Source: Candidatus Magasanikiibacteriota bacterium (GTDB lineage: Bacteria > Patescibacteriota > Patescibacteriia > Magasanikbacterales > UBA10146). From it: a DNA stretch of 43,303 bases. The stretch lies in NCBI GenBank assembly GCA_016212585.1, contig JACRFU010000062.1, forward strand, positions 1 through 43,303. The letters run 5' to 3'. The notes under the pieces were generated by a model, which saw nothing but the letters and a program-made list of their open reading frames with translations, did no database searches and was not told the origin of the DNA. Made by a program: the position numbers and the translations under genes. Numbering within the stretch: position 1 is the first letter of the stretch; each line of letters starts with the position of its first letter. Shown here piece after piece: positions 1 to 43,303 of the stretch.

Positions 1-62
1 AACACAAGCAAATCAACGCAATAATGGATTATGGAGCGCGGTTTCATAAGATTATGTCCATA
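1..62 (+). repeat. Family C palindromic element, partial copy (one arm, cut by window edge)
   Basis: nt 22-62 align at roughly 80 percent with 28949-28988, the right arm of the 28807-28988 palindrome. Shared pieces include the identical 12-mer TAATGGATTATG and the terminal ATGTCCATA. Confidence 0.6.
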
Positions 63-63
63 G

Positions 64-138
64 ACCTCAAAATTTATTCAACAATTCTGTCTCGAACTAT
101 GCGTATTTCGTTACAAAAGCGCATTCGGCGACAGACCC
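64..138 (-). repeat. Family A MITE, half copy (copy 1), abutting the family C arm
   Basis: ACCTCAAAATTTATTCAACAATTCTGTCTCGAA...AAAAGCGCATTCGGCGACAGACCC matches the reverse complement of the left half of full copies such as 8413-8573. The other half is missing. Confidence 0.8.
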
Positions 139-188
139 ATAATAGAAAATACGTACTAAAATGTCAAAAAGTTTCATTTGGGCATGAG

Positions 189-740
189 TTATGCCATCGC
201 GTAGCGCTTTAATGCTTTGCGGCACGCTTTGTAAGCCGGCACGGTCTGCGCCACCAGCTGCCAGAAAGCGCGTGAATGGTTCATTTCTTTAAGATGGCAT
301 AACTCATGCGCAACAATATAGACGGCAATATGGTCCGGCAAAAAAACTATCTGATAATTAAAATTCAAATTGCCTTTTGTTGAACAGCTCCCCCACCGGC
401 TGGAATGCTGTTTAATGCGCACTGCGCGATGAGCGTGTCCATACACCGCGTTCAATGCTTTGATTTTTTCATGCACCAGCGCGCGAGCGTGCTCACGATG
501 CGCAAGATACGAACGCCTGCCGTTTGGCAAAGAGACACGCGGCTTATGTTTTTGTATCCGCAACACCACGCGTTCTATCCATTGTTTTTTTGAATTCACC
601 CACGCGTTAAAACGCGCGCTTGGCATGGCGGACGGTCTCACCGCGATCACTTCTCCCGTGCGGCGCACCGTAATGCGCGCATGACGCGCTCGCGCGCTGG
701 AATGAGTAATATAAAAATTATTCGCCGCAAGAGAGGTCAT
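189..740 (-). CDS. YgjP-like / DUF45 (M48-type) zinc metallopeptidase
   Basis: 183 aa ORF with WGSCS...VAHELCHLKEMNHSRAFW (HExxH motif in the typical DUF45 context). Overlaps the msrB stop by 4 nt. Confidence 0.75.
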   Translation of the reverse strand: MTSLAANNFYITHSSARARHARITVRRTGEVIAVRPSAMPSARFNAWVNSKKQWIERVVLRIQKHKPRVSLPNGRRSYLAHREHARALVHEKIKALNAVYGHAHRAVRIKQHSSRWGSCSTKGNLNFNYQIVFLPDHIAVYIVAHELCHLKEMNHSRAFWQLVAQTVPAYKACRKALKRYAMA

Positions 741-1126
741 AAGCGTGGCATAAACTTCAATGCCGCGGAATTAACACAGTAGCGCGTATCTTTGGGCGTC
801 ATTTTTTCTCCTTCAAACGCATGACCCAAATGCCCGCCGCATCGCGCGCATACAATTTCAACGCGCGCGCCGTCGGCGTCCGGTAGGCGTTTGATCGCGC
901 TTGGGAGCGCGTCATCAAAACTCGGCCAGCCGCATCCGGCATCAAATTTGGCATCTGACGCGAACAGTTCACTCCCGCACCCCGCGCACCGATACATTCC
1001 TTGTGCCTTGGCATCCCAATACATGCCGGTAAACGGCCGCTCGGTGGCACACCCACGCAACACCTTGTATTGCTCCGACGTTAATTCTTTTTGCCACTCT
1101 TCCTCGGTTTTTACAATTTGATTCAT
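737..1126 (-). CDS. msrB: Peptide-methionine (R)-S-oxide reductase MsrB
   Basis: 129 aa with two CxxC pairs (CAGCGSELF, CARCGGHLGHAF), GWPSF and the catalytic RYCVNS motif. Confidence 0.9.
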   Translation of the reverse strand: MNQIVKTEEEWQKELTSEQYKVLRGCATERPFTGMYWDAKAQGMYRCAGCGSELFASDAKFDAGCGWPSFDDALPSAIKRLPDADGARVEIVCARCGGHLGHAFEGEKMTPKDTRYCVNSAALKFMPRL

Positions 1127-1168
1127 ATACAGAAAAATTATTTTTTAATCTCATTCAACGGCAAACCT

Positions 1169-1396
1169 TCAATCAATGCGTTGATTGGCTGAAAAATCCA
1201 AATCCTCAGAGAATCTATATTGTTCAAAATACATGTGGTGCAATGCTGCTCCGCCTTTGAAGATGAGCTTATTTTTAAGAGCAGAATGGGCAATAATCTG
1301 AAGAACGAGCGTTAGAAAATAATCTTTTTCGGCAATATGGAGCGGATATTTTAAGGTTTTACGATTGATAATTTCTAACTGTTGGCGGGTTATCAT
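1169..1396 (-). pseudogene. AbiEii/DUF1814 nucleotidyltransferase toxin, N-terminal 75-aa remnant
   Basis: KGGAALHHMYFEQYRFSEDLDFS matches the N-terminal NTase motif of AbiEii; compare the intact paralog at 19381-20076 (KGGTAALMFYDLTRNSVDIDLDL). Only about 40 nt remain before msrB, so the C-terminal two thirds are deleted. Confidence 0.7.
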
Positions 1397-1410
1397 AAAC
1401 GAAAATATTT

Positions 1411-2198
1411 TTAAGAGAGTGACATGTGATATTGTTCAAAATACTCGTCATAATAAAGTCTCCATTTCGCATTGAACTTTTTGTCCCCAGCAAGCATCCA
1501 GTGAGTGCCGTGTTTCGTATTTATAAGTTGATGTAAACGGGTTGAGTCAATACCAAGAAAATCAAAAATTAGACCGAATATTTTAATGGTAGTAACAGAA
1601 AACTGAGTGAGATATTCATTAATACGATTAAAATTAAGATCATTTTTATGACCCATAAGTTTCTCTATCACCACATCAATGGACAATTTGTTTTTATGAA
1701 AATTCACCATATCAATCAACGCTTTCTCGGCTGTGGCAATTCGTACTAAATTATTTTCTATTTGCTCTTCTTCATAACCAAAATATAAATGTGCTTTAGT
1801 TTTGACAAAGCCATACTCCATGTTATTCAACTTCACTGCTTTGAATGTTTTTAAACTAATTGAAACGGTTTTGCTCATAAGCTGATCAAACATATTATGA
1901 TATTGAAGCGCTGATTCAAAAGAAACATAAGAATCTGTAACCAAAAGATTGGCTATGAGATAAGGCGAAAGCGACAAAAAACCCGATTACTTAACTCTGA
2001 AATGGCATACAGCCCGCGTTTAATCCGAACGAGCCAACCATTTTTAGTAAGTTTGGTAATAAGATTTTTTGCTTGTTTATAATCCCAATCACTCTTGGCC
2101 GCCTCAATAATTTGCCCTGAAGTAACAATAAGACCATGATGCATGATCAAATTCTCCAATAATTCGCTTTGTTTAGCAGAAAGTATAGTTTGTTTCAT
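1411..2198 (-). pseudogene. AbiEi-type antitoxin (wHTH) split by a frameshift in a homopolymer
   Basis: ORFs 1953-2198 (..GWLVRIKRGLYAISE..) and 1411-1977 (..SPYLIANLLVTDSYVSFESALQYHN..) together form one AbiEi-like protein. They switch frame at the A6 run at 1976-1981. Adding one base restores ..SNRVFLSLSPYLIANLL.. Confidence 0.7.
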
Positions 2199-2335
2199 AT
2201 ATCATAAATCATAAAGATAAATGACTTTATACATACATTTTAAACTATTTTAAAAAATTGGTATAATTAACAAAATGTAATGCTAAAAATCCTTTTTTGT
2301 GTCATACTATAGCCATAATTTTAATCTTTATCAAT

Positions 2336-2460
2336 ATGAATTCAAAAAAGTGTATCAAATGCGGATCAAATCAGAACAAAAAGTATGGTAAAGTGCGTGG
2401 TAGACAACGGTTTCTATGCTTCTCTTGTGGCAGACAATTCATTCCAAAACGAGATACAAC
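2336..2460 (+). pseudogene. IS transposase N-terminal zinc-ribbon fragment (IS1 InsA / IS1595-like), truncated by family A copy 2
   Basis: MNSKKCIKCGSNQNKKYGKVRGRQRFLCFSCGRQF has the CxxC-x15-CxxC transposase zinc-ribbon pattern. The reading frame runs straight into the MITE terminus at 2461, and no catalytic domain follows. Confidence 0.55.
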
Positions 2461-2622
2461 GGGTCTGTCGCCGAATATGCTTTTGTAATGAAATGTACAG
2501 ATTTCGAGACAAAATTGTTGAATAAATTTTGAGGTTTAATTGCAAATTAAGCTGAAAAATTTTGAAACGATTTTGGCCGAAATATGTGCATTGCAGTAAA
2601 AATGGCATTCGTCGACAGACCC
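2461..2622 (+). mobile_element. Family A MITE, full copy 2 (162 bp)
   Basis: GGGTCTGTCGCCGAATATGC...GCATTCGTCGACAGACCC. The whole element is an imperfect palindrome. It ends 1 nt from the stop of the 2624-3241 gene. Confidence 0.9.
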
Positions 2623-2623
2623 A

Positions 2624-3241
2624 CTAAATGACTCGCGCAATAACACGCGTAGGTGCGCTGTCTGTTTCAAATTTGGCAGGCAAGGCATATACTTCAAATG
2701 CTTCAACACCCAAAAGCGCGTTTAAATGCGTGAGATTTTCAATGAGTAAAATTTCTTTTTCTAAAAATAATTTATGAATCGGAAATGGCGAATCATCGGG
2801 ACCGGGAGTGTCTAATCCGACCATTTTTACACCGTGGTCAATGAACGAAAGCGCGCACCCGCGTGTCATACGAGGAAAATCAGTGTAATACTCCGGCGCG
2901 CCAAACTTTTCCGACCAGCCGGTCAAGCACAACACAATACTCCCTTGCGAAATTTTTACCACACTCGCCACGGTTTCATCAATCACCGCTTTGCCGCGCG
3001 CGTCAATCAAAATATCTTGTCCTATCAACCTCTCAATCGGTATTTCAGAAAGTTTTCGTCCTCCTTTTACCATATGCATCGGTCCGTCTATATGCGTGCC
3101 TACATGCATGCCAGTTCGCACTTCATGATCCGCAAACTTGTCTTTTTCAATATTCGCAATCTGTTGTAATTGCGGTACAGCATCCCCCGGATAAACAGGC
3201 ATACGCGTGGTAAAGGTATGCGTGAGATCAATATAATGCAT
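2624..3241 (-). CDS. Cyclase-family protein (kynurenine formamidase-like, PF04199-type)
   Basis: 205 aa. N-terminus is MHYIDLTHTFTTRMPVYPGD, with HVGTHIDGPMHM and GLDTPGPD motifs typical of the putative cyclase / arylformamidase fold. Confidence 0.7.
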   Translation of the reverse strand: MHYIDLTHTFTTRMPVYPGDAVPQLQQIANIEKDKFADHEVRTGMHVGTHIDGPMHMVKGGRKLSEIPIERLIGQDILIDARGKAVIDETVASVVKISQGSIVLCLTGWSEKFGAPEYYTDFPRMTRGCALSFIDHGVKMVGLDTPGPDDSPFPIHKLFLEKEILLIENLTHLNALLGVEAFEVYALPAKFETDSAPTRVIARVI

Positions 3242-3435
3242 AACATTTTACTTCTTGTAATTATACTTTACTAAATATATTCTGTAAATGATGGCGCAAT
3301 CAAAAAACACGCCGTGACCAAAGCATGTTTTTTGATTATCTTTTATTTTTTATTCCCCAGATATTCTTTCGGCCAGTTGCCGATCAGCATCTGTAACTGG
3401 AGTAAATTTGTAGATAAACCTCGCTGACATACTAT

Positions 3436-3595
3436 GGGACTGTCGCCGAATGCGCTTTTGTAGCAAAATTTCTGAATTTTGAGATAGAATTGTTGAATAA
3501 ATTTTGAGGTTTAACAGCAGTTAAGCCGAAAAATTTTGAAACGATTTTGACCGAAATTTGCCAATGAAGGAGAAATGCTATTGGGGGACAAGTCT
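3436..3595 (+). mobile_element. Family A MITE, copy 3 (subfamily A2, right terminus degenerate)
   Basis: GGGACTGTCGCCGAATGCGCTTTTGTAGC...TTGAGGTTTAACAGCAGTTAAGCCGAAAAATTTTGAAACG... The right end is decayed to GCTATTGGGGGACAAGTCT. It starts 1 nt after the secY stop codon. Confidence 0.8.
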
Positions 3596-3596
3596 A

Positions 3597-4871
3597 TTAA
3601 TATATCTCGTAATCGTGCATAGAAACACGAGCCTCTACCTGCTGGACAATTTCAATGACCACCGCCACCACAATTAAAAGCGAAGTTCCGCCGATTGCCA
3701 AAGAAGTACTGCCTGCAAATTGGCGCAAAGTCAACGGTAAAACCGCGATTGCGCCCAAAAACAACGAGCCTGCAAGTAAAATGCGATTCATAATATAGGT
3801 GAGATATTCCGCGGTCAGATGGCCCGGACGAATACCGGGAATAAACCCGCCTTGTTTTTGCAAATTTTCCGCGATTTTTTGAGGTTGAAACACAATAGCC
3901 GCGTAAAAATACGTAAACACCACCACCAGAAAAAAATATACCACGGCGTAAAAAATCTGATTGTTAAACAAACTGATCGTTGACGCGGCCGCGTTGCGCA
4001 ACCATGGCGCGCTCGCGTGCGCAAAAAATTGCGCGATCATGCTCGGAAACAAAATCAAAGAAATCGCGAAAATAATCGGAATTACGCCTGCCATATTAAC
4101 GCGCAATGGCAAGTGTGACTGCGTGCCGCCGTAGGATTTGCCGCCATGAATATGCCGCGCGTACGATACCGGTATATTGCGCTGTCCTTCAGTAATAAAT
4201 ACCACGCCGATAATGGTAAAGATTGCAACGCCCACAAACAAAATCATATTCAACAGCTGGCTTGAGTCATACGTCAAAAGTGTCTGTTGAAGCCTGCCCG
4301 GCAAACCGGAAATAATACCGGCAAAAATAATCAATGAAATGCCGTTGCCGATTTTACGCTCGGAGATAAGTTCTCCAATCCACATAAGAAACATACAACC
4401 CGCGGTAATGGTGATCATAGAGGTGACCAAGCGCATAACGCTTAAATCCGTAATAACACCGCGAGCGGAAGCGCGCAGAAGCATAATGGTGCCGTATCCC
4501 TGTAAAATTGCCAAAGGCACGGTTGCGTAACGAGTATATTGATTAATTTTTTGCTGGCCTTGTTCCCCTTCTTTGGAAAGCGCGTCAAGCGAAGGAATTA
4601 CCATACCCAACAACTGAAAAATAATTGATGCGGTAATGTATGGTCCCACGCCAAGCATAATAACAGAAAAATTTTGCAAAGTGCCTCCGGAAAACACATT
4701 GACCAAGCCCAAAATCTGATTGGATTGAAAAAAACGGCGCAATGCGATAACATCTACGCCAGGAATGGGAATATGCGCGAGTAATCGGAAAATCACGAGC
4801 ATCCCTATGACAAATAAAACATCGCGTCGCAAATCTTTGATTTTCCAAATGTGTCCTAACCGTTCAAACAT
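3597..4871 (-). CDS. secY: Preprotein translocase subunit SecY
   Basis: 424 aa multi-pass membrane protein at the end of the spc cluster, with typical SecY sequence (..FSGGTLQNFSVIMLGVGPYITASII..). Confidence 0.95.
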   Translation of the reverse strand: MFERLGHIWKIKDLRRDVLFVIGMLVIFRLLAHIPIPGVDVIALRRFFQSNQILGLVNVFSGGTLQNFSVIMLGVGPYITASIIFQLLGMVIPSLDALSKEGEQGQQKINQYTRYATVPLAILQGYGTIMLLRASARGVITDLSVMRLVTSMITITAGCMFLMWIGELISERKIGNGISLIIFAGIISGLPGRLQQTLLTYDSSQLLNMILFVGVAIFTIIGVVFITEGQRNIPVSYARHIHGGKSYGGTQSHLPLRVNMAGVIPIIFAISLILFPSMIAQFFAHASAPWLRNAAASTISLFNNQIFYAVVYFFLVVVFTYFYAAIVFQPQKIAENLQKQGGFIPGIRPGHLTAEYLTYIMNRILLAGSLFLGAIAVLPLTLRQFAGSTSLAIGGTSLLIVVAVVIEIVQQVEARVSMHDYEIY

Positions 4872-4879
4872 AATGAATT

Positions 4880-5323
4880 TTAAACAGTTTTGCCTCCTGC
4901 TTTCTTAATTTTATCAAGAGCGCCTTTGGATAGCAAGCACCCCTTGATTGCCAGCTTCTTGGTAAGTTCCCCCTTAGAGAGTATTTTTGCTCCAAAACGC
5001 GTGGTGGAAATCAATTTTTTAGCAAATAATGCCGAAGGAGTTACGGTCTCGCCCGCTGAAAATGCTTTTTCAAGCTGACTGCAATTGACCACCTCCTGTT
5101 TGGTAACAAAACTTTTGAAACCACCCAATTTAGGTAAACTCAAAAGCATGGGGCGCATACCCAAACGTTTCAAACGGCCGCGTCCGCTTCCGGTACGGGC
5201 TTTCTGGCCTTTTTGGCCGCGCGCGCTGTAGGTGCCGTGTCCGGATGCATTGCCGCGTCCTACATATTTTGCTTTGCGATGCGCGCTTGCTTTTGGTTTG
5301 AGCGTGTGTAATGAAAGTGTCAT
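4880..5323 (-). CDS. rplO: 50S ribosomal protein L15
   Basis: 147 aa with GRGNASGHGTYSARGQKGQKARTG. Position lies between rpsE and secY. Confidence 0.95.
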   Translation of the reverse strand: MTLSLHTLKPKASAHRKAKYVGRGNASGHGTYSARGQKGQKARTGSGRGRLKRLGMRPMLLSLPKLGGFKSFVTKQEVVNCSQLEKAFSAGETVTPSALFAKKLISTTRFGAKILSKGELTKKLAIKGCLLSKGALDKIKKAGGKTV

Positions 5324-5337
5324 ATCAATTGGTATAG

Positions 5338-5952
5338 TTAAATTGCTGAATCAGCCTTTTGTTCAATGTGTGAAGCCTCCGGTGCGGCTATTGCTGTTTT
5401 GATACGGCGCGCGCGCAACATTTCCAATGCTTTAAATGTCGCTTTCACATTATTGATTTTATTTTTGCTTCCCAACATTTTACTCACAATGTTCGGCACG
5501 CCCGCCATCTGAAGCACAATACGCGTGGCACCACCGGCAATAATACCAGAACCTTTTGGAGCCGGCTTCAAGAGCAAAACACCGGACGCAAACTTTGCGT
5601 CAACACGATGCGGAATTGTTTCATTGATAATCGGGACGGTTATCATGTGTTTTTTCGCCTGATTAACCGCTTTATTTACTGAAAATGTTACGTCGGCTCC
5701 TTTTCCTACGCCATACCCTACGCGGCCTTTTTTATCTCCAATCACCACACACGCGCGAAAACGCATACGTTTGCCGCCTTTGGTCACACGGGTCACGCGC
5801 GCCAAATCAATAATTTCTTGGGCAAACTCGCGCTCTTCCCGTTCTCGGCGATCTCCTCTGCCGCCACCTCTTCCACCACGCGCTCCGCCTTGTCCGCCTT
5901 GGCCTTTACGGCGATCATTGCCGCTAAATTGTTTTGATTGCTGTTGTTCCAT
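5338..5952 (-). CDS. rpsE: 30S ribosomal protein S5 with an RGG-rich N-terminal extension
   Basis: 204 aa. The core is VTRVTKGGKRMRFRACVVIGDKKGRVGYGVGKG. The N-terminal ~45 aa are Gly/Arg low complexity (GQGGQGGARGGRGGGRGDRRE). Confidence 0.95.
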   Translation of the reverse strand: MEQQQSKQFSGNDRRKGQGGQGGARGGRGGGRGDRREREEREFAQEIIDLARVTRVTKGGKRMRFRACVVIGDKKGRVGYGVGKGADVTFSVNKAVNQAKKHMITVPIINETIPHRVDAKFASGVLLLKPAPKGSGIIAGGATRIVLQMAGVPNIVSKMLGSKNKINNVKATFKALEMLRARRIKTAIAAPEASHIEQKADSAI

Positions 5953-5981
5953 AGTTAATTTTTTATGGTGTGTATGGTGTG

Positions 5982-6359
5982 TTAGAACTCTAATCCGCCT
6001 TTGCGAGCGCCTTCCGCAACCGCCTTAATGCGCCCGTGATATTTATAACCACTCCGGTCAAACACCGCCTTATAAATACCCGCGGTTTTTGCCGCACTCG
6101 CAAGCGCTAAACCGGTTGCGTACGCCACACGCGTTTTGCCTTTGTATTCTTCCGGCGCGTCTGCCTCCTTTACGGATTTGCTCATCACGCCCACAACGGT
6201 TGATTGCTTCACATCGTCAATCAATTGCGCATAAATATGTTTAAGGCTTCTAAAAACCGACAGACGCGGACGATTTGCGGTGCCGGTCACACGCGCCCGC
6301 ACGCGATTCTTTCGCATCACGCGCCCCGTTCGTTTTTTTGTGATATCTTTTTTAAGCAT
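5982..6359 (-). CDS. rplR: 50S ribosomal protein L18
   Basis: 125 aa with RPRLSVFRSLKHIYAQLIDD and a C-terminal YHGRIKAVAEGARKGGLEF. Confidence 0.95.
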   Translation of the reverse strand: MLKKDITKKRTGRVMRKNRVRARVTGTANRPRLSVFRSLKHIYAQLIDDVKQSTVVGVMSKSVKEADAPEEYKGKTRVAYATGLALASAAKTAGIYKAVFDRSGYKYHGRIKAVAEGARKGGLEF

Positions 6360-6376
6360 AAAAATATATACGTATT

Positions 6377-6925
6377 TTAAGCGGCTGCTTTGCCCGCGGC
6401 CTTGCCAGCCTTTCTATGAACTATTTCATCAACATATTTGATCCCCTTGCCTTTGTACGGTTCTGGCTTCTTCAAGGCGCGAATGAGTGCGGCAGTCTGA
6501 CCAACCGCGGCCTTATCAATGCCGCTCACTTTAATGATTTCTTTTTCAACCGCAATCGTAATACCTTCTGGAATGGAAAATACAATTGGATGGGAAAACC
6601 CAAGCGAGAGTTCCAAATTTTTTCCTTTGACCGCGGCCTTAAAACCCACACCGCTAACCTCAAGCGACTTCTCAAAACCGTTCACGACGCCGTCAATCAT
6701 GTTGCGTACCAAACTTCCATGCAGGCCCCACAACGCGCGGTCATCAACCAGATCCGGGTCTTGCACGGTAATATTTAAAACACCCGCGTCTTGCGTAATG
6801 GAAATATGGGGATGCGCGTGCAATGTAAGCATCCCTTTTGGTCCTTTTACCATCACCTCAGCATCTTTAATGGTGACGGTAACGCCTGGTGGAATTTGAA
6901 TTGGTTTTTTTCCTACGCGTGACAT
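6377..6925 (-). CDS. rplF: 50S ribosomal protein L6
   Basis: 182 aa starting MSRVGKKPIQIPPGVTV, with EPYKGKGIKY. Confidence 0.95.
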   Translation of the reverse strand: MSRVGKKPIQIPPGVTVTIKDAEVMVKGPKGMLTLHAHPHISITQDAGVLNITVQDPDLVDDRALWGLHGSLVRNMIDGVVNGFEKSLEVSGVGFKAAVKGKNLELSLGFSHPIVFSIPEGITIAVEKEIIKVSGIDKAAVGQTAALIRALKKPEPYKGKGIKYVDEIVHRKAGKAAGKAAA

Positions 6926-6934
6926 ATGTTTTGA

Positions 6935-7327
6935 TTAAAACAATTCACAAATAACTTCTCCGCCCAAGCCTTTGGTGCGCGCGTCTCGGCTGGTCATCAA
7001 CCCTTGCGGTGTTGAGATTATGGAAATGCCAAACCCATTATGAATAGGCCGCAATTGGTCATGTTTAATATACACGCGGCGCCCCGGTTTACTGATGCGG
7101 GTAATGGATTGCAATGACGGCTCTTTCCCCTCATGATAACGCAATGTTATTTTCAACATTGGGAACGGCTTCTCAACCAATTCAAAAGAACGCAGGTATC
7201 CGTGTGCGGCCAAAATTTTGGCAATTTCAACTTTTACCTTTGAGGCCGGAGCCGTTACGGTTTCATGGCGCACTTTGTAGGCGTTGCGCAAACGGGTTAA
7301 GAAATCACTGATTGGATCGGAATGCAT
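6935..7327 (-). CDS. rpsH: 30S ribosomal protein S8
   Basis: Start placed at MHSDPISDFLTRLRNA, the canonical S8 N-terminus, which is an internal ATG of ORF 6935-7360. C-terminus is GGEVICELF. Confidence 0.9.
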   Translation of the reverse strand: MHSDPISDFLTRLRNAYKVRHETVTAPASKVKVEIAKILAAHGYLRSFELVEKPFPMLKITLRYHEGKEPSLQSITRISKPGRRVYIKHDQLRPIHNGFGISIISTPQGLMTSRDARTKGLGGEVICELF

Positions 7328-7353
7328 AAAAAATAATTCTTGTGTATAAAAAA

Positions 7354-7539
7354 TTACCAACTGGATTTTGTAATGCCGGGCAACTCCCCCCTATTTGCCA
7401 ATTCTCTAAAGCATATACGACACAGTTTGAAACGGCGCATATACCCATGCTTTCTGCCGCAACGCCAACATCGGCGCACCAAGCGAGTAGAAAACTTCGG
7501 TTTCTTAATGGACTTCGCGATTTGTCCTGTGGTTGCCAT
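7354..7539 (-). CDS. rpsN: 30S ribosomal protein S14, zinc-ribbon type Z (61 aa)
   Basis: 61 aa with CxxC...CxxC ([26 protein letters not shown]). Confidence 0.95.
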
Positions 7540-7544
7540 ACAGA

Positions 7545-8090
7545 TTATTTAGTAATCTTTTGTAAAGGGAATCCTGCCAAACGAAACAGCATCTTTGCTT
7601 CTTCAGGCGTTTTTGCGTCCGTGGTCACAGCAACCTCAAGACCATGCAGACGGTCAACCTCGTCGGATCGCACTTCCGGAAACGCGACATGTTCTTTAAA
7701 ACCAATTGCCAAATTACCTCTCTGGTCAAAACTCTTTTCAGACAATCCGCGAAAATCTCTCACGCGCGGAAAGGTGATGTTGATTAATTTGTCAATAAAA
7801 TCATACATACGCGCGCCGCGGAGCGTAACTTTGGCGCCAATAATCTGACCCTCGCGCACTTTGAAGTTTGAAATAGATTTACGCGCTTTGGTAAAGACAG
7901 ACTTCTGACCCGTAATATGTTCAAGCGTGCTTCTTACCGCTTCTTGTATTTTTGCGTCTTTAAGCAATTTACCAAAACCAACATTCACCACCACTTTGGT
8001 AAAACGAGGCGCTCCGGCCACCGATTTATAGTGGAATGTATTCTGAAGCGCGGCGCGTATTTCACTGATGTATTTTTCTTTTAAACTCAT
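7545..8090 (-). CDS. rplE: 50S ribosomal protein L5
   Basis: 181 aa with typical L5 sequence and operon position. Confidence 0.95.
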
Positions 8091-8092
8091 AC

Positions 8093-8401
8093 TTATAGGT
8101 CATTATTACATTTCTTGCAAACGCGCGTCTTGCTCTTGCCTTCAACCCTAAAACCAACACGCACACCGCGCTCGCAATGCGAACACAAAAGCGCGACATT
8201 TGAGACCGCCATAGGCGCGGACAATTCCAAAATCTGACCTTTTTGCCCCTGAGTGCGGGTGCGCAAATGCTTTTTAATAATATTTACTCCTTCTACCGCC
8301 ACTTTGTTCTCATGCGGAAACACCTGAATAACCTTTCCTGTTTTTCCTTTGTCTTTTCCCGCTAGAACTTTTATGGTGTCGCCAATTTTAATCTTTTTCA
8401 T
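8093..8401 (-). CDS. rplX: 50S ribosomal protein L24 (C-terminal CxxC...CxxC)
   Basis: True start is MKKIKIGDTIKVLAGKDKGKTGKV. The upstream part of ORF 8093-8464 is read-through of the MITE. The C-terminus carries CSHCERG...VCKKC. Confidence 0.9.
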   Translation of the reverse strand: MKKIKIGDTIKVLAGKDKGKTGKVIQVFPHENKVAVEGVNIIKKHLRTRTQGQKGQILELSAPMAVSNVALLCSHCERGVRVGFRVEGKSKTRVCKKCNNDL

Positions 8402-8412
8402 ATTGAGGTTAT

Positions 8413-8573
8413 GGGTCTGTCGCCGCATGCGCTTTTGTAATGAAACGCGCAGATTTCGAGACAAAATTGTTGAATAAATTTTGAGGTTTAATAATTTTTA
8501 AGCTGAAAAATTTTGAAATAATTTTGTCCGAAAGATGCGCGTTGCAATCAAAATGGCATTCGGCGACAGACCC
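8413..8573 (+). mobile_element. Family A MITE, full copy 4 (161 bp) between rplN and rplX
   Basis: GGGTCTGTCGCCGCATGC...GCATTCGGCGACAGACCC. It begins 3 nt after the rplN stop and ends 11 nt before the rplX ATG. Confidence 0.9.
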
Positions 8574-8576
8574 ATA

Positions 8577-8948
8577 TTATACCACTTCAGGCGCTAATGA
8601 AATAATTTTGGCAAAGCCTTTGTCGCGCAATTCGCGCGCAATCGGACCAAATACACGGCTTGCTTTTGGTTCTTTTGATTCTTTATCAACAATCACCGCG
8701 GCGTTGTCGTCAAAACGCACCGTAATGCCGTTACTGCGATTAATAGCCGCGCGCGTACGCACAATCACCGCATGCGCCACATCGCCTTTTTTAACCATAC
8801 CATACGGCTGGGCTTCTTTCACCGCTACAGTAATAATATCCCCCACGCGGGCGTAGCGCTTTTTGTAACCGCCAAGTACGCGAATACACTGGAGCTTTTT
8901 TGCTCCGGTATTATCTGCTACGGCTAACATGGTGCGGTGTTGTATCAT
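8577..8948 (-). CDS. rplN: 50S ribosomal protein L14
   Basis: 123 aa starting [18 protein letters not shown]. Confidence 0.95.
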
Positions 8949-8960
8949 ATTCGTGTTTAG

Positions 8961-9083
8961 TAGGACTTACGCCTTTGGCCAATTTCTTCGTCAAAGCCTG
9001 CGCTTCTCGCTCGTCGTAGATATACTACGGCTTGCTCCGATGCTCGGCTTTTCCTTGAACTTGTCTCAAAGGCGTAAGTCCTA
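8961..9083 (+). mobile_element. Family B MITE, copy 1 (123 bp) between rpsQ and rplN
   Basis: Perfect 17-bp TIR TAGGACTTACGCCTTTG / CAAAGGCGTAAGTCCTA, flanked by a direct 5-bp repeat TTTAG (8956-8960 and 9084-9088). Confidence 0.9.
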
Positions 9084-9084
9084 T

Positions 9085-9336
9085 TTAGGCTTTTTTAGCA
9101 ATACGCCAGCGCTTATCTTTGGATAACGGACGGCATTCAATAAAAGAAACCTTGTCGCCGGGCGCGTAGACGCCGCTGGTATAATGCACCTTAAATTTTG
9201 CGTGCACGATATAAAACTTTAAATACTTTGGGTGTTTTTTTACCTGTTCAACTTTTACCACAAGCGTTTTAGGCATCTTGGCGGAAGTAACAATGCCGGT
9301 AAAAACTTTATGTTGTACATTTTTTTTCTCTTGCAT
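9085..9336 (-). CDS. rpsQ: 30S ribosomal protein S17
   Basis: 83 aa with GIVTSAKMPKTLVVKVE, KHPKYLK and PLSKDKRW. Confidence 0.95.
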   Translation of the reverse strand: MQEKKNVQHKVFTGIVTSAKMPKTLVVKVEQVKKHPKYLKFYIVHAKFKVHYTSGVYAPGDKVSFIECRPLSKDKRWRIAKKA

Positions 9337-9337
9337 A

Positions 9338-9544
9338 TTATTTAATAACTATGTGCTTCAACAAAGTTAAGAGATGCGCGATGCGTTTGTGTGCGGCTTT
9401 CACCAAATGCACCTGCTTGACTTCTTGCGTGTGCACTTTAAACCGTAACGCGCGCAATGCCTCGCGCTCAGTGGCGAGCATACTCACGAGCTCATCCGAG
9501 TTTTTTGCACGCAATTCCTGTAATTGTATTTTTATTTTACTCAT
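9338..9544 (-). CDS. rpmC: 50S ribosomal protein L29
   Basis: 68 aa with LRAKNSDELVSML..EREALRALRFK. Position lies between rplP and rpsQ. Confidence 0.9.
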   Translation of the reverse strand: MSKIKIQLQELRAKNSDELVSMLATEREALRALRFKVHTQEVKQVHLVKAAHKRIAHLLTLLKHIVIK

Positions 9545-9959
9545 ATAAATCTTTGCTTACAAACGCGACTCTGGTAGGTAATTTATAACCAGCGAGTTTT
9601 ACTGCCTGCACCGCTATTTCTTTTGATATGCCTTCTACTTCAAAAATAATGGTGCCGGGTTTTACAATTGCCACATAGTGGTCAACCGCGCCTTTTCCTC
9701 CACCCATTGAGTTCTCGTTGCCATGCGCCGTGATGGGTTTATCCGGAAAAATACGGATCCAAAACTTGCCGCCTTTTTTTAAAAACTTGGTAATGGTACG
9801 GCGCGCGGCTTCTATCTGACGCGCGGTAATCCATGAATAATCAAGCGCTTTGAGCCCATATGTTCCAAACGCCAATTCAACTTTTGTAGTGGCAACCCCC
9901 GCGTTGCGGCGGCGGCCTTTATGCCACTTGCGATGTTTTACTTTCTTGGGAATCAACAT
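9537..9959 (-). CDS. rplP: 50S ribosomal protein L16
   Basis: True start is MLIPKKVKHRKWHKGRRRN. The upstream part of ORF 9537-10004 reads into family B copy 2. Confidence 0.93.
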   Translation of the reverse strand: MLIPKKVKHRKWHKGRRRNAGVATTKVELAFGTYGLKALDYSWITARQIEAARRTITKFLKKGGKFWIRIFPDKPITAHGNENSMGGGKGAVDHYVAIVKPGTIIFEVEGISKEIAVQAVKLAGYKLPTRVAFVSKDLYE

Positions 9960-9970
9960 ATTATGTGGTA

Positions 9971-10093
9971 TATGACCTACGCATTTGTCCAATTTCTTCG
10001 TCAAAGCCTGCGCTTCTCACTCGTCGTAGGTATACTACGGCTTGCTCCGATGCTCGGCTTTTCCTTGAACTTGTCTCAAATGCGTAGGTCATG
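9971..10093 (+). mobile_element. Family B MITE, copy 2 (123 bp) between rpsC and rplP
   Basis: TIR TATGACCTACGCATTTG / CAAATGCGTAGGTCATG. The interior is nearly identical to copy 1. Flanks are TGGTA / TGATA (4 of 5 match). The rpsC stop codon TGA (10089-10091) lies inside the element terminus. Confidence 0.88.
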
Positions 10094-10742
10094 TGATAAT
10101 CTCTTTTGACGCAAAAATATCTCCGCGATACACCCATACCTTAATGCCAATAATACCGTAAATAGTATGCGCGGTAGTGGAATTAAAATCAATATCAGAG
10201 CGAAGATTCTGCAAAGGAATTTTTCCTTCGGTAATAAACTCGCGGCGCGCGATTTCCGCGCCGTTCAAACGACCTGAAACCGCAATTTTTACTCCCAAAG
10301 CGCCTGCTTTGCGCACGCGCTCCACAGACTGCTTAAGTACGCGGCGGAACGGCACGCGTTTTTCAAGCTCAGTCACGACACCCTGTCCAATGATAGCGGC
10401 GGAAAGCGCCGGATGCGCTACTTCAAGAATATTCACTTTGACATTGGTCTTAACATCAAAAAATTTCTTTTGCAACTTTTTACGCAATTCTTCCGCTCCG
10501 GCGCCTCCGCGGCCAATAATCATGCCGGGTTTTGCCGCGGAAAGACTAATAGTAATATCGTGTGGGGTGCGTTCTATGCCAATCGCATCCACACCAGCGT
10601 CTTTGAACTCTTTCATCAAATGCGCGCGAATCGCCAAATCTTCGCGCAAAAATTTAGCATACCCTTTACGCGCGAACCATTTAGAATCCCATGTATAAAT
10701 ACTGCCGATGCGAAAAATTTTTGGATGTACTTTGTGACTCAT
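10089..10742 (-). CDS. rpsC: 30S ribosomal protein S3
   Basis: 217 aa starting MSHKVHPKIFRIG, with GIERTPHDITISLSAAKPGMIIGRGG (KH domain). Confidence 0.95.
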   Translation of the reverse strand: MSHKVHPKIFRIGSIYTWDSKWFARKGYAKFLREDLAIRAHLMKEFKDAGVDAIGIERTPHDITISLSAAKPGMIIGRGGAGAEELRKKLQKKFFDVKTNVKVNILEVAHPALSAAIIGQGVVTELEKRVPFRRVLKQSVERVRKAGALGVKIAVSGRLNGAEIARREFITEGKIPLQNLRSDIDFNSTTAHTIYGIIGIKVWVYRGDIFASKEIIT

Positions 10743-10750
10743 ACAATTAG

Positions 10751-11152
10751 TTATGATGTATATGTTGCGATTGCCGGCGCATCTTCTGTTTTTTCTTTCA
10801 CTTCTTTTTTGGCCGCGCGCATGATCTCCGTGAGCGTCAACTTAACAGAACAAGTCCGTTTGCGAATCTCATACGCTCGTCCAAACGCGCGCGGTTGGAA
10901 ACGTTTCAAAGTAGGACCTTGTTCCGCGACAATTGACTTAATTTTTAAATTGCCTGCTGATATATGAAAATTATGTTCCGCGTTTGCCACCGCCGATTTC
11001 ACCAATTTTGCAAGCGGTGTTTTATTTTTTTGCCCAGCAAACTGCAAAATCACGAGCGCGTCTTCAACACGCTTCCCGCGGATCTGGTCAATCAAGGGTT
11101 TCATTTTGCGCGTGCTTGTGCGAATTGTTTTGAGCTCTGCGAATACATCCAT
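10751..11152 (-). CDS. rplV: 50S ribosomal protein L22
   Basis: 133 aa in the conserved position, containing SAVANAEHN and AFGRAYEIRKRTCSV. Confidence 0.93.
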   Translation of the reverse strand: MDVFAELKTIRTSTRKMKPLIDQIRGKRVEDALVILQFAGQKNKTPLAKLVKSAVANAEHNFHISAGNLKIKSIVAEQGPTLKRFQPRAFGRAYEIRKRTCSVKLTLTEIMRAAKKEVKEKTEDAPAIATYTS

Positions 11153-11156
11153 AATA

Positions 11157-11489
11157 TTATTTCTTTGTGGGCGCTGGCGTGGCCGAAGCTTTTTTAGCCG
11201 CCTCTGACTGCGCCGTCTCTAAATCTTTTTGCATTTTGCCTCCGTGGCGAACAAACTTGCGCGTCGGAGAAAACTCTCCCAAACGGTGCCCCACCATATT
11301 TTCTACAATCATAACAGGAAGATGCTGTTTGCCGTTATGCACCGCAATCACAAACCCCACCATCTCGGGGGTTACCACACTGGCGCGCGCCCATGTTTTG
11401 ATAGGGGTTTTATCGCCTTGTTTCAGGCGCTTAACCTTTTTCATTAATTTTTCATCTATGTACGGACCTTTTTTTAAACTGCGTGACAT
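11157..11489 (-). CDS. rpsS: 30S ribosomal protein S19
   Basis: Starts [19 protein letters not shown], with [10 protein letters not shown] and [12 protein letters not shown]. Confidence 0.95.
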
Positions 11490-11495
11490 ACAAAA

Positions 11496-12323
11496 TTATT
11501 TACGATGTTGGATTATTAAAAAGTTGCTCCATTTCTTGCGTTTGCGCGTCTTAACCCCCAGCGCAGGCTTACCTTGCGGAGTTTCCGGACGACGCATACC
11601 GATTGGGTTGTGTCCCTCGCCGCCACCGTGCGGATGATCAACAGGATTCATGGCTTTTCCGCGCACTGACGGTCTCCAGCCCATATGGCGTCTGCGTCCC
11701 GCTTTGCCAAGACGGATCAAATTGCGGTCGGGATTGCTCAAAACGCCAATCGTCGCGGCGCATTCTTGGCTCACTTTTCGTAATTCGCCAGAAGGGAGTT
11801 TAAGTGTGGCATACCCCATTTCAACCGCCATCAACTGTGAACTAGTGCCAGCGCCGCGCACAATTTTACCGCCTTGTCCCGCCAATAATTCTATATTATG
11901 AACCATCTGGCCGACCGGAACAAATTTGAGCGGCATACGAGCGCCTGTTTTTACTTCAATGCGATTTTTTGAACTCAACACGGAGTCTCCTGCCGTAATG
12001 CCCTGCGGAGCCAATATATATGACTTCACTTTATCAGCATATTCAATCAATGCGATACGAGCACCTCTGTTGGGATCATATTCAATGGCGTTCACTGTTG
12101 CGGGTATATCATACCGCTGTTGTTTAAAATCCACCAATCTATAAAATGTGCGCGTGCCTCCTCCTCTGTGGCGCACAGTAATGCGGCCGTTGGAACGGCC
12201 GGTGCGCTTCTTGTGCACCATCATAAGCTTTTTCTCCGGTTTGTGTTTGGTGATATCGTCGAACGCATCCACCATAGTGGCGCGGCGTCCGGGAGTTGTT
12301 GGTTTGTATGTCTTAAATGCCAT
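11496..12323 (-). CDS. rplB: 50S ribosomal protein L2
   Basis: True start is MAFKTYKPTTPGRR. The upstream part of ORF 11496-12410 is MITE read-through. Contains RGKAMNPVDHPHGGGEG. Confidence 0.95.
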   Translation of the reverse strand: MAFKTYKPTTPGRRATMVDAFDDITKHKPEKKLMMVHKKRTGRSNGRITVRHRGGGTRTFYRLVDFKQQRYDIPATVNAIEYDPNRGARIALIEYADKVKSYILAPQGITAGDSVLSSKNRIEVKTGARMPLKFVPVGQMVHNIELLAGQGGKIVRGAGTSSQLMAVEMGYATLKLPSGELRKVSQECAATIGVLSNPDRNLIRLGKAGRRRHMGWRPSVRGKAMNPVDHPHGGGEGHNPIGMRRPETPQGKPALGVKTRKRKKWSNFLIIQHRK

Positions 12324-12325
12324 AG

Positions 12326-12487
12326 GGGTCTGTCGCCGAATGCGCTTTTGAAACGAAATGCGCAGATTTCGAGACAAAATTATTGAATAAATTTTGAGGT
12401 TTAATTGCAAATTAAGCTGAAAAATTTTGAAACAATTATGGCCGAACTATGCATATTGCAGTCAAAATGGCATTCGGCGACAGACCC
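12326..12487 (+). mobile_element. Family A MITE, full copy 5 (162 bp) between rplW and rplB
   Basis: GGGTCTGTCGCCGAATGC...GCATTCGGCGACAGACCC. Flanking 5-mers are CATAG (12321-12325, which contains the rplB start codon) and CATAT (12488-12492). Confidence 0.9.
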
Positions 12488-12494
12488 CATATGA

Positions 12495-12956
12495 TTATAC
12501 CGAACTCAAAAGAGTAATATGGTCTCCTTTGCCGACGGTAACCATTGCCTTCTTCCACGCTTTGCGCGTGCCGCTTCTGCGCCCAAACTGTTTTACTTTC
12601 CCGCGCATGCTCACGATGCGCACTTTGATAACCTTTACTTTAAAAACTGATTCAACCGCTTTTTTCACTTCTACTTTATTAGTGTTTTTTGCGACTTCAA
12701 ATACATATTGATTTTGTGTTTGGTGCAAGGTGTTCTTCTCCGTGAGAAGAGGACGCAATAATACGCGATGCGCGCCGCCAGTGGCGCGTGGTTTTTCTTC
12801 AATAGACGGTGTGGAAACAACCACTTCTGTTTCCTTGTTGGATTTTAATGATACAGTTTTTTCTGCAACAGCAACAATCACAGGTGTTTTTTTTTGTTGC
12901 GTTACTTGTTTTTTCTGCTCTTCTTTTTTATTTTTGTACCAATTAAAAATACTCAT
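12495..12956 (-). CDS. rplW: 50S ribosomal protein L23 with a ~55-aa N-terminal extension
   Basis: The C-terminal ~95 aa (LLRPLLTEKNT...FEVAKNTNKVEVKKAVE...KKAMVTV) are canonical L23. The N-terminal part is Lys/Glu/Thr-rich. Confidence 0.9.
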   Translation of the reverse strand: MSIFNWYKNKKEEQKKQVTQQKKTPVIVAVAEKTVSLKSNKETEVVVSTPSIEEKPRATGGAHRVLLRPLLTEKNTLHQTQNQYVFEVAKNTNKVEVKKAVESVFKVKVIKVRIVSMRGKVKQFGRRSGTRKAWKKAMVTVGKGDHITLLSSV

Positions 12957-12959
12957 ATC

Positions 12960-13601
12960 TTACTTTGATTTCACGCCGTAAGTTTTTTCCAATGATTCTA
13001 TGGTTCCCGGCATGGTAACAACATTTGCGTGGTTCAAAAGCGTTATAATATCTATCTGGTCGCGCGCAATAACCTGCACATTGTTAATATTTCGAGCGGA
13101 ACGCGCCACCAATGTATCGGACGCTGGCATAATCACTAAAATTTTACCTTTATGCAAAGGAAGTTTTTTCAAAAATCCCGCAACAAGCTTGGTTTTTGCG
13201 TTTTCCACCGCAAGGCTGTCAACAAGAATCAAACCGTTATTCTGCGCCTTGTCGGACAATACCATACACATGGCAAGCCGCTTCACTTTTTTATTGATTT
13301 TTAATTTGAAATTGCGTTCTGATGTTGGACCAAATGTAATACCGCCGCCGCGCCACAAAGGAGAACGGATAGATCCCGCGCGGGCTCGTCCGGTGCCTTT
13401 TTGCGCCCATGGTTTGCGTCCGCCGCCGCGTACCTCGCCTTTTTTCTTAGTGTCGGCAAGCACCTGACGGCGATTAGCAAACAAAGAACGCACCACCTCC
13501 GCAATCAACGCTTGTTTTGGTTTGATGCCAAAAACTGCCGCAGACAATTCTTTTGTCCCAATCACTTCGCCTTGTTGATTGTAAATCTTTAATGAATTCA
13601 T
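12960..13601 (-). CDS. rplD: 50S ribosomal protein L4
   Basis: 213 aa with GGGRKPWAQKGTGRARAGSIRSPLWRGGG. Confidence 0.95.
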   Translation of the reverse strand: MNSLKIYNQQGEVIGTKELSAAVFGIKPKQALIAEVVRSLFANRRQVLADTKKKGEVRGGGRKPWAQKGTGRARAGSIRSPLWRGGGITFGPTSERNFKLKINKKVKRLAMCMVLSDKAQNNGLILVDSLAVENAKTKLVAGFLKKLPLHKGKILVIMPASDTLVARSARNINNVQVIARDQIDIITLLNHANVVTMPGTIESLEKTYGVKSK

Positions 13602-13610
13602 AGATGCGCA

Positions 13611-14405
13611 TTACACGACGGTTTGTTCTTGAATTTTAGAAACATCTGCTGATATGTTTATTTCCTCTGTAACATCCGATGCTTGAGCTGATACCGTTTC
13701 CCCTACTTTAGACACTTCCTCTGTCAACGCTTCCACAGGCATGGCAGGCGCTGGCTCATGTTTCATTTTGATAACTTTTAATTCTCCGCCAGAACATTTG
13801 ATTAAAATAAGTCCGTTGCGACCGCCCGGAATTGCTCCCTTAATCTGTAAGATGTGCTTCTCCGGATCAATCGCCACGATTGATAAATTTTGCACGGTTA
13901 CCTGTTCATCTCCCATATGACCGCCCATGCGCATTCCTTTGAACACGCGCTGAACGCCGCCCGCTCCAATTGAACCAGGCATGCGCAAGTTATCTTTATG
14001 GCCATGACTTGCAGGACCGCCTCGGAAATGATGGCGTTTTACCACGCCCTGAAATCCACGCCCTTTGGAAGTGCCGGTGACATCTACCTTATCCCCCACG
14101 GTAAACATTTCCACCGTAATCATATCACCGCGTTCAACACCTGCAATTTCTTTTTCACTGACCGGCATCTCGCGAATCATCCGCATAGTGGGCAAATCTT
14201 TTAAATGTCCCAATTGCGGTTTGGCAATATGTTTTGCTTTTCCTTCGTCAAATCCAACCTGAAGAGCGGTTGTGTTGTCGTGCGGCTGTTTCTTGACATG
14301 CGTCACTACGCAAGGAGTTGCCTTGACAAGTGTTACCGGAACAAGCGTGCCGTCTTCGGCAAACACTTGGCTCATCTGAATTTTCTTACCAAAAATGAAT
14401 TTCAT
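13611..14405 (-). CDS. rplC: 50S ribosomal protein L3 with an acidic C-terminal extension
   Basis: Start placed at MKFIFGKKIQMSQVF, the canonical L3 N-terminus. Contains GTSKGRGFQGVVKRHHF. About 55 extra C-terminal residues. Confidence 0.9.
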   Translation of the reverse strand: MKFIFGKKIQMSQVFAEDGTLVPVTLVKATPCVVTHVKKQPHDNTTALQVGFDEGKAKHIAKPQLGHLKDLPTMRMIREMPVSEKEIAGVERGDMITVEMFTVGDKVDVTGTSKGRGFQGVVKRHHFRGGPASHGHKDNLRMPGSIGAGGVQRVFKGMRMGGHMGDEQVTVQNLSIVAIDPEKHILQIKGAIPGGRNGLILIKCSGGELKVIKMKHEPAPAMPVEALTEEVSKVGETVSAQASDVTEEINISADVSKIQEQTVV

Positions 14406-14655
14406 AAATTGGCAACCGTCATGGTAATTAAAAACCAGAAGTCCTGTTTCATGCGCGTTCAACTCATGCAAGCGCGCGCATAAACTAAAACTTCCAGCCT
14501 TTAAAATAATATGTTTTAAACAAAGGCGTTGTGAGAGCAGTGAGTTGTCAATACAATTTCTCCTTATATCGTTCTCCTACCTTCTCCCCGATGTTTTCCT
14601 TTGAGCGCCGTATCTATTCTGCGCAGGATCTTATCGAGTTAAATGTGAGAACGGT

Positions 14656-15012
14656 TTACATTTTGATTTCAATGTCCACGCCGGCCGGCAAACTTAAGTG
14701 CATTAACGCGTCAAGCGCTTTGGGTGTAGAATTGATGATATCAATCAACCGTTTGTGCACGCGCATTTCATATTGTTCGCGCGCGTCTTTGTGCACAAAT
14801 GTTGAACGATTAACGGTAAAAATAGCTTTTTCCGTTGGCAACGGCACCGGACCAATCACTTCCGCGCCGTTTCTTTGCGCTGTCTCAAGAATGGTGCGAG
14901 CCGCTTGATCTATAATCTTGCTATCATACGCGCAAATCTTGATTCGGATTCTCTGTTTATCATCCTCTTTTTCCTTTACCGCAACTGCTGTATTGTGTTT
15001 TGTTTGTGCCAT
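14656..15012 (-). CDS. rpsJ: 30S ribosomal protein S10
   Basis: 118 aa with [25 protein letters not shown] and VDIEIKM. Confidence 0.93.
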
Positions 15013-15083
15013 GCGAAAATCTTTTTATGAAAAGCGCGCCACGCTAGATTGCAACAAATCTTCACGGGCACGCTTTCACATAG

Positions 15084-16274
15084 TTATTTAAGAATCTTTG
15101 TTACCACTCCTGCCCCAACGGTTCTGCCACCCTCACGAATTGCAAAACGTGTTTTTTCTTCAAGTGCGATGGGAGTAATCAATTTAACAGTCATCTTAAC
15201 CGTATCTCCTGGCATTACCATTTCTGTTCCCGGCGCAAGAGCAATATCACCAGTTACATCGGTAGTGCGGACATAAAATTGCGGCTTATATCCGGTAAAG
15301 AATGGCTTATGGCGTCCGCCTTCTTCTTTGGTCAAAGTATATACTTCTGATTCAAACTCGGTGTGAGGAGTAACCGTACCGGGTTTGGCTACCACCATTC
15401 CGCGCAAAGCGTCTTCTTTTTTAATACCGCGCAAAAGCACGCCGGCGTTGTCTCCTGCCATACCTTCATCCAAAGACTTGTTGAACATTTCAATACCGGT
15501 AATAACGGTTTTTTGCGTGTCTTTGATACCAATCATTTCCGCTTCATCATTGACATGGATAATTCCGCGTTCAATACGACCGGTTACTACGGTTCCACGA
15601 CCTTCAATGGAGAAAACATCTTCAATAGGCATAAGGAACGGTTTGTCTGTCTCGCGTTGTGGTTGTGGAATATAGGTATCCAACTTTTCCAAAAGATCCA
15701 AAATTGGTTTGGATGCGGCTTCATCACTTGGATTTTCCAACGCCTTGAGAGCACTTCCGCGGATTATAGGAGTGGTGTCGCCAGGGAATTCGTATTTCTT
15801 CAAAAGGTCGCGCACTTCTTCTTCCACCAAATCAATCAGTTCAGGATCAGATACTTGGTCAACTTTGTTCAAGAAAACGATGATGTAAGGTACTCCAACT
15901 TGTCGCGCAAGCAAGATGTGCTCGCGTGTTTGAGGCATAGGGCCATCTGCGGCGGAAACCACCAAAATAGAGCCGTCCATCTGCGCGGCGCCGGTAATCA
16001 TGTTTTTGACATAATCGGCGTGACCCGGACAATCTACATGCGCGTAATGGCGCGTCTTTGATTCGTACTCAACATGGGTCGCGTTAATGGTAATACCACG
16101 AGCCTTTTCTTCCGGGGCTTTGTCAATTTGGTCAACACCTTTATCTTGGGAGATAAAACCATGGTGTTTTAACACCTGCAAAATAGCGGCAGTAAGAGTA
16201 GTTTTTCCATGATCAACATGACCAATGGTTCCTACATTTAGATGCGGTTTACTGCGGTCAAATTTCTCTGCCAT
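15084..16274 (-). CDS. tuf: Elongation factor Tu
   Basis: 396 aa with [18 protein letters not shown] and NKVD GTPase motifs. Confidence 0.98.
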
Positions 16275-16350
16275 AGATTTATGATATATTAAATATTAAA
16301 AAATTTTACTAATTTAAGCGATTTTTTATACCTAAAAAGGTACGAGCATT

Positions 16351-16379
16351 ACTATACCACAACAAAAAAAATAATGCAA
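16351..16379 (-). promoter_or_regulatory. Candidate sigma70-type promoter for tuf
   Basis: On the minus strand: TTGCAT, 17 nt, TATAGT preceded by TGG (extended -10-like). It lies about 75 nt upstream of the tuf ATG. Confidence 0.45.
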
Positions 16380-16402
16380 GAGCGGATGCTGTGGACAGCT
16401 CT

Positions 16403-16753
16403 TTAGCTCTCAACCGGCTCCAAATAATAGTGGTCTTCAACCTGCTTTTCTTCTAAAACTTGTGGTTTTTCAGCAAATTCTTCCCACCAATCCGGCGCGG
16501 CGGTTTCCGTCAATTCTTGAACAAGCACTCCGCCAAGCGGCAACGCGCTTTGGGCTACTTCTTCCTTTATAGGAGTAACAAAAGATGTTTTTTCCTGCAT
16601 TTTTTCTGTTAATCCCTGTTTACCAAACACTAGATGCTCATAATCTTTAATGGACATGACCACATAATTATTCTCTGTGGAGCGATCAATCACCACCAAG
16701 CGGTCGCCTGTTTTTTTGATGAGTTCTAAAATTTGGTCAAACGATTCGGTCAT
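16403..16753 (-). CDS. Phd/YefM-like antitoxin-fold protein with an acidic tail (no adjacent cognate toxin)
   Basis: The N-terminal DRLVVIDRSTENNYVVMSIKDYEHLV resembles the Phd/YefM beta-strand core. The C-terminal half is Glu/Pro-rich. Confidence 0.4.
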   Translation of the reverse strand: MTESFDQILELIKKTGDRLVVIDRSTENNYVVMSIKDYEHLVFGKQGLTEKMQEKTSFVTPIKEEVAQSALPLGGVLVQELTETAAPDWWEEFAEKPQVLEEKQVEDHYYLEPVES

Positions 16754-16787
16754 AGTGTATCAATTGTATAAAAAATATCTTCCCTTG

Positions 16788-17189
16788 TCAACCCGCGCTC
16801 ATATGATCCAACACCATCTGCATTAAGACGTAATACTTCTCTATACTCTCTAAAAGCTGTCTTGCGAATGCTTCATCATAGGTGTGTGTTGTTGTATTAT
16901 GATCATCCACCATTTGCAAAAGCGTTTCTGTTTCAACATCTGACACCAGTTCATGAACACGCAACGCTCTAAAACATTCTTTGGGGGAAGGCGCATTCGT
17001 CCCAAAACGTTCAAATAAAAATACTTTACATGCTTTCCAGCACAACTCAAACGAATATTCAAACCGCTGTATGGCGGCATCGCGCACAAATGTCTCCACA
17101 TTCTCCGGATTATATGCATCTAACGCTTCTTTGGGCGTCATAAGCGCTTTTTTGAATGCGCCCAATTTATAGATTAACGTTTGATCCAT
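16788..17189 (-). CDS. HEPN-domain protein, HI0074-family nucleotidyltransferase substrate-binding subunit (HepT-like toxin)
   Basis: 133 aa with DAAIQRFEYSFELCWKACKVFL, typical of NTase_sub_bind/HEPN. Overlaps the upstream MNT gene by 16 nt. Confidence 0.75.
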   Translation of the reverse strand: MDQTLIYKLGAFKKALMTPKEALDAYNPENVETFVRDAAIQRFEYSFELCWKACKVFLFERFGTNAPSPKECFRALRVHELVSDVETETLLQMVDDHNTTTHTYDEAFARQLLESIEKYYVLMQMVLDHMSAG

Positions 17190-17470
17190 ACAATCTTGTT
17201 ATTTTCTAAAACATTTTTTTGAAAAGCCGCCGCGGCCGTATTGAAATTGACCACATCTATTTTAAAAGGAAGTGTTGATGTTTCAAATACTTCCTTTAAT
17301 TTTCTTATATCTCCTTCAGTTATGTTTCCTTTCACTCCCACATCAACATCGGAAAATTTGTCTTGCCGCACCGCGGAACCAAATAAAAAAATCTGTATTT
17401 TTTTTCCTTTGGCAAAGGTGGAAAGGTCTTTTTTAATCCGTTCAAAATACTTTTTTTTATTCTGAATCAT
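17174..17470 (-). CDS. Minimal nucleotidyltransferase (MNT / MntA-like antitoxin)
   Basis: Start placed at MIQNKKKYF. Contains the polbeta-NTase motif FLFGSAVRQDKFSDVDVGV. The upstream part of ORF 17174-17566 is repeat read-through. Confidence 0.75.
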   Translation of the reverse strand: MIQNKKKYFERIKKDLSTFAKGKKIQIFLFGSAVRQDKFSDVDVGVKGNITEGDIRKLKEVFETSTLPFKIDVVNFNTAAAAFQKNVLENNKIVWIKR

Positions 17471-17483
17471 ATGCACATATAAT

Positions 17484-17537
17484 GGGTTTGTCGCCGAATG
17501 CCATTTTGACTGCAAAAGCGCATTCAGCGACAGACCC
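17484..17537 (-). mobile_element. Family A mini-derivative (54 bp, both termini, interior deleted), copy 6
   Basis: GGGTTTGTCGCCGAATGCCATTTTGACTGCAAAAGCGCATTCAGCGACAGACCC, flanked by a perfect direct repeat ATAAT (17479-17483 and 17538-17542). Confidence 0.85.
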
Positions 17538-17593
17538 ATAATAACAAAAAAATGCTTGTAATGCAAGAAAAAAATAATGCGTGAAAAACTTGA

Positions 17594-19402
17594 TTATCTC
17601 TCTCTGCTCGCGCGCAAAGCGTTCAATATGGCAACCACATCTATAAGCTCTTGCACCACGGCGCCGGTAAGGGGAGGCAATCCGCCCAGAGCGGCCACTA
17701 TCATGCCTATGCCGCTCAAACCCATGCCGATAAAAATACTCGTGAACGCAATCCGCACGGTGCGCCTGGCTATACCAAGCGCGTCGCACACCAAAGAAAA
17801 CTCACCACCCAAAAACACAATATCCGCCGCGTCCGACGCGGCCGTGCGTTCTTCATTTGAAAACACCAATCCCACATCCGCCGTGGCAAGCGCCGGCGCG
17901 TCGTTGATGCCGTCTCCCACCATTGCAATGCGAAAGCCTTTTTGTTTCAAATCCGCGACACCTCTCTGTTTGTCTTCCGGCGACATTTCCGCGGTTACCT
18001 GCACATGCGTGCCCAGCGCCTCCCGCACTCGCGCCGCGGCCGCCTCTTTGTCTCCGGTAAAAATACGCAATAAAAATTTCTGGCTCTGCAAGCGTTCAAT
18101 AATCGCGCGCGACTCATATTTTATTTCATCTTCAATAAAAAATGTCGCCGCAAGCACTTCATTTTCATAAAGCCCTACCGCCATGCTGTTATGATCTTGT
18201 ACTTTGGTCACAAAAAAATGCGAACAGGCAACAACCCCGCCAATTCCCTTTCCAATCTGTTCTTCCACTTTTTGCGCCTGCATCATGGGCGCATGCACGC
18301 TATGCGCGTATGAAACAACAGACTTTGCAAGAGGATGCAAAGAGTTTCGTTCCAGTGCGGACGCAATGCCAACCAACTCTTCCACACTGCGCGTGACGGA
18401 ATGAGACTCCACACTCGTAACGCGCGGCACGCCGAGTGTGATAGTGCCAGTCTTATCAAACACCAACGCGTTCACACGCGCGAGCGTCTCCAAGCTCGCA
18501 AGGCGCTTTACAATAATTCTACGTTTTGCCGCGGCATTAACCCCGCCCAAAAGCGCGATTGGTGTTGCCAAAATCAACGGGCACGGCGTGGCAATAACCA
18601 GCACCGCCAAAACACGACCCCACTCGCCGGAAATAAAATACGCACCCGCCGCGATGACGAGCGTAACCGCGGCAAACCAACCGCTTGCTTTGTCCGCAAG
18701 GCGTATGAGCGGCGCTTTTTCTCCCTGCGCTTTTTCCACCAACTCAATAATCTTATGATAGGTGGAGTCTTTTTCTTCCGCGGTCACACGCACCACAACC
18801 GCGTCTCCTTTGTTCACCGTACCACTGCGCACTACATCACCTTTGATTTTATCTATAATATACGGCTCGCCGGTGATTGATGATTCATCAGTAAGACCAT
18901 TTTCAGATTCCAAAATACCATCCAATGGTATAACTTCTCCCTTGCGGATACAAATCGCATCTCCCACGCGCACTTGCGCGATAGATCGTTTCTCTCCCGG
19001 ATTACCCTCAACCGCCATTAAAATATCCCGCGGAATACGCCCTATGAGCGATGTCAAAGATTTTCGTGCCAACTGCACGCCGTATGCTTCAAGCGCGCGA
19101 CCGGTGGACGCCATAAACGCAATCACAAGCGCCACCACATATTGACCCATCACAAGCGCCACCAGCAACGCCAAAAGAGCGATGTAGTCTATAGCATACC
19201 TACGCGCGCGCAATTCTTGCCATGTTTCTTTTATAAGCGGAGCACTGCCAAAAGCCACACCCACATACGCAACACCAACCGCTATCTCCGCAAATGCGAT
19301 AACGCGCAAAAGCGCATACAAAACAAAACACACCCCTACAAACAAAGGTCCTTTCCACCAGGTAATTAACGAACGGATAATCATTTTTTGCTTTCTAACC
19401 AA
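17594..19402 (-). CDS. Heavy-metal-translocating P1B-type ATPase without an N-terminal metal-binding domain
   Basis: 602 aa with DKTGTIT, MVGDGINDAPALA and the transmembrane motif ATPCPL. An alternative ATG at 19384 gives an ATGA overlap with the AbiEii stop. Confidence 0.88.
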   Translation of the reverse strand: MVRKQKMIIRSLITWWKGPLFVGVCFVLYALLRVIAFAEIAVGVAYVGVAFGSAPLIKETWQELRARRYAIDYIALLALLVALVMGQYVVALVIAFMASTGRALEAYGVQLARKSLTSLIGRIPRDILMAVEGNPGEKRSIAQVRVGDAICIRKGEVIPLDGILESENGLTDESSITGEPYIIDKIKGDVVRSGTVNKGDAVVVRVTAEEKDSTYHKIIELVEKAQGEKAPLIRLADKASGWFAAVTLVIAAGAYFISGEWGRVLAVLVIATPCPLILATPIALLGGVNAAAKRRIIVKRLASLETLARVNALVFDKTGTITLGVPRVTSVESHSVTRSVEELVGIASALERNSLHPLAKSVVSYAHSVHAPMMQAQKVEEQIGKGIGGVVACSHFFVTKVQDHNSMAVGLYENEVLAATFFIEDEIKYESRAIIERLQSQKFLLRIFTGDKEAAAARVREALGTHVQVTAEMSPEDKQRGVADLKQKGFRIAMVGDGINDAPALATADVGLVFSNEERTAASDAADIVFLGGEFSLVCDALGIARRTVRIAFTSIFIGMGLSGIGMIVAALGGLPPLTGAVVQELIDVVAILNALRASRER

Positions 19403-20076
19403 GCTTGTAATAAAAATATTGTTTCGGTTCGCAACTTTACTCGAGCCCAGTCTTTCTGCGATTCATTGAGCATCTCCCCAAGACCGTCAAGGATATGTCG
19501 GTTATCCATTTTCTCTAAAAGTTCTACGCATTTAACCAAAACATCTTTAAATGGCATCTTGGCACGATCTTCAACCAATTTTATATTTATCGGCCAATTA
19601 TTTTTAGCAAAAAAATACACATCATATACATCACGACTCGTTTTGCCGATTCGTTCATACATGGCCATTAACTTATTGGCAAACATATCTTCTTTGACCA
19701 TCACGGGCATTGAAATTCCCAATAATATTTTTAATTCATAGCGAGAACCAAAATTTCGACGATTGACTTCTATCTTGATATTCTGAGATTTTAAATCGTA
19801 TGAAATAACCGTGACCAAATTAAATCTTTTAATCCTTGCGTCAACAATTTTGCCATAACTCACGGAAATCTTTTGAATTTTCTCAAATACTTGCTTCTCC
19901 TTGCTTTCATCCAAAAGATCAAGGTCAATATCAACAGAATTGCGGGTTAAGTCATAAAACATAAGAGCGGCAGTCCCGCCTTTAAAACCTAGATAAGGAG
20001 AGAGTGATGTATCAGAAAAAATATCTTTCAAAATTTGTAATAAGATATTTTTATGTTTCGGATAGTCTAACGTCAT
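19381..20076 (-). CDS. AbiEii / DUF1814 nucleotidyltransferase toxin (type IV TA)
   Basis: 231 aa with GFKGGTAALMFYDLTRNSVDIDLDL. Lies immediately downstream of an AbiEi-like gene. Confidence 0.8.
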   Translation of the reverse strand: MTLDYPKHKNILLQILKDIFSDTSLSPYLGFKGGTAALMFYDLTRNSVDIDLDLLDESKEKQVFEKIQKISVSYGKIVDARIKRFNLVTVISYDLKSQNIKIEVNRRNFGSRYELKILLGISMPVMVKEDMFANKLMAMYERIGKTSRDVYDVYFFAKNNWPINIKLVEDRAKMPFKDVLVKCVELLEKMDNRHILDGLGEMLNESQKDWARVKLRTETIFLLQAWLESKK

Positions 20077-20087
20077 ACCCTTTTATC

Positions 20088-20648
20088 TCATAATTTATTG
20101 TCTTTGTAATGTTTTAAATATTCCGCAACCTTTTTTTCCATTCTCTTGTTACGATATATCGGCAAAATTTCAAAAACTTTTTCCCAATCCAAAACATCCA
20201 AGTGATCAAAATGGTAATCTTTACTAATATATATCCTATCCAAAAATGCCCGTTCTTTTGTGGCCGTAGATATGTCATTTGTATGTTCAATTCCCATTGT
20301 GTTGCTTAAAACGTAATCTTTCATCCTGATGAAAGATATCTTTTGTCCATCAGCTTCAATCTCACGAGTAACATATGAAGCAACAAAAATGTTTCCGTAA
20401 TATTGAAAATTTACTCCGGCACGTGTTAATACCGTTTCAAAACTGATATATGAAGGGGTATAAATTCTAGTAGCCAACTCAAAACGGTTATAGTTTTTAT
20501 CTTTAGCGTAAATACCCTGATAAATTCTAATCAATTTCCCTTTTTTTGCATAATTGCTTAATCTTACCCGAACATTGGTTGTGCCTTGTTCACCCCACAA
20601 CAAAGCAATGTCTCTAGTGGAAAAGACAGTTTTAGGAGATCGTAACAA
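20088..20648 (-). CDS. AbiEi-type antitoxin / transcriptional regulator
   Basis: 186 aa with FSTRDIALLWG...KKGKLIRIYQGIYA...TPSYISFETVLTRAGV (AbiEi_4-like). Confidence 0.75.
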   Translation of the reverse strand: MLRSPKTVFSTRDIALLWGEQGTTNVRVRLSNYAKKGKLIRIYQGIYAKDKNYNRFELATRIYTPSYISFETVLTRAGVNFQYYGNIFVASYVTREIEADGQKISFIRMKDYVLSNTMGIEHTNDISTATKERAFLDRIYISKDYHFDHLDVLDWEKVFEILPIYRNKRMEKKVAEYLKHYKDNKL

Positions 20649-20764
20649 AATCTCAATATATTCACCTTTTAAGAGTTTTTTATTCGTATGTTTACTGGTA
20701 GTAAGCTTAAAACTTACTTCCAGTACAATTATACACCAAAACTAAATGGAAATCAAGGTCAACA

Positions 20765-20862
20765 CAGACTGTCTGAGAACTGCCATTTTAGAGTTTTTTT
20801 GAAATTTTTTTGGCTAATTTTAACACCGCAATTTTCTAAAAATTGAGTTTCTGGACAGTCTG
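20765..20862 (-). repeat. Divergent short relative of family A (98 bp)
   Basis: CAGACTGTCTGAGAACTGCCATTTTAGAG...TTTCTGGACAGTCTG. Termini are a 9-bp inverted repeat (CAGACTGTC / GACAGTCTG). GACTGTC..GCCATTTT and the TTTGAAATTTTTTTGGCT core are shared with family A. Confidence 0.55.
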
Positions 20863-20887
20863 ATAAACCTCTAAATATTTGAAATGT

Positions 20888-22966
20888 CTATTTTTTCTTC
20901 CCTTCAATAATCAACTGCTCAACATTTCTTGGCACATCCGAGTAGTGCGAAAATTCCATAGAGTAACTCGCGCGGCCTTGCGTCATAGAACGCAGTTCCG
21001 TTGCGTAGCCAAACATTTCAGAGAGCGGCACATCAGCATCTATCACCTTAATCCCCGCGCGATCGCGCATTTCTTTAATCTGTGCGCGTTTGGAGTTGAG
21101 ATTGCCAATAACGTCTCCCATAAATTGTTCCGGCGTTACCACTTCCACTTTCATAATCGGTTCCAAAATTACCGGCTTTGCTTTTTTAACCGCTTCTTGC
21201 AAAGCAAATGATCCTGCCAATTTAAATGCCTGCTCGGAAGAGTCAACTTCATGATATGAACCGTCAAACACCGTGGCCTTCACGTCAATCATGGGGTAGC
21301 CTGCCACCACACCGCGATCCAATGCTTCTTTGACGCCTTTTTGAATTGCGGGAATGTATTCTTTTGGAATCACACCGCCTTTTACTTCATCTTCAAACTC
21401 GTATCCTTTGCCTACTTCGTTTGGTTCAATCTTCAGCCAGCAATGGCCATATTGTCCACGACCGCCGGATTGGCGAATGTATTTACCTTCTGCTTTCGCG
21501 CTGGCGCGAATCGTTTCTTTGTACGCCACTTGCGGAGTACCAATGTTTGCTTCAACTTTAAACTCCCGTTTCATGCGATCCACAATAATTTCCAAATGCA
21601 GTTCCCCCATACCGGAAATGAGCGTCTGCATGGTTTCCGGATCGGACTTAATACGGAATGTGGGGTCTTCTTCACCCAATTTTTGCAAAGCAACACCCAT
21701 TTTTTCCTGATCCGCTTTAGTTTTGGGTTCAATCGCCACGGAAATAACCGGTTCCGGAAATGTGATAGATTCAAGAATTACCGGCCGGTCCGTTGAACAA
21801 ATCGTGTGTCCGGTAAAGGTGCTTTTTAATCCCACAATCGCGGCAATTTCGCCCGCGTACACTTCTTGCACTTCTTCACGGCTGTTGGCGTGCATGCGCA
21901 CAATGCGCCCCACCCGTTCTTTTTCACCGGTGATGGTATTGATCACATAAGAACCGGACTGCAAAATACCGGAATACACCCGAAAATACGCGAGCTTCCC
22001 CACAAACGGGTCGCTTGCGATTTTGAATACCAATCCCGCAAATGGTTCGTTATCCACGGGATGAACTTCAATCATTTTGGTCTCGTCATCCGAATCTTTG
22101 CCAATGAGCGCTGGCACATCCAAAGGCGATGGAAGAAAATCAACCACCGCGTCAAGCATAAATTGCACACCTTTGTTCTTGAGAGCACTTCCGCACAAAA
22201 TGGGAACAATTTCAAACTTCACCACCGCGGCACGCAAAACTTTTTTCAAATCCGCAACAAGAATTTCTTCTCCTACAAGATACTTGGTCATGAGAGCTTC
22301 ATCATTTTCAACAATTTTCTCAATGAGTTTGGTACGATATTCTTCCACTTTTGCTTTCATGTCTTCCGGCGGGTCAGATTCTTCAATTTCTCGTCCCAAA
22401 TCATCTTTATAGATATACGCGCGGCGGGTCAGCAAATCAATAATTCCTTTGAAATGTTCCTCGTCGCCGATAGGCAACTGATACGGAAGCGCGTTGGGTG
22501 TAAGGCGTTCGTTGATTGAACGAACATCTTTGAAGAAATCCGCGCCCATTCGGTCAAGCTTGTTCACAAAACAAATACGCGGCACTTTGTATTTGTCCGC
22601 TTGGCGCCACACGGTTTCGGATTGCGGCTCTACACCCGCTACACCGTCAAACACCACCACACCGCCGTCCAGCACACGCAACGATCGTTCCACTTCCGCG
22701 GTAAAATCCACGTGACCGGGGGTGTCAATAATGTTAATGCGAGTGTTCTTCCAAAAACAGGTGGTTGCGGCGGCGGTAATGGTAATGCCACGCTCCTGCT
22801 CTTGTTCCATCCAGTCCATAGTGGCGGCGCCTTCATGCACTTCACCAATTTTGTGTTTCTTGCCGGTATAAAACAAAATGCGTTCACTCACTGTAGTTTT
22901 ACCGGCATCAATGTGCGCGATAATACCAATGTTGCGAGTTCGTTCTTGAGAATATTCACGAGGCAT
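20888..22966 (-). CDS. fusA: Elongation factor G
   Basis: 692 aa with [17 protein letters not shown] and NKLD motifs. Position follows rpsG. Confidence 0.98.
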
Positions 22967-22978
22967 AAAAGTTCAAAA

Positions 22979-23446
22979 TTAACGAGCAAAATGAGCGAAT
23001 GCTTTGTTGGCGTCTGCCATGCGGTGCACATCGGCGCGTTTGCGCACGGCGTCACCTTGGTTCTCGGCGGCGGCCATTATCTCTTCGGCAAGTTTTTTAT
23101 GCATAGGCTTGCCTTTCTTGGCGCTCGCCGCGGCAATAAGCCAACGGAACGCGAGTGCGCGCTGGCGTTCTCCGCGCACCGGTATGGGAATCTGATAATT
23201 AGCGCCTCCCACGCGGCGGGATTTCACTTCTACCGTGGGAGAGAGATTCTTGTATGCAGAATCAAAAACCTCCATAGGGTCTTTATTCACCATTGATTTG
23301 ATAAAATCAAACGCGCCGTACACAATTTTTTGCGCGATGGTTTTTTTGCCGCGTTCCATGATGGTATTGATGAGTTTTGCAATCAATTCGCTTTGATAGC
23401 GTGGATCCGGAAGAATTTTTCGTTTAGGGGCTTGTTTTCCGCGCAT
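22979..23446 (-). CDS. rpsG: 30S ribosomal protein S7
   Basis: 155 aa with typical S7 sequence (..VEVKSRRVGGANYQIPIPV..). Confidence 0.95.
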   Translation of the reverse strand: MRGKQAPKRKILPDPRYQSELIAKLINTIMERGKKTIAQKIVYGAFDFIKSMVNKDPMEVFDSAYKNLSPTVEVKSRRVGGANYQIPIPVRGERQRALAFRWLIAAASAKKGKPMHKKLAEEIMAAAENQGDAVRKRADVHRMADANKAFAHFAR

Positions 23447-23448
23447 AT

Positions 23449-23868
23449 TTATTTCTTAGGTTTCTTAATCCCATAGAGCGAACGGCTCCGTCTGCGTCCA
23501 GCAGCTCCTTGCGTGTCATATACGCCGCGCACAATGTGATACCGCACGCCGGGCAAATCTTTTACACGGCCGCCGCGAATCATGACAATGGAGTGTTCTT
23601 GCAAATTATGGCCAATACCCGGAATATACGCGGTTACTTCCATGCCGTTAGAAAGACGGACACGGGCGATTTTGCGCAAAGCGGAGTTTGGTTTTTTAGG
23701 GGTCATGGTGGTTACCTTGGTGCACACTCCGCGCAAAAACGGCCGGCCTTCCGCAAGCGATTTGCGGCGGCGGTGCAAAGTGTCCAGACCAACCTGAAGC
23801 GCGGGAGCCTTGCTTTTGTACTTCTGTACTTTGCGCCCCTTCTTAATCAATTGATGTATAGTAGGCAT
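23449..23868 (-). CDS. rpsL: 30S ribosomal protein S12
   Basis: Start placed at [13 protein letters not shown]. Contains [20 protein letters not shown]. Confidence 0.95.
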
Positions 23869-23966
23869 AAATAAAATAAAAACACTAATAATTAGTGCAA
23901 CTCTTTTTTTAAAGCGCGGGGCTTCCAACCACGAAAGCTTGCCTTTGCTTTTATTAACGTGAGATA

Positions 23967-23995
23967 AGTATATGATATGACGAAAAATATGTCAA
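23967..23995 (-). promoter_or_regulatory. Candidate str-operon promoter
   Basis: On the minus strand: TTGACA, 17 nt, TATACT. It lies about 100 nt upstream of the rpsL ATG. Confidence 0.5.
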
Positions 23996-24055
23996 GATTG
24001 CGCAATCTGGGCAAGAGTCTAATCTAAATGCACCACGATACATCACGGCTCACGT

Positions 24056-24084
24056 TTGACAACCTTTTACCAATAAGTTAAACT
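24056..24084 (+). promoter_or_regulatory. Candidate promoter for the Phd/RelE-like pair
   Basis: TTGACA, 17 nt, TAAACT. The direct repeat TTAAACTAT occurs at about 24078 and 24107 and could be an operator. Confidence 0.4.
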
Positions 24085-24113
24085 ATAGATAATCTTAAGT
24101 TTAACCTTAAACT

Positions 24114-24338
24114 ATGCAGAAAATCAGCACAATTGTTGGAGTAAAAGAACTCCGAGAAAATTTAGACACATTTATCGCACAAATCAATAAAGGCGCGCGT
24201 TTCACCGTGGTGAGGCGTTCAAAACCCGTCTTTATCATAACACCTGTTACTGCGGATGAAGAATGGGAAGAAGTCGCGGATTTTACCAAAATTAAAAAAG
24301 GTGGAATAAAAATTGAGGAAATTTTATCCCGGCTATAG
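24114..24338 (+). CDS. Phd/YefM-type antitoxin
   Basis: 74 aa; VGVKELRENLDTFIAQINKGARFTVVRRSKPVFIITPV. Lies directly upstream of a RelE/ParE-like ORF. Confidence 0.65.
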   Translation: MQKISTIVGVKELRENLDTFIAQINKGARFTVVRRSKPVFIITPVTADEEWEEVADFTKIKKGGIKIEEILSRL

Positions 24339-24342
24339 CGAT

Positions 24343-24588
24343 ATGACGGATAAAATTCAAAAATCTCTTGACACACTATCTGAAAAAGAAAAAGAAGTTG
24401 TGAAGGATCTGCTCATTAAAATCAAAACCGGGCGACTTTTGGGAGTTGATATCAAAAAATTAAAAGGTAGAGAAGATATCTATCGCGTGCGAAAAGGAAA
24501 AATAAGAATAATTTACAGAACGTCTGCCGATGGAATCTATCTCTTGGCAATAGAGCGGCGAAGTGAAACAACTTATAAAAATTTTTAA
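24343..24588 (+). CDS. RelE/ParE-superfamily toxin
   Basis: 81 aa from the ATG located 4 nt after the antitoxin stop. IKKLKGREDIYRVRKGKIRIIYRTSADGIYLLAIERRSETTY is the classic RelE/StbE C-terminal pattern. Confidence 0.7.
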   Translation: MTDKIQKSLDTLSEKEKEVVKDLLIKIKTGRLLGVDIKKLKGREDIYRVRKGKIRIIYRTSADGIYLLAIERRSETTYKNF

Positions 24589-24615
24589 ATAAAAAAACCA
24601 TGTGTTTGCATGGTT
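24589..24615 (-). terminator. Intrinsic terminator downstream of the 24675-25223 gene
   Basis: Stem AACCATG / CATGGTT with a 6-nt loop, followed on the minus strand by TTTTTATTT. Confidence 0.5.
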
Positions 24616-24674
24616 GAGTGGGGTTGGTTATCTTGTTCTTCTTACACGTGCAACGCGGTCAGGGTTTCAAGAAC

Positions 24675-25223
24675 TTATGCCACGTCGTAAGTGGGCGGAA
24701 AGACCTTGTCGTAGGTGTCCAAAATCACAGGATGTACACCATAGGACACAAGATCTGCGCGGGTGAATTCGTGAAGTCCGAATTCCTTAACGTACTCATT
24801 TGGATCAAGCTGAGTGGCCACATATAGACGTTCATCCGCAGAGAGCTCCACGTAGAATGTGTAAGTGAGCTGATCGAAGCCAATACCATGCGTCTCTGTC
24901 AGTCGATCTCTCAACAAATACCGCACCATGTCCACAAACAGGAAACGCCTTGGTTCCACAGACAGAGAGGTTTCACGGAAGAATGTCGCCGCCATTCCCT
25001 CTCGCGCTTCGAGCCCACACAGAAGCGCACCTCCAATCCACCACAACAAACCTTCAGCAGGTCTATTGATGTGGCGCGCAAGCCAAATTTTCTGGCTCAT
25101 TGTGTCCACAATGACCGCGTAAGTACAGACGCGAACGAAACGGTCCCCTGCCAAATCGCGAAACGTTGACGGTCGGCGACTTGTCATATCTTCTGTATAG
25201 AACTTTGGTTCTATTTTGGACAT
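24675..25223 (-). CDS. Hypothetical protein (182 aa; weak Nudix-like resemblance only)
   Basis: Start placed at MSKIEPKF, preceded by AGGAGAGG 8 nt upstream. IGGALLCGLEAREGMAATFFRETSL only loosely resembles a Nudix box. Looks GC-richer than neighbouring genes by eye. Confidence 0.6.
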   Translation of the reverse strand: MSKIEPKFYTEDMTSRRPSTFRDLAGDRFVRVCTYAVIVDTMSQKIWLARHINRPAEGLLWWIGGALLCGLEAREGMAATFFRETSLSVEPRRFLFVDMVRYLLRDRLTETHGIGFDQLTYTFYVELSADERLYVATQLDPNEYVKEFGLHEFTRADLVSYGVHPVILDTYDKVFPPTYDVA

Positions 25224-25560
25224 GATTTTTGCCTCTCCTGCTGGTTGAATTGTCAAACATCGCGTTGTGCGCGCAAGACTCTCTTGCGGTTGTGAATTAC
25301 GAAACTGCGTTGAAGCAATGGCTTTGAGGGGACTGCGCAACCGCGGGTCGCGTGCGAGCTAGAGCAAAAATCCTTCAAGGATTTTATGCGTACCCCGAAA
25401 ATCTATTGCTTAAAAAAGCTGTTTCGTAATTCACAGCTTACGAAATCGCAATATAGAGTATCATAACATAAAAAAACTATTTGTCCACACCCGCACCCCT
25501 TGCGCTCTAAACGCCGCTATCATAAAATGGGTTGGGCTTGTCTATTAACCTATAACCCTT

Positions 25561-27000
25561 ATGCGCTTCCTATACCCTGAAAATGAACGGCAAGAACTCA
25601 CCTACGAAGACGTATTTTTGATACCCCAGTATTCCGAACTCCCATCGCGAATGGTGGTTGACATAACACCAAGAAACAAACTTGGGACTATCCCCCTGGT
25701 GGTTTCAAACATGAACGCTGTTGCAGGCCGCCGCATGGCGGAAACCATGACGCGCCGCGGCGGTATTGTTGTGTTTCCGCAAGATATGAATTGGGAACGG
25801 GTAGAGCGGAGCGTGCGCTATGTAAAACAATGCCACGCGGTGTATGAGACAGCAGTTGTGCTGAATGAAGACGATGTTGTGCAAAATGGTTTGAATCTTA
25901 TCAACAAACGCGCGCATGGCGCCGTGATTGTGGTGAACAAAGAACAAAAACCTGTTGGTATTTTTACGGAAAAAGAAGCGCGCTATCAGGATCGCTACAC
26001 GGAGCTCAAACGGGTTATGCGTCCGGATCTGGTAACGGTCCCTTCTTCCGCTTCGCCGCAAGAAATTTATACACTTTTGGATAAAAATCGCATCTCGCTC
26101 GCTCCGGTGGTGTATCCAAATGGTACACTTGCCGGTGTAATGACTAAAAAAAGCATGGTGCGTTCTACTCTTTACAAACCCGCGCAAAACGAGCGAGGAG
26201 AATTGCTCACTGCCACGGCTGTGGGCATCAACCGCAAACTAGAAGAAACCATTGGTTTTCTTTTGACAATAGGAGTGGATATCATTGTGCTTGACACCGC
26301 GCATGGACATCAAAAAAGAATGTTGGACGCAATCCGCGTGGCACGCGGTTTGATGGGCCCCACGCGTCCGCTCGTGGCGGGCAACGCGGTTACGCCGGAA
26401 GCGACACGCGACTTTTTGCAAGCGGGAGCGTCAATTGTAAAAGTTGGCGTAGGACCCGGCGCCATGTGCACTACGCGTATGATGACCGGCGTAGGCAGGC
26501 CGCAATTTTCCGCGGTACTGCAATGCTCACGCGTGGCGCGAGAGTCTGGCGGCAGTATATGGGCGGATGGCGGCGTGCGCCACCCGCGCGATGTCGCGCT
26601 TGCGTTGGCGGCCGGCGCAAGCCATGCCATGTTCGGCTCATGGTGGGCAGGAACATATGAAAGCGTGGGGGACATTCAATATGACGAACAAGGCCGCACG
26701 TACAAAGAAAACTTTGGCATGGCGTCACGCCGCGCCGTCATAGACCGCACCAACGCGGCGGAAGTATTTGAGCAAGCGCGCAAAAAATATTTTGAAGAAG
26801 GCATAAGCTCATCGCGTATGTATTTAAAAAAAGGAGAAGAGAGCGCGGAGGATATTATTGATAAAATAACCGCAGGAGTGCGTAGTGCGTGCACTTACGT
26901 CGGCGCCGCCAATCTGGAGGAATTTCACCACAAAGCGCTTGTGGGCGTACAAACCCAAGCGGGATATAATGAAGGTAAGGCATTAAAAGAGAGCTGGTAA
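25561..27000 (+). CDS. IMP dehydrogenase / GMP reductase family protein with CBS pair (GuaB1-like)
   Basis: 479 aa with LTYEDVFLIPQYS, VVSNMNAVAGRRMAETMTRRGG, the catalytic loop VGVGPGAMCTTR and ADGGVRHPRDVALALAAGA. Confidence 0.85.
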   Translation: MRFLYPENERQELTYEDVFLIPQYSELPSRMVVDITPRNKLGTIPLVVSNMNAVAGRRMAETMTRRGGIVVFPQDMNWERVERSVRYVKQCHAVYETAVVLNEDDVVQNGLNLINKRAHGAVIVVNKEQKPVGIFTEKEARYQDRYTELKRVMRPDLVTVPSSASPQEIYTLLDKNRISLAPVVYPNGTLAGVMTKKSMVRSTLYKPAQNERGELLTATAVGINRKLEETIGFLLTIGVDIIVLDTAHGHQKRMLDAIRVARGLMGPTRPLVAGNAVTPEATRDFLQAGASIVKVGVGPGAMCTTRMMTGVGRPQFSAVLQCSRVARESGGSIWADGGVRHPRDVALALAAGASHAMFGSWWAGTYESVGDIQYDEQGRTYKENFGMASRRAVIDRTNAAEVFEQARKKYFEEGISSSRMYLKKGEESAEDIIDKITAGVRSACTYVGAANLEEFHHKALVGVQTQAGYNEGKALKESW

Positions 27001-27022
27001 TATCTGCGCCGCGGGACAAGTA

Positions 27023-27035
27023 TATGGACATCACA
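27023..27035 (+). repeat. Solo 13-nt copy of the family C terminus
   Basis: TATGGACATCACA is identical to 28807-28819 and to the reverse complement of 28976-28988. Confidence 0.55.
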
Positions 27036-27210
27036 AAGAGACCAGTTCATGAAAAAGCCACAACCGTTCACCATGCCACGCGCGTCTTCAGCGTCTGGAT
27101 ACCAATCAAGCGCTTGCAAAAACACTTGAGCGCACTGGACATTTGCGTACTCGACCCAACACCCGTCATTATCAATAAAGCCACAACCTTCCAAAAATTC
27201 ATACAAAATA

Positions 27211-27236
27211 CACTCAATTAACTTTGAGTGCTTTTT
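27211..27236 (+). terminator. Intrinsic terminator-like hairpin
   Basis: CACTCAA, TTAACT loop, TTGAGTG, followed by CTTTTT. It lies about 210 nt downstream of the IMPDH-family stop. Confidence 0.45.
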
Positions 27237-27253
27237 AATCCGCGTGCCTGATA

Positions 27254-27282
27254 TTGATTTTTTTTTAAAAAAATGCTATAAG
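27254..27282 (+). promoter_or_regulatory. Candidate promoter for the 440-aa orphan gene
   Basis: TTGATT, 17 nt, TATAAG with TGC immediately upstream (extended -10-like). Confidence 0.4.
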
Positions 27283-27374
27283 ATACTAATCGAGTGTTCT
27301 TTTATCACTTAAGCGTCCAAAGGGGGGCGCTTTGAATAATCCATACTCTAACCCAAAAAAAGAAAGGGTGAGTC

Positions 27375-28697
27375 ATGAGACAAATCTACGCTTTCCTGCG
27401 GACTCCGGATATCGGACTGCAGATCGCAGGTGCGCCGCATCAAACGCTCGCTGCGTTGCCGACGACAACACAAAAAGTGTTTGAACGGCTGTATAGAGCC
27501 GCGCTGTACTTCAAAAGCAACAAAGAAGCGCCGCGCGCGCCGGTCATCACAGAACTTCTCCAAACATATTTGGACGGACACGATGCCGCGTCCTACTACG
27601 CGCAGCTTCCTGCCGCCATTGTTGAAATCCATGAGTATTTCGCGGATTTTGTGCGGTTCTACCTGCCACGCGATCTCCGCCAGCTCTTCACCTCTGAAGG
27701 TATTATCACGAACATCGATGATCCTGCAGATCTCGTGGTGAGTATTTTCTTTCCTCATGAAATCCATGGAAATGGGAGAACGGAACACATCTCTAGACTT
27801 GCAGAGATCCGTTCATGGATTGCCTTGCGCACATGGTTTTGCGCCGTACGATGGCTTACGGAGAGAAGCATACTCCAACGCGGACGCGATCACATGCAAA
27901 GAATCACTGCGGCGTTTGAAGATGATGTCTTTGAGGCATGCGAGAGAGACAGGATGCGCGTCCTCAACATCACTTACGATCCGCATAGATTCACATTCCG
28001 TGGAATCGCGCATACGCCAAATGGCAAAACAACCATCGCCATGCCGCTCTCCATCCGCCGTATTGACATCAAAGGGTCGCCCGTAGAAGTGATCTTTGAT
28101 AGTCGCGTCAAATCACCCCACTCAGTTTGGAGAAAAATCAGCGCGTCGCGCAGGTTGGCTGATCACCTCGCGGAAATGCTCATTTTCTTCACTGAAGATG
28201 ATTTTAAAAAAACTCTGTCAATGCTGAATCGTGTCGTACTCCATGACGAAACTGCCAAAGTCAAAAACGGCACGCGAGTGGACAGCACACCCAATCTTAA
28301 CGCGTTCACCTATGCTGGAGTGTTCTGGAGCGGGACAATCCATTTAGGAGGCGTCGCCTCAGAGCTTGAATGCTCATCTATAGAGCGATACTTCAACAGC
28401 ATGGCGGGGCTCAACTTGTTCAACCACCTCGCCTATGAAGTACGGCGGCTCATCCGGCAAAGTGCAGACGGGTCTCCCTCTCTCTGGGAGATGATTTTCC
28501 CCGCAGCACTCTATACGCCGCTCACGCTTGACCTCAAAATCAAGATGATCGTGCGTCAGCTTGCGTCAGTTGCACAAGATTTCTATCCGCATGATCAACG
28601 AGCGCGCGTAGAAATTGATCGCGTGAGCAAACTGCTTCTCGCGCATCCTAACGGGGTTGATGATCCGCTCTCGGTAAGAGGTCTCATAAGGATCTAA
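27375..28697 (+). CDS. Hypothetical protein, 440 aa, no recognisable domain
   Basis: Long uninterrupted ORF with AAAGGGTGAG upstream of the ATG and its own terminator. Composition is visibly GC-richer than the surrounding genes. I found no motif I can assign. Confidence 0.7.
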   Translation: MRQIYAFLRTPDIGLQIAGAPHQTLAALPTTTQKVFERLYRAALYFKSNKEAPRAPVITELLQTYLDGHDAASYYAQLPAAIVEIHEYFADFVRFYLPRDLRQLFTSEGIITNIDDPADLVVSIFFPHEIHGNGRTEHISRLAEIRSWIALRTWFCAVRWLTERSILQRGRDHMQRITAAFEDDVFEACERDRMRVLNITYDPHRFTFRGIAHTPNGKTTIAMPLSIRRIDIKGSPVEVIFDSRVKSPHSVWRKISASRRLADHLAEMLIFFTEDDFKKTLSMLNRVVLHDETAKVKNGTRVDSTPNLNAFTYAGVFWSGTIHLGGVASELECSSIERYFNSMAGLNLFNHLAYEVRRLIRQSADGSPSLWEMIFPAALYTPLTLDLKIKMIVRQLASVAQDFYPHDQRARVEIDRVSKLLLAHPNGVDDPLSVRGLIRI

Positions 28698-28730
28698 GCG
28701 ACTTCGCATCACACATCAAAATACTAACCA

Positions 28731-28754
28731 AACACCCCAACCGGTGTTTTTTTA
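28731..28754 (+). terminator. Intrinsic terminator of the 440-aa ORF
   Basis: AACACC, CCAACC loop, GGTGTT, followed by a T run. Confidence 0.55.
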
Positions 28755-28806
28755 TAACAAAAAATCGTCCCAACACGCGCTGGGGCGATTCCTCATTTTG
28801 TAAATC

Positions 28807-28988
28807 TATGGACATCACATTTAGAAATCGCACTAAGCATTCTTTAATATGGATGATGTGCGAGCACGTTGGAACGAAAAAATAAGCGAGCTGTATTACC
28901 TATACAGCGAGCTTATTTTTTTGTGAAACGAGAAGCACATCGCCATAGTAATGGATTATGAGTGCGATTTCTAAATGTGATGTCCATA
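28807..28988. mobile_element. Family C palindromic element (182 bp) overlapping the 3' end of ndk
   Basis: Perfect 28-bp inverted repeat TATGGACATCACATTTAGAAATCGCACT (28807-28834 and 28961-28988). The arms continue as an imperfect palindrome to a central hairpin. Confidence 0.75.
28875..28922. terminator. Bidirectional terminator-like hairpin at the centre of the family C palindrome
   Basis: AATAAGCGAGCTGTAT (28881-28896) pairs with ATACAGCGAGCTTATT (28902-28917), leaving a 2-nt internal mismatch. An A run lies on one side and a T run on the other. Confidence 0.45.
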
Positions 28989-29567
28989 CACTACATCTCT
29001 GCGCTCGTAAGAAAAAATCTGATCCGGCGCAAACCAATGGCTGATTTCATGCTGTGCTTCTTCCGGCGTTTCCGAGGCGTGCACAATGTTCATGACCGCG
29101 CGCTTTTCTTTGTTTGCCACCGCAGCGCTGTCTGTGGAATAATCGCCGCGTATAGTGCCCATATCCGCCAATACCGGCATGGTGTTGCCCACGAGTTTGC
29201 GAATCATATCCACCGCGTGCGGACCCTCAACCACCATCTTTACGAGCGGAGCCGAGGTCATATAATCAACCAGCCACTTGCGCACCATTTGTCCGATTGT
29301 CAGCTTGTCCGTGGTACCCAATTCTTTCATGGCGTCATAACCGTATTTTTCATAGGTAGAGAGTGTCTTCTCTCCAAGACGGCCAATCCATATTTCCGTT
29401 TTTGGATAATGATTGTCAATCTGATCATGAGTGGGCTGAAACATCTGAAGCGCCACAATTTTGAGCCCGCGTTGTTCTATGCGCTGGATAATCTCTCCGG
29501 CAAGACCGCGGATGACACCGTCCGGTTTTACCATGACAAACGACTGTTCAAGACGAGGATTCTGCAT
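28971..29567 (-). CDS. ndk: Nucleoside diphosphate kinase (long form)
   Basis: Starts with SFVMVKPDGV and has NIVHASETPEEAQHEISHWF. The last 6 codons (YGHHI-stop) lie inside the family C inverted repeat. Confidence 0.88.
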   Translation of the reverse strand: MQNPRLEQSFVMVKPDGVIRGLAGEIIQRIEQRGLKIVALQMFQPTHDQIDNHYPKTEIWIGRLGEKTLSTYEKYGYDAMKELGTTDKLTIGQMVRKWLVDYMTSAPLVKMVVEGPHAVDMIRKLVGNTMPVLADMGTIRGDYSTDSAAVANKEKRAVMNIVHASETPEEAQHEISHWFAPDQIFSYERRDVVYGHHI

Positions 29568-29630
29568 ATGTATGATTTAATAATTCAAGTGAGCATAGGA
29601 TAACAAAAAATCTGAGATTTGGCAAGTAGC

Positions 29631-31697
29631 TTACAGCTCATCAATTTCACGTAAAAAGCCTTTGCGTTTTTTGGGCGTTGCGGCGCGTGAAGCACTCACG
29701 GATTCTTCTTCAAACGGCACCTGCACGTCTTCATCTATCACCATCGTTGGAACATCATCATTCCATTGCCCGTTGCCGTCCATCACGGTATCGTCTGTTT
29801 TCTTAACAAGAGAAGGATGAAGCTCCTGAAGAAACTGCGACGCCTGATGCACAATGCTTGGGTCGCGCGCGTCCAGCATGGTGTAGGTCAAAAAAAGTTC
29901 TCGTTGCGCGCGGGTTACCGCAACATAAAACAAGCGCCGCTCCTCCTCTTCACCTCCTGCTTCTGACAATGCGCGTTCATTGGGGAACGCGCCATTGACC
30001 AAATTGATTACAAAAACCGTATCCCACTCCAACCCCTTTGCCTGATGAATGGTGGACAATATCAAGCGGTCGCGTGTATTGCCCGCCTTGTCTTTTGAAC
30101 CATACGCGTCGTCAAGCGTCGCGGAATCCAAAAAATCTTTTGTACTTTTTGCGTGAGAAGCAAATTGCGCCAACTGCTCCAAATCCCCCACCCGATCTTC
30201 ATAATTTTCAAATGTGTCTTTGAGATAATCAGCATACGCGGATTGTGCTATTCCTTCTATAAATCCGCTCGGGTGATCCCCTTTTTTCTTCATTTCTTGA
30301 ATAATACTCATCATATTTTCCCAGCCGGTGCGGGCGCGAGCGGGCAAAGGCTCGTGTAAAATGGCTTGCAAAACAGCCTCCAAATCTCCATGCGCCATAA
30401 TACGCTCCACCAGCGCGCGAGCGGTCTCGTGTCCAATCCCCGGTTGAAGTGGAAGAACACGCAGCCACGCCATGCGATCTTTATGATTAGAAATAATCCG
30501 CAAAAAACCCAGCACATCTTTAATATGCGCGCGGTCAAAAAAACGCATCCCTCCGCGGAATTCATACGGAATATTATTTTTTACCAGCTCCATTTCCAGC
30601 GCGCGCGCTGAAAAAGCACCGCGAAACAACGCTGCCATAGAGGCGAGCGGCCTTCCGGCACTTGCCGAGCGTGCGACTTTTTGCACAATATATTGCGCTT
30701 CTTGAGCAGGCGTCATGTGCACGGTAACATGAGGCTTGACATTTGATGCGTGGTGGGCTTTAAGCGTTTTTTTAAATTGTTTTTTGTTTTGCGCGATAAC
30801 ATCATTTGCCAAAAACAAAATCTCCGGCGAGGAACGATAATTTGTTTCCAATTTAAATGTTTTTGCTCCCGCAAATTCTTTGGGAAAATTCAAAATGTTA
30901 TGAATATCCGCCGCGCGAAACGAGTAAATGGATTGCGCGTCATCTCCCACCACCAATAAATTCTTGTGGATATCGGCAAGCAAACGGACAATCTTTGCCT
31001 GCAGTTTGTTGGTATCCTGAAACTCGTCAACCAAAATATATTTAAACTGTTCCGCCCATTTGTTCCGTATGGTTTCATGATCTTCCAATAACTCCAGCCA
31101 ATAGGTGAGTAGGTCATCAAAATCCATTACATTTGCGCGTCTTTTTTCCCGTTTATACCGCTCGGAAACACTCTTAAGCGCGTCGGTAAACGACATAAAA
31201 CGAGGGTATTTGAGCTCTATTGCCTCATCAAGCGGCAACTCTGTGTTGCGGGCGTAAGAAACCATAGAAAGCAATGTGGACGCCGCGGGAGTTTTTTTGC
31301 TTTTGGTATCCAGACCTTCTTCTTGAAGGCAATGTTTGAGCAAAACCTCCGCGTCATCTTGATCCATAATCGTGAAATTTTTTTCAAACCCAATCGCGCG
31401 CGCTTCCATGCGCAACACGCGGCTCGCGACAGAGTGAAAGGTGCCGCTCCACAAACCTTTAACTTTTTCACCCATCAATTTTTCAACGCGCGTAAGCATC
31501 TCTTTTGCGGCCTTGTTGGTAAATGTCAAAAGAAGTATCGCCGATGGCACGATACTCTTTTCCAACAAATAGGCGACACGATAGGTGATGACTCTTGTTT
31601 TGCCGGAACCTGCTCCCGCGAGCACGAGTACATACCCGTCGCCTTGTTTGACAATCTCATACTGCTCGCTGTTGAGCTCTTTCTTAAAATCTATCAT
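29631..31697 (-). CDS. UvrD/PcrA/Rep-family ATP-dependent DNA helicase
   Basis: 688 aa with LAGAGSGKTRV (Walker A), ILVDEFQDTN, VGDDAQSIYSFRAA, TIHQAKGLEWD and YVAVTRA. Confidence 0.92.
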   Translation of the reverse strand: MIDFKKELNSEQYEIVKQGDGYVLVLAGAGSGKTRVITYRVAYLLEKSIVPSAILLLTFTNKAAKEMLTRVEKLMGEKVKGLWSGTFHSVASRVLRMEARAIGFEKNFTIMDQDDAEVLLKHCLQEEGLDTKSKKTPAASTLLSMVSYARNTELPLDEAIELKYPRFMSFTDALKSVSERYKREKRRANVMDFDDLLTYWLELLEDHETIRNKWAEQFKYILVDEFQDTNKLQAKIVRLLADIHKNLLVVGDDAQSIYSFRAADIHNILNFPKEFAGAKTFKLETNYRSSPEILFLANDVIAQNKKQFKKTLKAHHASNVKPHVTVHMTPAQEAQYIVQKVARSASAGRPLASMAALFRGAFSARALEMELVKNNIPYEFRGGMRFFDRAHIKDVLGFLRIISNHKDRMAWLRVLPLQPGIGHETARALVERIMAHGDLEAVLQAILHEPLPARARTGWENMMSIIQEMKKKGDHPSGFIEGIAQSAYADYLKDTFENYEDRVGDLEQLAQFASHAKSTKDFLDSATLDDAYGSKDKAGNTRDRLILSTIHQAKGLEWDTVFVINLVNGAFPNERALSEAGGEEEERRLFYVAVTRAQRELFLTYTMLDARDPSIVHQASQFLQELHPSLVKKTDDTVMDGNGQWNDDVPTMVIDEDVQVPFEEESVSASRAATPKKRKGFLREIDEL

Positions 31698-31700
31698 GCG

Positions 31701-32090
31701 CTATTTGGTATTCAGACACTGCACGCCTTTAAGCACCACGTCCGGAGTCGGCTTGTATTGAGGATTTGCAAGAATATCCGCCAAATTTTTTTCACCTAAT
31801 TGTTTTGCCAAACACGCTTTTTCCGCCGGTTTGAGCGAATCATAAAACCCTTTGACCGTGCCAAATTGTCCCATTTTCTGCATCATTTCTTGAATGCCGC
31901 TCAGTTGTGTGCCACCCAATCCGCTCATTTTTCCGCCAAAACCTTCCGAGCTTAAAGCACTCATCATGGGAGCAATACCCTGCCATGGCTTTGCTTTAGC
32001 AAGCGCGAAACCACTTACCAAGAGAACGAGTCCAATACCTGCCCATACAACAAAAAATATGGTTCCGAACAAATGGTATATAAATTTCAT
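31701..32090 (-). CDS. Small membrane-anchored/secreted hypothetical protein
   Basis: Start placed at the ATG giving MKFIYHLFGTIFFVVWAGIGLVLLV (one TM/signal segment). The TTG start at 32120 listed in the ORF track is only 4 nt from MITE copy 7. Confidence 0.55.
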   Translation of the reverse strand: MKFIYHLFGTIFFVVWAGIGLVLLVSGFALAKAKPWQGIAPMMSALSSEGFGGKMSGLGGTQLSGIQEMMQKMGQFGTVKGFYDSLKPAEKACLAKQLGEKNLADILANPQYKPTPDVVLKGVQCLNTK

Positions 32091-32124
32091 ATGATATATA
32101 AAAAATAACTTATGGCTCAATTAT

Positions 32125-32204
32125 GAGTCTGCCGCCGAATGCTATGCCCGTAACAAAATGTACGTATGCGCATTGCAGTCAAAATTGCATTCGGTGGCAG
32201 ATCC
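32125..32204 (+). mobile_element. Family A internally deleted derivative (80 bp), copy 7
   Basis: GAGTCTGCCGCCGAATGCTATGCCCGTAACAAAATG joined to TACGTATGCGCATTGCAGTCAAAATTGCATTCGGTGGCAGATCC. Flanked by a perfect direct repeat ATTAT (32120-32124 and 32205-32209). Confidence 0.8.
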
Positions 32205-32221
32205 ATTATATCAGACTCGTG

Positions 32222-32253
32222 AAAAAAAAGAAACTTCAGCGGTTTGACTGAAG
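32222..32253 (-). terminator. Intrinsic terminator downstream of the 32288-32953 gene
   Basis: CTTCAG, 8-nt loop, CTGAAG, followed on the minus strand by TTTCTTTTTTTT. Confidence 0.55.
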
Positions 32254-32287
32254 TGTGGAAAAATTGGTTTGACATCGCCTCGTATGA

Positions 32288-32953
32288 TTACGCGGATGGC
32301 GCGTCCAAAGCAGTTGAATCTGCTTCTTGCTTAAAAGCTCCGCGCAATAGATCACACAGATACCGGCGGGCATGGCCGTGGTCAAGCCGCCAGCTTTCAA
32401 GCAACGCGTAGAGCACATGCATGGTTTCCAGACGATCACTGATCAGTGTCCGATGAGGATGATTATCATGGATATCTCCAACGCAATCACCAACCACCAG
32501 TGCACGATCGAATTTTCGTGTCTGACGATTGTAAAGTTGAAAAATCCATCCATGCGGCAATGGAGACACTCTTATCTCGTCGATATAAACACGCAAAGTC
32601 AAGTTGAGAGATGCCTTGACAAACATGCTCATATCACGCACTCGCGCGATAGTCCTCACTGTTGTATCAAAAAGATACACTGCGGTCGATGCTCTTTGCT
32701 CACCATATAATGACTCGTCGAAATTAATAAGGTGGATACCAAGCTGAATGCAATTCGCTGGATCCGCAAGATCAATCGCGTCGGCGAGCATCTCATAAAG
32801 AAACACGTCGTGAGATACATCATGCGCTCTTTCGCAAGAGGTCAGGTATCCCGCTACAATAGGAAGCACCGCGCGCCAAGACATATAATGAACATCTCCA
32901 AGATGTTGAAGGTGTTGAGTTGTTTCAAGGAGCAATAGAAGTTTGCTATCCAT
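32288..32953 (-). CDS. Hypothetical protein (221 aa), His/Asp-rich, no recognisable domain
   Basis: Start placed at MDSKLLLLLE, preceded by GGGAGG 5 nt upstream. Looks GC-richer than neighbours by eye. Bracketed by family A remnants. Confidence 0.65.
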   Translation of the reverse strand: MDSKLLLLLETTQHLQHLGDVHYMSWRAVLPIVAGYLTSCERAHDVSHDVFLYEMLADAIDLADPANCIQLGIHLINFDESLYGEQRASTAVYLFDTTVRTIARVRDMSMFVKASLNLTLRVYIDEIRVSPLPHGWIFQLYNRQTRKFDRALVVGDCVGDIHDNHPHRTLISDRLETMHVLYALLESWRLDHGHARRYLCDLLRGAFKQEADSTALDAPSA

Positions 32954-32964
32954 CTTAACCTCCC

Positions 32965-33053
32965 ACAAAATGTGGTTGAATGATACACTGAGACGAAAAA
33001 TTTTGAAACAACTATGGCCGAACTATGTCAAAATGGCATTCGACGACAGACAC
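32965..33053 (+). repeat. Family A partial copy 8 (right half, left terminus missing)
   Basis: ..GAAAAATTTTGAAACAACTATGGCCGAACTATG-TCAAAATGGCATTCGACGACAGACAC matches the right half of copy 5. Confidence 0.75.
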
Positions 33054-33149
33054 AATACAAGACCATATCACATTTCAAACACAAACGCAACATCGGATAG
33101 GATATGTGTCAACGGGAAATAGAAATGTCCTATAGACATCCTGCCTTAA

Positions 33150-34367
<1,218 letters not shown>

Positions 34368-34661
34368 TTACGCCTTTCGCACATATCCGTGGCACACATC
34401 CACAAGAATCTTATCACCATCTTTGAACACTTTAGTGTCATGTTTAGTGCCAATTACACATGGCTTATTGAGCTCACGAGCAACAATTGCCGACTCGTTT
34501 TTTTCAAAGTGCTTTTTCACAAACATTCGCGCATTTTTGCCTGTTATAATTTTTTGTGTTTCAGAAAAATGCAATGAGTAACGTTTACGCTCTCGTAATT
34601 CTTTGCGTGATATATTCACGCGCCAGGTCTGAATCAACGCGCGCGCTTCGCTCAGCGCCAA
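34368..34661 (-). pseudogene. Remnant of a PEP-utilising mobile (swivel) domain gene lacking the phospho-His
   Basis: SAIVARELNKPCVIGTKHDTKVFKDGDKILVDV parallels [34 protein letters not shown] of the 38734-40167 protein. The GGxTSH segment and the whole N-terminal region are missing. Confidence 0.6.
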
Positions 34662-34708
34662 GTAACCAAATTCTTCATGAGTGAAGCTTTCTTCGCTATT
34701 CTTACATC

Positions 34709-35278
34709 TTAATGTATAAACATCGCGTCGCCGAAAGAGAAAAATTTATAGCCGTATTTTTTTGCTTCTTCGTAGGACGTCAAAACGCGCTCACGGAGCG
34801 CAAACGCGGACACAAGCATGAGCAATGTTGACTTGGGCAGATGAAAGTTGGTAATGAGCGCGTCCACAATACGAAACTCGAAAACTCCCCCGTCATGCAC
34901 CGCTTTGCCGACAATGCCTTTTATCCCCTCTTGAAATTCAACTACTACACCCTCTTTGAGTTTATGTCCGGGTTTGCCAAGTGCTTCCCACACACACGAA
35001 TCCGCGCCCATACTCACCGGCTTTAACAAAAAAATTTCAACGCCTGATTTTGTATTGCCTTGCAGGCAGCCATTGAGCCTGGATCTAAATACTTTGATGT
35101 TGTTGAGCACCAACACATCTCCGGCGCGCATTAGTGCCGTAATTTCAAAAAATTTCCGATGTACCGTCTCGCCTGTTTTACGATCTAACACCAACAATTT
35201 GCACGCGTCGCGCTTGGCTTGCGGCTCTTGGGCAATAAATTCGTGGGGTAAAAAATAATCAAAATCCGAGGTGAGCAT
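34709..35278 (-). pseudogene. queA: queA (S-adenosylmethionine:tRNA ribosyltransferase-isomerase) with an in-frame internal deletion of ~150 aa
   Basis: 189 aa. The N-terminus [25 protein letters not shown] and C-terminus [22 protein letters not shown]...[10 protein letters not shown] are canonical QueA. The central part (PLPPYI, AAPTAGLHF) is absent; bacterial QueA is about 340 aa. Confidence 0.7.
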
Positions 35279-35287
35279 AATCGTACA

Positions 35288-36749
35288 CTATTTCAACTTT
35301 TTTACCCATCCATGGTTTGCGTTCACCTCAACTATATCGCCATCACGCAACACTTCCGTCGCAATCTTGGTACCGATAATGCTTGGAATGCCAAGCTCAC
35401 GGGAAACAATCGCCGCGTGAGAAGTAATGCCTCCTTCACTAGTTACTATTGCCGCGGCTTTTTTCATTGCAGGGGACTGTCGCCGAATGCGCTTTTGTAA
35501 CGAAATTTCCAGATTTCTGGACACAATTGTTGAATACATTTTGAGGTTTAACAGGAGTTAAGCCGAAAAATGTTGAAACAATTTTGGATGAAATAGGGGA
35601 ATTGCAGTCAAAATGGCATTCGGCGACAGTCCCTGCAGTGATATAATCCGGCCGCGTCATGACCGCTACCAAAATATCACCCTGTTTAACTTTGTCGGCT
35701 TCCGTGGCCGAATTAAGTATGCGCACAGGGCCAATTGCTCTGCCGGTTGAAGCGGATAACCCCCTAAAATCATCAACTTGGTCATGTGGTTTTTGCCCCA
35801 AAACCATTTTTTTCAATTCTTCCAAGCACGCGCTTGGTACCACCTCAAACGCTTCTCCGACCACAATAAATCCGGATTTTTTTCTACCTTGCAATTCTTT
35901 TCGCGACGGTTCTCTTTTTGACATAATATCTTTAATTTCTACCGGATAGGCAAATTTCAACTCATCCAATGTATAATCCGTGCGCCGGACAACTTCTTTC
36001 AAAATAGTACAACCCATATCAATGTTAAAATAGGTTGCTTTTTTACACTTATCTTGCCACCATGTAAAATCTTCCGAGATCTGTATGAGCGCGCGCAGAA
36101 GCGCGGACAATTTTACTTTTTTAAACAGCGCTTGTTTTTTTATTCTATTCAAGCGCGGCGTTTCATACAAATGTTTCAATTCCTTCTTTAAATCTTTGCC
36201 GCTTTTTTTCCACGCTCTGATTTCTTCTTGAAAATGCTTCACACTCAACACCTGCGCTGTGATATAATTATTCTTGCTCCAATACGAGCGCTTTTGATAG
36301 GCGACTAAATTATCCTTGGAAACGCCCACTATAATTTTAAGCAGTTCTATTTCCGCCTGATTGCTAAATGATTGATGCACGGGCGCAGTGGCAATGCTAA
36401 AAATTTCAGTAAATTGTGATTCTTTAAATCTCGCGGAATTTTTTGAGCCATATAATTCCTTGCGCAGTAGCGCGCTGATAATCTCGTCCGTGCCCAAAGC
36501 AAAATGATCAATCAAAATTGTTGAAGTGGCGCAATTGATGAATAACGTATAGGTGGTATTCCACACTTCAAGAAGTTGCGCATCGGAACATTTTTTTAAA
36601 TCAATCGCAGGGAATGTTTTCCAAAAATATCGTTCATATATCTGTTCATCTTTTTTCCATTTCTTGAGCAATTTTGTTGAAAGCCGAGGGTCTTTTTTGG
36701 CAAGCTCAACAAACCGTTTTGCCGCACACCGTATATCACCCATTTCCAA
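35288..36749 (-). pseudogene. PEP-utilising-enzyme-like gene (paralog of 38734-40167) split by family A copy 9
   Basis: The upstream part ends ..ILVAVMTRPDYITA and the downstream part starts [28 protein letters not shown]. The intact paralog has ..[42 protein letters not shown], so the 166-nt insertion (161-bp element plus 5-bp duplication) sits exactly between A and M. Confidence 0.85.
35473..35633 (+). mobile_element. Family A MITE, full copy 9 (161 bp, subfamily A2) inside a coding sequence
   Basis: GGGACTGTCGCCGAATGC...GCATTCGGCGACAGTCCC, flanked by a perfect 5-bp direct repeat TGCAG (35468-35472 and 35634-35638). Confidence 0.92.
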
Positions 36750-36768
36750 ATACCAATCTGCAAATATA

Positions 36769-37506
36769 TTATCTCAAATACCGCGCGATATTCCTATTAT
36801 GCTCGTCAAGCGTGTGAGCATAATACATTTTTCCGTCACGACCGCTTATAAAATACCAATACGCATTTGAGGTTGGATTGATAGACGCATTGATAGACGC
36901 CAAACTCGGATTATTGATAGGCCCCGCGGGCAACCCCTTTTCTTTATAAGTGCCTCTGCTTGAATCAACTTGAAGCGGCATTCCAACGCGTAAACGCCGC
37001 CACAAAATATCGGCAATGAGCGCGCGATCCTCCGCCGTCTTGCCTTCCGCCTCCACCAGCGAGGCCACGGTGAGCACTTCAAAAATAGTTGTATGTTGTT
37101 CTTTAATTTTTGCACGCGCCTCCGAGGATAATTTTTCATCCATCTCGCTCAATACTTTTTCAACTATATTGCGCACGGCGGTGTCTTTAAAAAAACGATA
37201 GGTGTCGGGAAAAAAATATCCTTCTATTCCTGCGTCTGCCGGAGCGTCCGCAAATAATCCGGGGAAAAGTACGCGATAACGCGACGCTACAGATCCAACC
37301 GCACGCGCCCATACTTCCACAGAAGGCACTAAACCTCTCTCCACCAGTAATGCGCCATATTCTTTCAAAGTACGCCCCTCTACAAACGTAATGGTCGTTT
37401 CTTCCCGTGGCACGATTACACGTTCTGACCGTCCATAGAAAAAAGCAATCGCCATCACGAGGGCGAAAATACAAAAAGCAAAGGTTGTTTTTATGAACCG
37501 GCTCAT
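36769..37506 (-). CDS. mltG: Endolytic murein transglycosylase MltG (YceG-like)
   Basis: N-terminal TM segment, EGYFFPDTYRF, ASLVEAEG, GLPAGPINNPSLASI and YFISGRDGKMYYAHTLDEHN. Confidence 0.88.
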   Translation of the reverse strand: MSRFIKTTFAFCIFALVMAIAFFYGRSERVIVPREETTITFVEGRTLKEYGALLVERGLVPSVEVWARAVGSVASRYRVLFPGLFADAPADAGIEGYFFPDTYRFFKDTAVRNIVEKVLSEMDEKLSSEARAKIKEQHTTIFEVLTVASLVEAEGKTAEDRALIADILWRRLRVGMPLQVDSSRGTYKEKGLPAGPINNPSLASINASINPTSNAYWYFISGRDGKMYYAHTLDEHNRNIARYLR

Positions 37507-37518
37507 AATTTCTATTAA

Positions 37519-38601
37519 TTACAAAAATTTTTTCTTGCCTTTTTGCTCCAAACCCGCCACAATTTTTTTTACATCCTGCGCGCGGCCTTTGGGGCAAATC
37601 AACAGAGCGTCTTTAGTGTCTACCACAATCATATTATCCAGCCCGATGGTGGCGATAATTTTTCGCTCACTGCCATATACCAAACAATTATGCGTATCAT
37701 GCAATTCAACCTGCCCGCGCGCGATATTGCCGTCCGGCGTCATGGCATTTAAAAGCTGATCATAAAGAGCATCCCACGCGCCAATGTCGCTCCACCCAAA
37801 ATCACCCTTAATCACCAACACATCAGACGGATCCAGTTTTTCCGCCAACAAATAGTCAATGGAAATCTTTGGCAGTTGCGCAAAAAGTTTTTTAATTGAA
37901 CGAGCAGAACCCTCCTTAATAGCTTTGCGAAGCGCTTCAATTACCGGTTTAAGCTCCGGCGCGCATCGCGCCACGGCGTCAACAAATTTGCGAGGCGTCC
38001 ACATATAATAGTTCGCGTGCCACAGATACTCCCCGCTTTTAATGTATCGCGTTGCTGTTTCCGCGTCGGGTTTTTCCGTGTGTCCCAAAAATTTATACAC
38101 TTCTATGCCATTCACGCTTTTCCAGCGCTTACCGATGTGCGTGTAACCGAGCGCGGTACTGGGGAAGGACGCCTGCACTCCAATATCAACAAGCTTGCCT
38201 GTTTCCCGCACCAACTCGCCACCCGCTGAGAGCGTGGCAATAAAACGCTTTACAGAATCAATGCTGTGGTCTGAAGGGATAAAGACAAACGGCTCATTAG
38301 GTGCGCGTTCAAGCAAATGGAGCGCGGAAAAAATCATTGCAGGCGCCGTGTCGCGTTTTTCCGGTTCAGTAATAACATGGTCTGGCGGCAATGCGGGCAG
38401 AAGTCCGCGCAAAACCTTTGCTTGCAAACTATTGGTGGAAAAAAATATATGTTCCGGCTTGAACCCCGAAAGCAACCGCTCATATGTTTCCACAATCATG
38501 GGCTTGGTGGACACAATAGGGAAATACTGTTTTGGTTTTTTATGCCGCCCCATGGGCCAAAGCCGAGTGCCTCCACCGCCGGACAAAATTATCGCGTTCA
38601 T
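37519..38601 (-). CDS. Mannose-1-phosphate guanylyltransferase-like nucleotidyltransferase
   Basis: 360 aa starting MNAIILSGGGGTRLWPMGRHKKPKQY (sugar-nucleotidyltransferase G-loop), with typical ManC/CpsB N-domain length. Confidence 0.8.
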   Translation of the reverse strand: MNAIILSGGGGTRLWPMGRHKKPKQYFPIVSTKPMIVETYERLLSGFKPEHIFFSTNSLQAKVLRGLLPALPPDHVITEPEKRDTAPAMIFSALHLLERAPNEPFVFIPSDHSIDSVKRFIATLSAGGELVRETGKLVDIGVQASFPSTALGYTHIGKRWKSVNGIEVYKFLGHTEKPDAETATRYIKSGEYLWHANYYMWTPRKFVDAVARCAPELKPVIEALRKAIKEGSARSIKKLFAQLPKISIDYLLAEKLDPSDVLVIKGDFGWSDIGAWDALYDQLLNAMTPDGNIARGQVELHDTHNCLVYGSERKIIATIGLDNMIVVDTKDALLICPKGRAQDVKKIVAGLEQKGKKKFL

Positions 38602-38733
38602 AGTTTAATTTTTAAAATTATTGCAAGACTTTATTTTATTATTTTATTCCTATTTTCTGCGTTCATACACTTGGCTTCAAATGATTCTTGTGTTTTGATT
38701 TTTTTATCATACTAATATTTACTCCGAAAATAT

Positions 38734-40167
38734 TCAACAAACTTTTTGAGCAATCCCCTGCGCGGGGCTTACTTCCACCAAATCATCATCTTTGAATAAC
38801 GTAGTAGCAATCTTGGTACCCACAAGGCACGGAATACCGAGCTCACGGCTCACTATAGCCGCATGGGATGTTAAACCACCCGTATCAGTAATGACGGCGC
38901 AGGCTTTTTTCATGGCAAAAATATATTCCGGACTCGTCATCGGCGCGACTAAAATTTCTCCGTCTCGGAACATTTCTACCTTCAAGGGATCCAAAAGAAT
39001 ACGGATTTTCCCGCGCACGGTGCCATGCGTACCCTTACTCGCAACAATTCCTCTCACTTCTTTCACACCGATTGCCGCTTCCTCCATACTACTATAGGTA
39101 TTCCAAACATACTCGGTTTTTTCAGCGTTGAGCTCTTTACACTCATGGAAAAATTGTACCCCGAACCCCTTGGCTCGCTCCATTAATTTTGCATGTAAAT
39201 CCTTGCCTTTGATAATCTCCGTTATTTCTTGATGCCATAAATTATGTAGCTCATCAAATGCATACTCGTATCGTCGCCCAACCTCTTGAACTAATGCATC
39301 AGTATAATGCAAAATAATAAAAATATATTTCTTGCGCTCATCTTGCCAACCAATACCATAGCTAATAGCTTCTGCAATATCCATCAGTTCTGCGGGTACA
39401 TTAAACTGTTTCTGGATTGCTAATTTGCGCGCTTTTGTTTCTTCTATTTTTTTCTTAATCTCAATCACCATCTCCGGCTTCACTTCTTTTTTTCGCTCCA
39501 CAAAAAATTCAAGCGGCAAGACGTGCGTCCCGGCATAACTATTTTTAAGCCAAAAAAACTGCTGCTGATGGTTTGCCAAATCCGTTGTTTGGTTCAAAGC
39601 GATTTCTTCTTCCTGATAAAACGACAAACGAGTTGGAGCAGTCAAAATTTCAAGAACTTCAGTACTATTCCGCTCATCCGTAATATATTTTTTTATCCGT
39701 TCAGTGAGATAATGAGTTGAACCGTAATTGGCAAGTTCAGGAACCGAACCGGTAATCCAAAATTTGATATAATACTTTAATAAATCCGTCCACAAAATCA
39801 ACAGTTCCGCGTCTGTTATTTCTGCAAGTTTAGTCTTGCCGATTTTTTTTTCAATATCCTGAATTCTTTTAACATCGTCAAGCCATTCCCTATATATCTT
39901 TTCCCGCGATACCCTCGGCAACAGGTATTTCAAAAATATTCTTTCACCGGTCGCGTTGACATCCTGGGCGTTATTAATCCAAAAACTGCGGCCATTTTTA
40001 AACAACCATAGTGTTTCCGGCCAATTCTCGCCATACCTTTCACGAAAATGTTTATAATGCACCTCTACAAAGGTAGAACTATATAAAAATTTCCCGGGGA
40101 TGGGACCCCACCGAAAGATATTGCTTTGTGGATCAAATGGTAATTTAATAATGGAGTTTTTTACCAT
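38734..40167 (-). CDS. PEP-utilising-enzyme mobile-domain protein (C-terminal phospho-His swivel domain, N-terminal region of unknown function)
   Basis: 477 aa. The C-terminus [48 protein letters not shown] is the PF00391-type domain. I saw no ATP-grasp GGKxxN motif in the N-terminal 380 aa. Confidence 0.75.
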   Translation of the reverse strand: MVKNSIIKLPFDPQSNIFRWGPIPGKFLYSSTFVEVHYKHFRERYGENWPETLWLFKNGRSFWINNAQDVNATGERIFLKYLLPRVSREKIYREWLDDVKRIQDIEKKIGKTKLAEITDAELLILWTDLLKYYIKFWITGSVPELANYGSTHYLTERIKKYITDERNSTEVLEILTAPTRLSFYQEEEIALNQTTDLANHQQQFFWLKNSYAGTHVLPLEFFVERKKEVKPEMVIEIKKKIEETKARKLAIQKQFNVPAELMDIAEAISYGIGWQDERKKYIFIILHYTDALVQEVGRRYEYAFDELHNLWHQEITEIIKGKDLHAKLMERAKGFGVQFFHECKELNAEKTEYVWNTYSSMEEAAIGVKEVRGIVASKGTHGTVRGKIRILLDPLKVEMFRDGEILVAPMTSPEYIFAMKKACAVITDTGGLTSHAAIVSRELGIPCLVGTKIATTLFKDDDLVEVSPAQGIAQKVC

Positions 40168-40275
40168 AGCCTTTAACTTGCTCTACATATTCAACGAGCT
40201 CCGAACGAGTTACATTTTTTCCTTTAAGATGATGATAAATTGGATTATAGGTATAGGCCATATTCCAAAACAAGT

Positions 40276-40815
40276 TTAAAAAACAGATTTAAAAAATCTA
40301 ACAATAATCCATGTGCCTAGCCAGCCAAGCGCCAACCCAACCGCCACATCGGAGAAATAATGCACACCCGCGGCCACGCGGCCCAAGGCCACAAGTATCG
40401 CCAGCACCCACGCAAACCTCCCCCATTTTTTGTCATATATATATACAACGGCCGCAAGCGCCGCCGCCACCGTGGCATGGCCGGAAGGAAACGAATGGCT
40501 TGTTATGGGCTCCGCGATCAATTCCTTAATCGCATGAAACACCACAAACGGCCGTGCGCGAAACCATAATTTCCCTATCACCCATTTGGCGGCATACGTG
40601 GCAAACACGCTTGCGATAAGATTGAGAAGCGCTTCCACCCGCGCCATTTTTGATCCCGTGCGATACATAATCACCAACACCGCCACCAGCGCCAAAACAA
40701 AAATCAAATAATCAGCCGCGCCAACCGCAAGCGGGACACTCCACCCGTGCGTGGCAAAAAAATGATTAAACCCAAGTGTTAATTGGTGGTCCCATCCGCG
40801 TAAAAATTCTAACAT
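40276..40815 (-). CDS. PAP2-family phosphatase (undecaprenyl-diphosphatase/BcrC-like)
   Basis: 179 aa membrane protein with KxxxxxxRP (KLWFRARP), PSGH (SFPSGHA) and SRxxxxxHxxxD-like (GRVAAGVHYFSDV) motifs. Confidence 0.85.
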   Translation of the reverse strand: MLEFLRGWDHQLTLGFNHFFATHGWSVPLAVGAADYLIFVLALVAVLVIMYRTGSKMARVEALLNLIASVFATYAAKWVIGKLWFRARPFVVFHAIKELIAEPITSHSFPSGHATVAAALAAVVYIYDKKWGRFAWVLAILVALGRVAAGVHYFSDVAVGLALGWLGTWIIVRFFKSVF

Positions 40816-40824
40816 ATGTGTTTA

Positions 40825-40947
40825 TCGGACCTACGCATTTGAGACAAGTTCGAGGAAAAGCCGAGCATCGGAGCAAGCCGTAATATACCTACGACGAGCG
40901 AGAAGCGCAGGCTTTGACGAAGAAATTGGCCAAATACGTAGGTCCTA
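40825..40947 (-). mobile_element. Family B MITE, copy 3 (123 bp, inverted relative to copies 1-2) between gpmI and the PAP2 gene
   Basis: GGACCTACGCATTTG...CAAATACGTAGGTCC. The interior is the reverse complement of copies 1 and 2. TTTA lies on both flanks (40821-40824 and 40948-40951); the right one overlaps the gpmI stop codon. Confidence 0.88.
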
Positions 40948-40948
40948 T

Positions 40949-42550
40949 TTAAATAAGTGACTGACCGGTCATTTCCGGCGGCTGTTCAAGCCCCATAATT
41001 TTTAAAATGGTCGGCGCGACATCCGCGAGCATCCCCACCGGCGCGGACAAACTCAAATCCCCTCCCATGACGTCGCCACCGGGGCCAGTCTGCCCTTCCC
41101 ATTGTTTGCCGATAATAATAAGCGGCACCGGATAGGTGCTATGCTCTTTATCAATCCCCCCTGTTTTCAAATTGATCATTTCTTCCACATTGCCGTGATC
41201 CGCGGTAAACACTGCCACATATCCTTTGGCAAGCGCCAAATCCGTAATCTGTCCGAGCGCTTTGTCTATTACCTCCAGGCTCTTTACTGCCGCGGGCAGG
41301 TTTCCCGTGTGCCCCACCATATCCGCGTTGGCAAAATTAATCGCAACAAGTCCATACGCGCCCTTTTCAATCGCTTTCAATGCTTCTTTGGCAATTTCCG
41401 GCGCGGACATTTCCGGCTTTTGATCATAACCGGACACATGCGGCGAGGGAATAATCATTCGCTCCTCCCCGGGGAACGGTTCTTCCACGGTGCCATTCAA
41501 AAAAAATGTAATGTGCGCGTATTTTTCCGTTTCCGCCACATGAAATTGTGATAATCCAGCGTTTGCAACAACTTCCGCCAAACAATTGATAATCACATCC
41601 GGCGGGAACACCACCTCAACAGGCAAACTTTTTTCAAACTCCGCCATGGTAACAAACAATAAATTTTTGTATTCACGCGCCGTGAACTTATCAAAACTGG
41701 GAAGCGCGAACGCTTTGGTCAATTCGCGCGCGCGGTCCGGACGAAAATTAAAAAATACCACCGCGTCGTTGTCTTCCACCGTTGCCACCGGCTTGCCGCC
41801 ATCGGTAATGGTTACGGGAGCAAACTGCTCATCATATACTTCTTTTGCATACGAAGCTTTGATAGCTTCCGCGGGGTCTTTTGCTTGTTCTCCCTTGCCT
41901 TCCGCAATGGCGCGATATGTTTTTTCTATACGGTCCCATCGATTATCTCTGTCCAAAGCATAAAAACGACCCGCCAAACTGGCAACGCGGCCAACTCCGT
42001 ATTCTTTGATTTTTGCCTGCAACCTCTCCAAAGACGCGCCGCCTCCGTTAAACAATGCGTCGCGGCCGTCCAAAAACATGTGGATGTAGACTTCTTTAAT
42101 TTTTTGTTCCGCGGCAAATTTTAAAAGCGCGTACAAATGCTCCTCTGCAGAGTGTACGTTGCCGTTGCTCACCATGCCCATCAAATGCAAACGAGATTTA
42201 TTTTTTTTGACATGCGCGGCGGCCTTGAGAAGTGTTTCGTTTTTATCAAACGCGCCGCTGGAAATAGACTGATTGATGCGCAACAATGTTTGATAATATA
42301 CGCGTCCTGCGCCAATGTTCAAATGTCCTACCTCGGAATTGCCCATCTGCCCCCACTCCAACCCCACCTCATTACCGGAAGCAATGATAGTCATGGCAGG
42401 GTAAGTTTTGAGCAATCGGTTAAACACCGGCAATTTGGCCTGTGTAATGGCGTTGCCGTCCGAGGGCGGCGCAACGCCCCAGCCGTCGCAAATAATGAGA
42501 ACAACAGGCTGAATTTGCGCTTTATTTGGCTGATTTGTATCTGTTGGCAT
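40949..42550 (-). CDS. gpmI: 2,3-bisphosphoglycerate-independent phosphoglycerate mutase
   Basis: 533 aa with ICDGWG, SEVGHLNIGAGR and ADHGN motifs. Length is typical of iPGM. Confidence 0.93.
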   Translation of the reverse strand: MPTDTNQPNKAQIQPVVLIICDGWGVAPPSDGNAITQAKLPVFNRLLKTYPAMTIIASGNEVGLEWGQMGNSEVGHLNIGAGRVYYQTLLRINQSISSGAFDKNETLLKAAAHVKKNKSRLHLMGMVSNGNVHSAEEHLYALLKFAAEQKIKEVYIHMFLDGRDALFNGGGASLERLQAKIKEYGVGRVASLAGRFYALDRDNRWDRIEKTYRAIAEGKGEQAKDPAEAIKASYAKEVYDEQFAPVTITDGGKPVATVEDNDAVVFFNFRPDRARELTKAFALPSFDKFTAREYKNLLFVTMAEFEKSLPVEVVFPPDVIINCLAEVVANAGLSQFHVAETEKYAHITFFLNGTVEEPFPGEERMIIPSPHVSGYDQKPEMSAPEIAKEALKAIEKGAYGLVAINFANADMVGHTGNLPAAVKSLEVIDKALGQITDLALAKGYVAVFTADHGNVEEMINLKTGGIDKEHSTYPVPLIIIGKQWEGQTGPGGDVMGGDLSLSAPVGMLADVAPTILKIMGLEQPPEMTGQSLI

Positions 42551-42606
42551 AGTGGGGGCAGTATATCAAAAACCAGCTTGATTGTAAATTAACCAGCCCT
42601 CGCTGA

Positions 42607-43161
42607 CTAGACAATTACTGACACTTGTTTCCCCTCAATCTCATATTTCTGATCACTGTGACTGCCTCCTATCGTATCCACATATTCAGTGGTACCCGGC
42701 CCGCCGTAAGATTTTAAGACATGACCGTACGGCTTCAATGAATAATTCTCGTTAAATTTACCCGATATCACCAAAGGCAATCCCATCTGCCGTGTTTTTT
42801 CTTCTGCAACACTAAAAAGCACATCATTGACAACTTGAATTGGAGCGCCCTCGCGATGGTAACTTCGTTCCAAGTGCACCACCGGCGTTTTTGATTCTTC
42901 ATCATAAAGAATGCGGAGAATTGATCTGCCCATAATCTCTCCGTCAACGTCGCGCACAAAAATTGTTTTAATCTTTCCGTCCATTACGTAAGAAATCAAA
43001 TTACGGTTTAAATACGGCGAACCGTTCACATTTTGGCATGAACCCGAGACATCGTTTCCCATGCGCAGTAAAATGTCAGGGTCTTCTGATTCTTCTGCCA
43101 CCAATCCTTCCGTGTTTTGTTTCTCTTGGCCTTTTTTGAGGGTACGCACTACTCCTTGCAT
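42607..43161 (-). CDS. Hypothetical protein (184 aa)
   Basis: Uninterrupted ORF with no motif I can assign. Confidence 0.5.
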   Translation of the reverse strand: MQGVVRTLKKGQEKQNTEGLVAEESEDPDILLRMGNDVSGSCQNVNGSPYLNRNLISYVMDGKIKTIFVRDVDGEIMGRSILRILYDEESKTPVVHLERSYHREGAPIQVVNDVLFSVAEEKTRQMGLPLVISGKFNENYSLKPYGHVLKSYGGPGTTEYVDTIGGSHSDQKYEIEGKQVSVIV

Positions 43162-43233
43162 GCATAACTGTCCAAAGTCCTGAAAAATATGCTAAAATAA
43201 AGGCAAAAGTGGTGAAAATTTAATCAAACTACT

Positions 43234-43303
43234 ATGCCAAAAACAAAGTCTATCACAGCTGAAGAGATCATCGGGCTTGTGCCGGATGAAATGCTTGACC
43301 GAT
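43234..43303 (+). CDS. 5' end of an ORF running off the window (MPKTKSITAEEIIGLVPDEMLDR...)
   Basis: ATG at 43234, open to the window edge. Only 23 codons are visible, so no function can be assigned. Confidence 0.3.
   Translation, partial: MPKTKSITAEEIIGLVPDEMLDR

Follow-up and report, generated by a model that had tools for sequence, protein, structure and literature searches.

Correia elements (CREE/NEMIS) of Neisseria have ends that start with TATAGTGGATTAA, and they duplicate TA. Transposons of the Tn3 family produce a 5-bp target duplication and prefer AT-rich targets, and the TIMEs (Tn3-derived MITEs) listed in PMC13367494 originate from transposons of Proteobacteria. Rickettsia palindromic elements (RPEs) are hairpin repeats of ~100–150 bp in a small host-dependent genome; some are found within coding sequences, where they insert in frame and stay in the protein, and they are not known to have clear inverted termini or target-site duplications (TSDs). 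REPs measure 20–40 nt, show no TSD and are associated with a Y1 transposase, and HUH/Y1 elements have neither a target duplication nor terminal inverted repeats. The usual picture of CPR/Patescibacteria is that of streamlined genomes poor in mobile DNA. One groundwater study found a depletion of mobile elements, plasmids and phages among them, in CPR bacteria relative to Pseudomonadota (PMC12023590). TIMEs are non-autonomous elements mobilised in trans (PMC13367494), and the effects reported for Correia elements include RNA-level ones, involving RNase III, and promoters formed at their ends (PMC2649163). No paper describing MITEs in CPR/Patescibacteria was found through a full-text literature search.

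The window (the whole stretch of DNA that was analysed, 43,303 nucleotides) belongs to Candidatus Magasanikbacteria, an uncultured groundwater bacterium of the CPR with a tiny genome and without L30 in its S10-spc operon. It contains a family of hairpin repeats, named family A, which is very probably a non-autonomous DNA transposon (MITE), recently active in Candidatus Magasanikbacteria and in related groundwater Patescibacteria. Family A has no coding capacity. Its members in the window are five full copies (160–162 bp), a pair of mini copies and a pair of half copies, to which one doubtful relative may be added. Its terminal inverted repeats of ~25 bp read GGG(T/A)CTGTCGCCGAATGC(GC/CA)TTTTG, also given as GGG(T/A)CTGTCGCC, with the outer ends GGG(T/A)CTG...CAG(A/T)CCC; the tips form 18 perfect pairs, and ~25 nt are common to both ends. 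A search with the 25-nt terminus pattern, allowing up to 3 mismatches, gave 13 matches in the window versus 0.00 expected from 100 shuffles.

The five full copies, already located by an earlier sequence-only reading of the window, were all recovered at the same coordinates using nhmmer and a covariance model. All of them are on the + strand, and they differ from each other by 9–30%. The copy at 2461–2622 (162 bp; nhmmer 169 bits, covariance model 178.8 bits) lies 1 nt past the stop codon of a minus-strand cyclase-like gene (2624–3241), and the copy at 3436–3595 (160 bp; covariance model 127.7 bits) lies 1 nt past the secY stop codon. The latter is a chimera with a standard left end and the right end of a sub-family with the tip AGACTTGTCCCC, seen again at L008:4728-4887; the termini that the sequence-only reading had assigned to all full copies do not hold for this right end. 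Two copies are located in the ribosomal-protein genes, namely at 8413–8573, between minus-strand rplN (L14, 8577–8948) and rplX (L24, start ~8402), and at 12326–12487, between rplW (L23, stop codon 12495–12497) and rplB (L2), whose ATG is 2 nt from the element. The fifth copy (35473–35633) is intragenic, not intergenic, and is flanked by a perfect TSD, TGCAG, at 35468–35472 and 35634–35638.

The two mini copies were confirmed. The mini copy at 17484–17537 (54 bp; covariance model 55.7 bits) consists of two termini joined head to head and has the perfect TSD ATAAT, and the internally deleted copy at 32125–32204 (+ strand, 80 bp; 37.8 bits) has the perfect TSD ATTAT at 32120–32124 and 32205–32209. 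The boundaries of both half copies were corrected. The left half copy, placed earlier at 64–138, extends over 61–138 in inverted orientation (minus strand, model positions 1–78) and adjoins a family C fragment at 1–63; it is probably a family A copy that a nested insertion interrupted and the contig end then truncated. The right half copy, placed earlier at 32965–33053, covers 32971–33053 (+ strand, nhmmer, model positions 70–159) and adjoins the start of a minus-strand gene (32288–32953). The 98-bp hairpin at 20765–20862, with the tips CAGACTGTCTGAGAAC...GTTTCTGGACAGTCTG, had been listed as a divergent relative. It scored weakly with the covariance model (14.7 bits, E = 0.18) and was not recovered in the nhmmer search with the family A profile; its tips are only vaguely similar, and it may be a distant relative of family A.

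Family A is a quasi-palindrome over its whole length, and its pairing is kept by compensatory changes. Folding confirmed the whole-length hairpin, with z-scores from −6.5 to −9.8: the copy at 12326 gave −37.8 kcal/mol as DNA (z = −6.5) and −58.6 kcal/mol as minus-strand RNA (z = −8.1), and the copy at 35473 gave −61.4 kcal/mol (z = −9.8). Across 22 full copies from 15 loci (17 of these copies lie outside the window), a hairpin of 59 pairs is 95.2% paired, and sliding the alignment by 1–3 columns lowers the pairing to 35–52%. Changes on both sides were found at 34 of the 59 pairs, a number reached in none of 500 shuffles. Template-switch correction of quasi-palindromes is a known mutational process that would yield paired changes too, so the covariation need not mean selection. 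The forward strand is the better folder (mean −77.3 versus −64.4 kcal/mol for the complement). Since one strand outfolds its complement in 21 of the 22 copies, the mismatches are G.U on one particular strand. In the transcribed orientation, the operon copies showed no terminator-like site and no U-tract after the stem.

The TSD of family A is 5 bp long. It is perfect in 7 of 23 copies (permutation mean 0.09) and matches at 4 or more of its 5 positions in 12 of 23 (permutation mean 1.6); among the lengths from 3 to 9 compared, none performed better than 5. A+T accounts for 83% of the TSD bases. Degenerate TSDs, with 2–4 of 5 positions matching, flank the four ribosomal-operon and secY copies; that of the copy at 12326, CATAG/CATAT (4/5), takes in the L2 start codon.

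A comparison of occupied and empty sites, proposed together with the MITE reading, revealed clean empty sites at four insertion points across two related genomes. In the first, Magasanikbacteria GW2011_GWA2_45_39 (L013; SecY 86% identical to that of the window), the junctions L23|L2 and L14|L24 are 4 nt each, without the element. BLASTN alignment of the window with L013 skips exactly 8406–8576 at L14/L24 and 12325–12486 at L23/L2, where L013 reads TAAGCATATG, and it stops at the secY stop codon, beside the copy at 3436. These two family A insertions lie in 4-nt spacers between ribosomal-protein genes, and the closest relative has such spacers at the present insertion sites, in agreement with the compact genome assumed earlier. 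The second relative, L025, is syntenic with the window at ~90% nucleotide identity. It carries a single TGCGG and no element at the site of the copy at 35473, and its site corresponding to 32125 is empty, with a single ATTGT. The reciprocal case was also found, namely a remnant of a family A terminus in L025 where the window has none. The genes flanking every copy are collinear with those of the two relatives. Relative to L025, the region around the copy at 35473 also shows gene decay, with an internal deletion in queA and the loss of a paralog.

The gene entered by the copy at 35473 (35288–36749, minus strand) encodes a PEP-utilising (phosphohistidine swivel) domain. It is interrupted and frameshifted, as the 166 nt gained with the insert are not divisible by 3. 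In silico removal of 35473–35638 (the copy and one TSD) restored an ORF of 431 aa, which could be aligned over its full length to the paralog at 38734–40167 and also to 500-aa homologs. Judged from these sequences, family A has knocked out a gene after the split from the ~90% identical relative L025. The MITE reading is thus supported by the structure of the copies, the TSD, the empty sites and the gene restored on excision.

Outside the window, family A was found at 12 loci distributed over 6 other MAGs and at 8 loci of metagenomes, including contigs of other groundwater Patescibacteria with a GC content from 33% to 57%. Between loci, the termini are 89% identical and the interiors 70%, and the GC content of the interior follows that of the host (Spearman 0.77). 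The same organism has at least three hairpin families besides family A, namely B, C and D. Together, the hairpin repeats (at least four families) occupy ~4.6% of the window overall and ~42% of its non-coding part, and the S10-spc operon was entered by them four times, twice by family A and twice by family B.

Other explanations of these repeats differ in how far they depart from the MITE reading. An assembly or binning artefact, that is, collapsed or chimeric joins at the repeat, could be suspected, as the contig starts inside a repeat and an independent Logan assembly breaks inside copies at both ends of its contig. However, 4,952 bp recur in this assembly at 100% identity, including the secY–element and L24–element junctions, the gene order around every copy is collinear with that of two relatives, the divergence among the copies does not agree with one collapsed sequence, and the family occurs in other MAGs and metagenomes; an artefact is therefore hardly credible and is the least probable of the explanations. 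The strong conserved hairpin and the intergenic position of most copies would also suit a structured non-coding RNA gene or a cis-regulatory leader, repeated by chance. Here, a search of the whole window against Rfam gave no matches at gathering thresholds, and in the E-value mode only generic long hairpin models appeared (best 36.3 bits versus a threshold of 195). The copies lie beside unrelated genes in both orientations, with one inside a coding sequence, and the TSDs and the empty sites in relatives contradict this explanation, which is extremely improbable. Movement of family A as a single-stranded DNA hairpin, as for REP/BIME with RAYT or an IS200/IS605-type miniature, is only slightly less improbable. 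It would account for the whole-length palindrome, the strand asymmetry and a replication-related orientation bias: the better-folding forward strand is on the C-rich strand (negative GC skew) in ~10 of 12 contigs, with such placement for 5/5 copies in the window and 6/7 on contig JACRAK010000032.1. On the other hand, GC skews of 0.02–0.03 over 8 kb are noisy, and the contig-level count corresponds to p ~0.04. The clear 5-bp TSD and the termini as the most conserved part also argue against such movement, and no Y1 transposase was found among the scanned ORFs of the window and the flanks of the loci.

More weight is given to the proposal, still unlikely, that the hairpin is used as an RNA element, either as an RNase III processing site or stabiliser that uncouples mRNA segments, as reported for the Correia elements of Neisseria, or as a translational-coupling device, a role that would add to the MITE reading. 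In this case, the compensatory changes would result from selection on RNA, and the strand folding asymmetry and the position of copies inside operons that need read-through would also be consistent with it. Among the properties reported for Correia elements are binding of RNase III and possible cleavage by it (PMC2649163). However, the orientation of family A relative to transcription is mixed (~8 sense and 7 antisense in co-directional gene contexts), and at all five full copies in the window it is the weaker-folding strand that appears in the transcript. In addition, common descent accounts for most G.U positions, and the asymmetry in 21 of 22 copies does not amount to 21 independent events. 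One copy has also destroyed a gene, as a selfish element would.

Under the MITE reading, family A inserts through a 5-bp staggered cut at AT-rich sites, which leaves the 5-bp duplications flanking the termini, and it requires only its ~25-bp ends, the part most conserved across hosts. The copies that survive are located within the few bases between genes, often 1–7 nt past a stop codon, or in dispensable genes. The transposase would be supplied in trans, from a gene elsewhere in the genome, on another replicon or lost since, and would most likely be a DDE enzyme making 5-bp staggers. No transposase domain was detected in the window using Pfam and NCBIfam, which agrees with the earlier statement within the reach of these databases, and the 20 ORFs flanking copies in other loci contained neither a transposase domain nor a Y1 domain. 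No termini pairs more than 170 bp apart were found in ~190 kb of loci, and the window, 26 loci, viral contigs and plasmids yielded no autonomous element sharing these termini. The viral contigs contained no family A partner, two 18-mer matches there looking like chance, and a BLASTN search against 72,556 plasmids revealed neither a family A partner nor a Tn3-family repeat.

The hairpin itself may let the copies of this MITE persist in tightly coupled operons. In the polycistronic RNA, pairing of the arms would bring together, at the foot of the stem, the stop codon of the gene before the element and the start codon of the gene after it. When a ribosome terminates there, the stem base would melt and the following start codon would become accessible. 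Two observations speak against this idea: no Shine-Dalgarno sequence is visible after the element for L2 or L24, and in the window it is the weaker-folding strand that is transcribed. A stronger version, which we regard as rather unlikely, is that the hairpin is an adaptation that makes the insert topologically "zero-length" in RNA and fit for the 4-nt spacers of translationally coupled operons in a genome with hardly any other non-coding DNA, and that replication also sets the orientation of the copies, the better-folding strand being kept off the lagging-strand template. If this is true, there would be a hairpin-dependent step in the spread or loss of the element, and family A would have a MITE design specialised for ultra-compact genomes in common with hairpin families B, C and D at least.

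Family A appears to be an ordinary sort of mobile element in an unusual host. The repeats and gene decay look like relaxed selection with active selfish DNA rather than pure streamlining. Hairpin repeats of this kind explain contig breaks in assemblies of such organisms and could act as strain-level markers.

A comparison with known systems indicated partial similarity to several of them. Like REP/BIME with RAYT, family A consists of intergenic palindromic repeats that often follow directly on a stop codon and may be biased to one strand. However, its unit is 161 bp long, it has a 5-bp TSD and no RAYT was seen; the TSD and the inverted termini argue against a REP/RAYT or IS200/IS605 origin. 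With RPEs it shares the hairpin repeat in a small genome, including an insertion into a coding sequence, but the genic copy of family A breaks the reading frame. The Correia elements are similar in that they are ~100–155 bp long, non-coding and multicopy, have terminal inverted repeats and a whole-length hairpin, are mostly intergenic and co-transcribed with neighbour genes, and have no transposase assigned. Nevertheless, the termini of family A are unrelated to the Correia consensus, its TSD is 5 bp instead of TA and its host belongs to another phylum, so it was not classified as a Correia element. Family A also showed no IHF site and no strong outward promoter, with weak 9/12 hexamer matches at two right ends only. 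As for the mobilising enzyme, the best lead, a tentative one with a weak link, is the Tn3 family, which is suggested by the TSD of 5 bp, the AT-rich targets and the outer terminus. The TSD has the same length as in TIMEs, and the outer terminus GGGTCTGxCGC matches the Tn3 inverted repeat, which was checked to be a real and very common plasmid sequence, at 13 of 17 outer positions with a 1-nt offset. Over the inner 20 nt the similarity falls to chance (3–5/20), and the terminus lacks both the canonical fourth G and the inner TAAG. The similarity is thus limited to the outer 17 nt instead of the ~38-bp Tn3-homologous inverted repeats of a TIME, no Tn3-family transposase was found, and TIMEs are not described as whole-length hairpins, as family A is. 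Overall, family A agrees best with bacterial MITEs in the generic sense, being short, non-coding and multicopy, with terminal inverted repeats, a TSD of fixed length and presence/absence polymorphism.

All five full copies of the family A hairpin MITE named in the sequence-only reading (2461–2622, 3436–3595, 8413–8573, 12326–12487 and 35473–35633), which share a single orientation, were recovered by a repeat finder, as were the partial copies, and confirmed by two models derived from family A copies, an HMM and a covariance model. When aligned, they showed 86% per-column identity; their tips do not vary, and the region around the apex is conserved. The same models confirmed both mini copies (17484–17537 and 32125–32204) and showed that the two half copies are also real, with their bounds corrected to 61–138 and 32971–33053. 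The hairpin at 20765–20862, earlier taken for a divergent relative, could not be placed in the family (covariance model score 14.7 bits, E = 0.18). The 25-nt terminus pattern GGGWCTGTCGCCGAATGCSMTTTTG had 13 matches in the window with at most three mismatches, while none was expected by chance. At the left edge of the window, half copy 61–138 adjoins 63 nt of another hairpin repeat, family C; a nested insertion into a family A copy, followed by truncation at the contig end, is the likely history. Copy 3436–3595 has a standard left end, and, as a comparison with L008:4728–4887 indicated, its right end comes from a sub-family with both tips changed together (AGACTTGTCCCC...GGGGGACAAGTCT), so this copy may have arisen by recombination of two sub-families. 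Its ends now pair poorly, with an RNA folding energy of −49 kcal/mol for one strand and −25 kcal/mol for the other.

Folding of single copies supported the proposed whole-length hairpin (z = −6.5 for DNA, −8.1 and −9.8 for RNA). A consensus hairpin of 59 pairs was backed by 22 full copies, in which 95.2% of the cells were standard pairs and both partners had changed in 34 pairs; these values were not matched in any of 500 column shuffles, and sliding the partners by 1–3 columns reduced pairing to 35–52%. Paired changes were found at the tips, where position 4 switches from T-A to A-T, and also at the apex, with stems TTAA/TTAA, TTATC/GATAA and TATAT/ATATA. Binding of a transposase at the apex is not expected. 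The paired changes may reflect selection for the folded structure, or they may have arisen as quasi-palindromes were corrected by template switching. The GGGTCTG...GCGC... strand outfolds its complement in 21 of the 22 copies; because most of the G·U positions behind this asymmetry were inherited by descent, it is a family property and not 21 independent events. The family was not identified as a known structured RNA: no Rfam family reached its gathering threshold, and the E-value mode returned generic long-hairpin models only.

The S10-spc ribosomal-protein cluster on the minus strand contains the genes of L4, L23, L2, S19, L22, S3, L16, S17, L14, L24, L5, S8, L6, L18, S5, L15 and SecY; L30 is absent from it, there being no space between S5 and L15. 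After an identical Candidatus Magasanikbacteria sequence, the next relative of the window SecY belongs to Magasanikbacteria GW2011_GWA2_45_39 (86% identity), and the host genome is therefore attributed to CPR/Patescibacteria. No tRNA genes were found in the window, and an exact-protein look-up of L14 for strain variants returned no record. The usually adjacent fusA and tuf are separated (16403–20648) by genes encoding a P-type heavy-metal ATPase, an AbiEii-like toxin, a HepT-like protein similar to nucleotidyltransferase substrate-binding proteins, and hypothetical proteins. A second AbiEi/AbiEii pair, apparently fragmented, was found at 1169–2198.

Of the 23 two-ended family A copies, 7 are flanked directly at their tips by perfect 5-bp direct repeats (TGCAG, ATAAT twice, ATTAT, TATAA, AAGAG and TTTAT), and at least four of five positions matched in 12. 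When left flanks were paired with wrong right flanks, the mean numbers were 0.09 and 1.6, respectively; other duplication lengths from 3 to 9 bp gave at most one perfect case each among the 23 copies. The duplicated sites were 83% A+T. Empty sites were found in two relatives. In GW2011_GWA2_45_39 (locus L013), the L23–L2 and L14–L24 spacers are both 4 nt, and its nucleotide alignment with the window is collinear, leaving out precisely 8406–8576 and 12325–12486. The L23–L2 junction reads TAAGCATATGGCA in this relative and TAATCATATG–element–CTATGGCA in the window; the 5-mer duplicated at copy 12326 took in the start codon of L2. A nearer relative (L025), with 88–92% nucleotide identity, is syntenic with the window at 28.4–41.1 kb. 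It has a single TGCGG at the site of copy 35473–35633 (TGCAG–element–TGCAG in the window) and a single ATTGT at that of mini copy 32125–32204 (ATTAT–element–ATTAT), while a 35-nt family A terminus remnant lies in it at a site that is empty in the window.

Copy 35473 is located in the gene of a PEP-utilising (swivel) domain protein, to which it added 166 nt, shifting the frame. Removal of 35473–35638 in silico restored an ORF of 431 aa, 100% of whose length aligns with homologs of about 500 aa; it also aligns across the junction with an intact paralog (38734–40167), which reads MTSPEYIFAMKKACAVITDTGG there. Relative to L025, queA (34709–35278) has lost 525 nt internally (junction 34882|34883), QueA being 189 aa in the window and 366 aa in L025, and at 34368–34708 most of a 582-aa PEP-utiliser paralog (L025:7075–8823) has been lost. 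Together with the MITE-disrupted gene, these losses suggest ongoing gene decay. In the independent Logan assembly of run SRR12113407, 4,952 bp were identical to the window at 100%; this contig stops within family A copies at both ends. Short-read assemblies typically break at repeats.

Four of the window copies begin 1–7 nt past a stop codon, and two of these four stop 2 and 11 nt ahead of the next start codon. Such positions are expected if the AT-rich 5-mers there are the sole non-lethal insertion sites. Transcription has to pass through the operon copies, and a promoter/terminator scan found no terminator-like sites in them in the transcribed sense. After insertion, no recognisable Shine-Dalgarno sequence was found between the element and the ATG of L2 and L24. 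Pairing of the arms would put the upstream stop codon beside the downstream start codon, and a terminating ribosome could open the base of the stem. Outward promoter-like hexamers gave only weak matches in the promoter scan. At 8553–8580 and 12467–12495 (plus strand), the right terminus and its AT-rich flank form weak sigma-70-like hexamers (ATGGCA, a 16–17 nt spacer, then TATTAT or TATGAT) that face outward, antisense to the ribosomal-protein genes. Orientation set by transcription was rejected as a general rule, with no consistent bias across loci. In about 10 of 12 contigs (loci L001–L022 and the window), the better-folding strand tended toward the contig strand whose GC skew is negative, including 5 of 5 window copies and, on the JACRAK contig, 6 of 7; this signal is statistically weak and may reflect a replication-linked orientation bias.

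The family is not confined to the window contig: the exact terminus was found in 12 loci of six species-representative MAGs and in eight metagenome loci, among them Hainich groundwater contigs. The MAG records are labelled Azambacteria, Kerfeldbacteria, 'uncultured Gammaproteobacteria' and 'uncultured bacterium'. Those titled 'uncultured Gammaproteobacteria bacterium' are CAYMCJ01, CAYJVP01 and CAZRYK01 (loci L001, L002, L006, L011 and L012); for CAYMCJ01 this label is probably wrong, being contradicted by its best named IF-2 relatives (Patescibacteria, Falkowbacteria). The GC content of the host contigs ranges from 33% to 57% and is tracked by the GC content of the element interiors (Spearman 0.77). 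Between loci, identity is 89% for the termini and 70% for the interiors, a pattern consistent with the family having long resided in several lineages under constraint on its ends alone. Contig JACRAK010000032.1 of JACRAK01 (labelled Azambacteria), bearing surface-polysaccharide genes only, contains about eight copies in 45 kb together with families B, C and D of the window, and some of its copies share more identity with window copies (96%, 93%) than the latter share among themselves. A genome scan of GW2011_GWA2_45_39 gave no exact terminus match, and no family A match was found within the 21 kb examined. Solo termini in L002 and L005 were rejected as ends of longer elements; they are short remnants by uvrB-like and rpoB-like genes.

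Family B comprises hairpin repeats of about 120–129 bp (8956–9084, 9970–10090 and 40824–40952) with tips such as GACCTACGCATTTGAGAC...CAAATGCGTAGGTC. Its S17–L14 and S3–L16 sites are both empty in L013, copy 40824–40952 is missing from L025, and a copy is present on JACRAK010000032.1 (L010:4761–4889). Family C (about 184 bp, tips TATGGACATCACATTTAGAAATCGCAC) includes a copy cut by the contig start (1–63) and a full copy (28805–28988), the latter absent from the orthologous L025 site; it also occurs at L009:1535–1716 and L008:1–136. Family D (25290–25439) is a further repeat that also occurs on JACRAK010000032.1 (L003:229–314, L003:2799–2880 and L009:3350–3465), and its weak match to the family A covariance model reflects hairpin shape alone.

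In line with the sequence-only reading, no transposase was found in the window when about 50 of its ORFs were scanned against Pfam and NCBIfam. The same databases revealed no transposase domains in 20 ORFs flanking copies elsewhere, and a fuzzy search for a long element with family A termini found no distant terminus pairs. Scanning viral contigs with an 18-mer of the terminus gave two matches; that in L023 (21 nt only, on a high-GC contig, second terminus missing) is probably due to chance. A BLASTN search of plasmids with a full copy gave only two 33-nt matches (E = 0.4). Duplicating 5 bp at AT-rich targets is the hallmark of Tn3-family elements. When offset by 1 nt, the family A terminus agrees with the inverted repeat of Tn3 at 13 of its outer 17 nt, but its inner 20 nt show no match; we consider a Tn3-family origin possible, though less likely than not. 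Family A does not belong to the TIMEs (Tn3-derived MITEs) as defined in PMC13367494.

CPR bacteria are reported to be depleted in mobile elements (PMC12023590). The interest of family A lies in its CPR host, its density and its colonisation of spacer-less ribosomal-protein junctions. A literature search for the terminus sequence matched only an unrelated herpesvirus paper. Family A works like other bacterial hairpin MITEs but falls into none of the named families. The closest to it in architecture and context are the Correia elements, at whose ends promoters form, and the weak hexamers at the right end of family A recall those promoters.

Follow-up and report, generated by a model that had tools for sequence, protein, structure and literature searches.

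Bacterial MITEs (PMC10969869; PMC2229807) are small, non-coding elements with terminal inverted repeats and target duplications, dispersed in many, mostly intergenic copies, with predicted long stem-loop transcripts and truncated derivatives. These traits are shared by two repeat families, A and B, found in a 43-kb stretch of DNA (the window, meaning the whole stretch that was analysed), one contig in the MAG of an uncultured groundwater bacterium assigned to Candidatus Magasanikbacteria (CPR). Many classic bacterial MITEs have TA termini, whereas the families described here are flanked by A/T-rich duplications of 5 bp; the hosts of family A span several CPR lineages with 33-58% GC, and its parent insertion sequence was not found in the loci examined. 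The Tn3-derived MITE known as TIME (PMC4133298) also has 5-bp direct repeats, and it shares with family A its GGG(G) ends, arms related over ~38 nt, and stable predicted RNA stem-loops. TIMEs are 262 bp long with repeats that match known Tn3-family transposons (PMC4133298), whereas family A is 162 bp long. The arms of family A begin with GGG(G)TCTG and agree with each other at 26 of 38 positions by our own count. No Tn3-family transposase (DDE_Tnp_Tn3) was present in the loci examined, which come from fragmentary MAGs, and no plasmid record matched the family A repeat. The ends of family A may resemble the Tn3 repeat.

Correia elements (CREE/NEMIS) of Neisseria duplicate a TA target. They are palindromic MITEs of ~100-160 bp, co-transcribed with their neighbours, and similar in size and palindromic form to the present elements, but their TA termini, their own repeats, and their IHF sites and outward promoters were not seen in the window elements. 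The double-stranded RNA stem formed by their terminal repeats is a substrate of RNase III (PMC10969869, PMC2649163). The ERIC (IRU) sequences of enterobacteria are imperfect palindromes in transcribed intergenic regions, often right after stop codons, and in Yersinia the terminating ribosome has been proposed to change the ERIC hairpin, affecting mRNA decay (PMC2229807). ERIC, with 127 bp and TA termini (PMC2229807), has no sequence relationship to families A and B; its effects depend on orientation, whereas family A follows no orientation rule across genomes. The structural prerequisite of Correia- and ERIC-type effects, a basal stem of 16-23 bp beside a stop codon, is predicted here as well. 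Membership in either group is ruled out by the variable 5-bp duplication and the different ends (PMC2229807, Table 1), and membership among REP/REPIN sequences by the clear 5-bp duplications; no RAYT (Y1 transposase) gene was seen. Ribosome termination structures, which are short, native, and read as insulators that inhibit reinitiation (PMC7518266), are defined by a stable structure right behind a stop codon, which is also predicted here, but formed by a transposed hairpin of 120-160 nt inside an essential operon. According to the title under which it is cited, an insertion of the Chunjie MITE into an operon of Geobacter uraniireducens left the operon structure undisturbed (PMC10969869). Chunjie belongs to another family and host and, as far as that title goes, made a single operon insertion, whereas several insertions are present here in ribosomal protein operon junctions of 1-15 nt.

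Copies of families A and B in the window

Twelve copies of family A and family B (the latter 123 bp long; neither has coding capacity) are present in the window, where gene identities were checked by Pfam and gene starts by tblastn against the called genes of the closest relative (L001; SecY 86% identical). The stop-adjacent repeats described in the earlier note are real: copies begin 0-7 nt after the stop codons of secY, rplN, rplW, rpsQ, gpmI and a cyclase-family gene, and another copy (B2) provides the stop codon of rpsC. At the rplW-rplB junction, A5 (12326..12487, minus strand; 162 bp, GGG...CCC) lies 7 nt after the rplW stop (TAA, 12495-12497) and 2 nt before the rplB ATG (12321-12323), between the pentamers ATATG (12488-12492) and CTATG (12321-12325), of which the latter supplies the rplB ATG. 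At the rplN-rplX junction, A4 (8413..8573, minus strand) leaves 3 nt between the rplN stop (8577-8579) and its GGG, and 11 nt between its other end and the rplX ATG (8399-8401). A3 (3436..3596, minus strand) begins immediately behind the secY stop (3597-3599) and is chimeric, its left end belonging to subfamily A' (TAGACTTGTCCCCCAATA) and its right end to type A. It is located at a synteny break, secY being followed by adk and map in eight relative loci (seven distinct organisms). A2 (2461..2622, minus strand) follows the cyclase-family gene (2624-3241) at a distance of 1 nt from its TAG, and the left pentamer of A2, TTAGT, includes that stop.

The family B copies are similarly placed. B1 (8961..9083, minus strand; TAGGAC...GTCCTA) occupies the rpsQ-rplN junction, 1 nt after the rpsQ stop, with the duplication CTAAA at 9084-9088 and 8956-8960, the first copy of which includes the rpsQ stop. 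B2 (9971..10093, minus strand) contains the rpsC TGA (10089-10091): it entered 4 nt upstream of the original stop, with the duplication TATCA/TACCA, and its termini are altered to CATGAC...GTCATA, giving ACA TGA and leaving the C-terminus of S3 unchanged. B3 (40825..40947, plus strand) separates gpmI (stop 40949-40951) from a PAP2 gene (ATG 40813-40815) and lies 1 nt after the gpmI stop.

Five of the twelve copies (A1, A6, A7, A8 and A9) are not stop-adjacent. A9 (35473..35633, minus strand), with a perfect duplication CTGCA, is inserted within a paralogue resembling PEP synthase, which it splits by shifting the reading frame. A1 (54..139, plus strand) is a half copy of family A in opposite orientation, about 47-50 nt after the stop of a YgjP-like gene, and A8 (32971..33053, minus strand) is a half copy located where tgt and an ORF at 32288-32950 diverge. 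There are two mini copies with perfect duplications ATAAT: A6 (17484..17537, plus strand), consisting of the two terminal repeats only, in the spacer between P-type ATPase and nucleotidyltransferase genes, 54-56 nt after a stop; and A7 (32125..32204, minus strand), 83 nt after a stop and adjoining the next start.

Target duplications, empty sites and conserved structure

The terminal repeat GGGTCTGTCGCCGAATGC is found at both ends of family A, with 15 matches (at most 3 mismatches) where 0.04 were expected; family B has the terminal inverted repeat TAGGACYTACGCMTTTG, the end of which gives 6 matches where 1.2 were expected. Of 26 family A copies, 10 are flanked by perfect 5-bp duplications (0.58 on average in shuffled sets, 5 at most), and 16 by duplications identical at four or more of the five positions (2.8 in shuffles). 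The duplicated family A pentamers are 91% A/T and variable (CTGCA, CTCTT, ATAAT and others), and the family B duplications are CTAAA, TGTGA and TA(T/C)CA. The corresponding sites of the closest relative are empty, with spacers of 4 nt between the genes for L23 and L2 (TAA GCAT ATG, the A5 site), 1 nt for S3 and L16, 27 nt for S17 and L14, and 4 nt for L14 and L24 (TAA CAAT ATG, the A4 site). The duplications and the empty sites thus bear out the earlier suggestion of MITE-like insertion into formerly tight junctions. Across genomes, copies occur in both orientations, in unrelated contexts, in 5' regions and, in one case, within a gene, and family A has truncated and mini derivatives. Judged by these features of sequence (short, non-coding elements with terminal inverted repeats, target duplication, and dispersed copies with presence/absence polymorphism), families A and B are non-autonomous DNA transposons (MITEs), new families of a known kind. 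Their mobilisation is deduced from the duplications only, because the window, JACRAK010000032.1, MITE-rich contigs and loci flanking single-end matches, which together cover a small part of the host genomes, yielded no transposase or autonomous partner.

The hairpins, called perfect in the earlier note, are predicted to be long but imperfect (-51 to -72 kcal/mol, z -7.7 to -10; for example -66.3 kcal/mol, z -7.9, for A5; -72.4 kcal/mol, z -10, for A4; and -56.8 kcal/mol, z -8, for B1), with only the basal 16-23 bp being near-perfect. In the stem of family A, 30 of 58 pairs show compensatory changes across genomes and 95% of cells are paired, covariation that shows selection on structure. This selection could act at the RNA level; G-U pairs are rare at the covarying positions, which a constraint at the level of DNA or of both strands would explain no less well than one acting on RNA. 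There is no match to Rfam 15 at the gathering threshold anywhere in the window. The elements lack a strong sense promoter, and no terminator tail or U-tract follows the stems of the window copies.

Stop codons, spacers and translation starts

Of the 10 intergenic window copies, 5 have a target pentamer that overlaps a stop codon, compared with 5-12% of non-disruptive pentamers (P 0.0001-0.004), and a similar bias is found in other genomes (P ~0.01). The stop-proximal preference that the earlier note had raised therefore exceeds the expectation from short spacers, and it persists after allowing for A/T-rich non-disruptive targets; the residual bias may reflect selection that keeps the leader of the downstream gene intact. 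Copies per junction are equal within and outside the operon (19/55 junctions, P 0.47), whereas relative to spacer length copies are enriched in the operon (P 0.0017, or 0.02-0.04 with the count restricted to A/T-rich non-disruptive pentamers). The duplicated pentamer preserves the start codon of rplB at A5 and the stop codons at A2, B1 and B3 (TTAAA in the last case), as it likewise preserves codons in other genomes after relB (L043) and smpB (L045).

Two premises of the earlier note fail. Uninterrupted junctions, given there as 2-15 nt, extend from an overlap of 8 nt up to a spacing of 29 nt; and the lack of Shine-Dalgarno (SD) sequences, from which termination-reinitiation coupling had been deduced, extends to almost all genes of the window and of the closest relative, including the operon-first genes tuf, rpsJ and fusA, so that SD-independent initiation is the general mode of this genome.

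Behind the stops of rplW, rplN, rpsQ and rpsC, the predicted helices begin at a distance of 0-7 nt. Three of the four downstream ribosomal protein starts (rplP, rplN and rplX) retain 11-14 nt of native A-rich leader that is predicted to be single-stranded, and their start regions have predicted accessibilities of 0.38, 0.79 and 0.57, respectively, compared with 0.30-0.69 for other genes. At rplB, the 23-bp basal stem of A5 is predicted to begin directly after the rplW stop, with UCAUA pairing to the UAUGG that holds the rplB AUG, and the accessibility of the start region is predicted as 0.19 (0.05 for the AUG), but as 0.43 once a ribosome is placed on the rplW stop. Thus, occlusion by the element is predicted for rplB only, the other three starts being within the normal range of the operon. 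Decoy AUG codons are found 1 nt (A4) and 4 nt (A5) after the stop, opening ORFs of 26 and 29 codons that run into the hairpin.

Proposed origin and consequences of stop adjacency

Insertion of MITEs, target duplication and selection together probably explain the stop adjacency and its consequences for translation. This compact genome would offer few A/T-rich pentamers open to insertion without loss of a gene, and such sites would be gene boundaries. With the pentamer duplicated, a stop codon within it would be kept for the upstream gene, and a start codon for the downstream gene; junctions of 1-4 nt tolerate elements with both genes intact because the five-base duplication rebuilds the stop or start codon, which would be the main reason that the elements fit operon gaps. 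Purifying selection would clear insertions from essential coding sequence and probably also those that break the native 10-15-nt leader of the next gene, so that the survivors would lie at the stop-proximal edge. Stop adjacency as an outcome of target choice, duplication and selection is not evidence for a built-in function. The elements would be transcribed within the operon mRNA and fold as hairpins, being read through because there is no U-tract behind the stem. For rplP, rplN and rplX, translation would begin de novo on the remaining 11-14-nt leader, in the SD-independent way usual for this genome, while the ribosome finishing rplW probably melts the A5 stem and frees the paired rplB AUG, which would be coupling by unmasking rather than reinitiation across a folded hairpin.

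It is unlikely that the folded hairpin instead joins stop and start in space, so that ribosomes reinitiate as across the original 1-10-nt junction. The geometry invites this reading, since stops lie at the predicted helix base and starts within the helix (rplB, where the CAU just after the rplW stop pairs with the AUG) or 11-14 nt beyond it, and the downstream genes are essential and intact, so that their expression must survive. However, a ribosome at the stop would cover ~12 nt downstream and melt the stem base, leaving no folded geometry at termination; stable structure just after a stop insulates against reinitiation in E. coli (PMC7518266); and reinitiation coupling is nearly lost at ~20 nt (PMC10666635). 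A reinitiating ribosome would moreover begin at the decoy AUG codons of A4 and A5 first, and the near-absence of SD sequences throughout is no evidence that these junctions were coupled. The idea of a conserved regulatory RNA or DNA motif native to the junctions, such as an attenuator or protein-binding site, is very improbable and largely refuted: strong conservation of structure with covariation would suit it, and absence from Rfam would suit an RNA not yet described, but the 5-bp duplications, the empty orthologous sites, the unrelated contexts in both orientations, the insertion that breaks a gene, and the truncated and mini derivatives all stand against it.

Compared with the insertion, duplication and selection favoured here, a role as processing or stabiliser sites, in which stems cut by RNase III or blocking exonucleases would favour retention in the ribosomal operon, appears doubtful. 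The basal stems of 16-23 bp and the much longer total stems would suit it, covariation keeps the hairpin across distant hosts, and there are precedents in the cleavage of Correia transcripts by RNase III at the terminal repeats and in the ribosome-dependent modulation of mRNA decay by ERIC elements at the 3' ends of genes (PMC10969869, PMC2229807). Yet the closest relative and three other relatives have no insert at these junctions, so that any such function is dispensable; the operon is not enriched per junction; the rarity of G-U pairs suits the DNA or two-strand constraint equally or better; and the occurrence of the same families in antisense orientation, in 5' regions and within coding sequence argues against a dedicated function in the operon. 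Unrelated hairpin repeats are present in junctions of the same operon in two other lineages (L002-L005 and L066), which counts in favour of such a role and could hint at a benefit beyond tolerance.

Insertion into the ribosomal-protein operon

Pfam and tblastn searches identify on the - strand an rpsL-rpsG-fusA block, followed by toxin-antitoxin genes and an ATPase, and then a second block, tuf-rpsJ-rplC-rplD-rplW-rplB-rpsS-rplV-rpsC-rplP-rpmC-rpsQ-rplN-rplX-rplE-rpsN-rpsH-rplF-rplR-rpsE-rplO-secY, with the SecY gene at 3597-4871. This SecY is 100% identical to a protein of a Candidatus Magasanikbacteria MAG, which places the window within the Candidate Phyla Radiation (CPR). The same searches found no L30 in this operon, an absence that is usual in the CPR. 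The window contains 12 copies of two MITE families: family A (162 bp at full length; A1 to A9), of which the ends GGGTCTGTCGCCGAATGC have 15 matches at up to three mismatches in the window versus 0.04 expected, and family B (123 bp; B1 to B3), of which the ends have six matches versus 1.2 expected. The positions at stop codons claimed in the earlier note were borne out by direct reading of the - strand: A3 directly abuts the secY stop; A2 lies 1 nt past the stop of a cyclase-family gene; A4 lies 3 nt past the rplN stop and 11 nt ahead of the rplX ATG; A5 lies 7 nt past the rplW stop and 2 nt ahead of the rplB ATG; B1 and B3 begin 1 nt past the rpsQ and gpmI stops, respectively; and the B2 stem begins with the rpsC TGA. 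The other five copies (A1, A6, A7, A8 and A9) have no adjoining stop codon.

The closest relative, GW2011_GWA2_45_39 (L001; SecY 86% identical), shares this operon, and its sites are empty: TAA GCAT ATG at rplW-rplB, TAA T ATG at rpsC-rplP, 27 nt at rpsQ-rplN, and TAA CAAT ATG at rplN-rplX. When the element and one flanking pentamer are removed from the window, these junctions measure 4, 1, 15 and 10 nt, respectively. Among 26 family A copies (from the window and from scans of genome contigs and metagenome contigs), 10 have identical flanking pentamers (CTGCA, CTCTT, ATAAT twice, ATTAT twice, TTATA, ATAAA, ATTTA and TTTTA) versus 0.58 in shuffled pairings, and 16 have pentamers that match at four or more of the five positions, versus 2.8; 91% of the duplicated bases are A or T. 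Family B (TAGGAC...GTCCTA) likewise has 5-bp duplications (CTAAA at B1, TATCA/TACCA at B2, and TGTGA at L037, a locus from outside the window). Judged by these sequence comparisons, the elements are insertions, and the empty sites and 5-bp duplications back the previous suggestion that MITEs entered formerly tight junctions. The uninterrupted junctions, previously given as 2-15 nt, in fact extend from an overlap of 8 nt up to 29 nt. A fixed TA duplication of the IS630/mariner type, which was the initial reading of A4, A5 and B1, was rejected because the duplications at copies in other genomes are of 5 bp (CTGCA and CTCTT, for example).

Element A3 (in the 3242-3606 region) is chimeric, with a left end of a second family A subfamily (A', as in locus L042 at 4733-4882) and a right end of the A type. 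It is located exactly at a synteny break, the window having secY-A3-cyclase-A2-AbiE versus secY-adk-map in all eight relative loci, which represent seven distinct organisms. Together, the chimera and the break suggest rearrangement via recombination between two elements.

Target sequence and proximity to stop codons

The duplicated pentamer often holds a stop or start codon, so that both flanking genes are left intact. Stop codons are contained in the pentamers of A2 (TTAGT), B1 (CTAAA) and B3 (TTAAA), as well as in other genomes after relB (L043) and after smpB (L045), and the rplB ATG lies inside the A5 pentamer (ATATG/CTATG). Thus, a 5-bp duplication can admit a transposon to junctions of 1-4 nt with damage to neither gene, here in the most conserved operon of bacteria. 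Of the window's A/T-rich pentamers, only 13-16% could receive an insertion that leaves every gene unsplit. The block from L3 to secY has four of the ten intergenic copies versus 5.7% of intergenic bases (P 0.0017 by spacer length), or versus an expected share of 11-14% when only non-disruptive A/T-rich pentamers are considered (P 0.02-0.04); by copies per junction, the operon is not enriched (19 of 55 junctions, P 0.47). Five of the ten intergenic window copies have a target overlapping a stop codon, versus 5-12% of admissible pentamers (P 0.0001-0.004), and in other genomes, for which gene calls are rough, four of 22 copies are within 3 nt of a stop versus a background of 4.2% (P ~0.01). The stop-proximal bias is real. 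A specific preference for TAA was rejected: TAA or TTA is present in 10 of the 16 good duplications, which is the 62% expected of any all-A/T pentamer.

We infer that the remaining stop bias is due to selection, as a stop-proximal insertion would spare the native leader of the next gene; the original upstream sequence, 11-14 nt, is kept ahead of rplP, rplN, rplX and the PAP2 gene. The role of selection is shown by the two insertions outside junctions, A9 and B2. Element A9, with a perfect CTGCA duplication, lies inside a PEP-synthase-like paralogue with the frame shifted: the junction reads ...DYITA, element, MKKAAAIVT..., compared with EYIFAMKKACAVIT in the intact paralogue (38734-40167). Element B2 (9971-10093) entered rpsC 4 nt ahead of the stop, where standard family B ends would add ~20 residues to S3. 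The B2 ends are CATGAC...GTCATA, not TAGGAC...GTCCTA, and this alteration restores ACA TGA and leaves the C-terminus of S3 (KEIIT, then stop) unchanged. The G-to-T change of the left end is matched by a complementary C-to-A change of the right end, so that the stem stays paired; this complementary pair and one T-to-C change set B2 apart from the four remaining family B copies.

Partial or mini family A copies in two other MAGs end 1 nt before a uvrB-like ATG (L010:6116-6162) and ~38 nt before rpoB (L022:4557-4629), and thus the boundaries of other essential genes are used as well. For annotation, the elements account for seemingly long spacers and for the split PEP-synthase-like gene, and they explain false N-terminal extensions, as the rplB and rplX ORFs run into elements.

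Hairpins and translation of downstream genes

The hairpins are not perfect, as had been stated, but are long and imperfect with near-perfect basal stems of 16-23 bp, and have minimum free energies of -51 to -72 kcal/mol and z-scores of -7.7 to -10. Family A extends to MAGs that bear the labels Azambacteria, Kerfeldbacteria and others and to several groundwater metagenomes, with 75-96% identity and 33-58% GC. Double changes occur at 30 of 58 pairs of its hairpin versus 12.8 in shuffles and 7-17 with slid partners, and 95.3% of cells are paired versus 85.8% and 33-52%, respectively; from this covariation, the family A hairpin is maintained through compensatory change. With few G-U intermediates, the constraint is not necessarily one on the RNA. 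Family A has a direction (nhmmer scores ~170 bits for one strand versus 65 for the opposite strand); an orientation bias, apparent from the five of five full window copies co-oriented with transcription, was dropped because antisense copies are common in other genomes.

When the elements were scanned for promoters and terminators, the stems proved to lack a trailing U-tract, and no strong promoter was present in sense orientation; the matches were limited to weak ones facing outward on the antisense strand. Thus, read-through by transcription is the simplest expectation. The Shine-Dalgarno (SD) motif is almost absent from gene starts of both the window and L001, including the operon-first genes tuf, rpsJ and fusA; the ORF at 32288-32950 stands out as a clear exception, with GGGAGG 6 nt ahead of its ATG (in 32951-32975). 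Since this absence is a genome-wide property, it is no evidence that the occupied junctions were coupled, and the earlier inference of termination-reinitiation coupling from the lack of SD sequences is unsupported. The predicted unpaired probability across positions -12 to +6 of the start is 0.79 for rplN, 0.57 for rplX, 0.38 for rplP and 0.30-0.69 for the remaining operon genes. The operon's lowest value is that of rplB (0.19, and 0.05 for the AUG alone), of which the AUG is locked in a predicted 23-bp stem that starts right after the rplW stop; the value rises to 0.43 once a terminating ribosome is simulated by keeping the 28 nt that surround the rplW stop unpaired. Because of these predicted values, three of the four genes (rplP, rplN and rplX) would be translated by ordinary de novo initiation, and rplB by coupling through unmasking. 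The rplW-A5-rplB junction, compared with the relative's empty junction, offers a natural test case for translation in a nearly SD-less organism.

That the folded hairpin might let coupling survive across the element, by spatial reinitiation, is geometrically possible, but the terminating ribosome would have to melt the base of the stem, a stable structure right after a stop acted as an insulator of reinitiation in E. coli (PMC7518266), and reinitiation coupling is nearly lost at ~20 nt (PMC10666635). Moreover, the left boundaries of A4 and A5 (..AT/GGG, from 8574-8576 and 12488-12490 onwards) create decoy AUGs 1 nt past the rplN stop and 4 nt past the rplW stop, respectively, opening ORFs of 26 and 29 codons that extend through the 5' arm as far as a UAA close to the hairpin apex. 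The other role proposed in the earlier note, as putative sites of RNase III processing or stabilisation, has precedents in Correia and ERIC sequences (PMC10969869, PMC2229807), and the stems are of sufficient length, although four relatives (L001, L065, L067 and L068) have no such inserts in the operon.

Unrelated hairpin repeats are present in the operons of two other lineages. In L002-L005 (SecY 70% identical), a ~75-nt double-hairpin repeat fills rpsQ-rplN, L18-S5 and S5-L15 from stop to ATG (L005:6083-6165, 8912-8994 and 9469-9551); the three copies show covarying changes in the second stem (GTC/GAC, ATC/GAT, GCC/GGC), and no copies were seen outside the operon in the locus sequence examined. 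In L066 (SecY 67% identical), a 79-nt repeat peculiar to this relative lies at rpsQ-rplN (5880-5958) and L15-secY (9899-9977), and several palindromic repeats occupy junctions downstream of secY. Thus, three of seven sampled Magasanikbacteria-like lineages have unrelated hairpin repeats in the operon, with rpsQ-rplN occupied in each. Such repeats in SD-less operons could reflect either tolerance of inserts or some benefit. That they are favoured in CPR junctions of SD-less hosts, as putative processing or insulation modules that set cistron stoichiometry, seems quite improbable, although it would fit the three of seven lineages, the compensatory change in family A across 33-58% GC, and the paired end mutations of B2.

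Origin of the families and other features of the window

CPR (Patescibacteria) genomes are small, and most descriptions portray them as poor in mobile DNA. A full-text literature search for MITEs in the CPR yielded no paper on the subject, its single match being unrelated. The elements are new MITE families of a known kind, unusual in host and location, and document active-looking MITE families in this group. The 5-bp A/T-rich duplication and the GGG(G)TCTG ends are reminiscent of Tn3-derived TIMEs (PMC4133298), but the elements were not assigned to TIMEs because neither a Tn3-family transposase nor a matching repeat was detected in ORFs near copies or in plasmid records. No parent transposase was identified by Pfam or NCBIfam among all window ORFs and the ORFs flanking copies or single-end matches; the large ORF beside the partial copy of L022 is rpoB, and that beside the L010 copy resembles uvrB. 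A phage or plasmid vector is unsupported, as the viral contigs searched contained no copy and plasmid records showed no similarity to the elements. Rfam and tRNA scans of the window were negative, and an exact-match search with the L14 protein likewise gave no result.

The genes tuf and fusA, usually neighbours, are 4.6 kb apart in the window (16275-20887), separated by a MNT/HepT-like pair, a P-type ATPase, an AbiEi/AbiEii pair and the mini element A6; a degraded second AbiE locus is at 1169-2198. Beside A9, at 34368-35467, lies a cluster of gene fragments: queA in truncated form (189 aa), part of a PEP-utiliser mobile domain, and the C-terminal remainder of the split PEP-synthase-like paralogue. 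Paralogous coding sequence alone accounts for the direct repeat 35358-35471/38804-38917. A third hairpin repeat family, with 46-nt arms that are 87% complementary, is present between two ORFs of unknown function (28805-28988), and has copies in the 'Azambacteria' contig JACRAK010000032.1 (L043:1535-1716, 89% identity; L042:1-136), which has all three repeat families, and no other sequence, in common with the window. Immediately at the end of A1 (139-167) is a near-consensus promoter-like site (TTGACA, 17 nt, TATTAT), and the -10 hexamer of this site shares bases with the pentamer beside A1, indicating that -10 boxes also suit the A/T-rich target.

What the first reader, a model, noticed from the sequence alone, without database searches (positions are those of the whole stretch)
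8956..40951. Family B: 123-bp MITE whose terminal stems differ between copies by compensatory changes while the interior is almost invariant
Copies lie at 8961-9083, 9971-10093 and 40825-40947 (inverted). Copy 1 has a perfect 17-bp TIR TAGGACTTACGCCTTTG and a perfect TTTAG duplication that includes the rpsQ stop codon. The reconstructed original junction is GCC TAA acacgaat ATG. Copy 2 differs from copy 1 at three TIR positions (G/T, T/C, C/A). Each change is mirrored in the other arm (GTCCTA/GTCATG, GTAAGT/GTAGGT, AAGGC/AATGC), whereas the ~90-nt interiors differ at only about 3 positions. In copy 3 the single arm mismatch would be a G-U wobble in the minus-strand (mRNA-sense) transcript. Paired substitutions suggest selection, or arm-to-arm gene conversion, that maintains a hairpin rather than only a protein-binding site.
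Basis: seen in the sequence. Interest (0 to 1): 0.65.

Follow-up and report, generated by a model that had tools for sequence, protein, structure and literature searches.

The report
Small hairpin transposon between operon genes
This is a 123-bp non-coding mobile element (a MITE) that has landed three times between genes of an uncultured groundwater bacterium. Its two end sequences change in matched pairs, which is real but already known from other bacterial repeat families.

Summary
Three 123-bp copies lie at the stated coordinates, each a single long fold-back with a 17-bp terminal inverted repeat. Each sits exactly between two co-directional genes. The nearest relatives (75-92% identical in the flanking protein used to find them) have empty sites at all three junctions, so these are insertions.

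Only three more copies could be retrieved, two in a Ca. Azambacteria MAG and one in a JGI metagenome contig. Across the six copies the terminal stem is 99% paired. Three of its 17 pairs carry changes on both sides: position 3 is GC or TA, position 7 is TA or CG with a T.G intermediate, and position 13 is CG, AT or GC. Only 1 of 500 shuffles reaches this covariation score.

The pairing rule is confined to the terminal stem. Interior substitutions are one-sided and break pairs. The three G.T states give G.U in the mRNA sense in only one case. The "invariant interior" is largely a recency effect, because the distant copy has a diverged interior and conserved ends.

A hairpin selected in the mRNA is therefore not supported. 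Maintenance of arm complementarity at the element or DNA level fits better. Six copies cannot separate selection from arm-to-arm conversion. Comparable behaviour is published for bcr1 and REPINs, so this is a new member of a known kind.

The parts
8961..9083 (+). Family B copy 1 (123 bp), lying between the rpsQ stop and the rplN start. The mRNA carries the element's minus strand.
8956..8960 (.). Left copy of the 5-bp target-site duplication TTTAG of copy 1
9084..9088 (.). Right copy of the TTTAG duplication. It contains the rpsQ stop codon (9085-9087, TAA on the minus strand).
8961..8977 (+). Copy 1 left arm, TAGGACTTACGCCTTTG
9067..9083 (-). Copy 1 right arm, a perfect complement of the left arm
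9971..10093 (+). Family B copy 2, lying between the rpsC stop and the rplP start. The arms are TATGACCTACGCATTTG / CAAATGCGTAGGTCATG.
9966..9970 (.). Left flanking repeat of copy 2, TGGTA. It matches the right repeat at 4 of 5 positions.
10094..10098 (.). Right flanking repeat of copy 2, TGATA
10089..10091 (-). The rpsC stop codon TGA, which lies inside the right arm of copy 2. It exists only because of the variant A at TIR position 3; the canonical C would read GGA.
   Evidence: and reading of the sequence
40825..40947 (-). Family B copy 3, lying between the gpmI stop and the start of a PAP2-family gene. The mRNA carries the element's plus strand.
40821..40824 (.). Flanking repeat of copy 3, TTTA (4 bp)
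40948..40951 (.). Second TTTA flanking repeat of copy 3. It overlaps the gpmI stop codon (40949-40951).

Best explanation
Family B is a non-autonomous DNA transposon (MITE) of a Patescibacteria (CPR) lineage. The window's ribosomal protein S3 is 91% identical to that of Ca. Magasanikbacteria GW2011_GWA2_45_39.

An unidentified transposase acting in trans recognises the 17-bp ends and makes a short staggered cut, usually 5 bp, at A/T-rich sites such as TTTAG or TTAAA. These sites coincide with stop codons and tiny intercistronic spacers. Only insertions that leave both neighbouring genes intact survive. The duplication re-creates the stop or start codon, or the element's own TAG/TGA end supplies the stop.

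The whole element is a fold-back. The two terminal arms are kept complementary by a process acting on the element itself. This could be selection among copies for a fold-back or matched-end form needed for mobilisation, or templated arm-to-arm correction within the palindrome. Host selection on an mRNA hairpin is less likely.

Shown here: the copies, TIRs, duplications, empty sites and paired substitutions. Inferred: the transposase, the cut geometry, and the cause of the pairing.
For: Anatomy. Three window copies plus L002, L004 and L005. The 17-bp arms match with 0-2 mismatches, and six arm hits are found against 0.41 expected by chance. Both strands of every copy fold as one long hairpin, z = -5.9 to -9.2. 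The same holds with DNA parameters.

Duplications. They are perfect in copy 1 (TTTAG), L002 (TCACA) and L005 (ATGGTTT), 4 of 5 in copy 2, and 4 bp in copy 3.

Empty sites. Relatives have S3-L16 gaps of 1-5 nt and S17-L14 gaps of 22-27 nt. At the gpmI-PAP2 junction, L015 reads TAA-ATAT-ATG, its left flank differs from the window at 1 of about 30 nt, and its right flank is closely similar. nhmmer finds no Family B hit in those loci.

No function of its own. There is no protein homologue of either open frame. There is no Rfam family. There is no consistent promoter or terminator.

Paired changes. The terminal stem is 99% paired, with 3 pairs and 5 cells changed on both sides. Only 1 of 500 shuffles reaches the covariation score, and slid controls give 0.

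Element level rather than mRNA level. Interior pairs show 0 double changes and several breaks. Wobble states do not follow the mRNA strand. A second, unrelated hairpin MITE family in the same genomes shows the same excess of paired changes: 11 pairs and 19 cells, reached by 0-1 of 500 shuffles.
Against: No autonomous element with these ends was found. There is no solitary arm in the window or in any fetched locus, so the transposase is hypothetical.

Duplication length is not constant (4, 5 and 7 bp), and L004 has no recognisable duplication.

Only six copies were available. Three of them were retrieved through exact interior 20-mers.

All three G.T states lie on the same element strand. This could hint at a strand-specific fold, but it is 3 of 3, p about 0.125.

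One paired change, position 3 in copy 2, has a host-level reason on one arm because it creates the rpsC stop codon. Host selection therefore contributes to at least some end variation.
Confidence: 0.55

Rival explanations
1. Host-selected mRNA hairpin. The insertion is co-transcribed, and the perfect terminal stem is kept because it loops the 123 nt out of the message. This would hold the upstream stop and the downstream start close together for translational coupling, or define a processing or stability site. Copies that lose the stem would be deleterious and be lost.
For: All six copies lie between co-directional genes, at or within a few nucleotides of a stop codon. The ancestral spacers were only 1-27 nt, and genes overlapped in L005, so coupling is plausible. 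The RNA folds reach -46 to -56 kcal/mol. In copy 3 the arm mismatch is G.U in the mRNA sense.
Against: In copy 2 and probably L002 the G.T state becomes C.A in the mRNA sense. Interior pairs break without compensation. The element sits in both orientations. There are no transcript data.
Confidence: 0.2
2. Protein-binding symmetry only. Both ends are bound by the same transposase domain. The variants at positions 3, 7 and 13 mark sub-lineages mobilised by transposases of slightly different specificity, so both ends track the protein and no hairpin is involved.
For: The paired changes are confined to the 17-bp TIR, the expected binding site, and do not extend to the rest of the fold-back.
Against: It would require several transposase variants for copies whose interiors differ by only 2-4 of 90 nt. 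Three different states at position 13 and a T.G intermediate at position 7 within so young a family are hard to tie to protein co-evolution. Family A shows paired changes far from its ends.
Confidence: 0.15
3. Sampling or relatedness artefact. With six related sequences, a few inherited double differences mimic covariation.
For: The shuffle control ignores relatedness. The tool's own description warns that related sequences can exceed shuffles without any structure.
Against: At least four independent double events are needed: position 3 once, position 7 once, and position 13 twice. All give Watson-Crick pairs, against a chance of about 2e-4 for the copy 1 / copy 2 pattern alone.
Confidence: 0.05
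4. A structured non-coding RNA gene or cis-regulatory RNA rather than a mobile element.
For: A conserved interior with a covarying closing stem is the classical signature of a functional RNA.
Against: There are target-site duplications, empty sites in relatives, both orientations, and unrelated flanking genes. There is no Rfam match. The interior is not conserved in L005 and folds differently there.
Confidence: 0.03

Closest known systems
bcr1 repeats of the Bacillus cereus group
   Same: As summarised in Delihas 2011 (PMC3184786), bcr1 is a short non-coding interspersed repeat of about 155 bp flanked by 5-bp direct repeats. Its distribution is not conserved between related strains and it is transcribed. 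Compensatory base-pair changes maintain a double-stranded structure.
   Different: The host phylum differs. I did not compare the sequences. bcr1 folds as a cruciform-like structure rather than one simple fold-back. Transcription of Family B is inferred only from its position inside operons.
REPINs (REP doublets mobilised by RAYT transposases)
   Same: REPINs are long hairpin-forming miniature mobile DNA. [quoted passage not shown]
   Different: In REPINs the conserved 16-mers are at the ends and the compensated changes are in the spacer. Family B shows the reverse. From my own knowledge, untested here, REPINs are thought to move as single strands via an HUH/RAYT enzyme without a target duplication. 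Family B has 4-7-bp duplications typical of DDE transposition.
MITEs inserted inside operons without disrupting them (Chunjie of Geobacter; also ERIC/IRU and Correia/NEMIS elements)
   Same: These are small TIR elements sitting between cistrons, co-transcribed and folding as hairpins. Chunjie is cited in PMC3184786. The ERIC and Correia behaviour is from my own knowledge.
   Different: The sequences are presumably unrelated, though I made no sequence comparison. Correia-type elements duplicate TA only. Family B carries TA as part of its TIR and duplicates a further 4-7 bp.

Membership tests
Bacterial MITE (non-autonomous TIR transposon) | Short (well under 500 bp) with no coding capacity | tested here: met
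   The element is 123-124 bp. One frame on each strand is open, but neither has a homologue in 5.8 billion clusters or 1.84 billion representatives. The only hits were tandem-repeat artefacts.
Bacterial MITE (non-autonomous TIR transposon) | Terminal inverted repeats | tested here: met
   The arms are 17 bp and perfect in copy 1. Six arm hits were found against 0.41 expected by chance. They are 99% paired over six copies.
Bacterial MITE (non-autonomous TIR transposon) | Target-site duplication of fixed length | tested here: inconclusive
   The duplication is a perfect 5 bp in copy 1 and L002, a perfect 7 bp in L005, 4 of 5 in copy 2, 4 bp in copy 3, and absent in L004. Duplications are clearly present, but their length is not uniform.
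Bacterial MITE (non-autonomous TIR transposon) | Several dispersed copies at unrelated loci | tested here: met
   There are three copies in the window, two on JACRAK010000032.1 and one on Ga0209824_10028368. The flanking genes are unrelated.
Bacterial MITE (non-autonomous TIR transposon) | Presence/absence polymorphism (empty sites in relatives) | tested here: met
   The orthologous S3-L16, S17-L14 and gpmI-PAP2 junctions in relatives lack the element.
Bacterial MITE (non-autonomous TIR transposon) | A cognate autonomous IS carrying the same ends and a transposase | tested here: inconclusive
   No solitary arm occurs in the window or in any fetched locus. The plus-strand ORFs checked are IMPDH and TGT, not transposases.
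IS630/Tc1-mariner-type MITE (e.g. Correia, RUP) | Duplication of the dinucleotide TA only | tested here: not met
   TA is present at both ends, but perfect direct repeats of 5-7 bp lie outside it in three copies.
REP / REPIN-RAYT system | Insertion without target duplication, plus an associated RAYT gene | tested here: not met
   Duplications are present. A RAYT gene was not specifically searched for.
Tn3-derived miniature elements (5-bp duplication, about 38-bp ends beginning GGGG; from my own knowledge) | Tn3-type terminal sequence | tested here: not met
   Family B ends begin TAGGAC and are 17 bp long. Only the 5-bp duplication is shared.
Curated structured RNA family (Rfam 15) | Match to a covariance model | tested here: not met
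   There is no match at the gathering threshold in the window. No match at E<=1 overlaps Family B in 8380-10150.
bcr1 of the Bacillus cereus group | Sequence homology to bcr1 | not tested
   No bcr1 sequence was available here. The resemblance is in behaviour only.

The most novel reading that the evidence does not exclude
The perfect terminal stem could be a host-tolerated 'loop-out' device. By folding in the polycistronic mRNA it would bring the upstream stop codon and the downstream start codon back together. Termination-reinitiation coupling would then survive a 128-nt insertion inside essential ribosomal-protein operons. On this reading, copies persist only while the arms stay complementary. 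That would explain why two unrelated hairpin MITE families both show paired changes, and how six such insertions are tolerated in one S10-spc operon.
Probability: 0.1. Interest if true: 0.6.

Novelty: new member of a known kind. Interest (0 to 1): 0.3.

Why it matters
This documents active miniature transposons in a streamlined candidate-phyla-radiation genome. A full-text search combining the phrases "miniature inverted-repeat transposable" and "Candidate Phyla Radiation" returned one paper, whose title and abstract concern diversity-generating retroelements.

It shows how such elements survive inside essential, tightly packed operons. They land on stop-codon-like A/T-rich sites. They regenerate stops and starts through the duplication or through their own TAG/TGA ends.

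The matched end substitutions add one more case to the bcr1/REPIN-type observation that fold-back repeats keep their arms complementary. On their own they do not open a new question.

There is also a practical point. These repeats break short-read assemblies inside ribosomal-protein operons. L006 ends inside two copies.

Tried and rejected
1. Collecting more copies.
- An exact 20-mer scan of GTDB genomes gave 2 real and 2 chance hits.
- A scan of JGI metagenomes gave 1 hit.
- Three scans of IMG/VR gave none, including a two-arm pattern that tolerates any interior.

2. Finding copies through spurious ORF calls.
- Searching the plus-frame peptide of the element against 5.8 billion clusters gave nothing.
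- Searching the minus-frame ORF against 1.84 billion representatives gave only two eukaryote-like tandem-repeat proteins, which I rejected as artefacts.

3. Looking up the window's S17 returned only a 978-bp Logan contig that ends inside the repeats.

4. Rfam at both thresholds gave nothing for Family B. Family A matched plant miRNA-precursor models far below their gathering scores, which reflects a generic long hairpin only.

5. Promoter and terminator scans found no site shared by the copies.

6. A TA-only duplication (mariner-like) was rejected because of the longer perfect direct repeats.

7. A uniform 7-bp duplication with ends 2 nt shorter gives 6 of 7 matches in copy 1, copy 2 and L002. 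This is no better than the 5-bp reading, so it was not adopted.

8. I looked for a transposase in the plus-strand ORFs of the window. They are IMPDH, TGT or have no Pfam hit.

9. tblastx between the JACRAK loci and the window found only the shared repeats. Host relatedness, and so vertical versus horizontal spread, could not be judged.
Full report
**What is there**

The window carries a ribosomal-protein (S10-spc) operon and other genes, nearly all on the minus strand. Three copies of a 123-bp sequence lie at 8961-9083 (+), 9971-10093 (+) and 40825-40947 (-).
- Copy 1 sits between the rpsQ stop and the rplN start.
- Copy 2 sits between the rpsC stop and the rplP start.
- Copy 3 sits between the gpmI stop and the start of a PAP2-family gene.

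Every copy folds on either strand into one long imperfect hairpin closed by a perfect or near-perfect 17-bp stem. RNA z-scores are -5.9 to -9.2, and the same holds with DNA parameters. The arm motif occurs six times in the window against 0.41 expected, and only as these three pairs. An independent Logan assembly from SRR12113407 equals window 9041-10018 exactly and stops inside copies 1 and 2, so the junctions are real.

These claims are all correct:
- the perfect TIR of copy 1;
- the TTTAG duplication containing the rpsQ stop;
- the reconstructed junction GCC TAA acacgaat ATG;
- the three mirrored differences between copies 1 and 2, at positions 3, 7 and 13;
- the three interior differences.

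Copy 3 has two arm irregularities rather than one. T.G at position 12 is G.U in the minus-strand sense. Position 2 is an A.G mismatch.

**It is an insertion**

The closest S3 proteins (87-92% identity) include Ca. Magasanikbacteria GW2011_GWA2_45_39. Their operons have S3-L16 gaps of 1-5 nt and S17-L14 gaps of 22-27 nt, with no element.

For copy 3, the Logan contig L015 reads ...TCACTTATTTAA-ATAT-ATG.... Its left flank differs from the window at 1 of about 30 nt and its right flank is closely similar. L013 and L014 are also empty. A profile search finds no Family B sequence in any of these loci.

**More copies**

Public scans with exact interior 20-mers gave only three further copies:
- L002:6373-6495 and L004:4767-4889, both on JACRAK010000032.1, a Ca. 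Azambacteria MAG;
- L005:1368-1491, on a JGI metagenome contig.

The viral scans and the two searches for spurious ORF calls found nothing. The family is therefore rare in the public data that were reachable. All statistics below rest on six sequences.

**Flanks**

Direct repeats flanking the element:

| Copy | Left / right repeat | Match |
|---|---|---|
| Copy 1 | TTTAG / TTTAG | perfect, 5 bp |
| L002 | TCACA / TCACA | perfect, 5 bp |
| L005 | ATGGTTT / ATGGTTT | perfect, 7 bp |
| Copy 2 | TGGTA / TGATA | 4 of 5 |
| Copy 3 | TTTA / TTTA | 4 bp |
| L004 | none recognisable | - |

The terminal TA belongs to the inverted repeat and is not a mariner-type TA duplication.

The insertions respect the neighbouring genes in instructive ways.
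- In copies 1 and 3 the upstream stop codon lies in the duplication.
- In L005 the element's first three bases, TAG, now terminate a pilN-like ORF. The duplication AAACCAT rebuilds the ATG of the next gene. The pre-insertion genes overlapped by 17 nt.
- In copy 2 the rpsC stop TGA (10089-10091) lies inside the arm. It exists only because position 3 carries the variant base. The canonical base would read GGA and extend S3 by about 20 codons. S3 is 217 aa in the window and in the close relatives whose S3-L16 junctions were read.

So one of the three "compensatory" pairs has a coding reason on one arm, and the other arm has followed it.

**Covariation**

In the 17-bp stem, 101 of 102 cells form standard pairs. 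Three pairs have changes on both sides:
- position 3 is GC x5 and TA x1;
- position 7 is CG x3, TA x2 and TG x1;
- position 13 is AT x4, CG x1 and GC x1.

This requires at least four independent double events. Only 1 of 500 column shuffles reaches the observed covariation score or the number of doubly changed cells. Registers slid by 1-3 columns give none.

The 27 interior pairs of the same fold-back behave differently. They show no double change and several one-sided breaks: copy 2 at 18/106 and 49/76, and L005 at 36/89, 43/83, 45/81, 54/71 and 60/66. The L005 interior folds differently altogether. What is maintained is the terminal stem, not the hairpin as a whole.

**RNA or DNA?**

The three one-sided transitions in the stem are all T.G on the element's plus strand (copy 2 position 1, copy 3 position 12, L002 position 7). 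Relative to the flanking genes, only copy 3 gives G.U in the mRNA. Copy 2 and probably L002 give C.A. Three of three on one element strand is p about 0.125 and cannot be interpreted.

The two strands of Family B fold about equally well. No shared promoter, terminator or Rfam family is present. I find no positive evidence for selection on the transcript.

**Fast ends, frozen interior?**

| Comparison | Variable TIR columns | Variable interior columns | p |
|---|---|---|---|
| Copies 1 and 2 | 7 of 34 | 3 of 90 | 0.004 |
| Five close copies | 9 of 34 | 7 of 90 | 0.013 |
| All six copies | 9 of 34 | 15 of 90 | 0.31 |

Copy 1 and L005 differ at 2 of 34 end positions but 12 of 90 interior positions, which is the usual MITE pattern. 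My extra copies were also retrieved through exact interior words, which favours conserved interiors. The contrast is therefore a feature of one young subfamily, partly created by counting each paired change twice.

**A useful comparison**

The window holds a second, unrelated hairpin MITE, Family A. It is about 165 bp with ends GGGTCTGTCGCCGAATGC. Full copies are near 2452, 3427, 8404, 12317 and 35464, with fragments elsewhere. The JACRAK MAG shares it at 92-94% identity.

Eight full copies show 11 pairs and 19 cells changed on both sides, against 6.3 and 7.9 in shuffles (0-1 of 500). These are spread along the whole hairpin. Matched arm changes are thus a general property of fold-back repeats in these genomes, not a peculiarity of Family B.

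**Mechanism**

The best reading is that Family B is a trans-mobilised MITE that inserts at A/T-rich sites coinciding with stop codons. It is retained only where the neighbouring genes stay intact. Its arms are kept complementary by something acting on the element itself. That could be selection among copies for a fold-back or matched-end form needed for mobilisation, or templated correction between the arms of a palindrome.

The rivals are:
- a host-selected mRNA stem;
- co-variation with transposase specificity;
- a sampling artefact;
- a structured RNA gene.

Six copies cannot distinguish selection from conversion.

**Comparison with known systems**

- bcr1 of the Bacillus cereus group is about 155 bp, has 5-bp direct repeats, is transcribed, and shows compensatory changes (PMC3184786).
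- MITEs inside intact operons, such as Chunjie, are also known (cited in PMC3184786).

Family B meets the MITE criteria, except that no autonomous partner was found and the duplication length varies. It fails the tests for TA-duplicating, REP/RAYT-type and Tn3-type elements.

**Verdict**

This is a new member of a known kind, of modest interest.

Noticed in passing
window 2452-2632, 3427-3597, 8404-8584, 12317-12496, 35464-35642 (full copies); 61-144, 17475-17548, 32158-32210, 32971-33058 (partial); L002:6705-6882, L004:2231-2412, L004:4232-4414: A second hairpin MITE family (Family A, about 165 bp, ends GGGTCTGTCGCCGAATGC). Eight full copies show 11 pairs with changes on both sides, reached by 0-1 of 500 shuffles. 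Perfect 5-bp duplications flank the 35464 copy (TGCAG) and the L002 copy (TAAAA). From memory, the ends resemble Tn3-family ends (GGGGTCTG...); this was not tested.
   Followed up: partly
Family A copies, alignment A3: There is a strong strand asymmetry. The element's plus strand folds 7-21 kcal/mol better as RNA than its minus strand in 7 of 8 copies, because of many G.U pairs. All five full window copies lie plus-strand while the genes are on the minus strand, so the mRNA carries the weaker-folding strand. This may reflect selection against the strongly folding orientation in transcripts, or an antisense transcript.
   Followed up: partly
window about 2450-12500: At least six MITE insertions lie at intercistronic junctions of one region: Family A near 2452, 3427, 8404 and 12317, and Family B at 8961 and 9971. 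By the ORF layout and synteny with the relatives' loci this region is the S10-spc ribosomal-protein operon and adjacent genes. The orthologous operons of the closest relatives (L007-L012) have none. This is an unusual load for such a compact, essential operon.
   Followed up: partly
window 10089-10091 (rpsC stop inside copy 2): The variant base at TIR position 3 creates the TGA that ends S3 at its conserved length of 217 aa. The canonical end would cause read-through of about 20 codons. The other arm carries the matching change.
   Followed up: yes
L005:1368-1498: The element's terminal TAG terminates a pilN-like ORF. A 7-bp duplication, AAACCAT, rebuilds the ATG of the next gene. Before the insertion the two genes overlapped by 17 nt.
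   Followed up: yes
window 17470-17552: An 83-nt perfect-stem hairpin made essentially of two Family A ends with a short loop (-35.5 kcal/mol). It looks like an internally deleted Family A derivative.
   Followed up: no
window 28807-28852 / 28943-28988, next to ORF 27375-28697 (+): A 46-nt inverted repeat (87% complementary, 90 nt apart) lies just downstream of a 440-aa plus-strand ORF that has no Pfam hit. The surrounding region is otherwise minus-strand.
   Followed up: no
window 25289-25438; L002:33-173 and L002:6220-6358: A third sequence of about 140 nt is shared at 72-75% between the window and the JACRAK contig. In L002 it occurs as an inverted pair around a 1239-aa Cys-rich repeat protein gene. 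It could be another repeat family or a conserved 5' region.
   Followed up: no
window 35358-35471 and 38804-38917: A 114-nt direct repeat pair at 70% identity (D8 of the repeat scan). It was not examined.
   Followed up: no
L006 (Logan SRR12113407), equal to window 9041-10018: A short-read assembly of the source sample breaks exactly inside the two Family B copies. This illustrates how these repeats fragment ribosomal-protein operons in metagenome assemblies.
   Followed up: yes

Follow-up and report, generated by a model that had tools for sequence, protein, structure and literature searches.

The supply of a gene end by a MITE is a known kind of event, represented by the QMITEs of Coxiella, by the Correia and ERIC elements and by the Rickettsia palindromic elements (RPE). 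In Coxiella burnetii, copies of the hairpin MITEs QMITE1 and QMITE2 reach 1-50 bp into the 3′ ends of functional genes, which thereby obtain their final residues and/or their stop codon with little change in protein size; every functional gene affected carries its insertion at this end (Wachter et al. 2018, PMC5896051). The ERIC/IRU and Correia/NEMIS repeats measure about 100-170 bp, carry TIRs and are co-transcribed with neighbouring genes, while 5′-end and 3′-end stem-loops have been described for ERIC and Correia, as well as open frames that can fuse to host ORFs (Delihas 2008, PMC2229807). The RPE (Ogata et al. 2000) are selfish palindromic repeats residing within conserved protein-coding genes (PMC2229807).

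The locus considered here belongs to the ribosomal protein operon of a Candidatus Magasanikbacteria species, an uncultured and ultra-small bacterium of the Candidate Phyla Radiation (CPR), and lies in a window of 43,303 nt (the whole stretch of DNA that was analysed; contig JACRFU010000062.1 of assembly GCA_016212585.1). On the minus strand, rpsC (ribosomal protein S3, 217 aa; 10089-10742) is followed by rplP (ribosomal protein L16, 140 aa; 9537-9959), which starts with the ATG at 9959-9957. The two genes are now separated by 129 nt, and the TGA that ends rpsC (10091-10089) is located inside a MITE, copy 2 of a family here called family B. Each gene occurs once in the genome (0.93 Mb, 75 contigs); S3 matched the Pfam families KH_2 and Ribosomal_S3_C, with the domain end at residue 204 of 217, and the identity of L16 is likewise supported by a Pfam match. 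What is unusual here is that the gene affected is an essential ribosomal protein gene, that the junction was a coupled one of 1 nt, and that copy-specific substitutions restore the gene end. The QMITEs, in contrast, belong to a different sequence family and host phylum, and their description contains neither a case in a ribosomal protein operon nor copy-specific terminal substitutions restoring an original end (PMC5896051).

Family B is a non-coding hairpin of 123 nt, present in about 22 copies on 20 contigs of this genome. The genome was searched by BLAST with the three window copies as queries, which gave about 25 matches; twenty copies are full-length, each of exactly 123 nt. Their TIRs measure 17 bp, with consensus termini TAGGACCTACGCATTTG and CAAATGCGTAGGTCCTA (ends TAGGACC...GGTCCTA). 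The 5-bp TSDs are perfect in fifteen of the twenty full-length copies and carry one mismatch in three, and the targets are A/T-rich pentamers, for instance TATTA, ATATA, TTCTA and CTAAA. Identity to the consensus amounts to 93-98%, apart from one older copy at 83%. Stops are found in four of the six reading frames, and the two frames that are open throughout are not conserved as protein. The consensus folds as one long hairpin (-55.8 kcal/mol, z = -8.1); for copy 2 in its rpsC context the values are -55.5 kcal/mol and z = -5.6. Short and non-coding, with TIRs, a TSD of fixed length, dispersed copies and empty sites, family B is an undescribed MITE family with known behaviour. A search for literature on MITEs in Patescibacteria found none, the matches having concerned mites, the arthropods. 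No Rfam family was matched by family B between 8000 and 13000 (E <= 1), and a structured RNA gene or riboswitch was ruled out by this null result together with the multi-copy dispersal, the presence of both orientations and the TSDs.

Because family B occurs neither in the sole congeneric genome nor in any of the 239 other species representatives of the order, its expansion is recent and confined to this Candidatus Magasanikbacteria species. The high identity among the copies, combined with the absence from the 239 genomes, also indicates that family B is not a chance similarity. As to its mobilisation, a scan for TIRs in the 75-contig assembly (up to 4 mismatches) revealed no parent insertion sequence, that is, no long-range TIR pair with family B ends; what it did find were fragments, nested copies and a mini-derivative of 29 nt. 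The sole rve-type transposase found in the genome has itself been cut short by an insertion of family B. The lack of an autonomous partner is weak evidence, since the assembly is fragmented and incomplete.

Several comparisons help to place the family. The Tn3-derived inverted-repeat miniature elements (TIMEs) carry a GGGG-type 38-bp inverted repeat and have a Tn3-family transposase as mobiliser. Both TIMEs and family B duplicate 5 bp of A/T-rich targets, but the TSD is the only point of agreement: the termini of family B are TAGGAC rather than GGGG-type, and a Tn3-family transposase (PF01526) had no match in the assembly. Family B also differs from Correia, which duplicates TA, and from ERIC, which has different termini; De Gregorio et al. 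reportedly worked on ERIC elements. Whereas RNase III/RNase E processing and effects on expression have been shown experimentally for Correia and ERIC, family B is known from its predicted fold and from covariation. The RPE, finally, are inserted in frame and translated as an extra peptide, while an insertion of family B adds a net 128 nt (123 nt and the 5-bp TSD), a length not divisible by three. Examined as an RPE-like element, copy 2 shifts the frame, and rpsC ends 5 nt into it. No in-frame internal insertion of family B was seen, and the copies located in the middle of genes split or truncate their ORFs (C33:13766, C58).

The boundaries defined from the twenty full-length copies place copy 2 at 9971-10093 (minus strand; 123 nt), with termini CATGACCTACGCATTTG...CAAATGCGTAGGTCATA that deviate from the consensus ends given above. 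Upstream of it, the coding copy of the TSD, TATCA (10094-10098, minus strand), lies within the codons ATT ATC A; downstream, the now non-coding copy, TACCA (9966-9970, minus strand), is identical to the corresponding pentamer of one relative (P0003); the duplication is of 5 bp, with one mismatch. The adjoining 6 nt (9960-9965, minus strand) are a relic of the old rpsC end, made up of the CA of the former ACA codon, the former stop TAA (9963-9961) and the spacer T (9960). The sequence past copy 2 therefore reads TACCA-CA-TAA-T-ATG, preserving the old gene end, its TAA and the 1-nt spacer, and the element splits the final ACA codon of rpsC after its first base. As it stands, the 3′ end of rpsC is ...AAA GAG ATT ATC ACA TGA, where CATGA corresponds to element positions 1-5 and the stop TGA to positions 3-5. 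Excision of the element and one TSD copy gives GAG ATT ATC ACA TAA T ATG TTG, the same reconstruction as that of a preliminary description of this DNA, which had proposed that the insertion fell inside the last sense codon of rpsC, that the element terminus supplies its stop and that a 1-nt rpsC-rplP junction had thereby been expanded to about 130 nt. These proposals are borne out by the boundaries obtained from the twenty copies, with 129 nt as the present length of the spacer; that the boundary should include CATGA had been set beforehand as a check, and it does. A duplication of 7 or 8 bp (TAYCACA/TAYCACAT) flanking a 5′-truncated element was considered and rejected: the other copies have 5-bp TSDs, and the element measures 123 nt when counted from C1. 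We regard it as very probable that copy 2 was inserted into rpsC and that the present stop is derived from the element. The copy transposed into a TA(C/T)CA target spanning the last two rpsC codons, and the old CA-TAA-T-ATG was thereby displaced by 128 nt downstream.

Genomes of related species provide the empty site. The rpsC-rplP junction is uninterrupted in all four genus-level relatives compared (S3 88-92% identical), the junctions of three relatives reading GAGATTAACAAATAAtATG, GAGATTACCAAATAAtATG and GAGGTGACAAAATAAtATG. The TAA-T-ATG junction predicted for relatives without the element, in the form ...TAA-T-ATGTTGATTCC, was seen in three of the four, and the fourth has a 5-nt spacer. 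The same TAA-T-ATG arrangement recurs in the operon, at rpmC-rpsQ and, ancestrally, at rpsC-rplP. For closer strains, a pattern scan of metagenomes gave only one contig, with a junction matching that of G001. The left junction of copy 2, ...GAGATTATCACATGACCTACGC, was found in identical form in a separately assembled Logan contig (SRR12113407, a sample that is possibly the bin's own), and is therefore not an artefact of the assembly of the bin. It is thus extremely improbable that the element was ancestral at this site and precisely lost in the relatives, or that a chimeric assembly produced the junction. This explanation has nothing in its favour beyond the mis-joining of repeats to which metagenome bins are prone in general, and is contradicted by the absence of family B from the 239 other genomes of the order, by the 93-98% identity of its copies, by the TSD and by the recurrence of the left junction in the second assembly.

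In seven genus-level relatives S3 measures 216-217 aa. Its ends in relatives are ...ITK, ...INK, ...VTK, ...EIR, ...EKK or ...ETP, while across the order its length ranges from 211 to 264 aa and the tails are unconserved. Since the closest relatives are only 87-92% identical in S3, the exact ancestral codons given here are putative. Because the non-coding TSD copy TACCA matches relative P0003, the ancestral S3 tail was probably ...EITT, and the coding TSD copy would later have changed from ACC to ATC, giving the present ...EIIT. The view that the insertion reproduced the original C-terminus consequently holds for the length of 217 aa and for the final Thr, and not for the full tail.

The way in which this end came about depends on the tip of the element. 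Relative to the consensus, copy 2 presents five private changes: T1C, G3T, C75T, C106A and C121A, of which G3T is also found in one other copy. T1>C is exclusive to copy 2 among the family B copies. G3>T recurs in copy C33:6046, where it has no coding role and is not accompanied by A121, and neither A121 nor the T3/A121 pair is present in any other copy. In the rpsC frame, a consensus tip would read ATA GGA CCT ... TAG, replacing Thr217 with Ile and adding the 18 residues GPTHLRQVQGKAEHRSKP. The predicted S3 tails are thus ...EIIIGPTHLRQVQGKAEHRSKP* for the consensus tip, ...EIII* with G3T alone and ...EIIT* with both changes. Nine single substitutions could each create a stop in this frame, and G3T (GGA to TGA) gives the earliest one, while T1C turns ATA into ACA, a codon that is still present after the downstream TSD copy. 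S3 ends at TGA only thanks to the T at position 3 of copy 2, where the consensus has G, and the C at position 1 again makes ACA (Thr) its last codon. The preliminary description had attributed the survival of the insertion to an element end that mimics the lost codon plus a stop. This does not apply to the family: the consensus tip is TAGGA and not CATGA, and ACA TGA arises only from the substitutions of copy 2, so that rpsC owes its stop to a rare variant tip, not to the element end in general.

Of the five private changes of copy 2, three fall within the six terminal positions (hypergeometric P = 6.4e-4, post hoc), and with the TSD mismatch included, four of six changes fall in the 16 junction positions (P = 1.9e-3, post hoc). 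This clustering points to selection or survivorship rather than to a terminus that generally mimics a gene end, and we lean, by a little, towards selection on the variant tip of copy 2. The tip could have been retained in one of two ways, either through rescue mutations after the insertion or through the survival of only that insertion whose donor already carried the variant, and either route would keep S3 at the 217 aa typical of the genus. An argument against selection is that the 18-residue basic extension might be tolerated, given how much S3 tails differ across the order (211-264 aa).

The second route can be formulated as a distinct explanation, in which T3 and A121 were already present in the two inverted repeats of the donor, the insertion brought the TGA with it (...EIII*), and T1>C alone was acquired later, neutrally or under weak selection. 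This comes close to the view of the preliminary description, except that it concerns a rare variant instead of the whole family. We consider it a possible course of events, with rather less than even chances: C121A is the exact complement of G3T, and G3T, which is also found independently in copy C33:6046, is by itself sufficient for an immediate stop, but A121 and the T3/A121 pair are known from no other copy, copy 2 and C33:6046 share no further variant, and both T1>C and the TSD mismatch need separate explanations. C121A is the exact hairpin partner of G3T, so that the stem pair is kept; it fits a donor that already possessed T3/A121, and it also fits arm-to-arm correction. Under neutral drift, finally, the insertion would have been tolerated whatever its tail, and the terminal substitutions would be chance events without selective meaning. 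The unconserved S3 tails in the order (211-264 aa) and the end of the Pfam S3_C domain at residue 204 are compatible with such a scenario, which we nevertheless judge unlikely, given that three of the five private changes occupy six of 123 positions (P = 6e-4), that they restore exactly the last residue of the ancestral protein and create the stop at the earliest point possible, and that S3 measures 216-217 aa in seven of seven genus relatives.

The donation of stops by other copies was suggested in the preliminary description as a point to be checked, and the ORFs flanking 21 family B copies were tabulated for this purpose. Apart from rpsC, no intact gene among those at the 21 copies has a stop derived from family B. 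Stops inside the element were found in just three cases, namely rpsC, a split gene (C33:13766) and a doubtful 93-aa ORF (C8), and the terminal TAG of the element also closes the ORF of a truncated transposase (C58). The other copies lie 1-15 nt after stops, or have a stop within the TSD (rpsQ, gpmI), or disrupt the gene; several are situated 4-15 nt past one stop, with the next start 9-24 nt further on, in what were formerly spacers of 5-15 nt. The TAG of the consensus tip provides an immediate stop in one of three frames, and rpsC was hit in a different frame. In the window, copy 1 (8961-9083, minus strand; 8956-9088 with its TSD) is inserted between rpsQ and rplN, and its perfect TSD CTAAA holds the rpsQ stop TAA. 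A gpmI-like gene (533 aa; 40949-42550, minus strand) has its stop in the right flanking pentamer of copy 3 (40825-40947, plus strand). Elsewhere in the genome (G000), the copy in C58:6956-7540, which is 3′-truncated, cuts a gene for an HTH + rve (IS481/IS3-like) transposase after 154 codons. Another, in C33:13347-14278 (G000), splits an ORF of about 300 aa without Pfam match (...VSNENGCNI|NKDGWGGNPHAC...) and is flanked by a perfect TSD ATATA.

For annotation, these results mean that the 129-nt rpsC-rplP spacer is a transposon. The TTG-started "rplP" ORF of 155 aa is an artefact, as are the ORFs of 58-62 aa that span copy 2; the N-terminus of rplP, MLIPKKVKHR, is identical in the relatives. 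Exact-protein look-ups for L16, in its 140-aa and 155-aa forms, returned no match. TGA is an ordinary stop in this genome, ending 81 of 417 long ORFs; recoding of TGA was ruled out on the basis of this share (19%) and of the uninterrupted state of conserved genes.

The expression of rplP downstream of the element was considered as well. A recognisable Shine-Dalgarno (SD) sequence was found for none of the eight ribosomal protein genes inspected (window positions 8090-11489), and the regions upstream of these eight genes are A/T-rich. The sense strand of family B proved free of promoter-like and terminator-like sites; a promoter or terminator carried by the element was therefore rejected, and rplP would still depend on the operon transcript. 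As the TSD regenerates them, rplP has kept its original 11 upstream nucleotides, and it is presumably translated from the read-through transcript without an SD, like its neighbours. The element, if extruded as a hairpin, would put its two flanks side by side again. We consider the account as a whole, comprising the insertion, the element-derived stop, the retention of the variant tip and the translation downstream, to be likely.

Covariation was assessed in the 16 distinct copies of family B, in which six stem pairs show changes on both sides, compared to 1.8 +/- 1.0 in shuffles, a number reached in 1 of 500 of these, although such counts are inflated by the relatedness between copies. The covariation score was 0.079 vs 0.054. 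Pairs 3/121 (copy 2) and 13/111 (copy 1) are among the six. Copy 1, which has the same sense orientation in the operon as copy 2, carries the private compensated pair A13C/T111G, the corresponding pair of copy 2 being G3T/C121A. Because the covarying stem pairs exceed those in shuffles, the hairpin appears to be under some constraint, which may be structural selection or arm-to-arm correction.

We also put forward, as a quite doubtful proposition, that the hairpin may keep rpsC and rplP translationally coupled, beyond being merely tolerated. In such a model the rpsC stop would lie in the first stem pairs and the rplP AUG 11 nt past the other strand of the stem; extrusion of the 123 nt would then return the AUG next to the stop, and terminating ribosomes could re-initiate across the stem base. 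This geometry may be likened to ribosome shunting and to the hairpin-bridged initiation regions of phage T4. The preservation of a stem pair by G3>T/C121>A and the 13/111 pair of the sense-oriented copy 1 would fit such coupling. If the model were true, both compensated pairs would reflect selection on an RNA stem in a highly expressed operon.

More generally, the very compact CPR genomes, with almost no intergenic space, can still absorb a MITE burst, because the elements end up at or inside gene ends, and one or two point changes at the tip of an element can neutralise a hit on an essential gene. The operon described here, laden as it is with MITEs, offers a natural test case for the question of how coupled operons work after hairpin insertions. 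At least four MITEs are located between rplB and rplX, two of family A and two of family B, and none of them is present in the operon of the congener. Family A is a second hairpin MITE, of about 165 nt, with termini GGGTCTGTCGCCGAATGC..., found at other junctions of the ribosomal protein operon (8409-8577 and 12322-12489; also 2461-2630 and 3430-3595). In Rfam, it gave only spurious matches to plant miRNA precursors (8000-13000, E <= 1). The operon of the congener (L082) contains none of the family A copies and has spacers of -8 to 27 nt.

Contacts between the repeat families were observed at several other places in the genome (G000). A nested insertion in C29:11616-11903 consists of a family A element lodged between the left TIR and the remainder of a family B copy, and in C72:11250-11301 and C14:7050-7085 family B fragments abut family A termini. 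The mini-derivative of family B, of about 29 nt, in C28:293-321, comprises little beyond the two TIR ends (TAGGACTTACGCATTTGAGGTAAGTCTTA) and is flanked by TAATA and TAACA. In C2:19720-19900, a fragment with the left TIR of family B precedes a third hairpin repeat, which has the termini TTGTCCCCAAATAA...TTATTTGGGGACAA and an interior resembling that of family A.

Follow-up and report, generated by a model that had tools for sequence, protein, structure and literature searches.

How is ribosomal protein L2 made when a transposable element that is predicted to fold into a strong hairpin separates the rplB start codon from the gene translated before it, and is the second start codon at the other end of that element a relay for ribosomes or a by-product of the insertion? 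The question is posed by the rplW-rplB junction of a Candidatus Magasanikiibacteriota bacterium (GCA_016212585.1, contig JACRFU010000062.1), which lies in a ribosomal protein gene cluster with all genes on the minus strand; coordinates given here are those of the 43,303-nucleotide (nt) stretch of DNA that was analysed as a whole (the window). The upstream gene rplW (12495..12956, minus strand) is an open reading frame (ORF) for an L23 protein of 153 amino acids (aa) with an N-terminal extension, which matches the NCBIfam L23 equivalog models and PF00276; its 3' end reads GGT ATA-A, with the stop codon TAA at 12497-12495. The downstream gene rplB (11496..12323, minus strand) encodes L2 (275 aa) and is present in a single copy (one match in the genome). 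Its product scores 371 bits across the model TIGR01171 (rplB_bact), with L2 residues 4-275 aligned to profile positions 2-274 of 275, and this near-end-to-end alignment indicates that the ATG at 12323-12321, followed by GCATTTAAG (MAFKTYKPTTPGRR), is the normal L2 start. The TIGR01171 fit and the L23 models on the upstream ORF make the gene identities and the rplB start secure. From the rplW stop to the rplB ATG the distance is now 171 nt.

The initial annotation of this locus had described a hairpin flanked by the plus-strand 5-mers CATAG and CATAT. Both are exact (12321-12325 and 12488-12492), and they constitute a 5-bp target duplication (TSD) with one mismatch. In mRNA sense, the rplW stop is followed by the spacer tcat, an ATG at 12490-12488, a core reading GGGTCTGTCGCCGAATGC...GCATTCGGCGACAGACCC, the dinucleotide CT, and the rplB ATG, which thus lies 2 nt beyond the element end, as had been proposed. 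The upstream TSD copy, ATATG (12488..12492, minus strand), holds the additional ATG, referred to here as the decoy; the downstream copy, CTATG (12321..12325, minus strand), differs from ATATG in its first base and holds the genuine rplB ATG, whose AUG is predicted to be paired in the base of the stem. The core itself (12326..12487, minus strand) is a 162-bp near-palindrome, GGG...CCC, that forms a single long hairpin and has no protein family match. Its ends are the 5' terminal inverted repeat (TIR) GGGTCTGTCGCCGAATGC (12470..12487, minus strand) and the 3' TIR GCATTCGGCGACAGACCC (12326..12343, minus strand), which form the 5' and 3' strands of the basal stem, respectively. The decoy ATG stands 4 nt past the rplW stop and opens an ORF of 29 codons plus TAA, MGSVAECHFDCNMHSSAIIVSKFFSLICN, found in the ORF list at 12401..12490 (minus strand), which spans the entire 5' arm and ends, as claimed, at the hairpin apex: its stop (12403-12401) is the last three bases of AATTAA. 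Sequence and folding place an apical mini-stem, TTAATT-TGC-AATTAA, at 12401..12415 (minus strand), with the loop at 12409-12407, the element midpoint at 12406.5, and a TTG at 12410-12408 in the rplB frame. A protein family profile search with the 29-aa decoy product gave no family match, and Rfam gave no match anywhere in the window.

The element belongs to a large family of short repeats. The window contains 14 occurrences of a 19-nt terminus, against an expectation of 0, and BLAST located 188 family loci in the genome (930,977 bp in 75 contigs), of which 77 are ≥150 bp long; the family makes up 2.3% of the genome, and 60 of 150 contig ends lie ≤200 nt from a copy. Among the 48 full-length copies the core runs from GGG to CCC over 161 to 163 bp, and the 5-bp TSD is perfect in 25 and matches at 4 of 5 bases in 9 more. 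A target logo from 193 termini reads A-T-W-A-T, followed by a purine. The alternative of TGGG...CCCA termini with a 2-bp (TA) or 3-bp TSD was rejected, because the variable outer bases are part of a 5-bp TSD in the 48 copies. With TIRs, a fixed 5-bp TSD and an empty site in a relative, small size, dispersed copies, and no transposase, the element between rplW and rplB is on every structural criterion a MITE, i.e., a non-autonomous TIR element. The rplB copy is 96% identical to its nearest family member; it differs from the family consensus at 12 positions, each of these differences being common to at least 5 other copies, so that it carries no private substitutions. A search for an autonomous partner with the same termini returned only two TIR pairs of >200 bp with a 4/5 TSD match, and both proved to be ends of separate MITEs; an ORF of 226 aa beside a solo MITE end (32288-32968) had no Pfam match.

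The first ∼12 bases of the family termini are, we assume, similar to the inverted repeats (IRs) of Tn3. The Tn3 transposase family PF01526 is absent from this genome (the assembly is 95% complete, and the absence is to that extent not absolute) and is rare in the order, with matches in only 3 of 240 genomes. A single complete Tn3-type element was recovered from the order, and its 36-bp IRs, GGGTACGATTG..., have no more than GGGT in common with the MITE family. With the transposase missing here and rare in the order, and with the IRs of that single element differing, a Tn3 origin is unproven. TIMEs are elements with a 5- or 6-bp AT-rich TSD and 38-bp IRs homologous to Tn3-family transposons (PMC4133298), and they are described as 262 bp long, usually single copy, and able to form hairpins of −70 to −115 kcal/mol (PMC4133298). 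The MITE family resembles them in its 5-bp AT-rich TSD, which falls within the TIME definition, its GGG(G) termini, the lack of a transposase, and a comparable RNA hairpin energy; unlike TIMEs, it has perfect termini of 18 to 19 bp, a length of 162 bp, and ∼188 loci.

The junction before insertion can be read from the only genome of the same genus (G001; L2 90% identical), which has an empty site, ...CTCTTTTGAGTTCGGTATAAGCATATGGCATTTAAG. Its junction reads ...CACATTACTCTTTTGAGTTCGGTATAA-GCAT-ATGGCATTTAAG (GGTATAA-GCAT-ATGGCATTTAAG), and when the core and a TSD copy are taken out of the window sequence, GGTATAA-TCAT-ATGGCATTTAAG remains. A single base, right after the stop and outside the TSD, distinguishes the two, and the empty site thus proves the reconstruction except for this one base outside the duplication. 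The initial annotation had reconstructed the junction as TAA-tcat-ATG: the 4-nt spacer and the ATG agree with the MITE-free relative, which reads gcat in place of tcat. Its claim that the target duplication contained the rplB ATG is borne out by the TSD rule of the family and by the empty site. The ancestral pentamer is therefore ATATG, identical to the upstream copy, and the downstream copy carries an A-to-C change at its first base. When single TSD mismatches in the family are compared, 6 of 9 fall at the same position as in the rplB copy (binomial versus 0.2, P = 0.003), so the A-to-C change may reflect the insertion mechanism and not a substitution acquired later. Of 15 relatives from the order, 11 have 2 to 8 nt between rplW and rplB, with an invariant TATG. 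An arrangement of the form TAA-NNNN-ATG is a classic translationally coupled stop-start junction, and from these comparisons a tight, coupled TAA-NNNN-ATG junction is the ancestral rplW-rplB state. It is virtually certain that a recent MITE insertion into the ATATG spanning the rplB start produced the present arrangement, with the TSD leaving two ATGs.

A further reading takes the insertion for a deleterious or polymorphic allele, or for an assembly chimera, with the empty site GGTATAATCATATGGCATTT present in the functional population. The metagenome-assembled genome (MAG) is indeed fragmented at this repeat, as the proportion of contig ends near family copies attests. Both junctions with their TSD copies, on the other side, run without a break into rplW and rplB, not only in the window but also in separate contigs: Logan contigs of SRR12113407, an independent assembly, reproduce both MITE junctions and end inside the repeat on each side. 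No contig that encodes the same L23 or S19 and has an empty site is on record, and a misassembly cannot yield a precise TSD. We consider an allele or chimera very unlikely. In exact-protein look-ups, L23 and S19 were matched, and L2 gave no match either as the 275-aa or as a 304-aa protein.

Whether the decoy start is more than a consequence of the insertion can be judged across the family. The initial annotation had made conservation of the decoy among independent copies the touchstone of its relay idea, and a start codon does stand at the upstream junction in 10 of the 12 start-adjacent full copies (9 ATG, 1 TTG); this count is uninformative on selection. An ATG within a duplicated ATATG makes a second ATG unavoidable, and because the core starts with G, any TSD that ends in AT regenerates an ATG. 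The decoy start thus arises automatically, and its apparent conservation says nothing about selection. The decoy ORFs at start-adjacent copies range from 9 to 29 codons, in frame +0 at rplB and +1 at sites of the type ...AT-G, and a 28-codon open frame like that of the rplB copy is present in 17 of the 48 full-length copies. Start codons are not preferred targets either: 10.9% of termini lie ≤14 nt from a gene start, compared to 11.3% under a null of AT-rich intergenic pentamers, and since start-proximal insertions match the null frequency, preferential targeting was rejected and the rplB site was not specifically targeted. No sign of selection on the decoy ORF or its start was detected among private substitutions (none), start codons (automatic), or insertions at starts (not enriched). 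We lean towards the view that the decoy ATG is real and looks like an automatic by-product of transposition, not a purpose-built device.

The RNA from 12510 to 12300 folds into one long hairpin with a ΔG of −66.8 kcal/mol (z = −6.9), and none of 200 shuffled controls folded equally well. The TIRs GGGTCTGTCGCCGAATGC and GCATTCGGCGACAGACCC are complementary at 18 of 18 positions, and the duplex at the base of the stem is perfect over 19 to 20 bp and is predicted to reach past the TIRs into the flanks, with UCAUA after the rplW stop paired with UAUGG. Without constraints, the ensemble gives the bases of the rplB AUG probabilities of being unpaired of 0.05, 0.03, and 0.01, and the decoy AUG is paired at two of its three positions. 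Genome-wide and with crude gene calls, GGAG, GAGG, or AGGA was found upstream of 7.7% of starts and in 7.8% of the background, i.e., no Shine-Dalgarno (SD) signal was detected. Start choice should for this reason depend on local structure and accessibility, and with starts presumably selected by accessibility, sequestration of the rplB AUG would be all the more consequential.

How a ribosome might change this structure was simulated with constrained folds (equilibrium folding, with an assumed ribosome footprint size). A footprint on the rplW stop is predicted to keep the 5' strand open at the stem base and to take the rplB AUG off the long helix, leaving it a weak 4-bp local alternative pairing (probabilities of being unpaired, 0.02 to 0.3). 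Once the ribosome is placed on decoy codon 13 or on the stop at the apex, the constrained folds again contain the 24-bp stem base behind it. The initial annotation had suggested that ribosomes reinitiating at the decoy would unwind the first arm and terminate at the apex as a relay to rplB; since the basal stem can re-close in these folds at either position, apical termination would not be the step that exposes the start. The decoy ORF overlaps the strand predicted to pair with the rplB AUG, and the partner bases lie both beside and within the upstream TSD copy. Should rplB be unmasked by translation upstream of it, the folds predict that this happens during termination on rplW and over the first ∼8 decoy codons.

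A true relay would require the decoy ORF, with reinitiated ribosomes, by passage or by queueing, enabling the rplB start and with the decoy ATG under selection. The decoy has the exact ancestral reinitiation context, 4 nt past the stop, its ORF covers the whole 5' arm, and decoy start codons are found at 10 of 12 comparable sites, all of which speaks for such a relay. Set against this, the start is automatic and its presence therefore carries no information, the rplB copy has no specific changes, the basal stem is predicted to re-close behind a ribosome 13 codons in or at the apex, and decoy frame (+0, +1) and length vary among copies. We judge a relay of this kind unlikely; a relay would be plausible only if recast as ribosomes occupying the stem base.

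Our preferred reading begins from a MITE insertion of the ordinary kind at an exceptionally sensitive position, from which the decoy follows mechanically through the TSD. The upstream ATG retains the original post-stop context and heads a 29-codon ORF up the 5' arm, and the downstream ATG still heads rplB, predicted to be paired at the foot of a hairpin of ∼−60 kcal/mol. Decoy ATG and decoy ORF would both be unselected by-products of transposition chemistry. Ribosome traffic from rplW would prevent the 5' strand of the basal stem from pairing, the stem being open during termination at UAA and again during reinitiation on the decoy and over its first ∼8 codons. The genuine AUG would then be transiently unmasked, allowing SD-independent initiation of rplB, whose expression would be strictly coupled to rplW translation, with the hairpin a tolerated cost and not a device. 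The account as a whole, i.e., MITE insertion, unselected decoy, and L2 made through rplW ribosome traffic, appears to us somewhat likelier to be right than wrong.

A related mechanism would give the hairpin itself a part: it would keep rplW and rplB coupled across the 171 nt, with the rplB AUG freed by the helicase of the ribosome terminating on rplW and then used directly. The stem would hold the rplB AUG at the mRNA entry side of that ribosome, whose helicase would melt exactly the 5 to 8 basal pairs that mask the AUG, giving a prokaryotic shunt across a transposon hairpin without SD pairing. We regard such a bridge as quite improbable. Coupling of the kind known from the MS2 coat and replicase genes, from leader peptides, and from termination-reinitiation at stop-start junctions that overlap or adjoin is similar to the rplB case, where the predicted pairing partner of the downstream start is a sequence that the upstream-translating ribosome must occupy; in contrast to those systems, the putative mask here is an accidental transposon hairpin, and the leader ORF comes from a TSD.

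The apical TTG points to another way in which L2 could be made, as an N-terminally extended protein initiated by ribosomes that, having terminated at the decoy stop, reinitiate at the overlapping UUG 12410-12408, with 29 extra residues (MQLNLKIYSIILSRNLRISFQKRIRRQTP-). The ORF 11496..12410 (minus strand, 304 aa) is indeed open through the 3' arm, and the UUG sits in the apical loop 4 nt before the decoy stop (5 to 7 nt with the whole codon). An open frame is expected here by chance, as the 3' arm is open for at least 25 codons in all three frames in most copies; moreover, L2 homologues and TIGR01171 begin at the ATG, and the UUG has no supporting signal. An extended L2 is therefore extremely unlikely.

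The orientation of the family members bears on the cost of the hairpin. In the orientation of the rplB copy, the RNA is less stable than the antisense RNA in all 48 full-length copies (mean, −62.4 versus −75.1 kcal/mol), and this weaker orientation prevails between codirectional genes (28:13, P = 0.03), next to starts in full copies (11:1, P = 0.006), and next to starts when all termini are counted (15:4, P = 0.02), where the R end faces the gene start. The bias fits selection against strong structure, or against an AUG contributed by the opposite orientation, and not a useful hairpin; it also fits the alternative offered in the initial annotation, a cost that the cell tolerates. Strand-specific insertion is another possible cause. 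In the opposite orientation, an AUG (AAAATGGCA) would precede the gene by 21 nt. Through the A-to-C change in its downstream TSD copy, the rplB junction gains a G-C pair in the stem; this is contrary to selection against structure and may be neutral or mechanistic.

The facing of the R end toward adjacent gene starts (15:4) would also suit removal of the hairpin at the RNA level, in which RNase III or another nuclease cuts the stem, or a promoter in or at the 3' arm gives rise to its own transcript, so that rplB would be translated from an mRNA without the 5' arm, behind a short unstructured leader. The genome encodes an RNase III (C63:12046-12435; PF14622, 132 bits), the basal stem offers a perfect duplex of at least 19 bp, and Correia elements of Neisseria are reported to be bound and cleaved by RNase III and to have promoters at their ends (PMC2649163). 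Against it, a scan of the coding strand from 12200 to 12620 gave no sigma-70-like promoter, and cleavage at several MITEs would uncouple the stoichiometric expression of the ribosomal operon. We hold RNA-level removal to be improbable. More generally, neither a promoter nor a terminator was found within the MITE on the coding strand.

The parallel with Correia elements (CREE), and with the ERIC elements of enterobacteria and the RUP/BOX elements of pneumococci, extends beyond RNase III: like this family, they are ∼160 bp long, noncoding, and present in many copies, with TIRs and a target duplication, an intergenic preference, and a long RNA hairpin when cotranscribed in operons. CREE are reported in one study to affect their neighbours via promoters at the ends and RNase III (PMC2649163). 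Unlike CREE, the MITE family has a 5-bp TSD (ATWAT in place of TA), and its sequence and termini are unrelated; for these reasons it was not assigned to the Correia/CREE group. Unlike all of these elements, it is found in a 0.93-Mb Patescibacteria-type genome without detectable SD usage, and here it has split the 4-nt coupled junction of two essential ribosomal genes and duplicated a start codon.

It is mainly this setting, an essential gene pair in an SD-less host with a very small genome, that gives the locus its interest. It amounts to a natural experiment, in which a hairpin of about −60 kcal/mol and a second copy of the start codon have come between the members of a formerly coupled essential pair, L23/L2, and the route of L2 synthesis here would reveal the way in which SD-independent initiation and translational coupling deal with strong structure. 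The locus also bears on how the streamlined genomes of Patescibacteria can accommodate a burst of MITEs (here ∼188 loci and 2.3% of the genome); if a bridge of the kind outlined above were true and general, it would explain the tolerance of ∼190 hairpins in 0.93 Mb, several of them inside the ribosomal protein cluster.

A literature search for MITEs in CPR/Patescibacteria gave nothing relevant, and the wider distribution of the family was followed through its exact 18-mer terminus. About 17 single matches in Proteobacteria and Actinobacteria equal the chance expectation for 596 Gb of contigs, come from GC-rich, non-CPR genomes, and were discounted; the one non-CPR match that was inspected (L047) had no transposase. 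Single matches were also found in one Falkowbacteria MAG and in further Patescibacteria MAGs. As MITE-sized pairs, the terminus occurs in MAGs labelled Magasanikbacteria, Kerfeldbacteria, and Azambacteria, and this occurrence across Patescibacteria (CPR) MAGs assigns the host to that group and suggests horizontal spread.

Orientation of the MITEs (162-bp hairpin elements with terminal inverted repeats) relative to transcription was found to be biased, with a ratio of 28:13 for copies lying between codirectional genes, and the R end pointed towards adjacent gene starts in a ratio of 15:4. In 48 of 48 copies the favored orientation yielded the weaker RNA hairpin (−62 versus −75 kcal/mol), and the opposite, disfavored orientation would place an AUG 21 nt upstream of the gene. 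Full-length copies in the window lie at positions 2461-2622, 8413-8573, 12326-12487, and 35473-35633, the third of which separates rplW from rplB.

At this junction, the rplB frame is open across the entire 3′ arm of the MITE, between an apical-loop TTG (12408-12410) and position 12324, resulting in an ORF of 304 amino acids; stop codons are unusually scarce in all three frames of this arm. Gene callers may wrongly assign to L2 an extension of 29 residues encoded by the MITE. Upstream of the predicted starts in the whole genome (G000, to which the window belongs), Shine-Dalgarno motifs were not enriched (7.7% versus a background of 7.8%, counted with crude gene calls), and the upstream sequence was A/T rich instead. 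Further essential or large genes start 0 to 11 nt from a MITE copy, including rplX (L24), a SecA-like ORF of 956 amino acids beginning with MSFFKKLFGDPN, and a CysS-like ORF. The copies close to these other starts are located at 8413-8573 in the window and at C69:3932-4094, C45:8263-8424, C75:2303-2463, and C71:18468 on other contigs of G000; for the C69 insertion, the target duplication ATAAT included a TAATG stop-start overlap. In a different genus of the same order (genome G030, locus L004, 1420-1502), the same junction has expanded independently: the rplW-rplB spacer is ∼80 nt long and holds a pair of small hairpins (gcgaagc...gcttcgc and agccaaaaat...atttttggct; dG of −26 kcal/mol, z = −2.5).

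Across the family, single mismatches between paired copies of the 5-bp target duplication concentrated at position 1 (6 of 9; binomial test against 0.2, P = 0.003), which is the base adjoining the CCC end of the element and, on the other side, the outermost base. The mismatch of the rplW/rplB copy is 12325 versus 12492. The pattern is suggestive of either imprecise repair or a 4+1 staggered cut.

BLAST detected 188 loci of the family in G000, 77 of them ≥150 bp long, together accounting for 2.3% of this 0.93-Mb genome. This repeat accounts for the fragmentation of the assembly, as 60 of 150 contig ends lie ≤200 nt from a copy. A genome of the same genus (G001) contained only ∼10 matches, which were more diverged, pointing to a lineage-specific burst. 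Exact matches to the 18-nt terminus (loci L050, L070, L077, L079, and L063, among others) were paired at MITE-sized spacing in MAGs bearing the labels Magasanikbacteria, Kerfeldbacteria, and Azambacteria, as well as in a single bin named “uncultured Gammaproteobacteria”, and were unpaired in one Falkowbacteria MAG and further Patescibacteria MAGs; judged by these termini, the family is carried by several CPR lineages.

The window also contains, within 32124-33054, a short, internally deleted MITE derivative of about 80 to 97 bp with the target duplication ATTAT. Together with a solo R end, it borders an ORF of 226 amino acids (32288-32968, minus strand) for which no Pfam match was found. In another genome of the order (G074, contig C47; locus L042, 80-3640), we found a compact Tn3-family element of 3.56 kb with 36-bp inverted repeats (GGGTACGATTGTAAAG...) and a transposase frame of 1,031 open codons; Tn3-family transposases are rare in the order, being present in 3 of 240 genomes.

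Follow-up and report, generated by a model that had tools for sequence, protein, structure and literature searches.

Hotspots that are flanked by core genes and carry defence or toxin-antitoxin (TA) cassettes are known, among them the defence islands and the 'minimal mobile elements' of Neisseria, which are exchanged by flanking homology. The junction between fusA and tuf described here is a core-gene-flanked variable hotspot of this known kind. It resembles these systems in its conserved flanks (fusA on one side, orfX-tuf on the other), in the unrelated cassettes found at the same site in relatives, in cassettes with promoters of their own, in the lack of an integrase in the window and in a cargo that is here enriched in TA and Abi genes. 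It differs from them in that the flanks are two elongation-factor genes of the str operon, that some families have housekeeping genes (trmD, 16S rRNA) in the slot, and that recombination is here a process we infer.

AbiE is a type IV toxin-antitoxin and abortive infection system (Dy et al. 2014, PMC3985639), in which negative autoregulation by AbiEi acts through inverted repeats in the promoter (PMC7319586). HepT/MntA is defined by the RNase/AMPylation motif RX4HXY in HEPN and by GSX10DXD in MNT, and MntA AMPylates a Tyr of HepT (PMC7641770).

Organization of the fusA-tuf region

The window is the whole stretch of 43,303 nucleotides that was analysed. It belongs to a MAG of 75 contigs, of which three others are cited below as C62, C64 and C69; the host is a tiny uncultured groundwater bacterium, Candidatus Magasanikbacteria-like (Patescibacteria/CPR). 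The congener G001 (Ca. Magasanikbacteria GW2011_GWC2_45_8, LCLH01000027.1) is an independent assembly, and L061 and L062 are independent Logan contigs carrying parts of the same locus.

Analysis of the window showed that fusA and tuf are separated by 4.6 kb, as stated in the first-pass annotation, and that the intervening stretch holds AbiEi/AbiEii, a P1B ATPase, an MNT/HEPN pair and a 116-aa gene, orfX (Table 1). Every gene of the locus is on the minus strand, in agreement with the co-orientation noted before. The earlier layout, gene calls and AT-richness all stood, while the family A label given to positions 20765-20862 and the status of the 116-aa gene as an orphan module did not. No Rfam match was found in the window, nor any integrase, recombinase, transposase, tRNA or attachment repeats or clear target-site duplication; only MITE-like elements were present. 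No intrinsic terminator was predicted 3' of fusA in the window; in the congener a terminator-like hairpin immediately follows this gene.

Table 1. Features of the fusA-tuf region, in the direction of transcription.
Feature	Coordinates	Strand	Evidence or remark
fusA (EF-G), upstream conserved flank	20888..22966	-	TIGR00484, 1133 bits
Inverted-repeat (MITE-like) element, 98 bp, ends CAGACTGTC...GACAGTCTG	20765..20862	.	second copy elsewhere in genome
abiE promoter-like site TTGATT-17-TATAAT	20728..20756	-	consensus matches 10/12
Operator-like palindrome TACTGGAAGTAAG-7-CTTACTACCAGTA	20693..20725	-	directly after -10 box
AbiEi antitoxin/transcriptional regulator, 186 aa	20088..20648	-	PADLOC PDLC02255, E 1.4e-55, full length
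AbiEii DUF1814 nucleotidyltransferase toxin, 231 aa	19381..20076	-	PF08843 E 2.4e-16; PDLC02324 E 7e-75
P1B-type metal ATPase, 596 aa	17594..19384	-	TIGR01525, 438 bits (cut-off 346)
Promoter-like site upstream of MNT/HEPN, TTGCAT-17-TATTAT	17538..17566	-	read from sequence; -35 box 3/6, unlisted in promoter scan
Miniature family A MITE, two termini back to back	17484..17537	.	nhmmer E 4e-5 and 8e-5
MNT (MntA-like) nucleotidyltransferase antitoxin, 98 aa from ATG at 17470	17174..17470	-	PF18765 E 7e-10; NF047752 E 1e-7
HEPN (HI0074/HepT-like) toxin homolog, 133 aa	16788..17189	-	PF08780 E 1e-24; TIGR01987, 67 bits; NF047751
orfX promoter TTGACA-17-TACAAT	16763..16791	-	11/12 matches; downstream end of variable TA slot
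orfX, conserved small tuf-linked gene, 116 aa	16403..16753	-	class-wide comparison; outside island proper
tuf promoter-like site TTGCAT-17-TATAGT, TG before -10 box	16351..16379	-	read from sequence; identical in congener
tuf (EF-Tu), downstream conserved flank	15084..16274	-	TIGR00485, 707 bits

The 98-bp element next to fusA had been called a divergent family A repeat. It gave no nhmmer match at E<=10 against the 50-copy family A profile and is a separate inverted-repeat element (hairpin energy -28.5 kcal/mol), present in two copies in the genome; the other copy (C69:7716-7813), with 94% identity, is flanked by ABC-transporter genes. The element sits where the congener has its hairpin after fusA. 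The mini family A copy reported between the ATPase and MNT genes is present and matches the 162-bp profile of family A at either end, family A being represented in the genome by about 50 full copies and 225 terminus matches. Both MITE-like elements are absent from the congener.

The junction in related genomes

Among the 29 genomes of the order in which fusA and tuf are linked, the gap between them ranges from 90 bp to 10.6 kb; it is at most 800 bp in 14 genomes, and in the other 15 it holds 1.2-10.6 kb of unrelated cargo. Some of this cargo is on the opposite strand. It includes housekeeping genes, such as trmD, one for 16S rRNA and one for a probable dihydroorotate dehydrogenase, and also codes for glycosyltransferases, giant surface proteins, ABC transporters, ArsR/DsrE and a beta-helix protein. 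The fusA gene itself shows 66-77% identity to that of the order relatives. The fusA-to-orfX region of the window was not found in any other family of the order, and the island was absent outside the genus. The comparison of fusA-tuf synteny therefore bears out the accessory status claimed earlier, AbiE and the ATPase being patchy in distribution, while the special embedding in a contiguous operon is not supported, the junction being interrupted in about half of the genomes of the order. Since this spot is so often filled in related bacteria, the fusA/tuf gap, with its patchwork of TA and metal-pump genes acquired separately, is a variable region that is real yet fairly ordinary.

Among close relatives the patchwork differs in composition. 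The congener carries, in this order, fusA, an IS3 rve (rve_3) remnant, AbiEi, AbiEii, the ATPase, MazE-like/ParE, orfX and tuf, and its breakpoints relative to the window are the ATPase stop and the orfX -35 box. Contig L062 carries the ATPase with a different upstream region, the homology to the window starting at the ATPase ATG; the end of the ATPase is fused to a MazE-like remnant, after which come MNT, a HEPN gene broken by frameshift into two pieces, orfX and tuf. On L061 the order is MNT, intact HEPN, a 192-aa ORF, orfX and tuf. The TA slot between the ATPase and orfX thus has at least four alleles among close relatives. A sigma-70-like promoter of its own was found upstream of every module, so that co-transcription with fusA is not required.

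Composition and selection

The GC contents of AbiEi (33.0%), AbiEii (34.2%) and MNT (32.7%) fall at the 1st, 2.5th and 0.9th percentiles, respectively, of the 769 ORFs of the genome, which has 45.1% GC overall, while the ATPase (51.7%) falls at the 95th; the spread among the island modules reaches 19 points. The computed values agree with the earlier statement that the AbiE genes are AT-richer, and the deviant composition that the first-pass annotation had set as a condition beforehand was found in both directions, AbiEi, AbiEii and MNT lying in the lowest 1-2.5% of ORFs and the ATPase at the opposite side.

The dN/dS ratios against the congener were 0.07 for AbiEi, 0.13 for AbiEii and 0.11 for the ATPase, indicating purifying selection. 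As AbiE and the ATPase are common to the congener and are under purifying selection, their acquisition is not recent. The dS values against the congener, which are simple Nei-Gojobori estimates on short genes and may behave differently in AT-rich ones, were lower for AbiE (0.20-0.25) than for the ATPase (0.40), and reached 0.49-1.0 for fusA, tuf and rpsJ. The lower dS fits AbiE being a younger or more recently exchanged layer.

The AbiE cassette and the metal ATPase

The abiEi gene lies directly upstream of abiEii on the same strand with an 11-nt gap. Besides its PADLOC match, AbiEi matched NF047376 (E 9e-9) and, weakly, PF13338, the Pfam and NCBIfam matches being below cut-offs; AbiEii scored 60.8 bits against PF08843 (gathering score 22.5), and its translation shows KGGTA...NSVDIDLD, the GG...DxD motif. 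The pair is therefore present as first called. It agrees with described AbiE systems (PMC3985639, PMC7319586) in its bicistronic abiEi-abiEii order, in a DUF1814 toxin with GG...DxD, in a full-length AbiEi and in the inverted repeat of the promoter region, and differs from them in being a short, AT-rich CPR subfamily and in having a P1B ATPase gene joined to the operon, its start overlapping the toxin stop.

The arms of the palindrome in the abiE promoter region are 13 nt long with 1 mismatch. Their core, ACTGrAAG...CTTyCAGT, is shared with the C62 paralog and with the congener, where both arms carry a change. By analogy with the autoregulation of AbiEi via inverted repeats (PMC7319586), the palindrome is a putative AbiEi operator. 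The congener keeps the promoter as TTGACT-17-TATAAT, and it is at this site that homology between window and congener resumes.

The genome holds three AbiE copies, namely the island pair and two paralogous pairs on C62 and C64 that are arranged alike. The C62 copy is 80/72% identical to the island pair and abuts a type I RM methylase, and the C64 copy is 44/51% identical. AbiEii was found in 23 of 120 genomes of the class, never next to tuf, with up to 73% identity in another family. Searches with tblastn gave zero matches of the island AbiE subfamily in plasmid or phage collections.

The ATG of the ATPase gene (19384-19382) overlaps the TGA of abiEii (19383-19381), confirming the overlap proposed before. 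The translation shows the motifs FDKTGTIT, SITGEP and VGDGINDAP, so that the protein shares DKTGT, TGE and GDGxNDxP with the P1B ATPases CopA and ZntA (3rfu, 4umv), and its core, residues 81-586, aligns with CopA. Unlike CopA and ZntA, it has TPCP opposite the CPC (aligned with CopA 3rfu) of the metal-binding transmembrane helix, it is devoid of the N-terminal metal-binding (HMA) domain, and no C-terminal hemerythrin domain was detected in a profile search. The TPCP motif is also present in orthologs of 51-53% identity, which occur in 2 of 120 genomes of the class between a flavoprotein and a DEAD-box helicase, without AbiE. Subgroup P1B-5 (Ni/Fe) has TPCP as its signature.

The MNT/HEPN pair

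The profile matches of both proteins confirm the MNT/HEPN pair, in which the HEPN start overlaps the MNT stop by 16 nt; contig L062 encodes the same 98-aa MNT protein. The pair resembles the HepT/MntA type VII TA system and HI0073/HI0074 (PMC7641770) in that MNT lies upstream of and overlaps HEPN, and in retaining HXY, including the AMPylated Tyr, and GS...DxD. It departs from that system in having 8 instead of 10 residues between GS and DxD (GS-AVRQDKFS-DVD), a spacing shared by L061 and L062, in the frameshifted HEPN gene of a relative, and in the HEPN motif HNTTTHTY, which retains the His and Tyr of RX4HXY but has His in place of its invariant catalytic Arg. Alignment of 30 homologs revealed His at the Arg column only in the island protein (1/30), and the PDB homologs have Arg. 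To judge from the sequence, this change from Arg to His probably inactivated the island toxin; some RNase activity might be retained, and the His could be a consensus error of the MAG. Since relative L062 has a frameshifted HEPN gene, the HEPN toxin appears to be decaying.

orfX and the tuf promoter

The 116-aa gene had been listed as an accessory Phd-like orphan. It is instead a class-wide conserved core gene linked to tuf. A match was obtained in 68 genomes of the class, and in 66 of them the gene, which is single-copy, shares the strand of tuf and precedes it by less than 650 bp; it is found upstream of tuf in other classes of Patescibacteria as well, and the baseline relatives carry it between fusA and tuf. 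Of the three TA-type modules counted earlier, two therefore remain, AbiE and MNT/HEPN. The orfX products, about 100-240 aa long, combine an N-terminal fold like that of Phd/YefM with a middle part that is acidic and disordered and with a C-terminal motif, (F/Y)YxEPxE, that is conserved. The match to PF02604 was weak (E 0.02, 15.1 bits, under the gathering score of 29.8), a profile search of the PDB gave YefM only at E=1, and the AF2 model (N-terminal pLDDT 80-88) had YefM/Phd as its best Foldseek matches, with non-significant E. The protein is thus like type II antitoxins of the Phd/YefM family in its N-terminal alpha-beta-beta-alpha core, weak PF02604 match and disordered C-terminal half, and unlike them in its own C-terminal motif, in a score below the Pfam threshold, in its single copy fixed upstream of tuf across the class and beyond, and in being followed by tuf, in 66 of 68 genomes of the class, instead of by a cognate toxin gene.

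Homology between window and congener resumes exactly at the orfX -35 box, the promoter of the congener matching the consensus at 12/12 positions. The tuf promoter reported earlier was found as described.

Proposed history of the region and alternative explanations

We consider it probable, at roughly 0.8, that the junction between fusA and orfX-tuf is a lineage-wide variable slot which independent modules, each with a promoter of its own, filled here step by step. The first to arrive would have been a stand-alone P1B metal-export ATPase of the TPCP type. An AbiEi/AbiEii cassette with its own promoter and operator-like palindrome would then have landed exactly at the ATPase start codon, so that the ATPase would have lost its own upstream region and would now most likely be transcribed from the AbiEi-controlled promoter. 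This order of layers is read from L062, a single short environmental contig that extends only 142 nt beyond the ATPase on its upstream side, and loss of AbiE in the L062 lineage would explain its layout equally well. The third layer would be a small exchangeable TA slot extending from the ATPase stop to the -35 box of the orfX promoter and occupied by the mini-MITE and MNT/HEPN in the window, by MazE-like/ParE in the congener, by MNT and a frameshifted HEPN in L062 and by intact MNT/HEPN with an extra gene in L061. The most likely route of exchange would be homologous recombination in the strongly conserved flanking genes (fusA; orfX-tuf), with MITE and IS insertions adding further change. The modules may work, or may once have worked, as ordinary selfish or defensive TA units, AbiEi holding the nucleotidyltransferase toxicity of AbiEii in check and MntA, if MNT/HEPN is such a unit, AMPylating the Tyr of HepT. 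Nothing found here ties them functionally to the expression of translation factors.

The first-pass annotation had favoured a single, recent, horizontally acquired island of three addiction modules inside a contiguous str operon, hard to lose and co-transcribed with fusA. The strong AT shift of the AbiE and MNT genes, the orientation that all island genes share with fusA and tuf, the lack of a predicted intrinsic terminator after fusA in the window and the absence of the region outside the genus would agree with such an event, but the GC contents of the modules lie up to 19 points apart, their combinations vary among G001, L061 and L062, the AbiE and ATPase genes shared with the congener under purifying selection are not recent arrivals, and the third module is the core gene orfX. 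With about half of the order interrupted at the junction, the operon was not contiguous to begin with, and against co-transcription stand the terminator-like hairpin right after fusA in the congener and the promoter of each module. The comparative data already largely refute this explanation, which we regard as improbable; what remains of it is that the region is accessory, patchy and deviant, whereas the single recent island, its special embedding and the three TA-type modules are given up. Hardly more credible is a functional placement, in which TA/Abi toxins and a Phd-like protein beside the EF-G and EF-Tu genes would regulate, or be regulated with, translation-factor expression. Its appeal lies in TA/Abi toxins of known systems acting on tRNA or mRNA, in Doc, the partner toxin of Phd, targeting EF-Tu, in an orfX of Phd/YefM-like fold fixed upstream of tuf across the class and in the orientation common to island genes and fusA/tuf. 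Relatives, however, carry cargo unrelated to translation at the same junction, sometimes on the opposite strand, no AbiE copy elsewhere in the genome or in the class adjoins tuf, TA families without homology to each other replace one another in the TA slot, and the HEPN toxin appears to be decaying.

A more tentative proposal, possible though considerably less probable than the stepwise filling of a variable slot, is that orfX is a domesticated antitoxin-type factor regulating tuf or binding EF-Tu, its promoter forming the constant downstream edge of a phylum-wide fusA/tuf gene-capture slot in which small TA cassettes would replace one another with precise borders at the preceding gene and the orfX -35 box; orfX, and not the island, might then be the real oddity of the locus. 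As for the assembly itself, a 75-contig MAG rich in MITEs (225 terminus matches), with MITE-like elements at two internal junctions of the island, could in principle have yielded a chimeric contig joining fusA and tuf contigs through these repeats. Such an artefact is very improbable: the independent assembly G001, which is devoid of both MITE-like elements, has the same fusA-AbiE and AbiEii-ATPase junctions, and the ATPase-MNT and HEPN-orfX-tuf junctions recur on the independent Logan contigs.

Gene content of the region between fusA and tuf

Family searches agreed with the first-pass annotation that fusA and tuf are split by an AbiEi/AbiEii pair, a P1B-type ATPase, an MNT/HEPN (MntA/HepT-like) pair and a small ORF of 116 aa, here called orfX, and all relevant ORFs of the region are carried by the minus strand (Table). 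Reading of the sequence also bore out two further claims, namely that the ATG of the ATPase gene (19384-19382) overlaps the TGA of AbiEii (19383-19381) and that tuf is preceded by the promoter-like site TTGCAT-17-TATAGT. The MNT and HEPN genes overlap by 16 nt. The 130-aa MNT ORF beginning at a TTG passes through a MITE, so that the likely start is the ATG at 17470, which gives a protein of 98 aa; the same 98-aa protein was called on the related environmental contig L062.

The Rfam scan of the whole window matched no family, and hence no riboswitch or known RNA is present in the island. The scan for intrinsic terminators from fusA to tuf gave nothing convincing in the window, a negative of limited weight, since the scan also failed to pick up an evident hairpin downstream of fusA in G001 (Candidatus Magasanikbacteria bacterium GW2011_GWC2_45_8, LCLH01000027.1), the only genome of the same genus available for comparison. 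No mobility enzyme or target duplication accounting for the insertions was found in the window.

Features of the fusA-tuf region, with composition and divergence from G001 (dN/dS and dS from short genes with a simple estimator)
Feature	Position	Strand	Match or description	GC (%)	Place among genome ORFs	dN/dS	dS
fusA	20888-22966	-	TIGR00484, 1133 bits			0.02 (3' end)	0.49 (3' end)
Accessory DNA	about 16792-20887
98-bp element	20765-20862		inverted repeat, ends CAGACTGTC/GACAGTCTG
abiE promoter	20728-20756		sigma-70-like
Palindrome	20693-20725		TACTGGAAGTAAG-7-CTTACTACCAGTA
AbiEi	20088-20648	-	PADLOC PDLC02255, E 1.4e-55, full length; weak Pfam and NCBIfam matches	33.0	1st percentile	0.07	0.25
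AbiEii	19381-20076	-	PF08843, E 2.4e-16; PDLC02324, E 7e-75	34.2	2.5th percentile	0.13	0.20
P1B ATPase	17594-19384	-	TIGR01525, 438 bits	51.7	95th percentile	0.11	0.40
Miniature family A copy	17484-17537		both termini, nhmmer E 4e-5 and 8e-5
MNT	17174-17470	-	PF18765, E 7e-10	32.7	0.9th percentile
HEPN (HI0074 type)	16788-17189	-	PF08780, E 1e-24; TIGR01987	41.5	unremarkable
orfX	16403-16753	-	no significant family	42.2	unremarkable	0.22	0.36
tuf promoter-like site	16351-16379		TTGCAT-17-TATAGT
tuf	15084-16274	-	TIGR00485, 707 bits			0.03 (5' part)	0.68 (5' part)
rpsJ						0.02	1.0

The fusA-tuf junction across the order

Gaps were calculated from exact coordinates in the 29 genomes of the order carrying fusA and tuf on the same contig and strand. 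The gap measured 90-690 bp in 14 genomes and 1.2-10.6 kb in the other 15, and the two genes were on different contigs in 7 further genomes. The cargo varied from genome to genome. It comprised, in G025 (L034, 1479-5576), five ORFs of 153-237 aa that are paralogs of one another, the two largest giving no Pfam match; a beta-helix protein of 605 aa, encoded on the opposite strand, in G026; deacetylase, kinase-like and CoA-ligase-like genes in G009; a 318-aa protein that matched nothing in Pfam and a probable glycosyltransferase of 398 aa on the opposite strand in G024; a 2064-aa surface protein and an ABC transporter in G012; and ArsR, DsrE, a probable dihydroorotate dehydrogenase and a NYN protein in G004. 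In G020 and G013, which belong to one family, the cargo was trmD and a 16S rRNA gene (RF00177, about 1450 bits), and the same arrangement is probably present in G005. These two genes occupy the interval from fusA to orfX-tuf (L035, 2404-3901, minus strand; L054, 1304-2798, plus strand), so that an rRNA gene lies within the gap of the str operon. The majority of the insertions fall between fusA and orfX; the insertion of G025 lies between orfX and tuf.

Since such varied cargo occurs in about half of the genomes of the order, the splitting of fusA from tuf is normal in the clade and is not limited to selfish elements. The island had been presented as splitting an operon that is contiguous in most bacteria, but in this lineage it is no unusual violation; the synteny comparison upheld its accessory status and not the unusual character of the split. 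The locus is a variable hotspot flanked by core genes and holding toxin-antitoxin (TA) and defence cassettes, of a known kind.

orfX, a conserved gene linked to tuf

The short fusA-tuf gaps are filled by an orfX homolog of 96-139 aa (loci L040, L041, L042, L043 and L044, same order); homologs were located at L040 2192-2611, L041 2183-2575, L042 1392-1778 (minus strand), L037 11302-11757 and elsewhere. Alignment of 13 homologs revealed a conserved N-terminus (KTGDRxVV...YVVMSxxDYExL), an acidic and variable middle part and the C-terminal motif (F/Y)YxEPxE. The profile search indicated that orfX is found in 68 of 121 genomes sampled across the class, one copy each, and in 66 of these 68 tuf follows on the same strand 72-646 bp downstream of the orfX end. 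Outside the class, orfX was detected in 16 genomes of a phylum-wide sample, of which 12 carry it at most 750 bp upstream of tuf and 3 more at 1.1-2.6 kb. In the window orfX has its own strong promoter-like site, TTGACA-17-TACAAT (11/12 matches). In G002 the fusA-tuf spacing is only about 90 bp (L060, G002:C1:487850-488050), and orfX appears to be missing or to have moved.

The match of orfX to PF02604 is weak (E 0.02). The AF2 model predicted an alpha-beta-beta-alpha N-terminal core (pLDDT 80-88) with the remainder disordered, and the top Foldseek matches were all YefM/Phd/RelJ antitoxins (E 0.4-1); the orfX profile searched against PDB sequences gave only spurious coiled-coil and sortase matches, with YefM at E=1. 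The resemblance to Phd/YefM is present but weak, and for the predicted fold the label "Phd-like" is fair. The first-pass annotation had counted this gene as an orphan antitoxin and the third of three TA modules. The linkage to tuf in 66 of the 68 class genomes with a match indicates that orfX is instead a conserved, clade-specific core gene, and a tuf-adjacent "Phd-like antitoxin" is an annotation trap that does not belong among the TA orphans. orfX is the most interesting by-product of the analysis and a candidate for functional study; although this locus is ordinary as an instance, the fusA-tuf slot and orfX could serve as a synteny marker in Patescibacteria.

Comparison with the congener and with environmental contigs

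The gene order in G001 is fusA 3' end, a remnant of an IS3 rve_3 gene, AbiEi, AbiEii, ATPase, a MazE-like gene, ParE, orfX and tuf, with the same ATGA overlap between AbiEii and ATPase as in the window. The ParE toxin matched PF05016 above the gathering score; the match of its MazE-like neighbour was weak. Pairwise alignment of the DNA revealed that homology between the window and G001 extends about 25 nt beyond the fusA stop, restarts at the abiE promoter, stops directly after the ATPase stop and restarts at the orfX -35 box. Between fusA and the abiE promoter the window carries the 98-bp element, while in G001 a terminator-like hairpin (AAAACCTCCTCC-ATATAC-GGAGGAGGTTTT) precedes the IS remnant.

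Two environmental (Logan) contigs showed other arrangements. Contig L061 carries MNT, an intact HEPN, a 192-aa ORF, orfX and tuf, and L062 (SRR22387758) carries ATPase, MNT, HEPN in two frameshifted fragments (2376-2784), orfX and tuf. The contents thus differ in the window, G001, L061 and L062, so that the slot between ATPase and orfX has at least four states. The ATPase ORF of L062 (143-2032) continues into a remnant (...YRTIFSAEKDNKGQSISAKKLLKAIK) of the MazE-like gene that is intact in G001, which suggests that MNT/HEPN took the place of a MazE/ParE cassette. No AbiEii lies upstream of the ATPase in L062, and homology to the window and G001 starts at the ATPase start codon; the abiE cassette would thus have been inserted at the ATPase ATG or deleted up to it. 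The evolutionary layering at the locus is unusually clear, the order of the layers resting on one short contig.

The MNT/HEPN pair of the window has the HepT/MntA layout and its HEPN toxin keeps the AMPylated Tyr, but the invariant Arg of the RX4HXY motif (PMC7641770) is replaced. Residue 97 is His in the window alone (1 of 30 homologs); the catalytic Arg of RNxTxHTY stands in all 29 others of the alignment and in the PDB relatives. Considered together with the frameshift in L062, this substitution makes the toxin of the window look inactivated or attenuated. Among close relatives, cassettes have been swapped, the toxin has decayed (Arg to His; frameshifts) and the ATPase, fused to abiE, has probably been captured into an operon.

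Composition and age of the modules

The genome of the window (0.93 Mb, 75 contigs) has 45.1% GC, and its genes average 45.6% (standard deviation 4.5; 769 greedy ORFs). The AT-richness of the AbiE genes, noted earlier by eye, was confirmed by the values computed for AbiEi and AbiEii against that of the genome (Table). The sliding GC profile showed three blocks. The region from 16 to 21 kb is therefore deviant, as proposed, and is a compositional mosaic, not one unit.

The dN/dS values against G001 show that AbiE and the ATPase are kept by selection; they either predate the split of the two species or were exchanged after it. That dS is lower for abiE, as estimated simply and from short genes, is consistent with a layer that is younger or recombined more recently. 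An island gained recently in a single event was considered and rejected. The foreign composition favours recent gain, but the region is a mosaic, the subsets of modules differ in G001, L061 and L062, and AbiE and the ATPase are common to the congener. An assembly chimera was also rejected, as the junctions of fusA with AbiE and of AbiEii with the ATPase recur in the independently assembled G001. AbiE, the ATPase and the small TA pairs are each accessory and independent, and are stacked here by chance. The first-pass annotation was thus largely right in what it observed and partly right in its interpretation: the accessory status and foreign composition stand, while the single recent island and the three TA modules do not. 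The island is a small, clean example of the flexible gene pool kept by the reduced CPR genomes, in which defence and TA cassettes and a metal pump have piled up at a single breakpoint separating two ultra-conserved genes.

The abiE and ATPase modules elsewhere

Two further AbiEi/AbiEii pairs are present in the genome of the window. The pair on contig C62 (1427-5110, L063) is 80/72% identical to the window AbiEi/AbiEii, has a promoter/operator region in common with it, borders on a Cys-rich ORF of 63 aa and is directly upstream of a 736-aa type I RM methylase-specificity fusion (E 1.7e-242). The pair on C64 (2027-3290, L064) is 44/51% identical and adjoins murA. The AbiEii subfamily was found in 23 of 120 other class genomes from scattered families, with 1-3 copies each and identities up to 73% in a different family, and by coordinates it was never next to tuf in these genomes. 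Tblastn of AbiEii against plasmid and phage collections gave no match in either.

The palindrome immediately after the abiE promoter keeps its core in the C62 paralog and in G001, the latter with a matching change in both arms. AbiEi autoregulation acts through inverted repeats (PMC7319586) and AbiE works by a type IV TA/Abi mechanism (PMC3985639); the predicted promoter and palindrome fit both. In neither the window nor G001 is the ATPase gene preceded by an upstream region of its own, so that its transcription would probably come from the abiE promoter or from starts within abiEii.

ATPase orthologs with 51-53% identity were found in 2 of 120 class genomes (G051 and G118), between a flavoprotein and a DEAD-box helicase. 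The motif TPCPLILATP, in which TPCP replaces CPC, is common to the window ATPase and these orthologs, as is QELID at the position of the last-helix metal ligands of other P1B subgroups. Among the genome contigs searched, the only relatives were the congener and a 30% match in Bacteroidia. A conventional 788-aa P1B ATPase is encoded on C56 of the same genome.

Repeated elements

Family A of this genome consists of a 162-bp MITE, represented by about 50 full copies; its termini gave 225 hits. The copy reported within the island is a true miniature with both termini present (Table). The element following fusA had been called a divergent family A repeat; nhmmer with the family A profile gave no match to it, ruling out membership, and it is a separate inverted-repeat element distinct from family A. 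No clear target duplication was seen at its copies. The only other copy in the genome, 94% identical (C69:7716-7813), is flanked by the genes of an ABC-transporter ATPase and of a permease.

Follow-up and report, generated by a model that had tools for sequence, protein, structure and literature searches.

The 43,303 bp stretch of Magasanikiibacteriota DNA analysed here (the window) includes a 161 bp hairpin at positions 35473–35633 that is bracketed by two copies of TGCAG, and the question raised by this locus is how the hairpin arrived there and what kind of transposase moved it. A sequence-only reading of the window had proposed that this sequence and its relatives, here named family A, are Tn3-derived MITEs mobilised in trans, as they generate 5 bp duplications and their outer ends resemble the Tn3 inverted repeat (IR). 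The view that family A is a MITE that is mobilised in trans and duplicates 5 bp of its target held, but the Tn3 origin was not supported. The window corresponds to contig C41 of a genome assembly of 930,977 bp in 75 contigs with a G+C content of 45% (the source genome). Candidatus Magasanikbacteria GW2011_GWC2_45_8 is a relative from the same genus, which places the source genome among the Patescibacteria (CPR).

Sequence, pairing and alignment define the focal copy as a whole-length hairpin with the termini GGGACTGTCGCCGAATGC and GCATTCGGCGACAGTCCC. Its layout is TGCAG, GGGACTGTCGCC...GGCGACAGTCCC, TGCAG, with the left repeat at 35468–35472 and the right repeat at 35634–35638. The focal copy sits inside an ORF on the minus strand, and the interrupted ORF returned no Pfam match. 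When positions 35473–35638, which comprise the focal copy and one TGCAG, were deleted, the flanks formed a 429 aa ORF that extends from 36743 to 35288. The joined flanks match PF00391, the mobile (phosphohistidine) domain of PEP-utilising enzymes, over profile positions 2–72 of 72 (E=8.9e-25); the match spans the junction, and the domain is complete in the joined ORF. Precise excision thus recovers the entire Pfam domain, which demonstrates that the focal copy inserted into, and split, a gene for a PEP-utilising-enzyme-domain protein (35288–36743, minus strand), and the locus provides direct proof of the 5 bp duplication. The C-terminus of the restored ORF reads ...RPDYITA/....

Three perfect 5 bp repeats had been reported in the window, TGCAG at 35468/35634, ATAAT at 17479/17538 and ATTAT at 32120/32205, and all were confirmed on re-reading; a fourth copy has CATAG/CATAT at 12321/12488 (4/5 identical), as described. 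In the source genome, exact 5 bp direct repeats surround 25 of the 56 family A copies for which both flanks are available, and 10 more copies have repeats with a single mismatch. Repeat lengths of 4, 6 and 7 bp produced 1, 0 and 0 exact matches, respectively, in the same 56 copies, and shifting the boundaries produced none. When left and right flanks from the source genome were re-paired at random, the mean number of exact pentamers was 1.4 and the maximum was 6. Other Patescibacteria genomes gave the same picture, with exact pentamers in 24/49 non-redundant pairs compared with 1.6 expected, and no other length fitted. Exact 5 bp repeats exceed their frequency in shuffled controls approximately 15–18-fold, and this excess is confined to length 5 and offset 0. 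The most common target pentamers are ATAAT (seven copies) and ATTAT (four copies), and A or T is found at 80–88% of positions 2–5. Duplicated pentamers that are not composed solely of A and T include TGCAG, GCTAC, CATTG, GCCAA and ATGGT.

An alignment of 50 full copies revealed that family A is a 161–162 bp MITE with an imperfect hairpin over its whole length, in which the perfect inverted repeat is confined to the outer 18 nt, GGG(T/A)CTGTCGCCGAATGC. The consensus for the 18 nt terminus is GGGNCTGTCGCCGAAT(G/A)C. When the 16 nt core of the terminus, GTCTGTCGCCGAATGC, was sought with up to three mismatches, 15 matches were found in the window, where 0.37 were expected. The same search of the 930,977 bp source genome gave 237 termini. 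Pairing those that face inwards yielded 59 complete copies, of which 44 are 161–162 bp. Another 56 termini belong to copies that are truncated at the end of a contig, and thus the assembly breaks at the family A repeat. A profile search returned 175 intervals of family A or the related family B (see below), which total 22,241 bp, or 2.4% of the source genome. As the median nearest-neighbour identity among family A copies is 96%, we conclude that the copies are young. Most are intergenic, and others lie in genes, at gene junctions or in other family A copies. An Rfam search with family A returned no family at threshold, and the sole RNA matches were to generic hairpins below threshold. Family A has the general features of MITEs: it is small, non-coding and multi-copy, has terminal inverted repeats and duplicates its target. 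The evidence supports a non-autonomous transposon (MITE) that is mobilised in trans.

In addition to the focal copy, the window includes a 162 bp copy at 2461–2622, the flanks of which are no longer identical, a copy at 8413–8573 that lies within a ribosomal-protein gene cluster, and the copy with CATAG/CATAT flanks at 12326–12487. Shorter derivatives are also present. The ATAAT duplication surrounds a 54 bp mini copy (17484–17537) made up of two termini back to back, the ATTAT duplication surrounds an 80 bp copy with an internal deletion (32125–32204), and only the right arm of a half copy is found at 32971–33053. The element at 3436–3595 is a chimera with a family A left terminus and a family B right terminus, GGGGGACAAGTCT. 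At the start of the window, a family A arm that ends GGCGACAGACCC and is followed by ATAAT (63–138) adjoins one end of another element, IS-X (1–62; IR TATGGACATAATCTTATGAAACCG), which is nested at the apex of the family A MITE. At least 10 family A copies have IS-X at their apex. IS-X was absent from the relatives and viral contigs in which it was sought, and its interior was not recovered.

To define the end of the element, 404 termini from the source genome and all fetched Patescibacteria loci were reduced to 112 clusters with unrelated interiors. Positions 16–18, which were not used in selection, are still conserved across the clusters (T in 88%, G/A, and C in 75%). Positions 21–24 are weakly T-rich, and the information content of positions 25–60 is about zero. 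All of the conserved information is in 18–24 nt at each end. Position 4 of the element is variable; it is A in 46% of the 112 clusters, T or A in the source genome, and G or C elsewhere. Elements of just 36–63 bp that consist of two termini recur in several genomes, and 7/12 of these are flanked by exact pentamers; one 37 bp example has ATTAC at both sides. As conservation stops at this point and the 36–63 bp elements retain duplications, the functional end of family A is about 18–24 nt, compared with roughly 38 bp in the IRs of Tn3-family elements and TIMEs. In several Patescibacteria classes, the same 18 nt terminus bounds >100 small interiors that are unrelated to each other.

The case for Tn3 had rested on an 11/12 match between the Tn3 IR and a terminus that was read with a leading G. 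The Tn3 IR used for that comparison was correct, with its 38-mer 100% identical in >5000 plasmids, where it adjoins blaTEM. The leading G is flanking or duplicated sequence, and the element itself starts at GGG. Among the 56 family A copies, GGG is preceded by T in 31 cases, by A in 14, by G in seven and by C in four. In two of the copies cited previously, the leading G belongs to the duplication. With the terminus corrected, the match is offset by one base and falls to 10/11 (GGGTCTGTCGC against Tn3 positions 2–12), and the whole 18 nt terminus is identical to Tn3 positions 2–19 at 13/18 sites. For random sequence at the same offsets, a 13/18 match has p ~1.6e-4, which rises to ~2e-3 when the first four bases are fixed as GGGG. 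Of the IRs that we compared with family A, that of the enterobacterial Tn3 has the highest raw identity, and at the sequence level the likeness of the termini is suggestive but not decisive.

Beyond the outermost bases, the resemblance is shallow. No inner TAAG-type box or 38 bp IR was found across the 112 interior-distinct clusters of family A ends; the sequence-only reading had itself expected that departure from the Tn3 IR past the first 12 nt would weaken its proposal, and conservation indeed ends at nt 18–24 with no inner TAAG-type domain. The same reading had held that the idea would fail if Tn3-family transposases did not exist in the lineage, but they are present. The transposase profile PF01526 was found in 3/151 genomes of the order (G067, G122 and G150), none of them among the 13 that carry the terminus, and phylum-wide in 3/401 genomes (G168, G368 and G376), none of which has a family A terminus. 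PF01526 is absent from the source genome, the 13 terminus-bearing relatives in the order and 14 further terminus-bearing genomes. No unrelated transposase was found flanked by family A termini either in the genome and metagenome searches described below, which was the other outcome that had been named as fatal. Two complete Tn3 elements from Patescibacteria have the IRs GGGTACGATTG... (also GGGTACGATTGTAAAG...) and GGGGGACCGTAAGG..., and the second is flanked by a 5 bp TATTA duplication. Both IRs match family A at 7/18 positions, which is background.

A 5 bp duplication in AT-rich targets is a hallmark of Tn3, and family A shares both the duplication and the target preference. Of the other defining features of Tn3 and TIMEs, it lacks an IR of ~38 bp with an outer GGGG and an inner domain as well as a low copy number, and a cognate transposon was not found in the genomes searched. 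Nested family A copies were found at C54:24790 and C45:11305–11588, and the gaps between neighbouring copies are shorter than 500 bp in 12 cases and shorter than 1 kb in 23. TIMEs (PMC4133298; also IS101) resemble family A in that they are small, non-coding, hairpin-forming and mobilised in trans, have a run of Gs at their termini and insert in AT-rich targets, with duplications of 5 or 6 bp compared with 5 bp for family A. However, TIMEs have 38–40 bp IRs that are nearly identical to those of the co-resident Tn3-family transposon Tn5563a (PMC4133298), whereas family A has a conserved terminus of 18–24 nt, hundreds of copies, some of them nested in one another, and no Tn3 element that matches it. 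TIMEs are usually present in a single copy per genome, which the authors attributed to target immunity (PMC4133298). By analogy, the high copy number, self-nesting and close spacing of family A would run against immunity of the Tn3 type. As the IR architecture, a cognate transposon and the low copy number associated with immunity are all missing, Tn3 ancestry is not supported and we disfavour it.

A second family in the source genome points in a different direction. The interior of family B (~125 bp) is homologous to that of family A (profile positions 6–156), and its termini are AGACTTGTCCCCAAATAA. We found 48 family B termini and 15 paired copies, 12 of which are flanked by 3 bp duplications of the form A-N-T. 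A 3 bp duplication is expected for enzymes of the IS5/Harbinger type. The termini of the two families align position for position (10/18 identical), and A/B chimeras exist. A variant family B terminus in C36, AGACCTGTCCCTTAATAAT, is identical over 19/19 nt to the IR of a 1,021 bp IS from Kerfeldbacteria, and the family B consensus matches that IR at 15/18 positions. The IS encodes a 300 aa DDE_Tnp_1 transposase, for which the best NCBIfam model is an IS5-family model, below its cut-off. The same Kerfeldbacteria genome includes IS1182-family elements with the IR CAGACTGTCCGAGAAC, which is identical to the family A terminus at 11/18 positions (p ~0.007), and a 98 bp MITE with ends of this type is found in the window at 20765–20862. 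Patescibacteria IRs of the IS1182 and IS5 types match family A at up to 10–11/18 positions.

Three related end types, those of family A, family B and IS1182, thus circulate in these bacteria, and two of them trace to the IS5/IS1182 group. MITEs of the IS5/PIF-Harbinger type (family B; IS in Kerfeldbacteria, L162 and L159) are the same size as family A and have a homologous interior, and the IR pattern (G/A)AC(C/T)TGTC...AAT is common to family A and to family B and the IS5-like IS. However, family B makes 3 bp duplications and its ends match a known transposase-bearing IS, whereas the duplications of family A are 5 bp and no partner was found for it in the genomes and metagenomes searched. IS5 subgroups make duplications of 2–4, 8 or 9 bp, and 5 bp is not typical, so family A does not have the duplication length of IS5.

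No inward-facing (+ ... −) long-range pair of termini in the source genome encloses a transposase gene. The ORFs near such pairs, which encode PBP, UvrB, ValRS, LysRS and a toxin-like 1004 aa protein, were set aside as housekeeping or unrelated. A well-assembled Kerfeldbacteria genome, which contains 95 termini, also has no transposase inside a terminus pair. An exact-match scan of a genome collection returned no transposase within family A termini among the at least 105 matches listed; about half of these are chance matches in high-GC genomes, and the rest are MITE-like copies in Patescibacteria. The pattern for an exact-match scan of metagenomes was designed to leave out the usual continuations of MITEs as well as chance matches in high-GC sequence, and no transposase was found inside any terminus pair among the 29 stretches listed. 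Autonomous elements with slightly different ends would escape exact-match scans of this kind, as the 15/18 match between family B and its IS illustrates. Viral contigs gave two matches to the terminus, and both were dismissed as chance matches in high-GC contigs. When 18 terminus-bearing genomes were searched with PF01609 and PF00665, ISs of the IS4, IS5-like, IS1182, IS701 and rve types were recovered, none of them with family A termini.

The terminus is sporadic, with carriers making up 13/151 genomes of the order and 7/401 genomes phylum-wide, and it is abundant in only a few: the source genome with about 186 termini, the Kerfeldbacteria genome with 95 and JAZDNE01, which has many. The classes that it reaches include Magasanikbacteria, Kerfeldbacteria, Falkowbacteria and Azambacteria, and its interiors are without exception small and diverse.

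Losses from the assembly bear on how these searches should be read. When the 150 contig ends were compared with one another, sets of two or three were found to have about 140 nt in common; these shared sequences represent the outer parts of five or more other IS types whose interiors have been lost from the bin. Among these are an IS4-family element and an IS5-family element (GAAYTCATAGYG...). In the window, the left end of this IS4-family element occupies 43163–43303, and the C-terminus of its transposase opens contig C53. A profile for the IS5-like transposase that partners family B had no match in the 151 genomes of the order. As IS interiors are lost and the family B partner is absent too, the absence of a transposase from bins says little. 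A motif resembling family A, GGCTACTGTCGCCAAAC, is found at three contig ends; it was rejected as a terminus, as a longer repeat extends 70 nt beyond it.

We think it reasonably probable that family A is a MITE mobilised in trans by a DDE enzyme that is not a canonical Tn3-family transposase and more likely resembles those of IS4, IS5 or IS1182. A DDE-type transposase supplied in trans would recognise the 18 nt sequence GGG-N-CTGTCGCCGAAT-(G/A)-C, optionally with the T-rich positions 21–24. It would join the element ends to a target cut with a 5 bp stagger, preferring A-T-W-A-T pentamers, and repair of the stagger would produce the 5 bp duplication. We infer the family of this enzyme from its ends: it may belong in or near the IS4/IS5/IS1182 group, the IRs of which share (G/A)AC(T)TGTC...(G/A)AA in these bacteria, and we place it nearer to IS5/IS1182 than to Tn3 because two related end types trace there. 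Its gene may have been left out of the binned assembly, or may be carried by an element with ends that are somewhat unlike those of the MITEs.

Against this, family A could be TIME-like and moved by a divergent Patescibacteria branch of the Tn3 family that has a short IR (18–24 nt) and lacks immunity. Consistent 5 bp duplications genome-wide and across genomes, AT-rich targets, the GGG start and the 13/18 match to Tn3 positions 2–19 (p ~2e-3 given a GGGG start) would all fit, Tn3 transposases do occur in the phylum, including in one complete element with a TATTA duplication, and little can be read from the lack of a transposase in these bins. Nonetheless, we consider this reading unlikely: conservation does not continue past nt 18–24, a TAAG box is missing, the fourth position is not fixed, and duplications still flank elements of 36–50 bp. 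Further, PF01526 is in none of the ~30 terminus-bearing genomes, the known Patescibacteria Tn3 IRs reach just 7/18, hundreds of nested and closely spaced copies contrast with immunity-limited TIMEs, and an IS5-like IS is linked to the sister family B. The proposal that the repeats are structural or regulatory palindromes, REP- or terminator-like, that were spread by recombination and owe their pentamers to AT bias draws on the long hairpin, the mostly intergenic locations and the generic, sub-threshold RNA matches. We give it almost no credence, as the 15–18-fold excess of exact repeats over shuffled controls, seen only at length 5 and offset 0 and including non-AT pentamers, stands against it, and the empty-site reconstruction that restores the Pfam domain effectively refutes it.

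A third alternative is a stand-alone transposase without such termini of its own, either a single-copy, Patescibacteria-specific and possibly domesticated enzyme that would resemble the RAYTs of REPINs but make 5 bp duplications, or one encoded by an unbinned plasmid or phage. That one 18 nt terminus serves more than 100 unrelated interiors in several classes is in keeping with such an enzyme, as is the lack of an autonomous copy in the 95-terminus genome and among the listed genome and metagenome matches. However, exact-match scans would miss autonomous copies with slightly different ends, no candidate gene was identified, and the patchy distribution of the terminus (13/151 and 7/401 genomes) is more in line with ISs that move horizontally than with a host gene that is conserved, and we regard the stand-alone enzyme as rather improbable. 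A more specific version, which we put forward tentatively as an outside possibility, is that GGGNCTGTCGCCGAAT(G/A)C is the substrate of a Patescibacteria-restricted transposase lineage that is not yet linked to an IS family, in an arrangement like that of REPINs and RAYTs but with cut-and-duplicate chemistry. If so, this lineage would need only ~18 nt per end, such that 36 bp elements with two termini could move, and it would make 5 bp duplications and act on >100 miniature interiors of unrelated sequence across several classes, possibly from a single-copy or domesticated gene. The IS4/IS5/IS1182-like DDE enzyme is the explanation that we prefer to these.

Elements of this general kind are known elsewhere. 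bcr1 of the Bacillus cereus group is about 155 bp and is flanked by a 5 bp TTTAT repeat. As described, it is like family A in being a hairpin of ~160 bp with an AT-rich 5 bp flanking repeat and no identified transposase, but its sequence is unrelated and it is found in a different phylum, and we know of no phylum-wide conserved 18 nt terminus that serves many interiors in the case of bcr1. No description of MITEs in Patescibacteria was found in the literature searched, and a literature search with the terminus sequence returned only unrelated primers. Family A is a known kind of element that is new for Patescibacteria in the literature searched.

The ultra-small genomes of Patescibacteria are usually viewed as streamlined. 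Here, one MITE superfamily fills ~2.4% of a 0.93 Mb genome and has inactivated one gene or more, copies sit between ribosomal-protein genes, and an 18 nt end is common to several classes. Identification of the enzyme would show how Patescibacteria genomes get reshaped, and it could prove to be a transposase that needs unusually little sequence at each end. Recognition that the likeness to Tn3 is shallow keeps a wrong family assignment from propagating. A recurring structure in the metagenome stretches consists of two MITEs that bracket a HEPN/nucleotidyltransferase pair.

The family-A terminus also borders elements of 100–174 bp at loci L010, L012, L013 and L020 of two other Patescibacteria genomes, G110 and G016. 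The core of these elements, a GC-rich hairpin GTCATTCCCGC...GCGGGAATGAC, is unrelated to the family-A interior. As the same terminus surrounds this unrelated core, we conclude that one terminus serves many unrelated interiors. Minimal elements of 36–50 bp, made up of two 18-nt termini with a short loop between them, are found at L110:6904-6940, L082:4702-4737 and L186:1040-1089, among other loci. Exact 5 bp duplications flank 7 of 12 minimal elements, which suggests that approximately 18 nt per end suffice for mobility. In three metagenome contigs (L198:8420-10070; also L193 and L207), a 1.3 kb segment lies between two family-A-type MITEs and encodes a toxin-antitoxin-like pair made up of a HEPN protein and a nucleotidyltransferase. 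With a family-A-type MITE on either side, this unit resembles a composite transposon, but its outer pentamers are unequal (TTTAT and TAAAT).

The sister MITE, family B, shares its interior with family A and has different termini, AGACTTGTCCCCAAATAA. In the genome that includes the window, 12 of 15 family-B copies have 3 bp target duplications of the form A-N-T (example copies are at C17:5271-5431 and C2:19743-19903). Sequence comparison revealed that the family-B ends match those of a 1,021 bp IS5-like IS of Kerfeldbacteria (L162:141-1161 and L159:1014-2036). A/B chimeras were found, including the copy at 3436-3595 in the window. The termini of a 98 bp MITE at 20765-20862 in the window, CAGACTGTCTGAGAAC, match the IR that IS1182-family elements carry in Kerfeldbacteria (L157:154-1676 and L161:1329-2749). 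The flanks of this MITE show no clear target duplication.

A second element, IS-X, lies at one identical apex position in at least 10 family-A copies, all of one subfamily. It has a 24 nt IR, TATGGACATAATCTTATGAAACCG, and an apparent TA duplication; its interior could not be recovered. IS-X/family-A junctions occur at window positions 1-138 and at 20 other contig ends, such as the start of C10 and the end of C14. Matching 5 bp duplications allow six left and right contig-end pairs in this genome to be joined (C9-C34, C10-C5, C59-C14, C67-C44, C70-C2 and C75-C36), where approximately one would be expected. IS-X also has a 182 bp MITE, at C34:11016-11197.

An IS4-family IS with IR CATAACTGTCCAAAGTCCTG has its left end at the end of the window (43163-43303). 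This IS is also represented at the end of C68, and the C-terminal 134 aa of its transposase are encoded at the start of C53 (1-446); the remainder of the IS is absent from the bin. Groups of two or three contig ends of this genome have approximately 140 nt in common; these groups mark five or more types of IS, the interiors of which are missing from the bin. Because these interiors have been lost, ISs and transposases are badly under-counted in this genome, as is probably the case for many comparable bins.

The focal family-A MITE interrupts a minus-strand gene at 35288-36743. The reconstructed, uninterrupted product would be 429 aa long and end in the phosphohistidine (mobile) domain of PEP-utilising enzymes, and the insertion separates the catalytic TSHAAI segment from the remainder of the protein.
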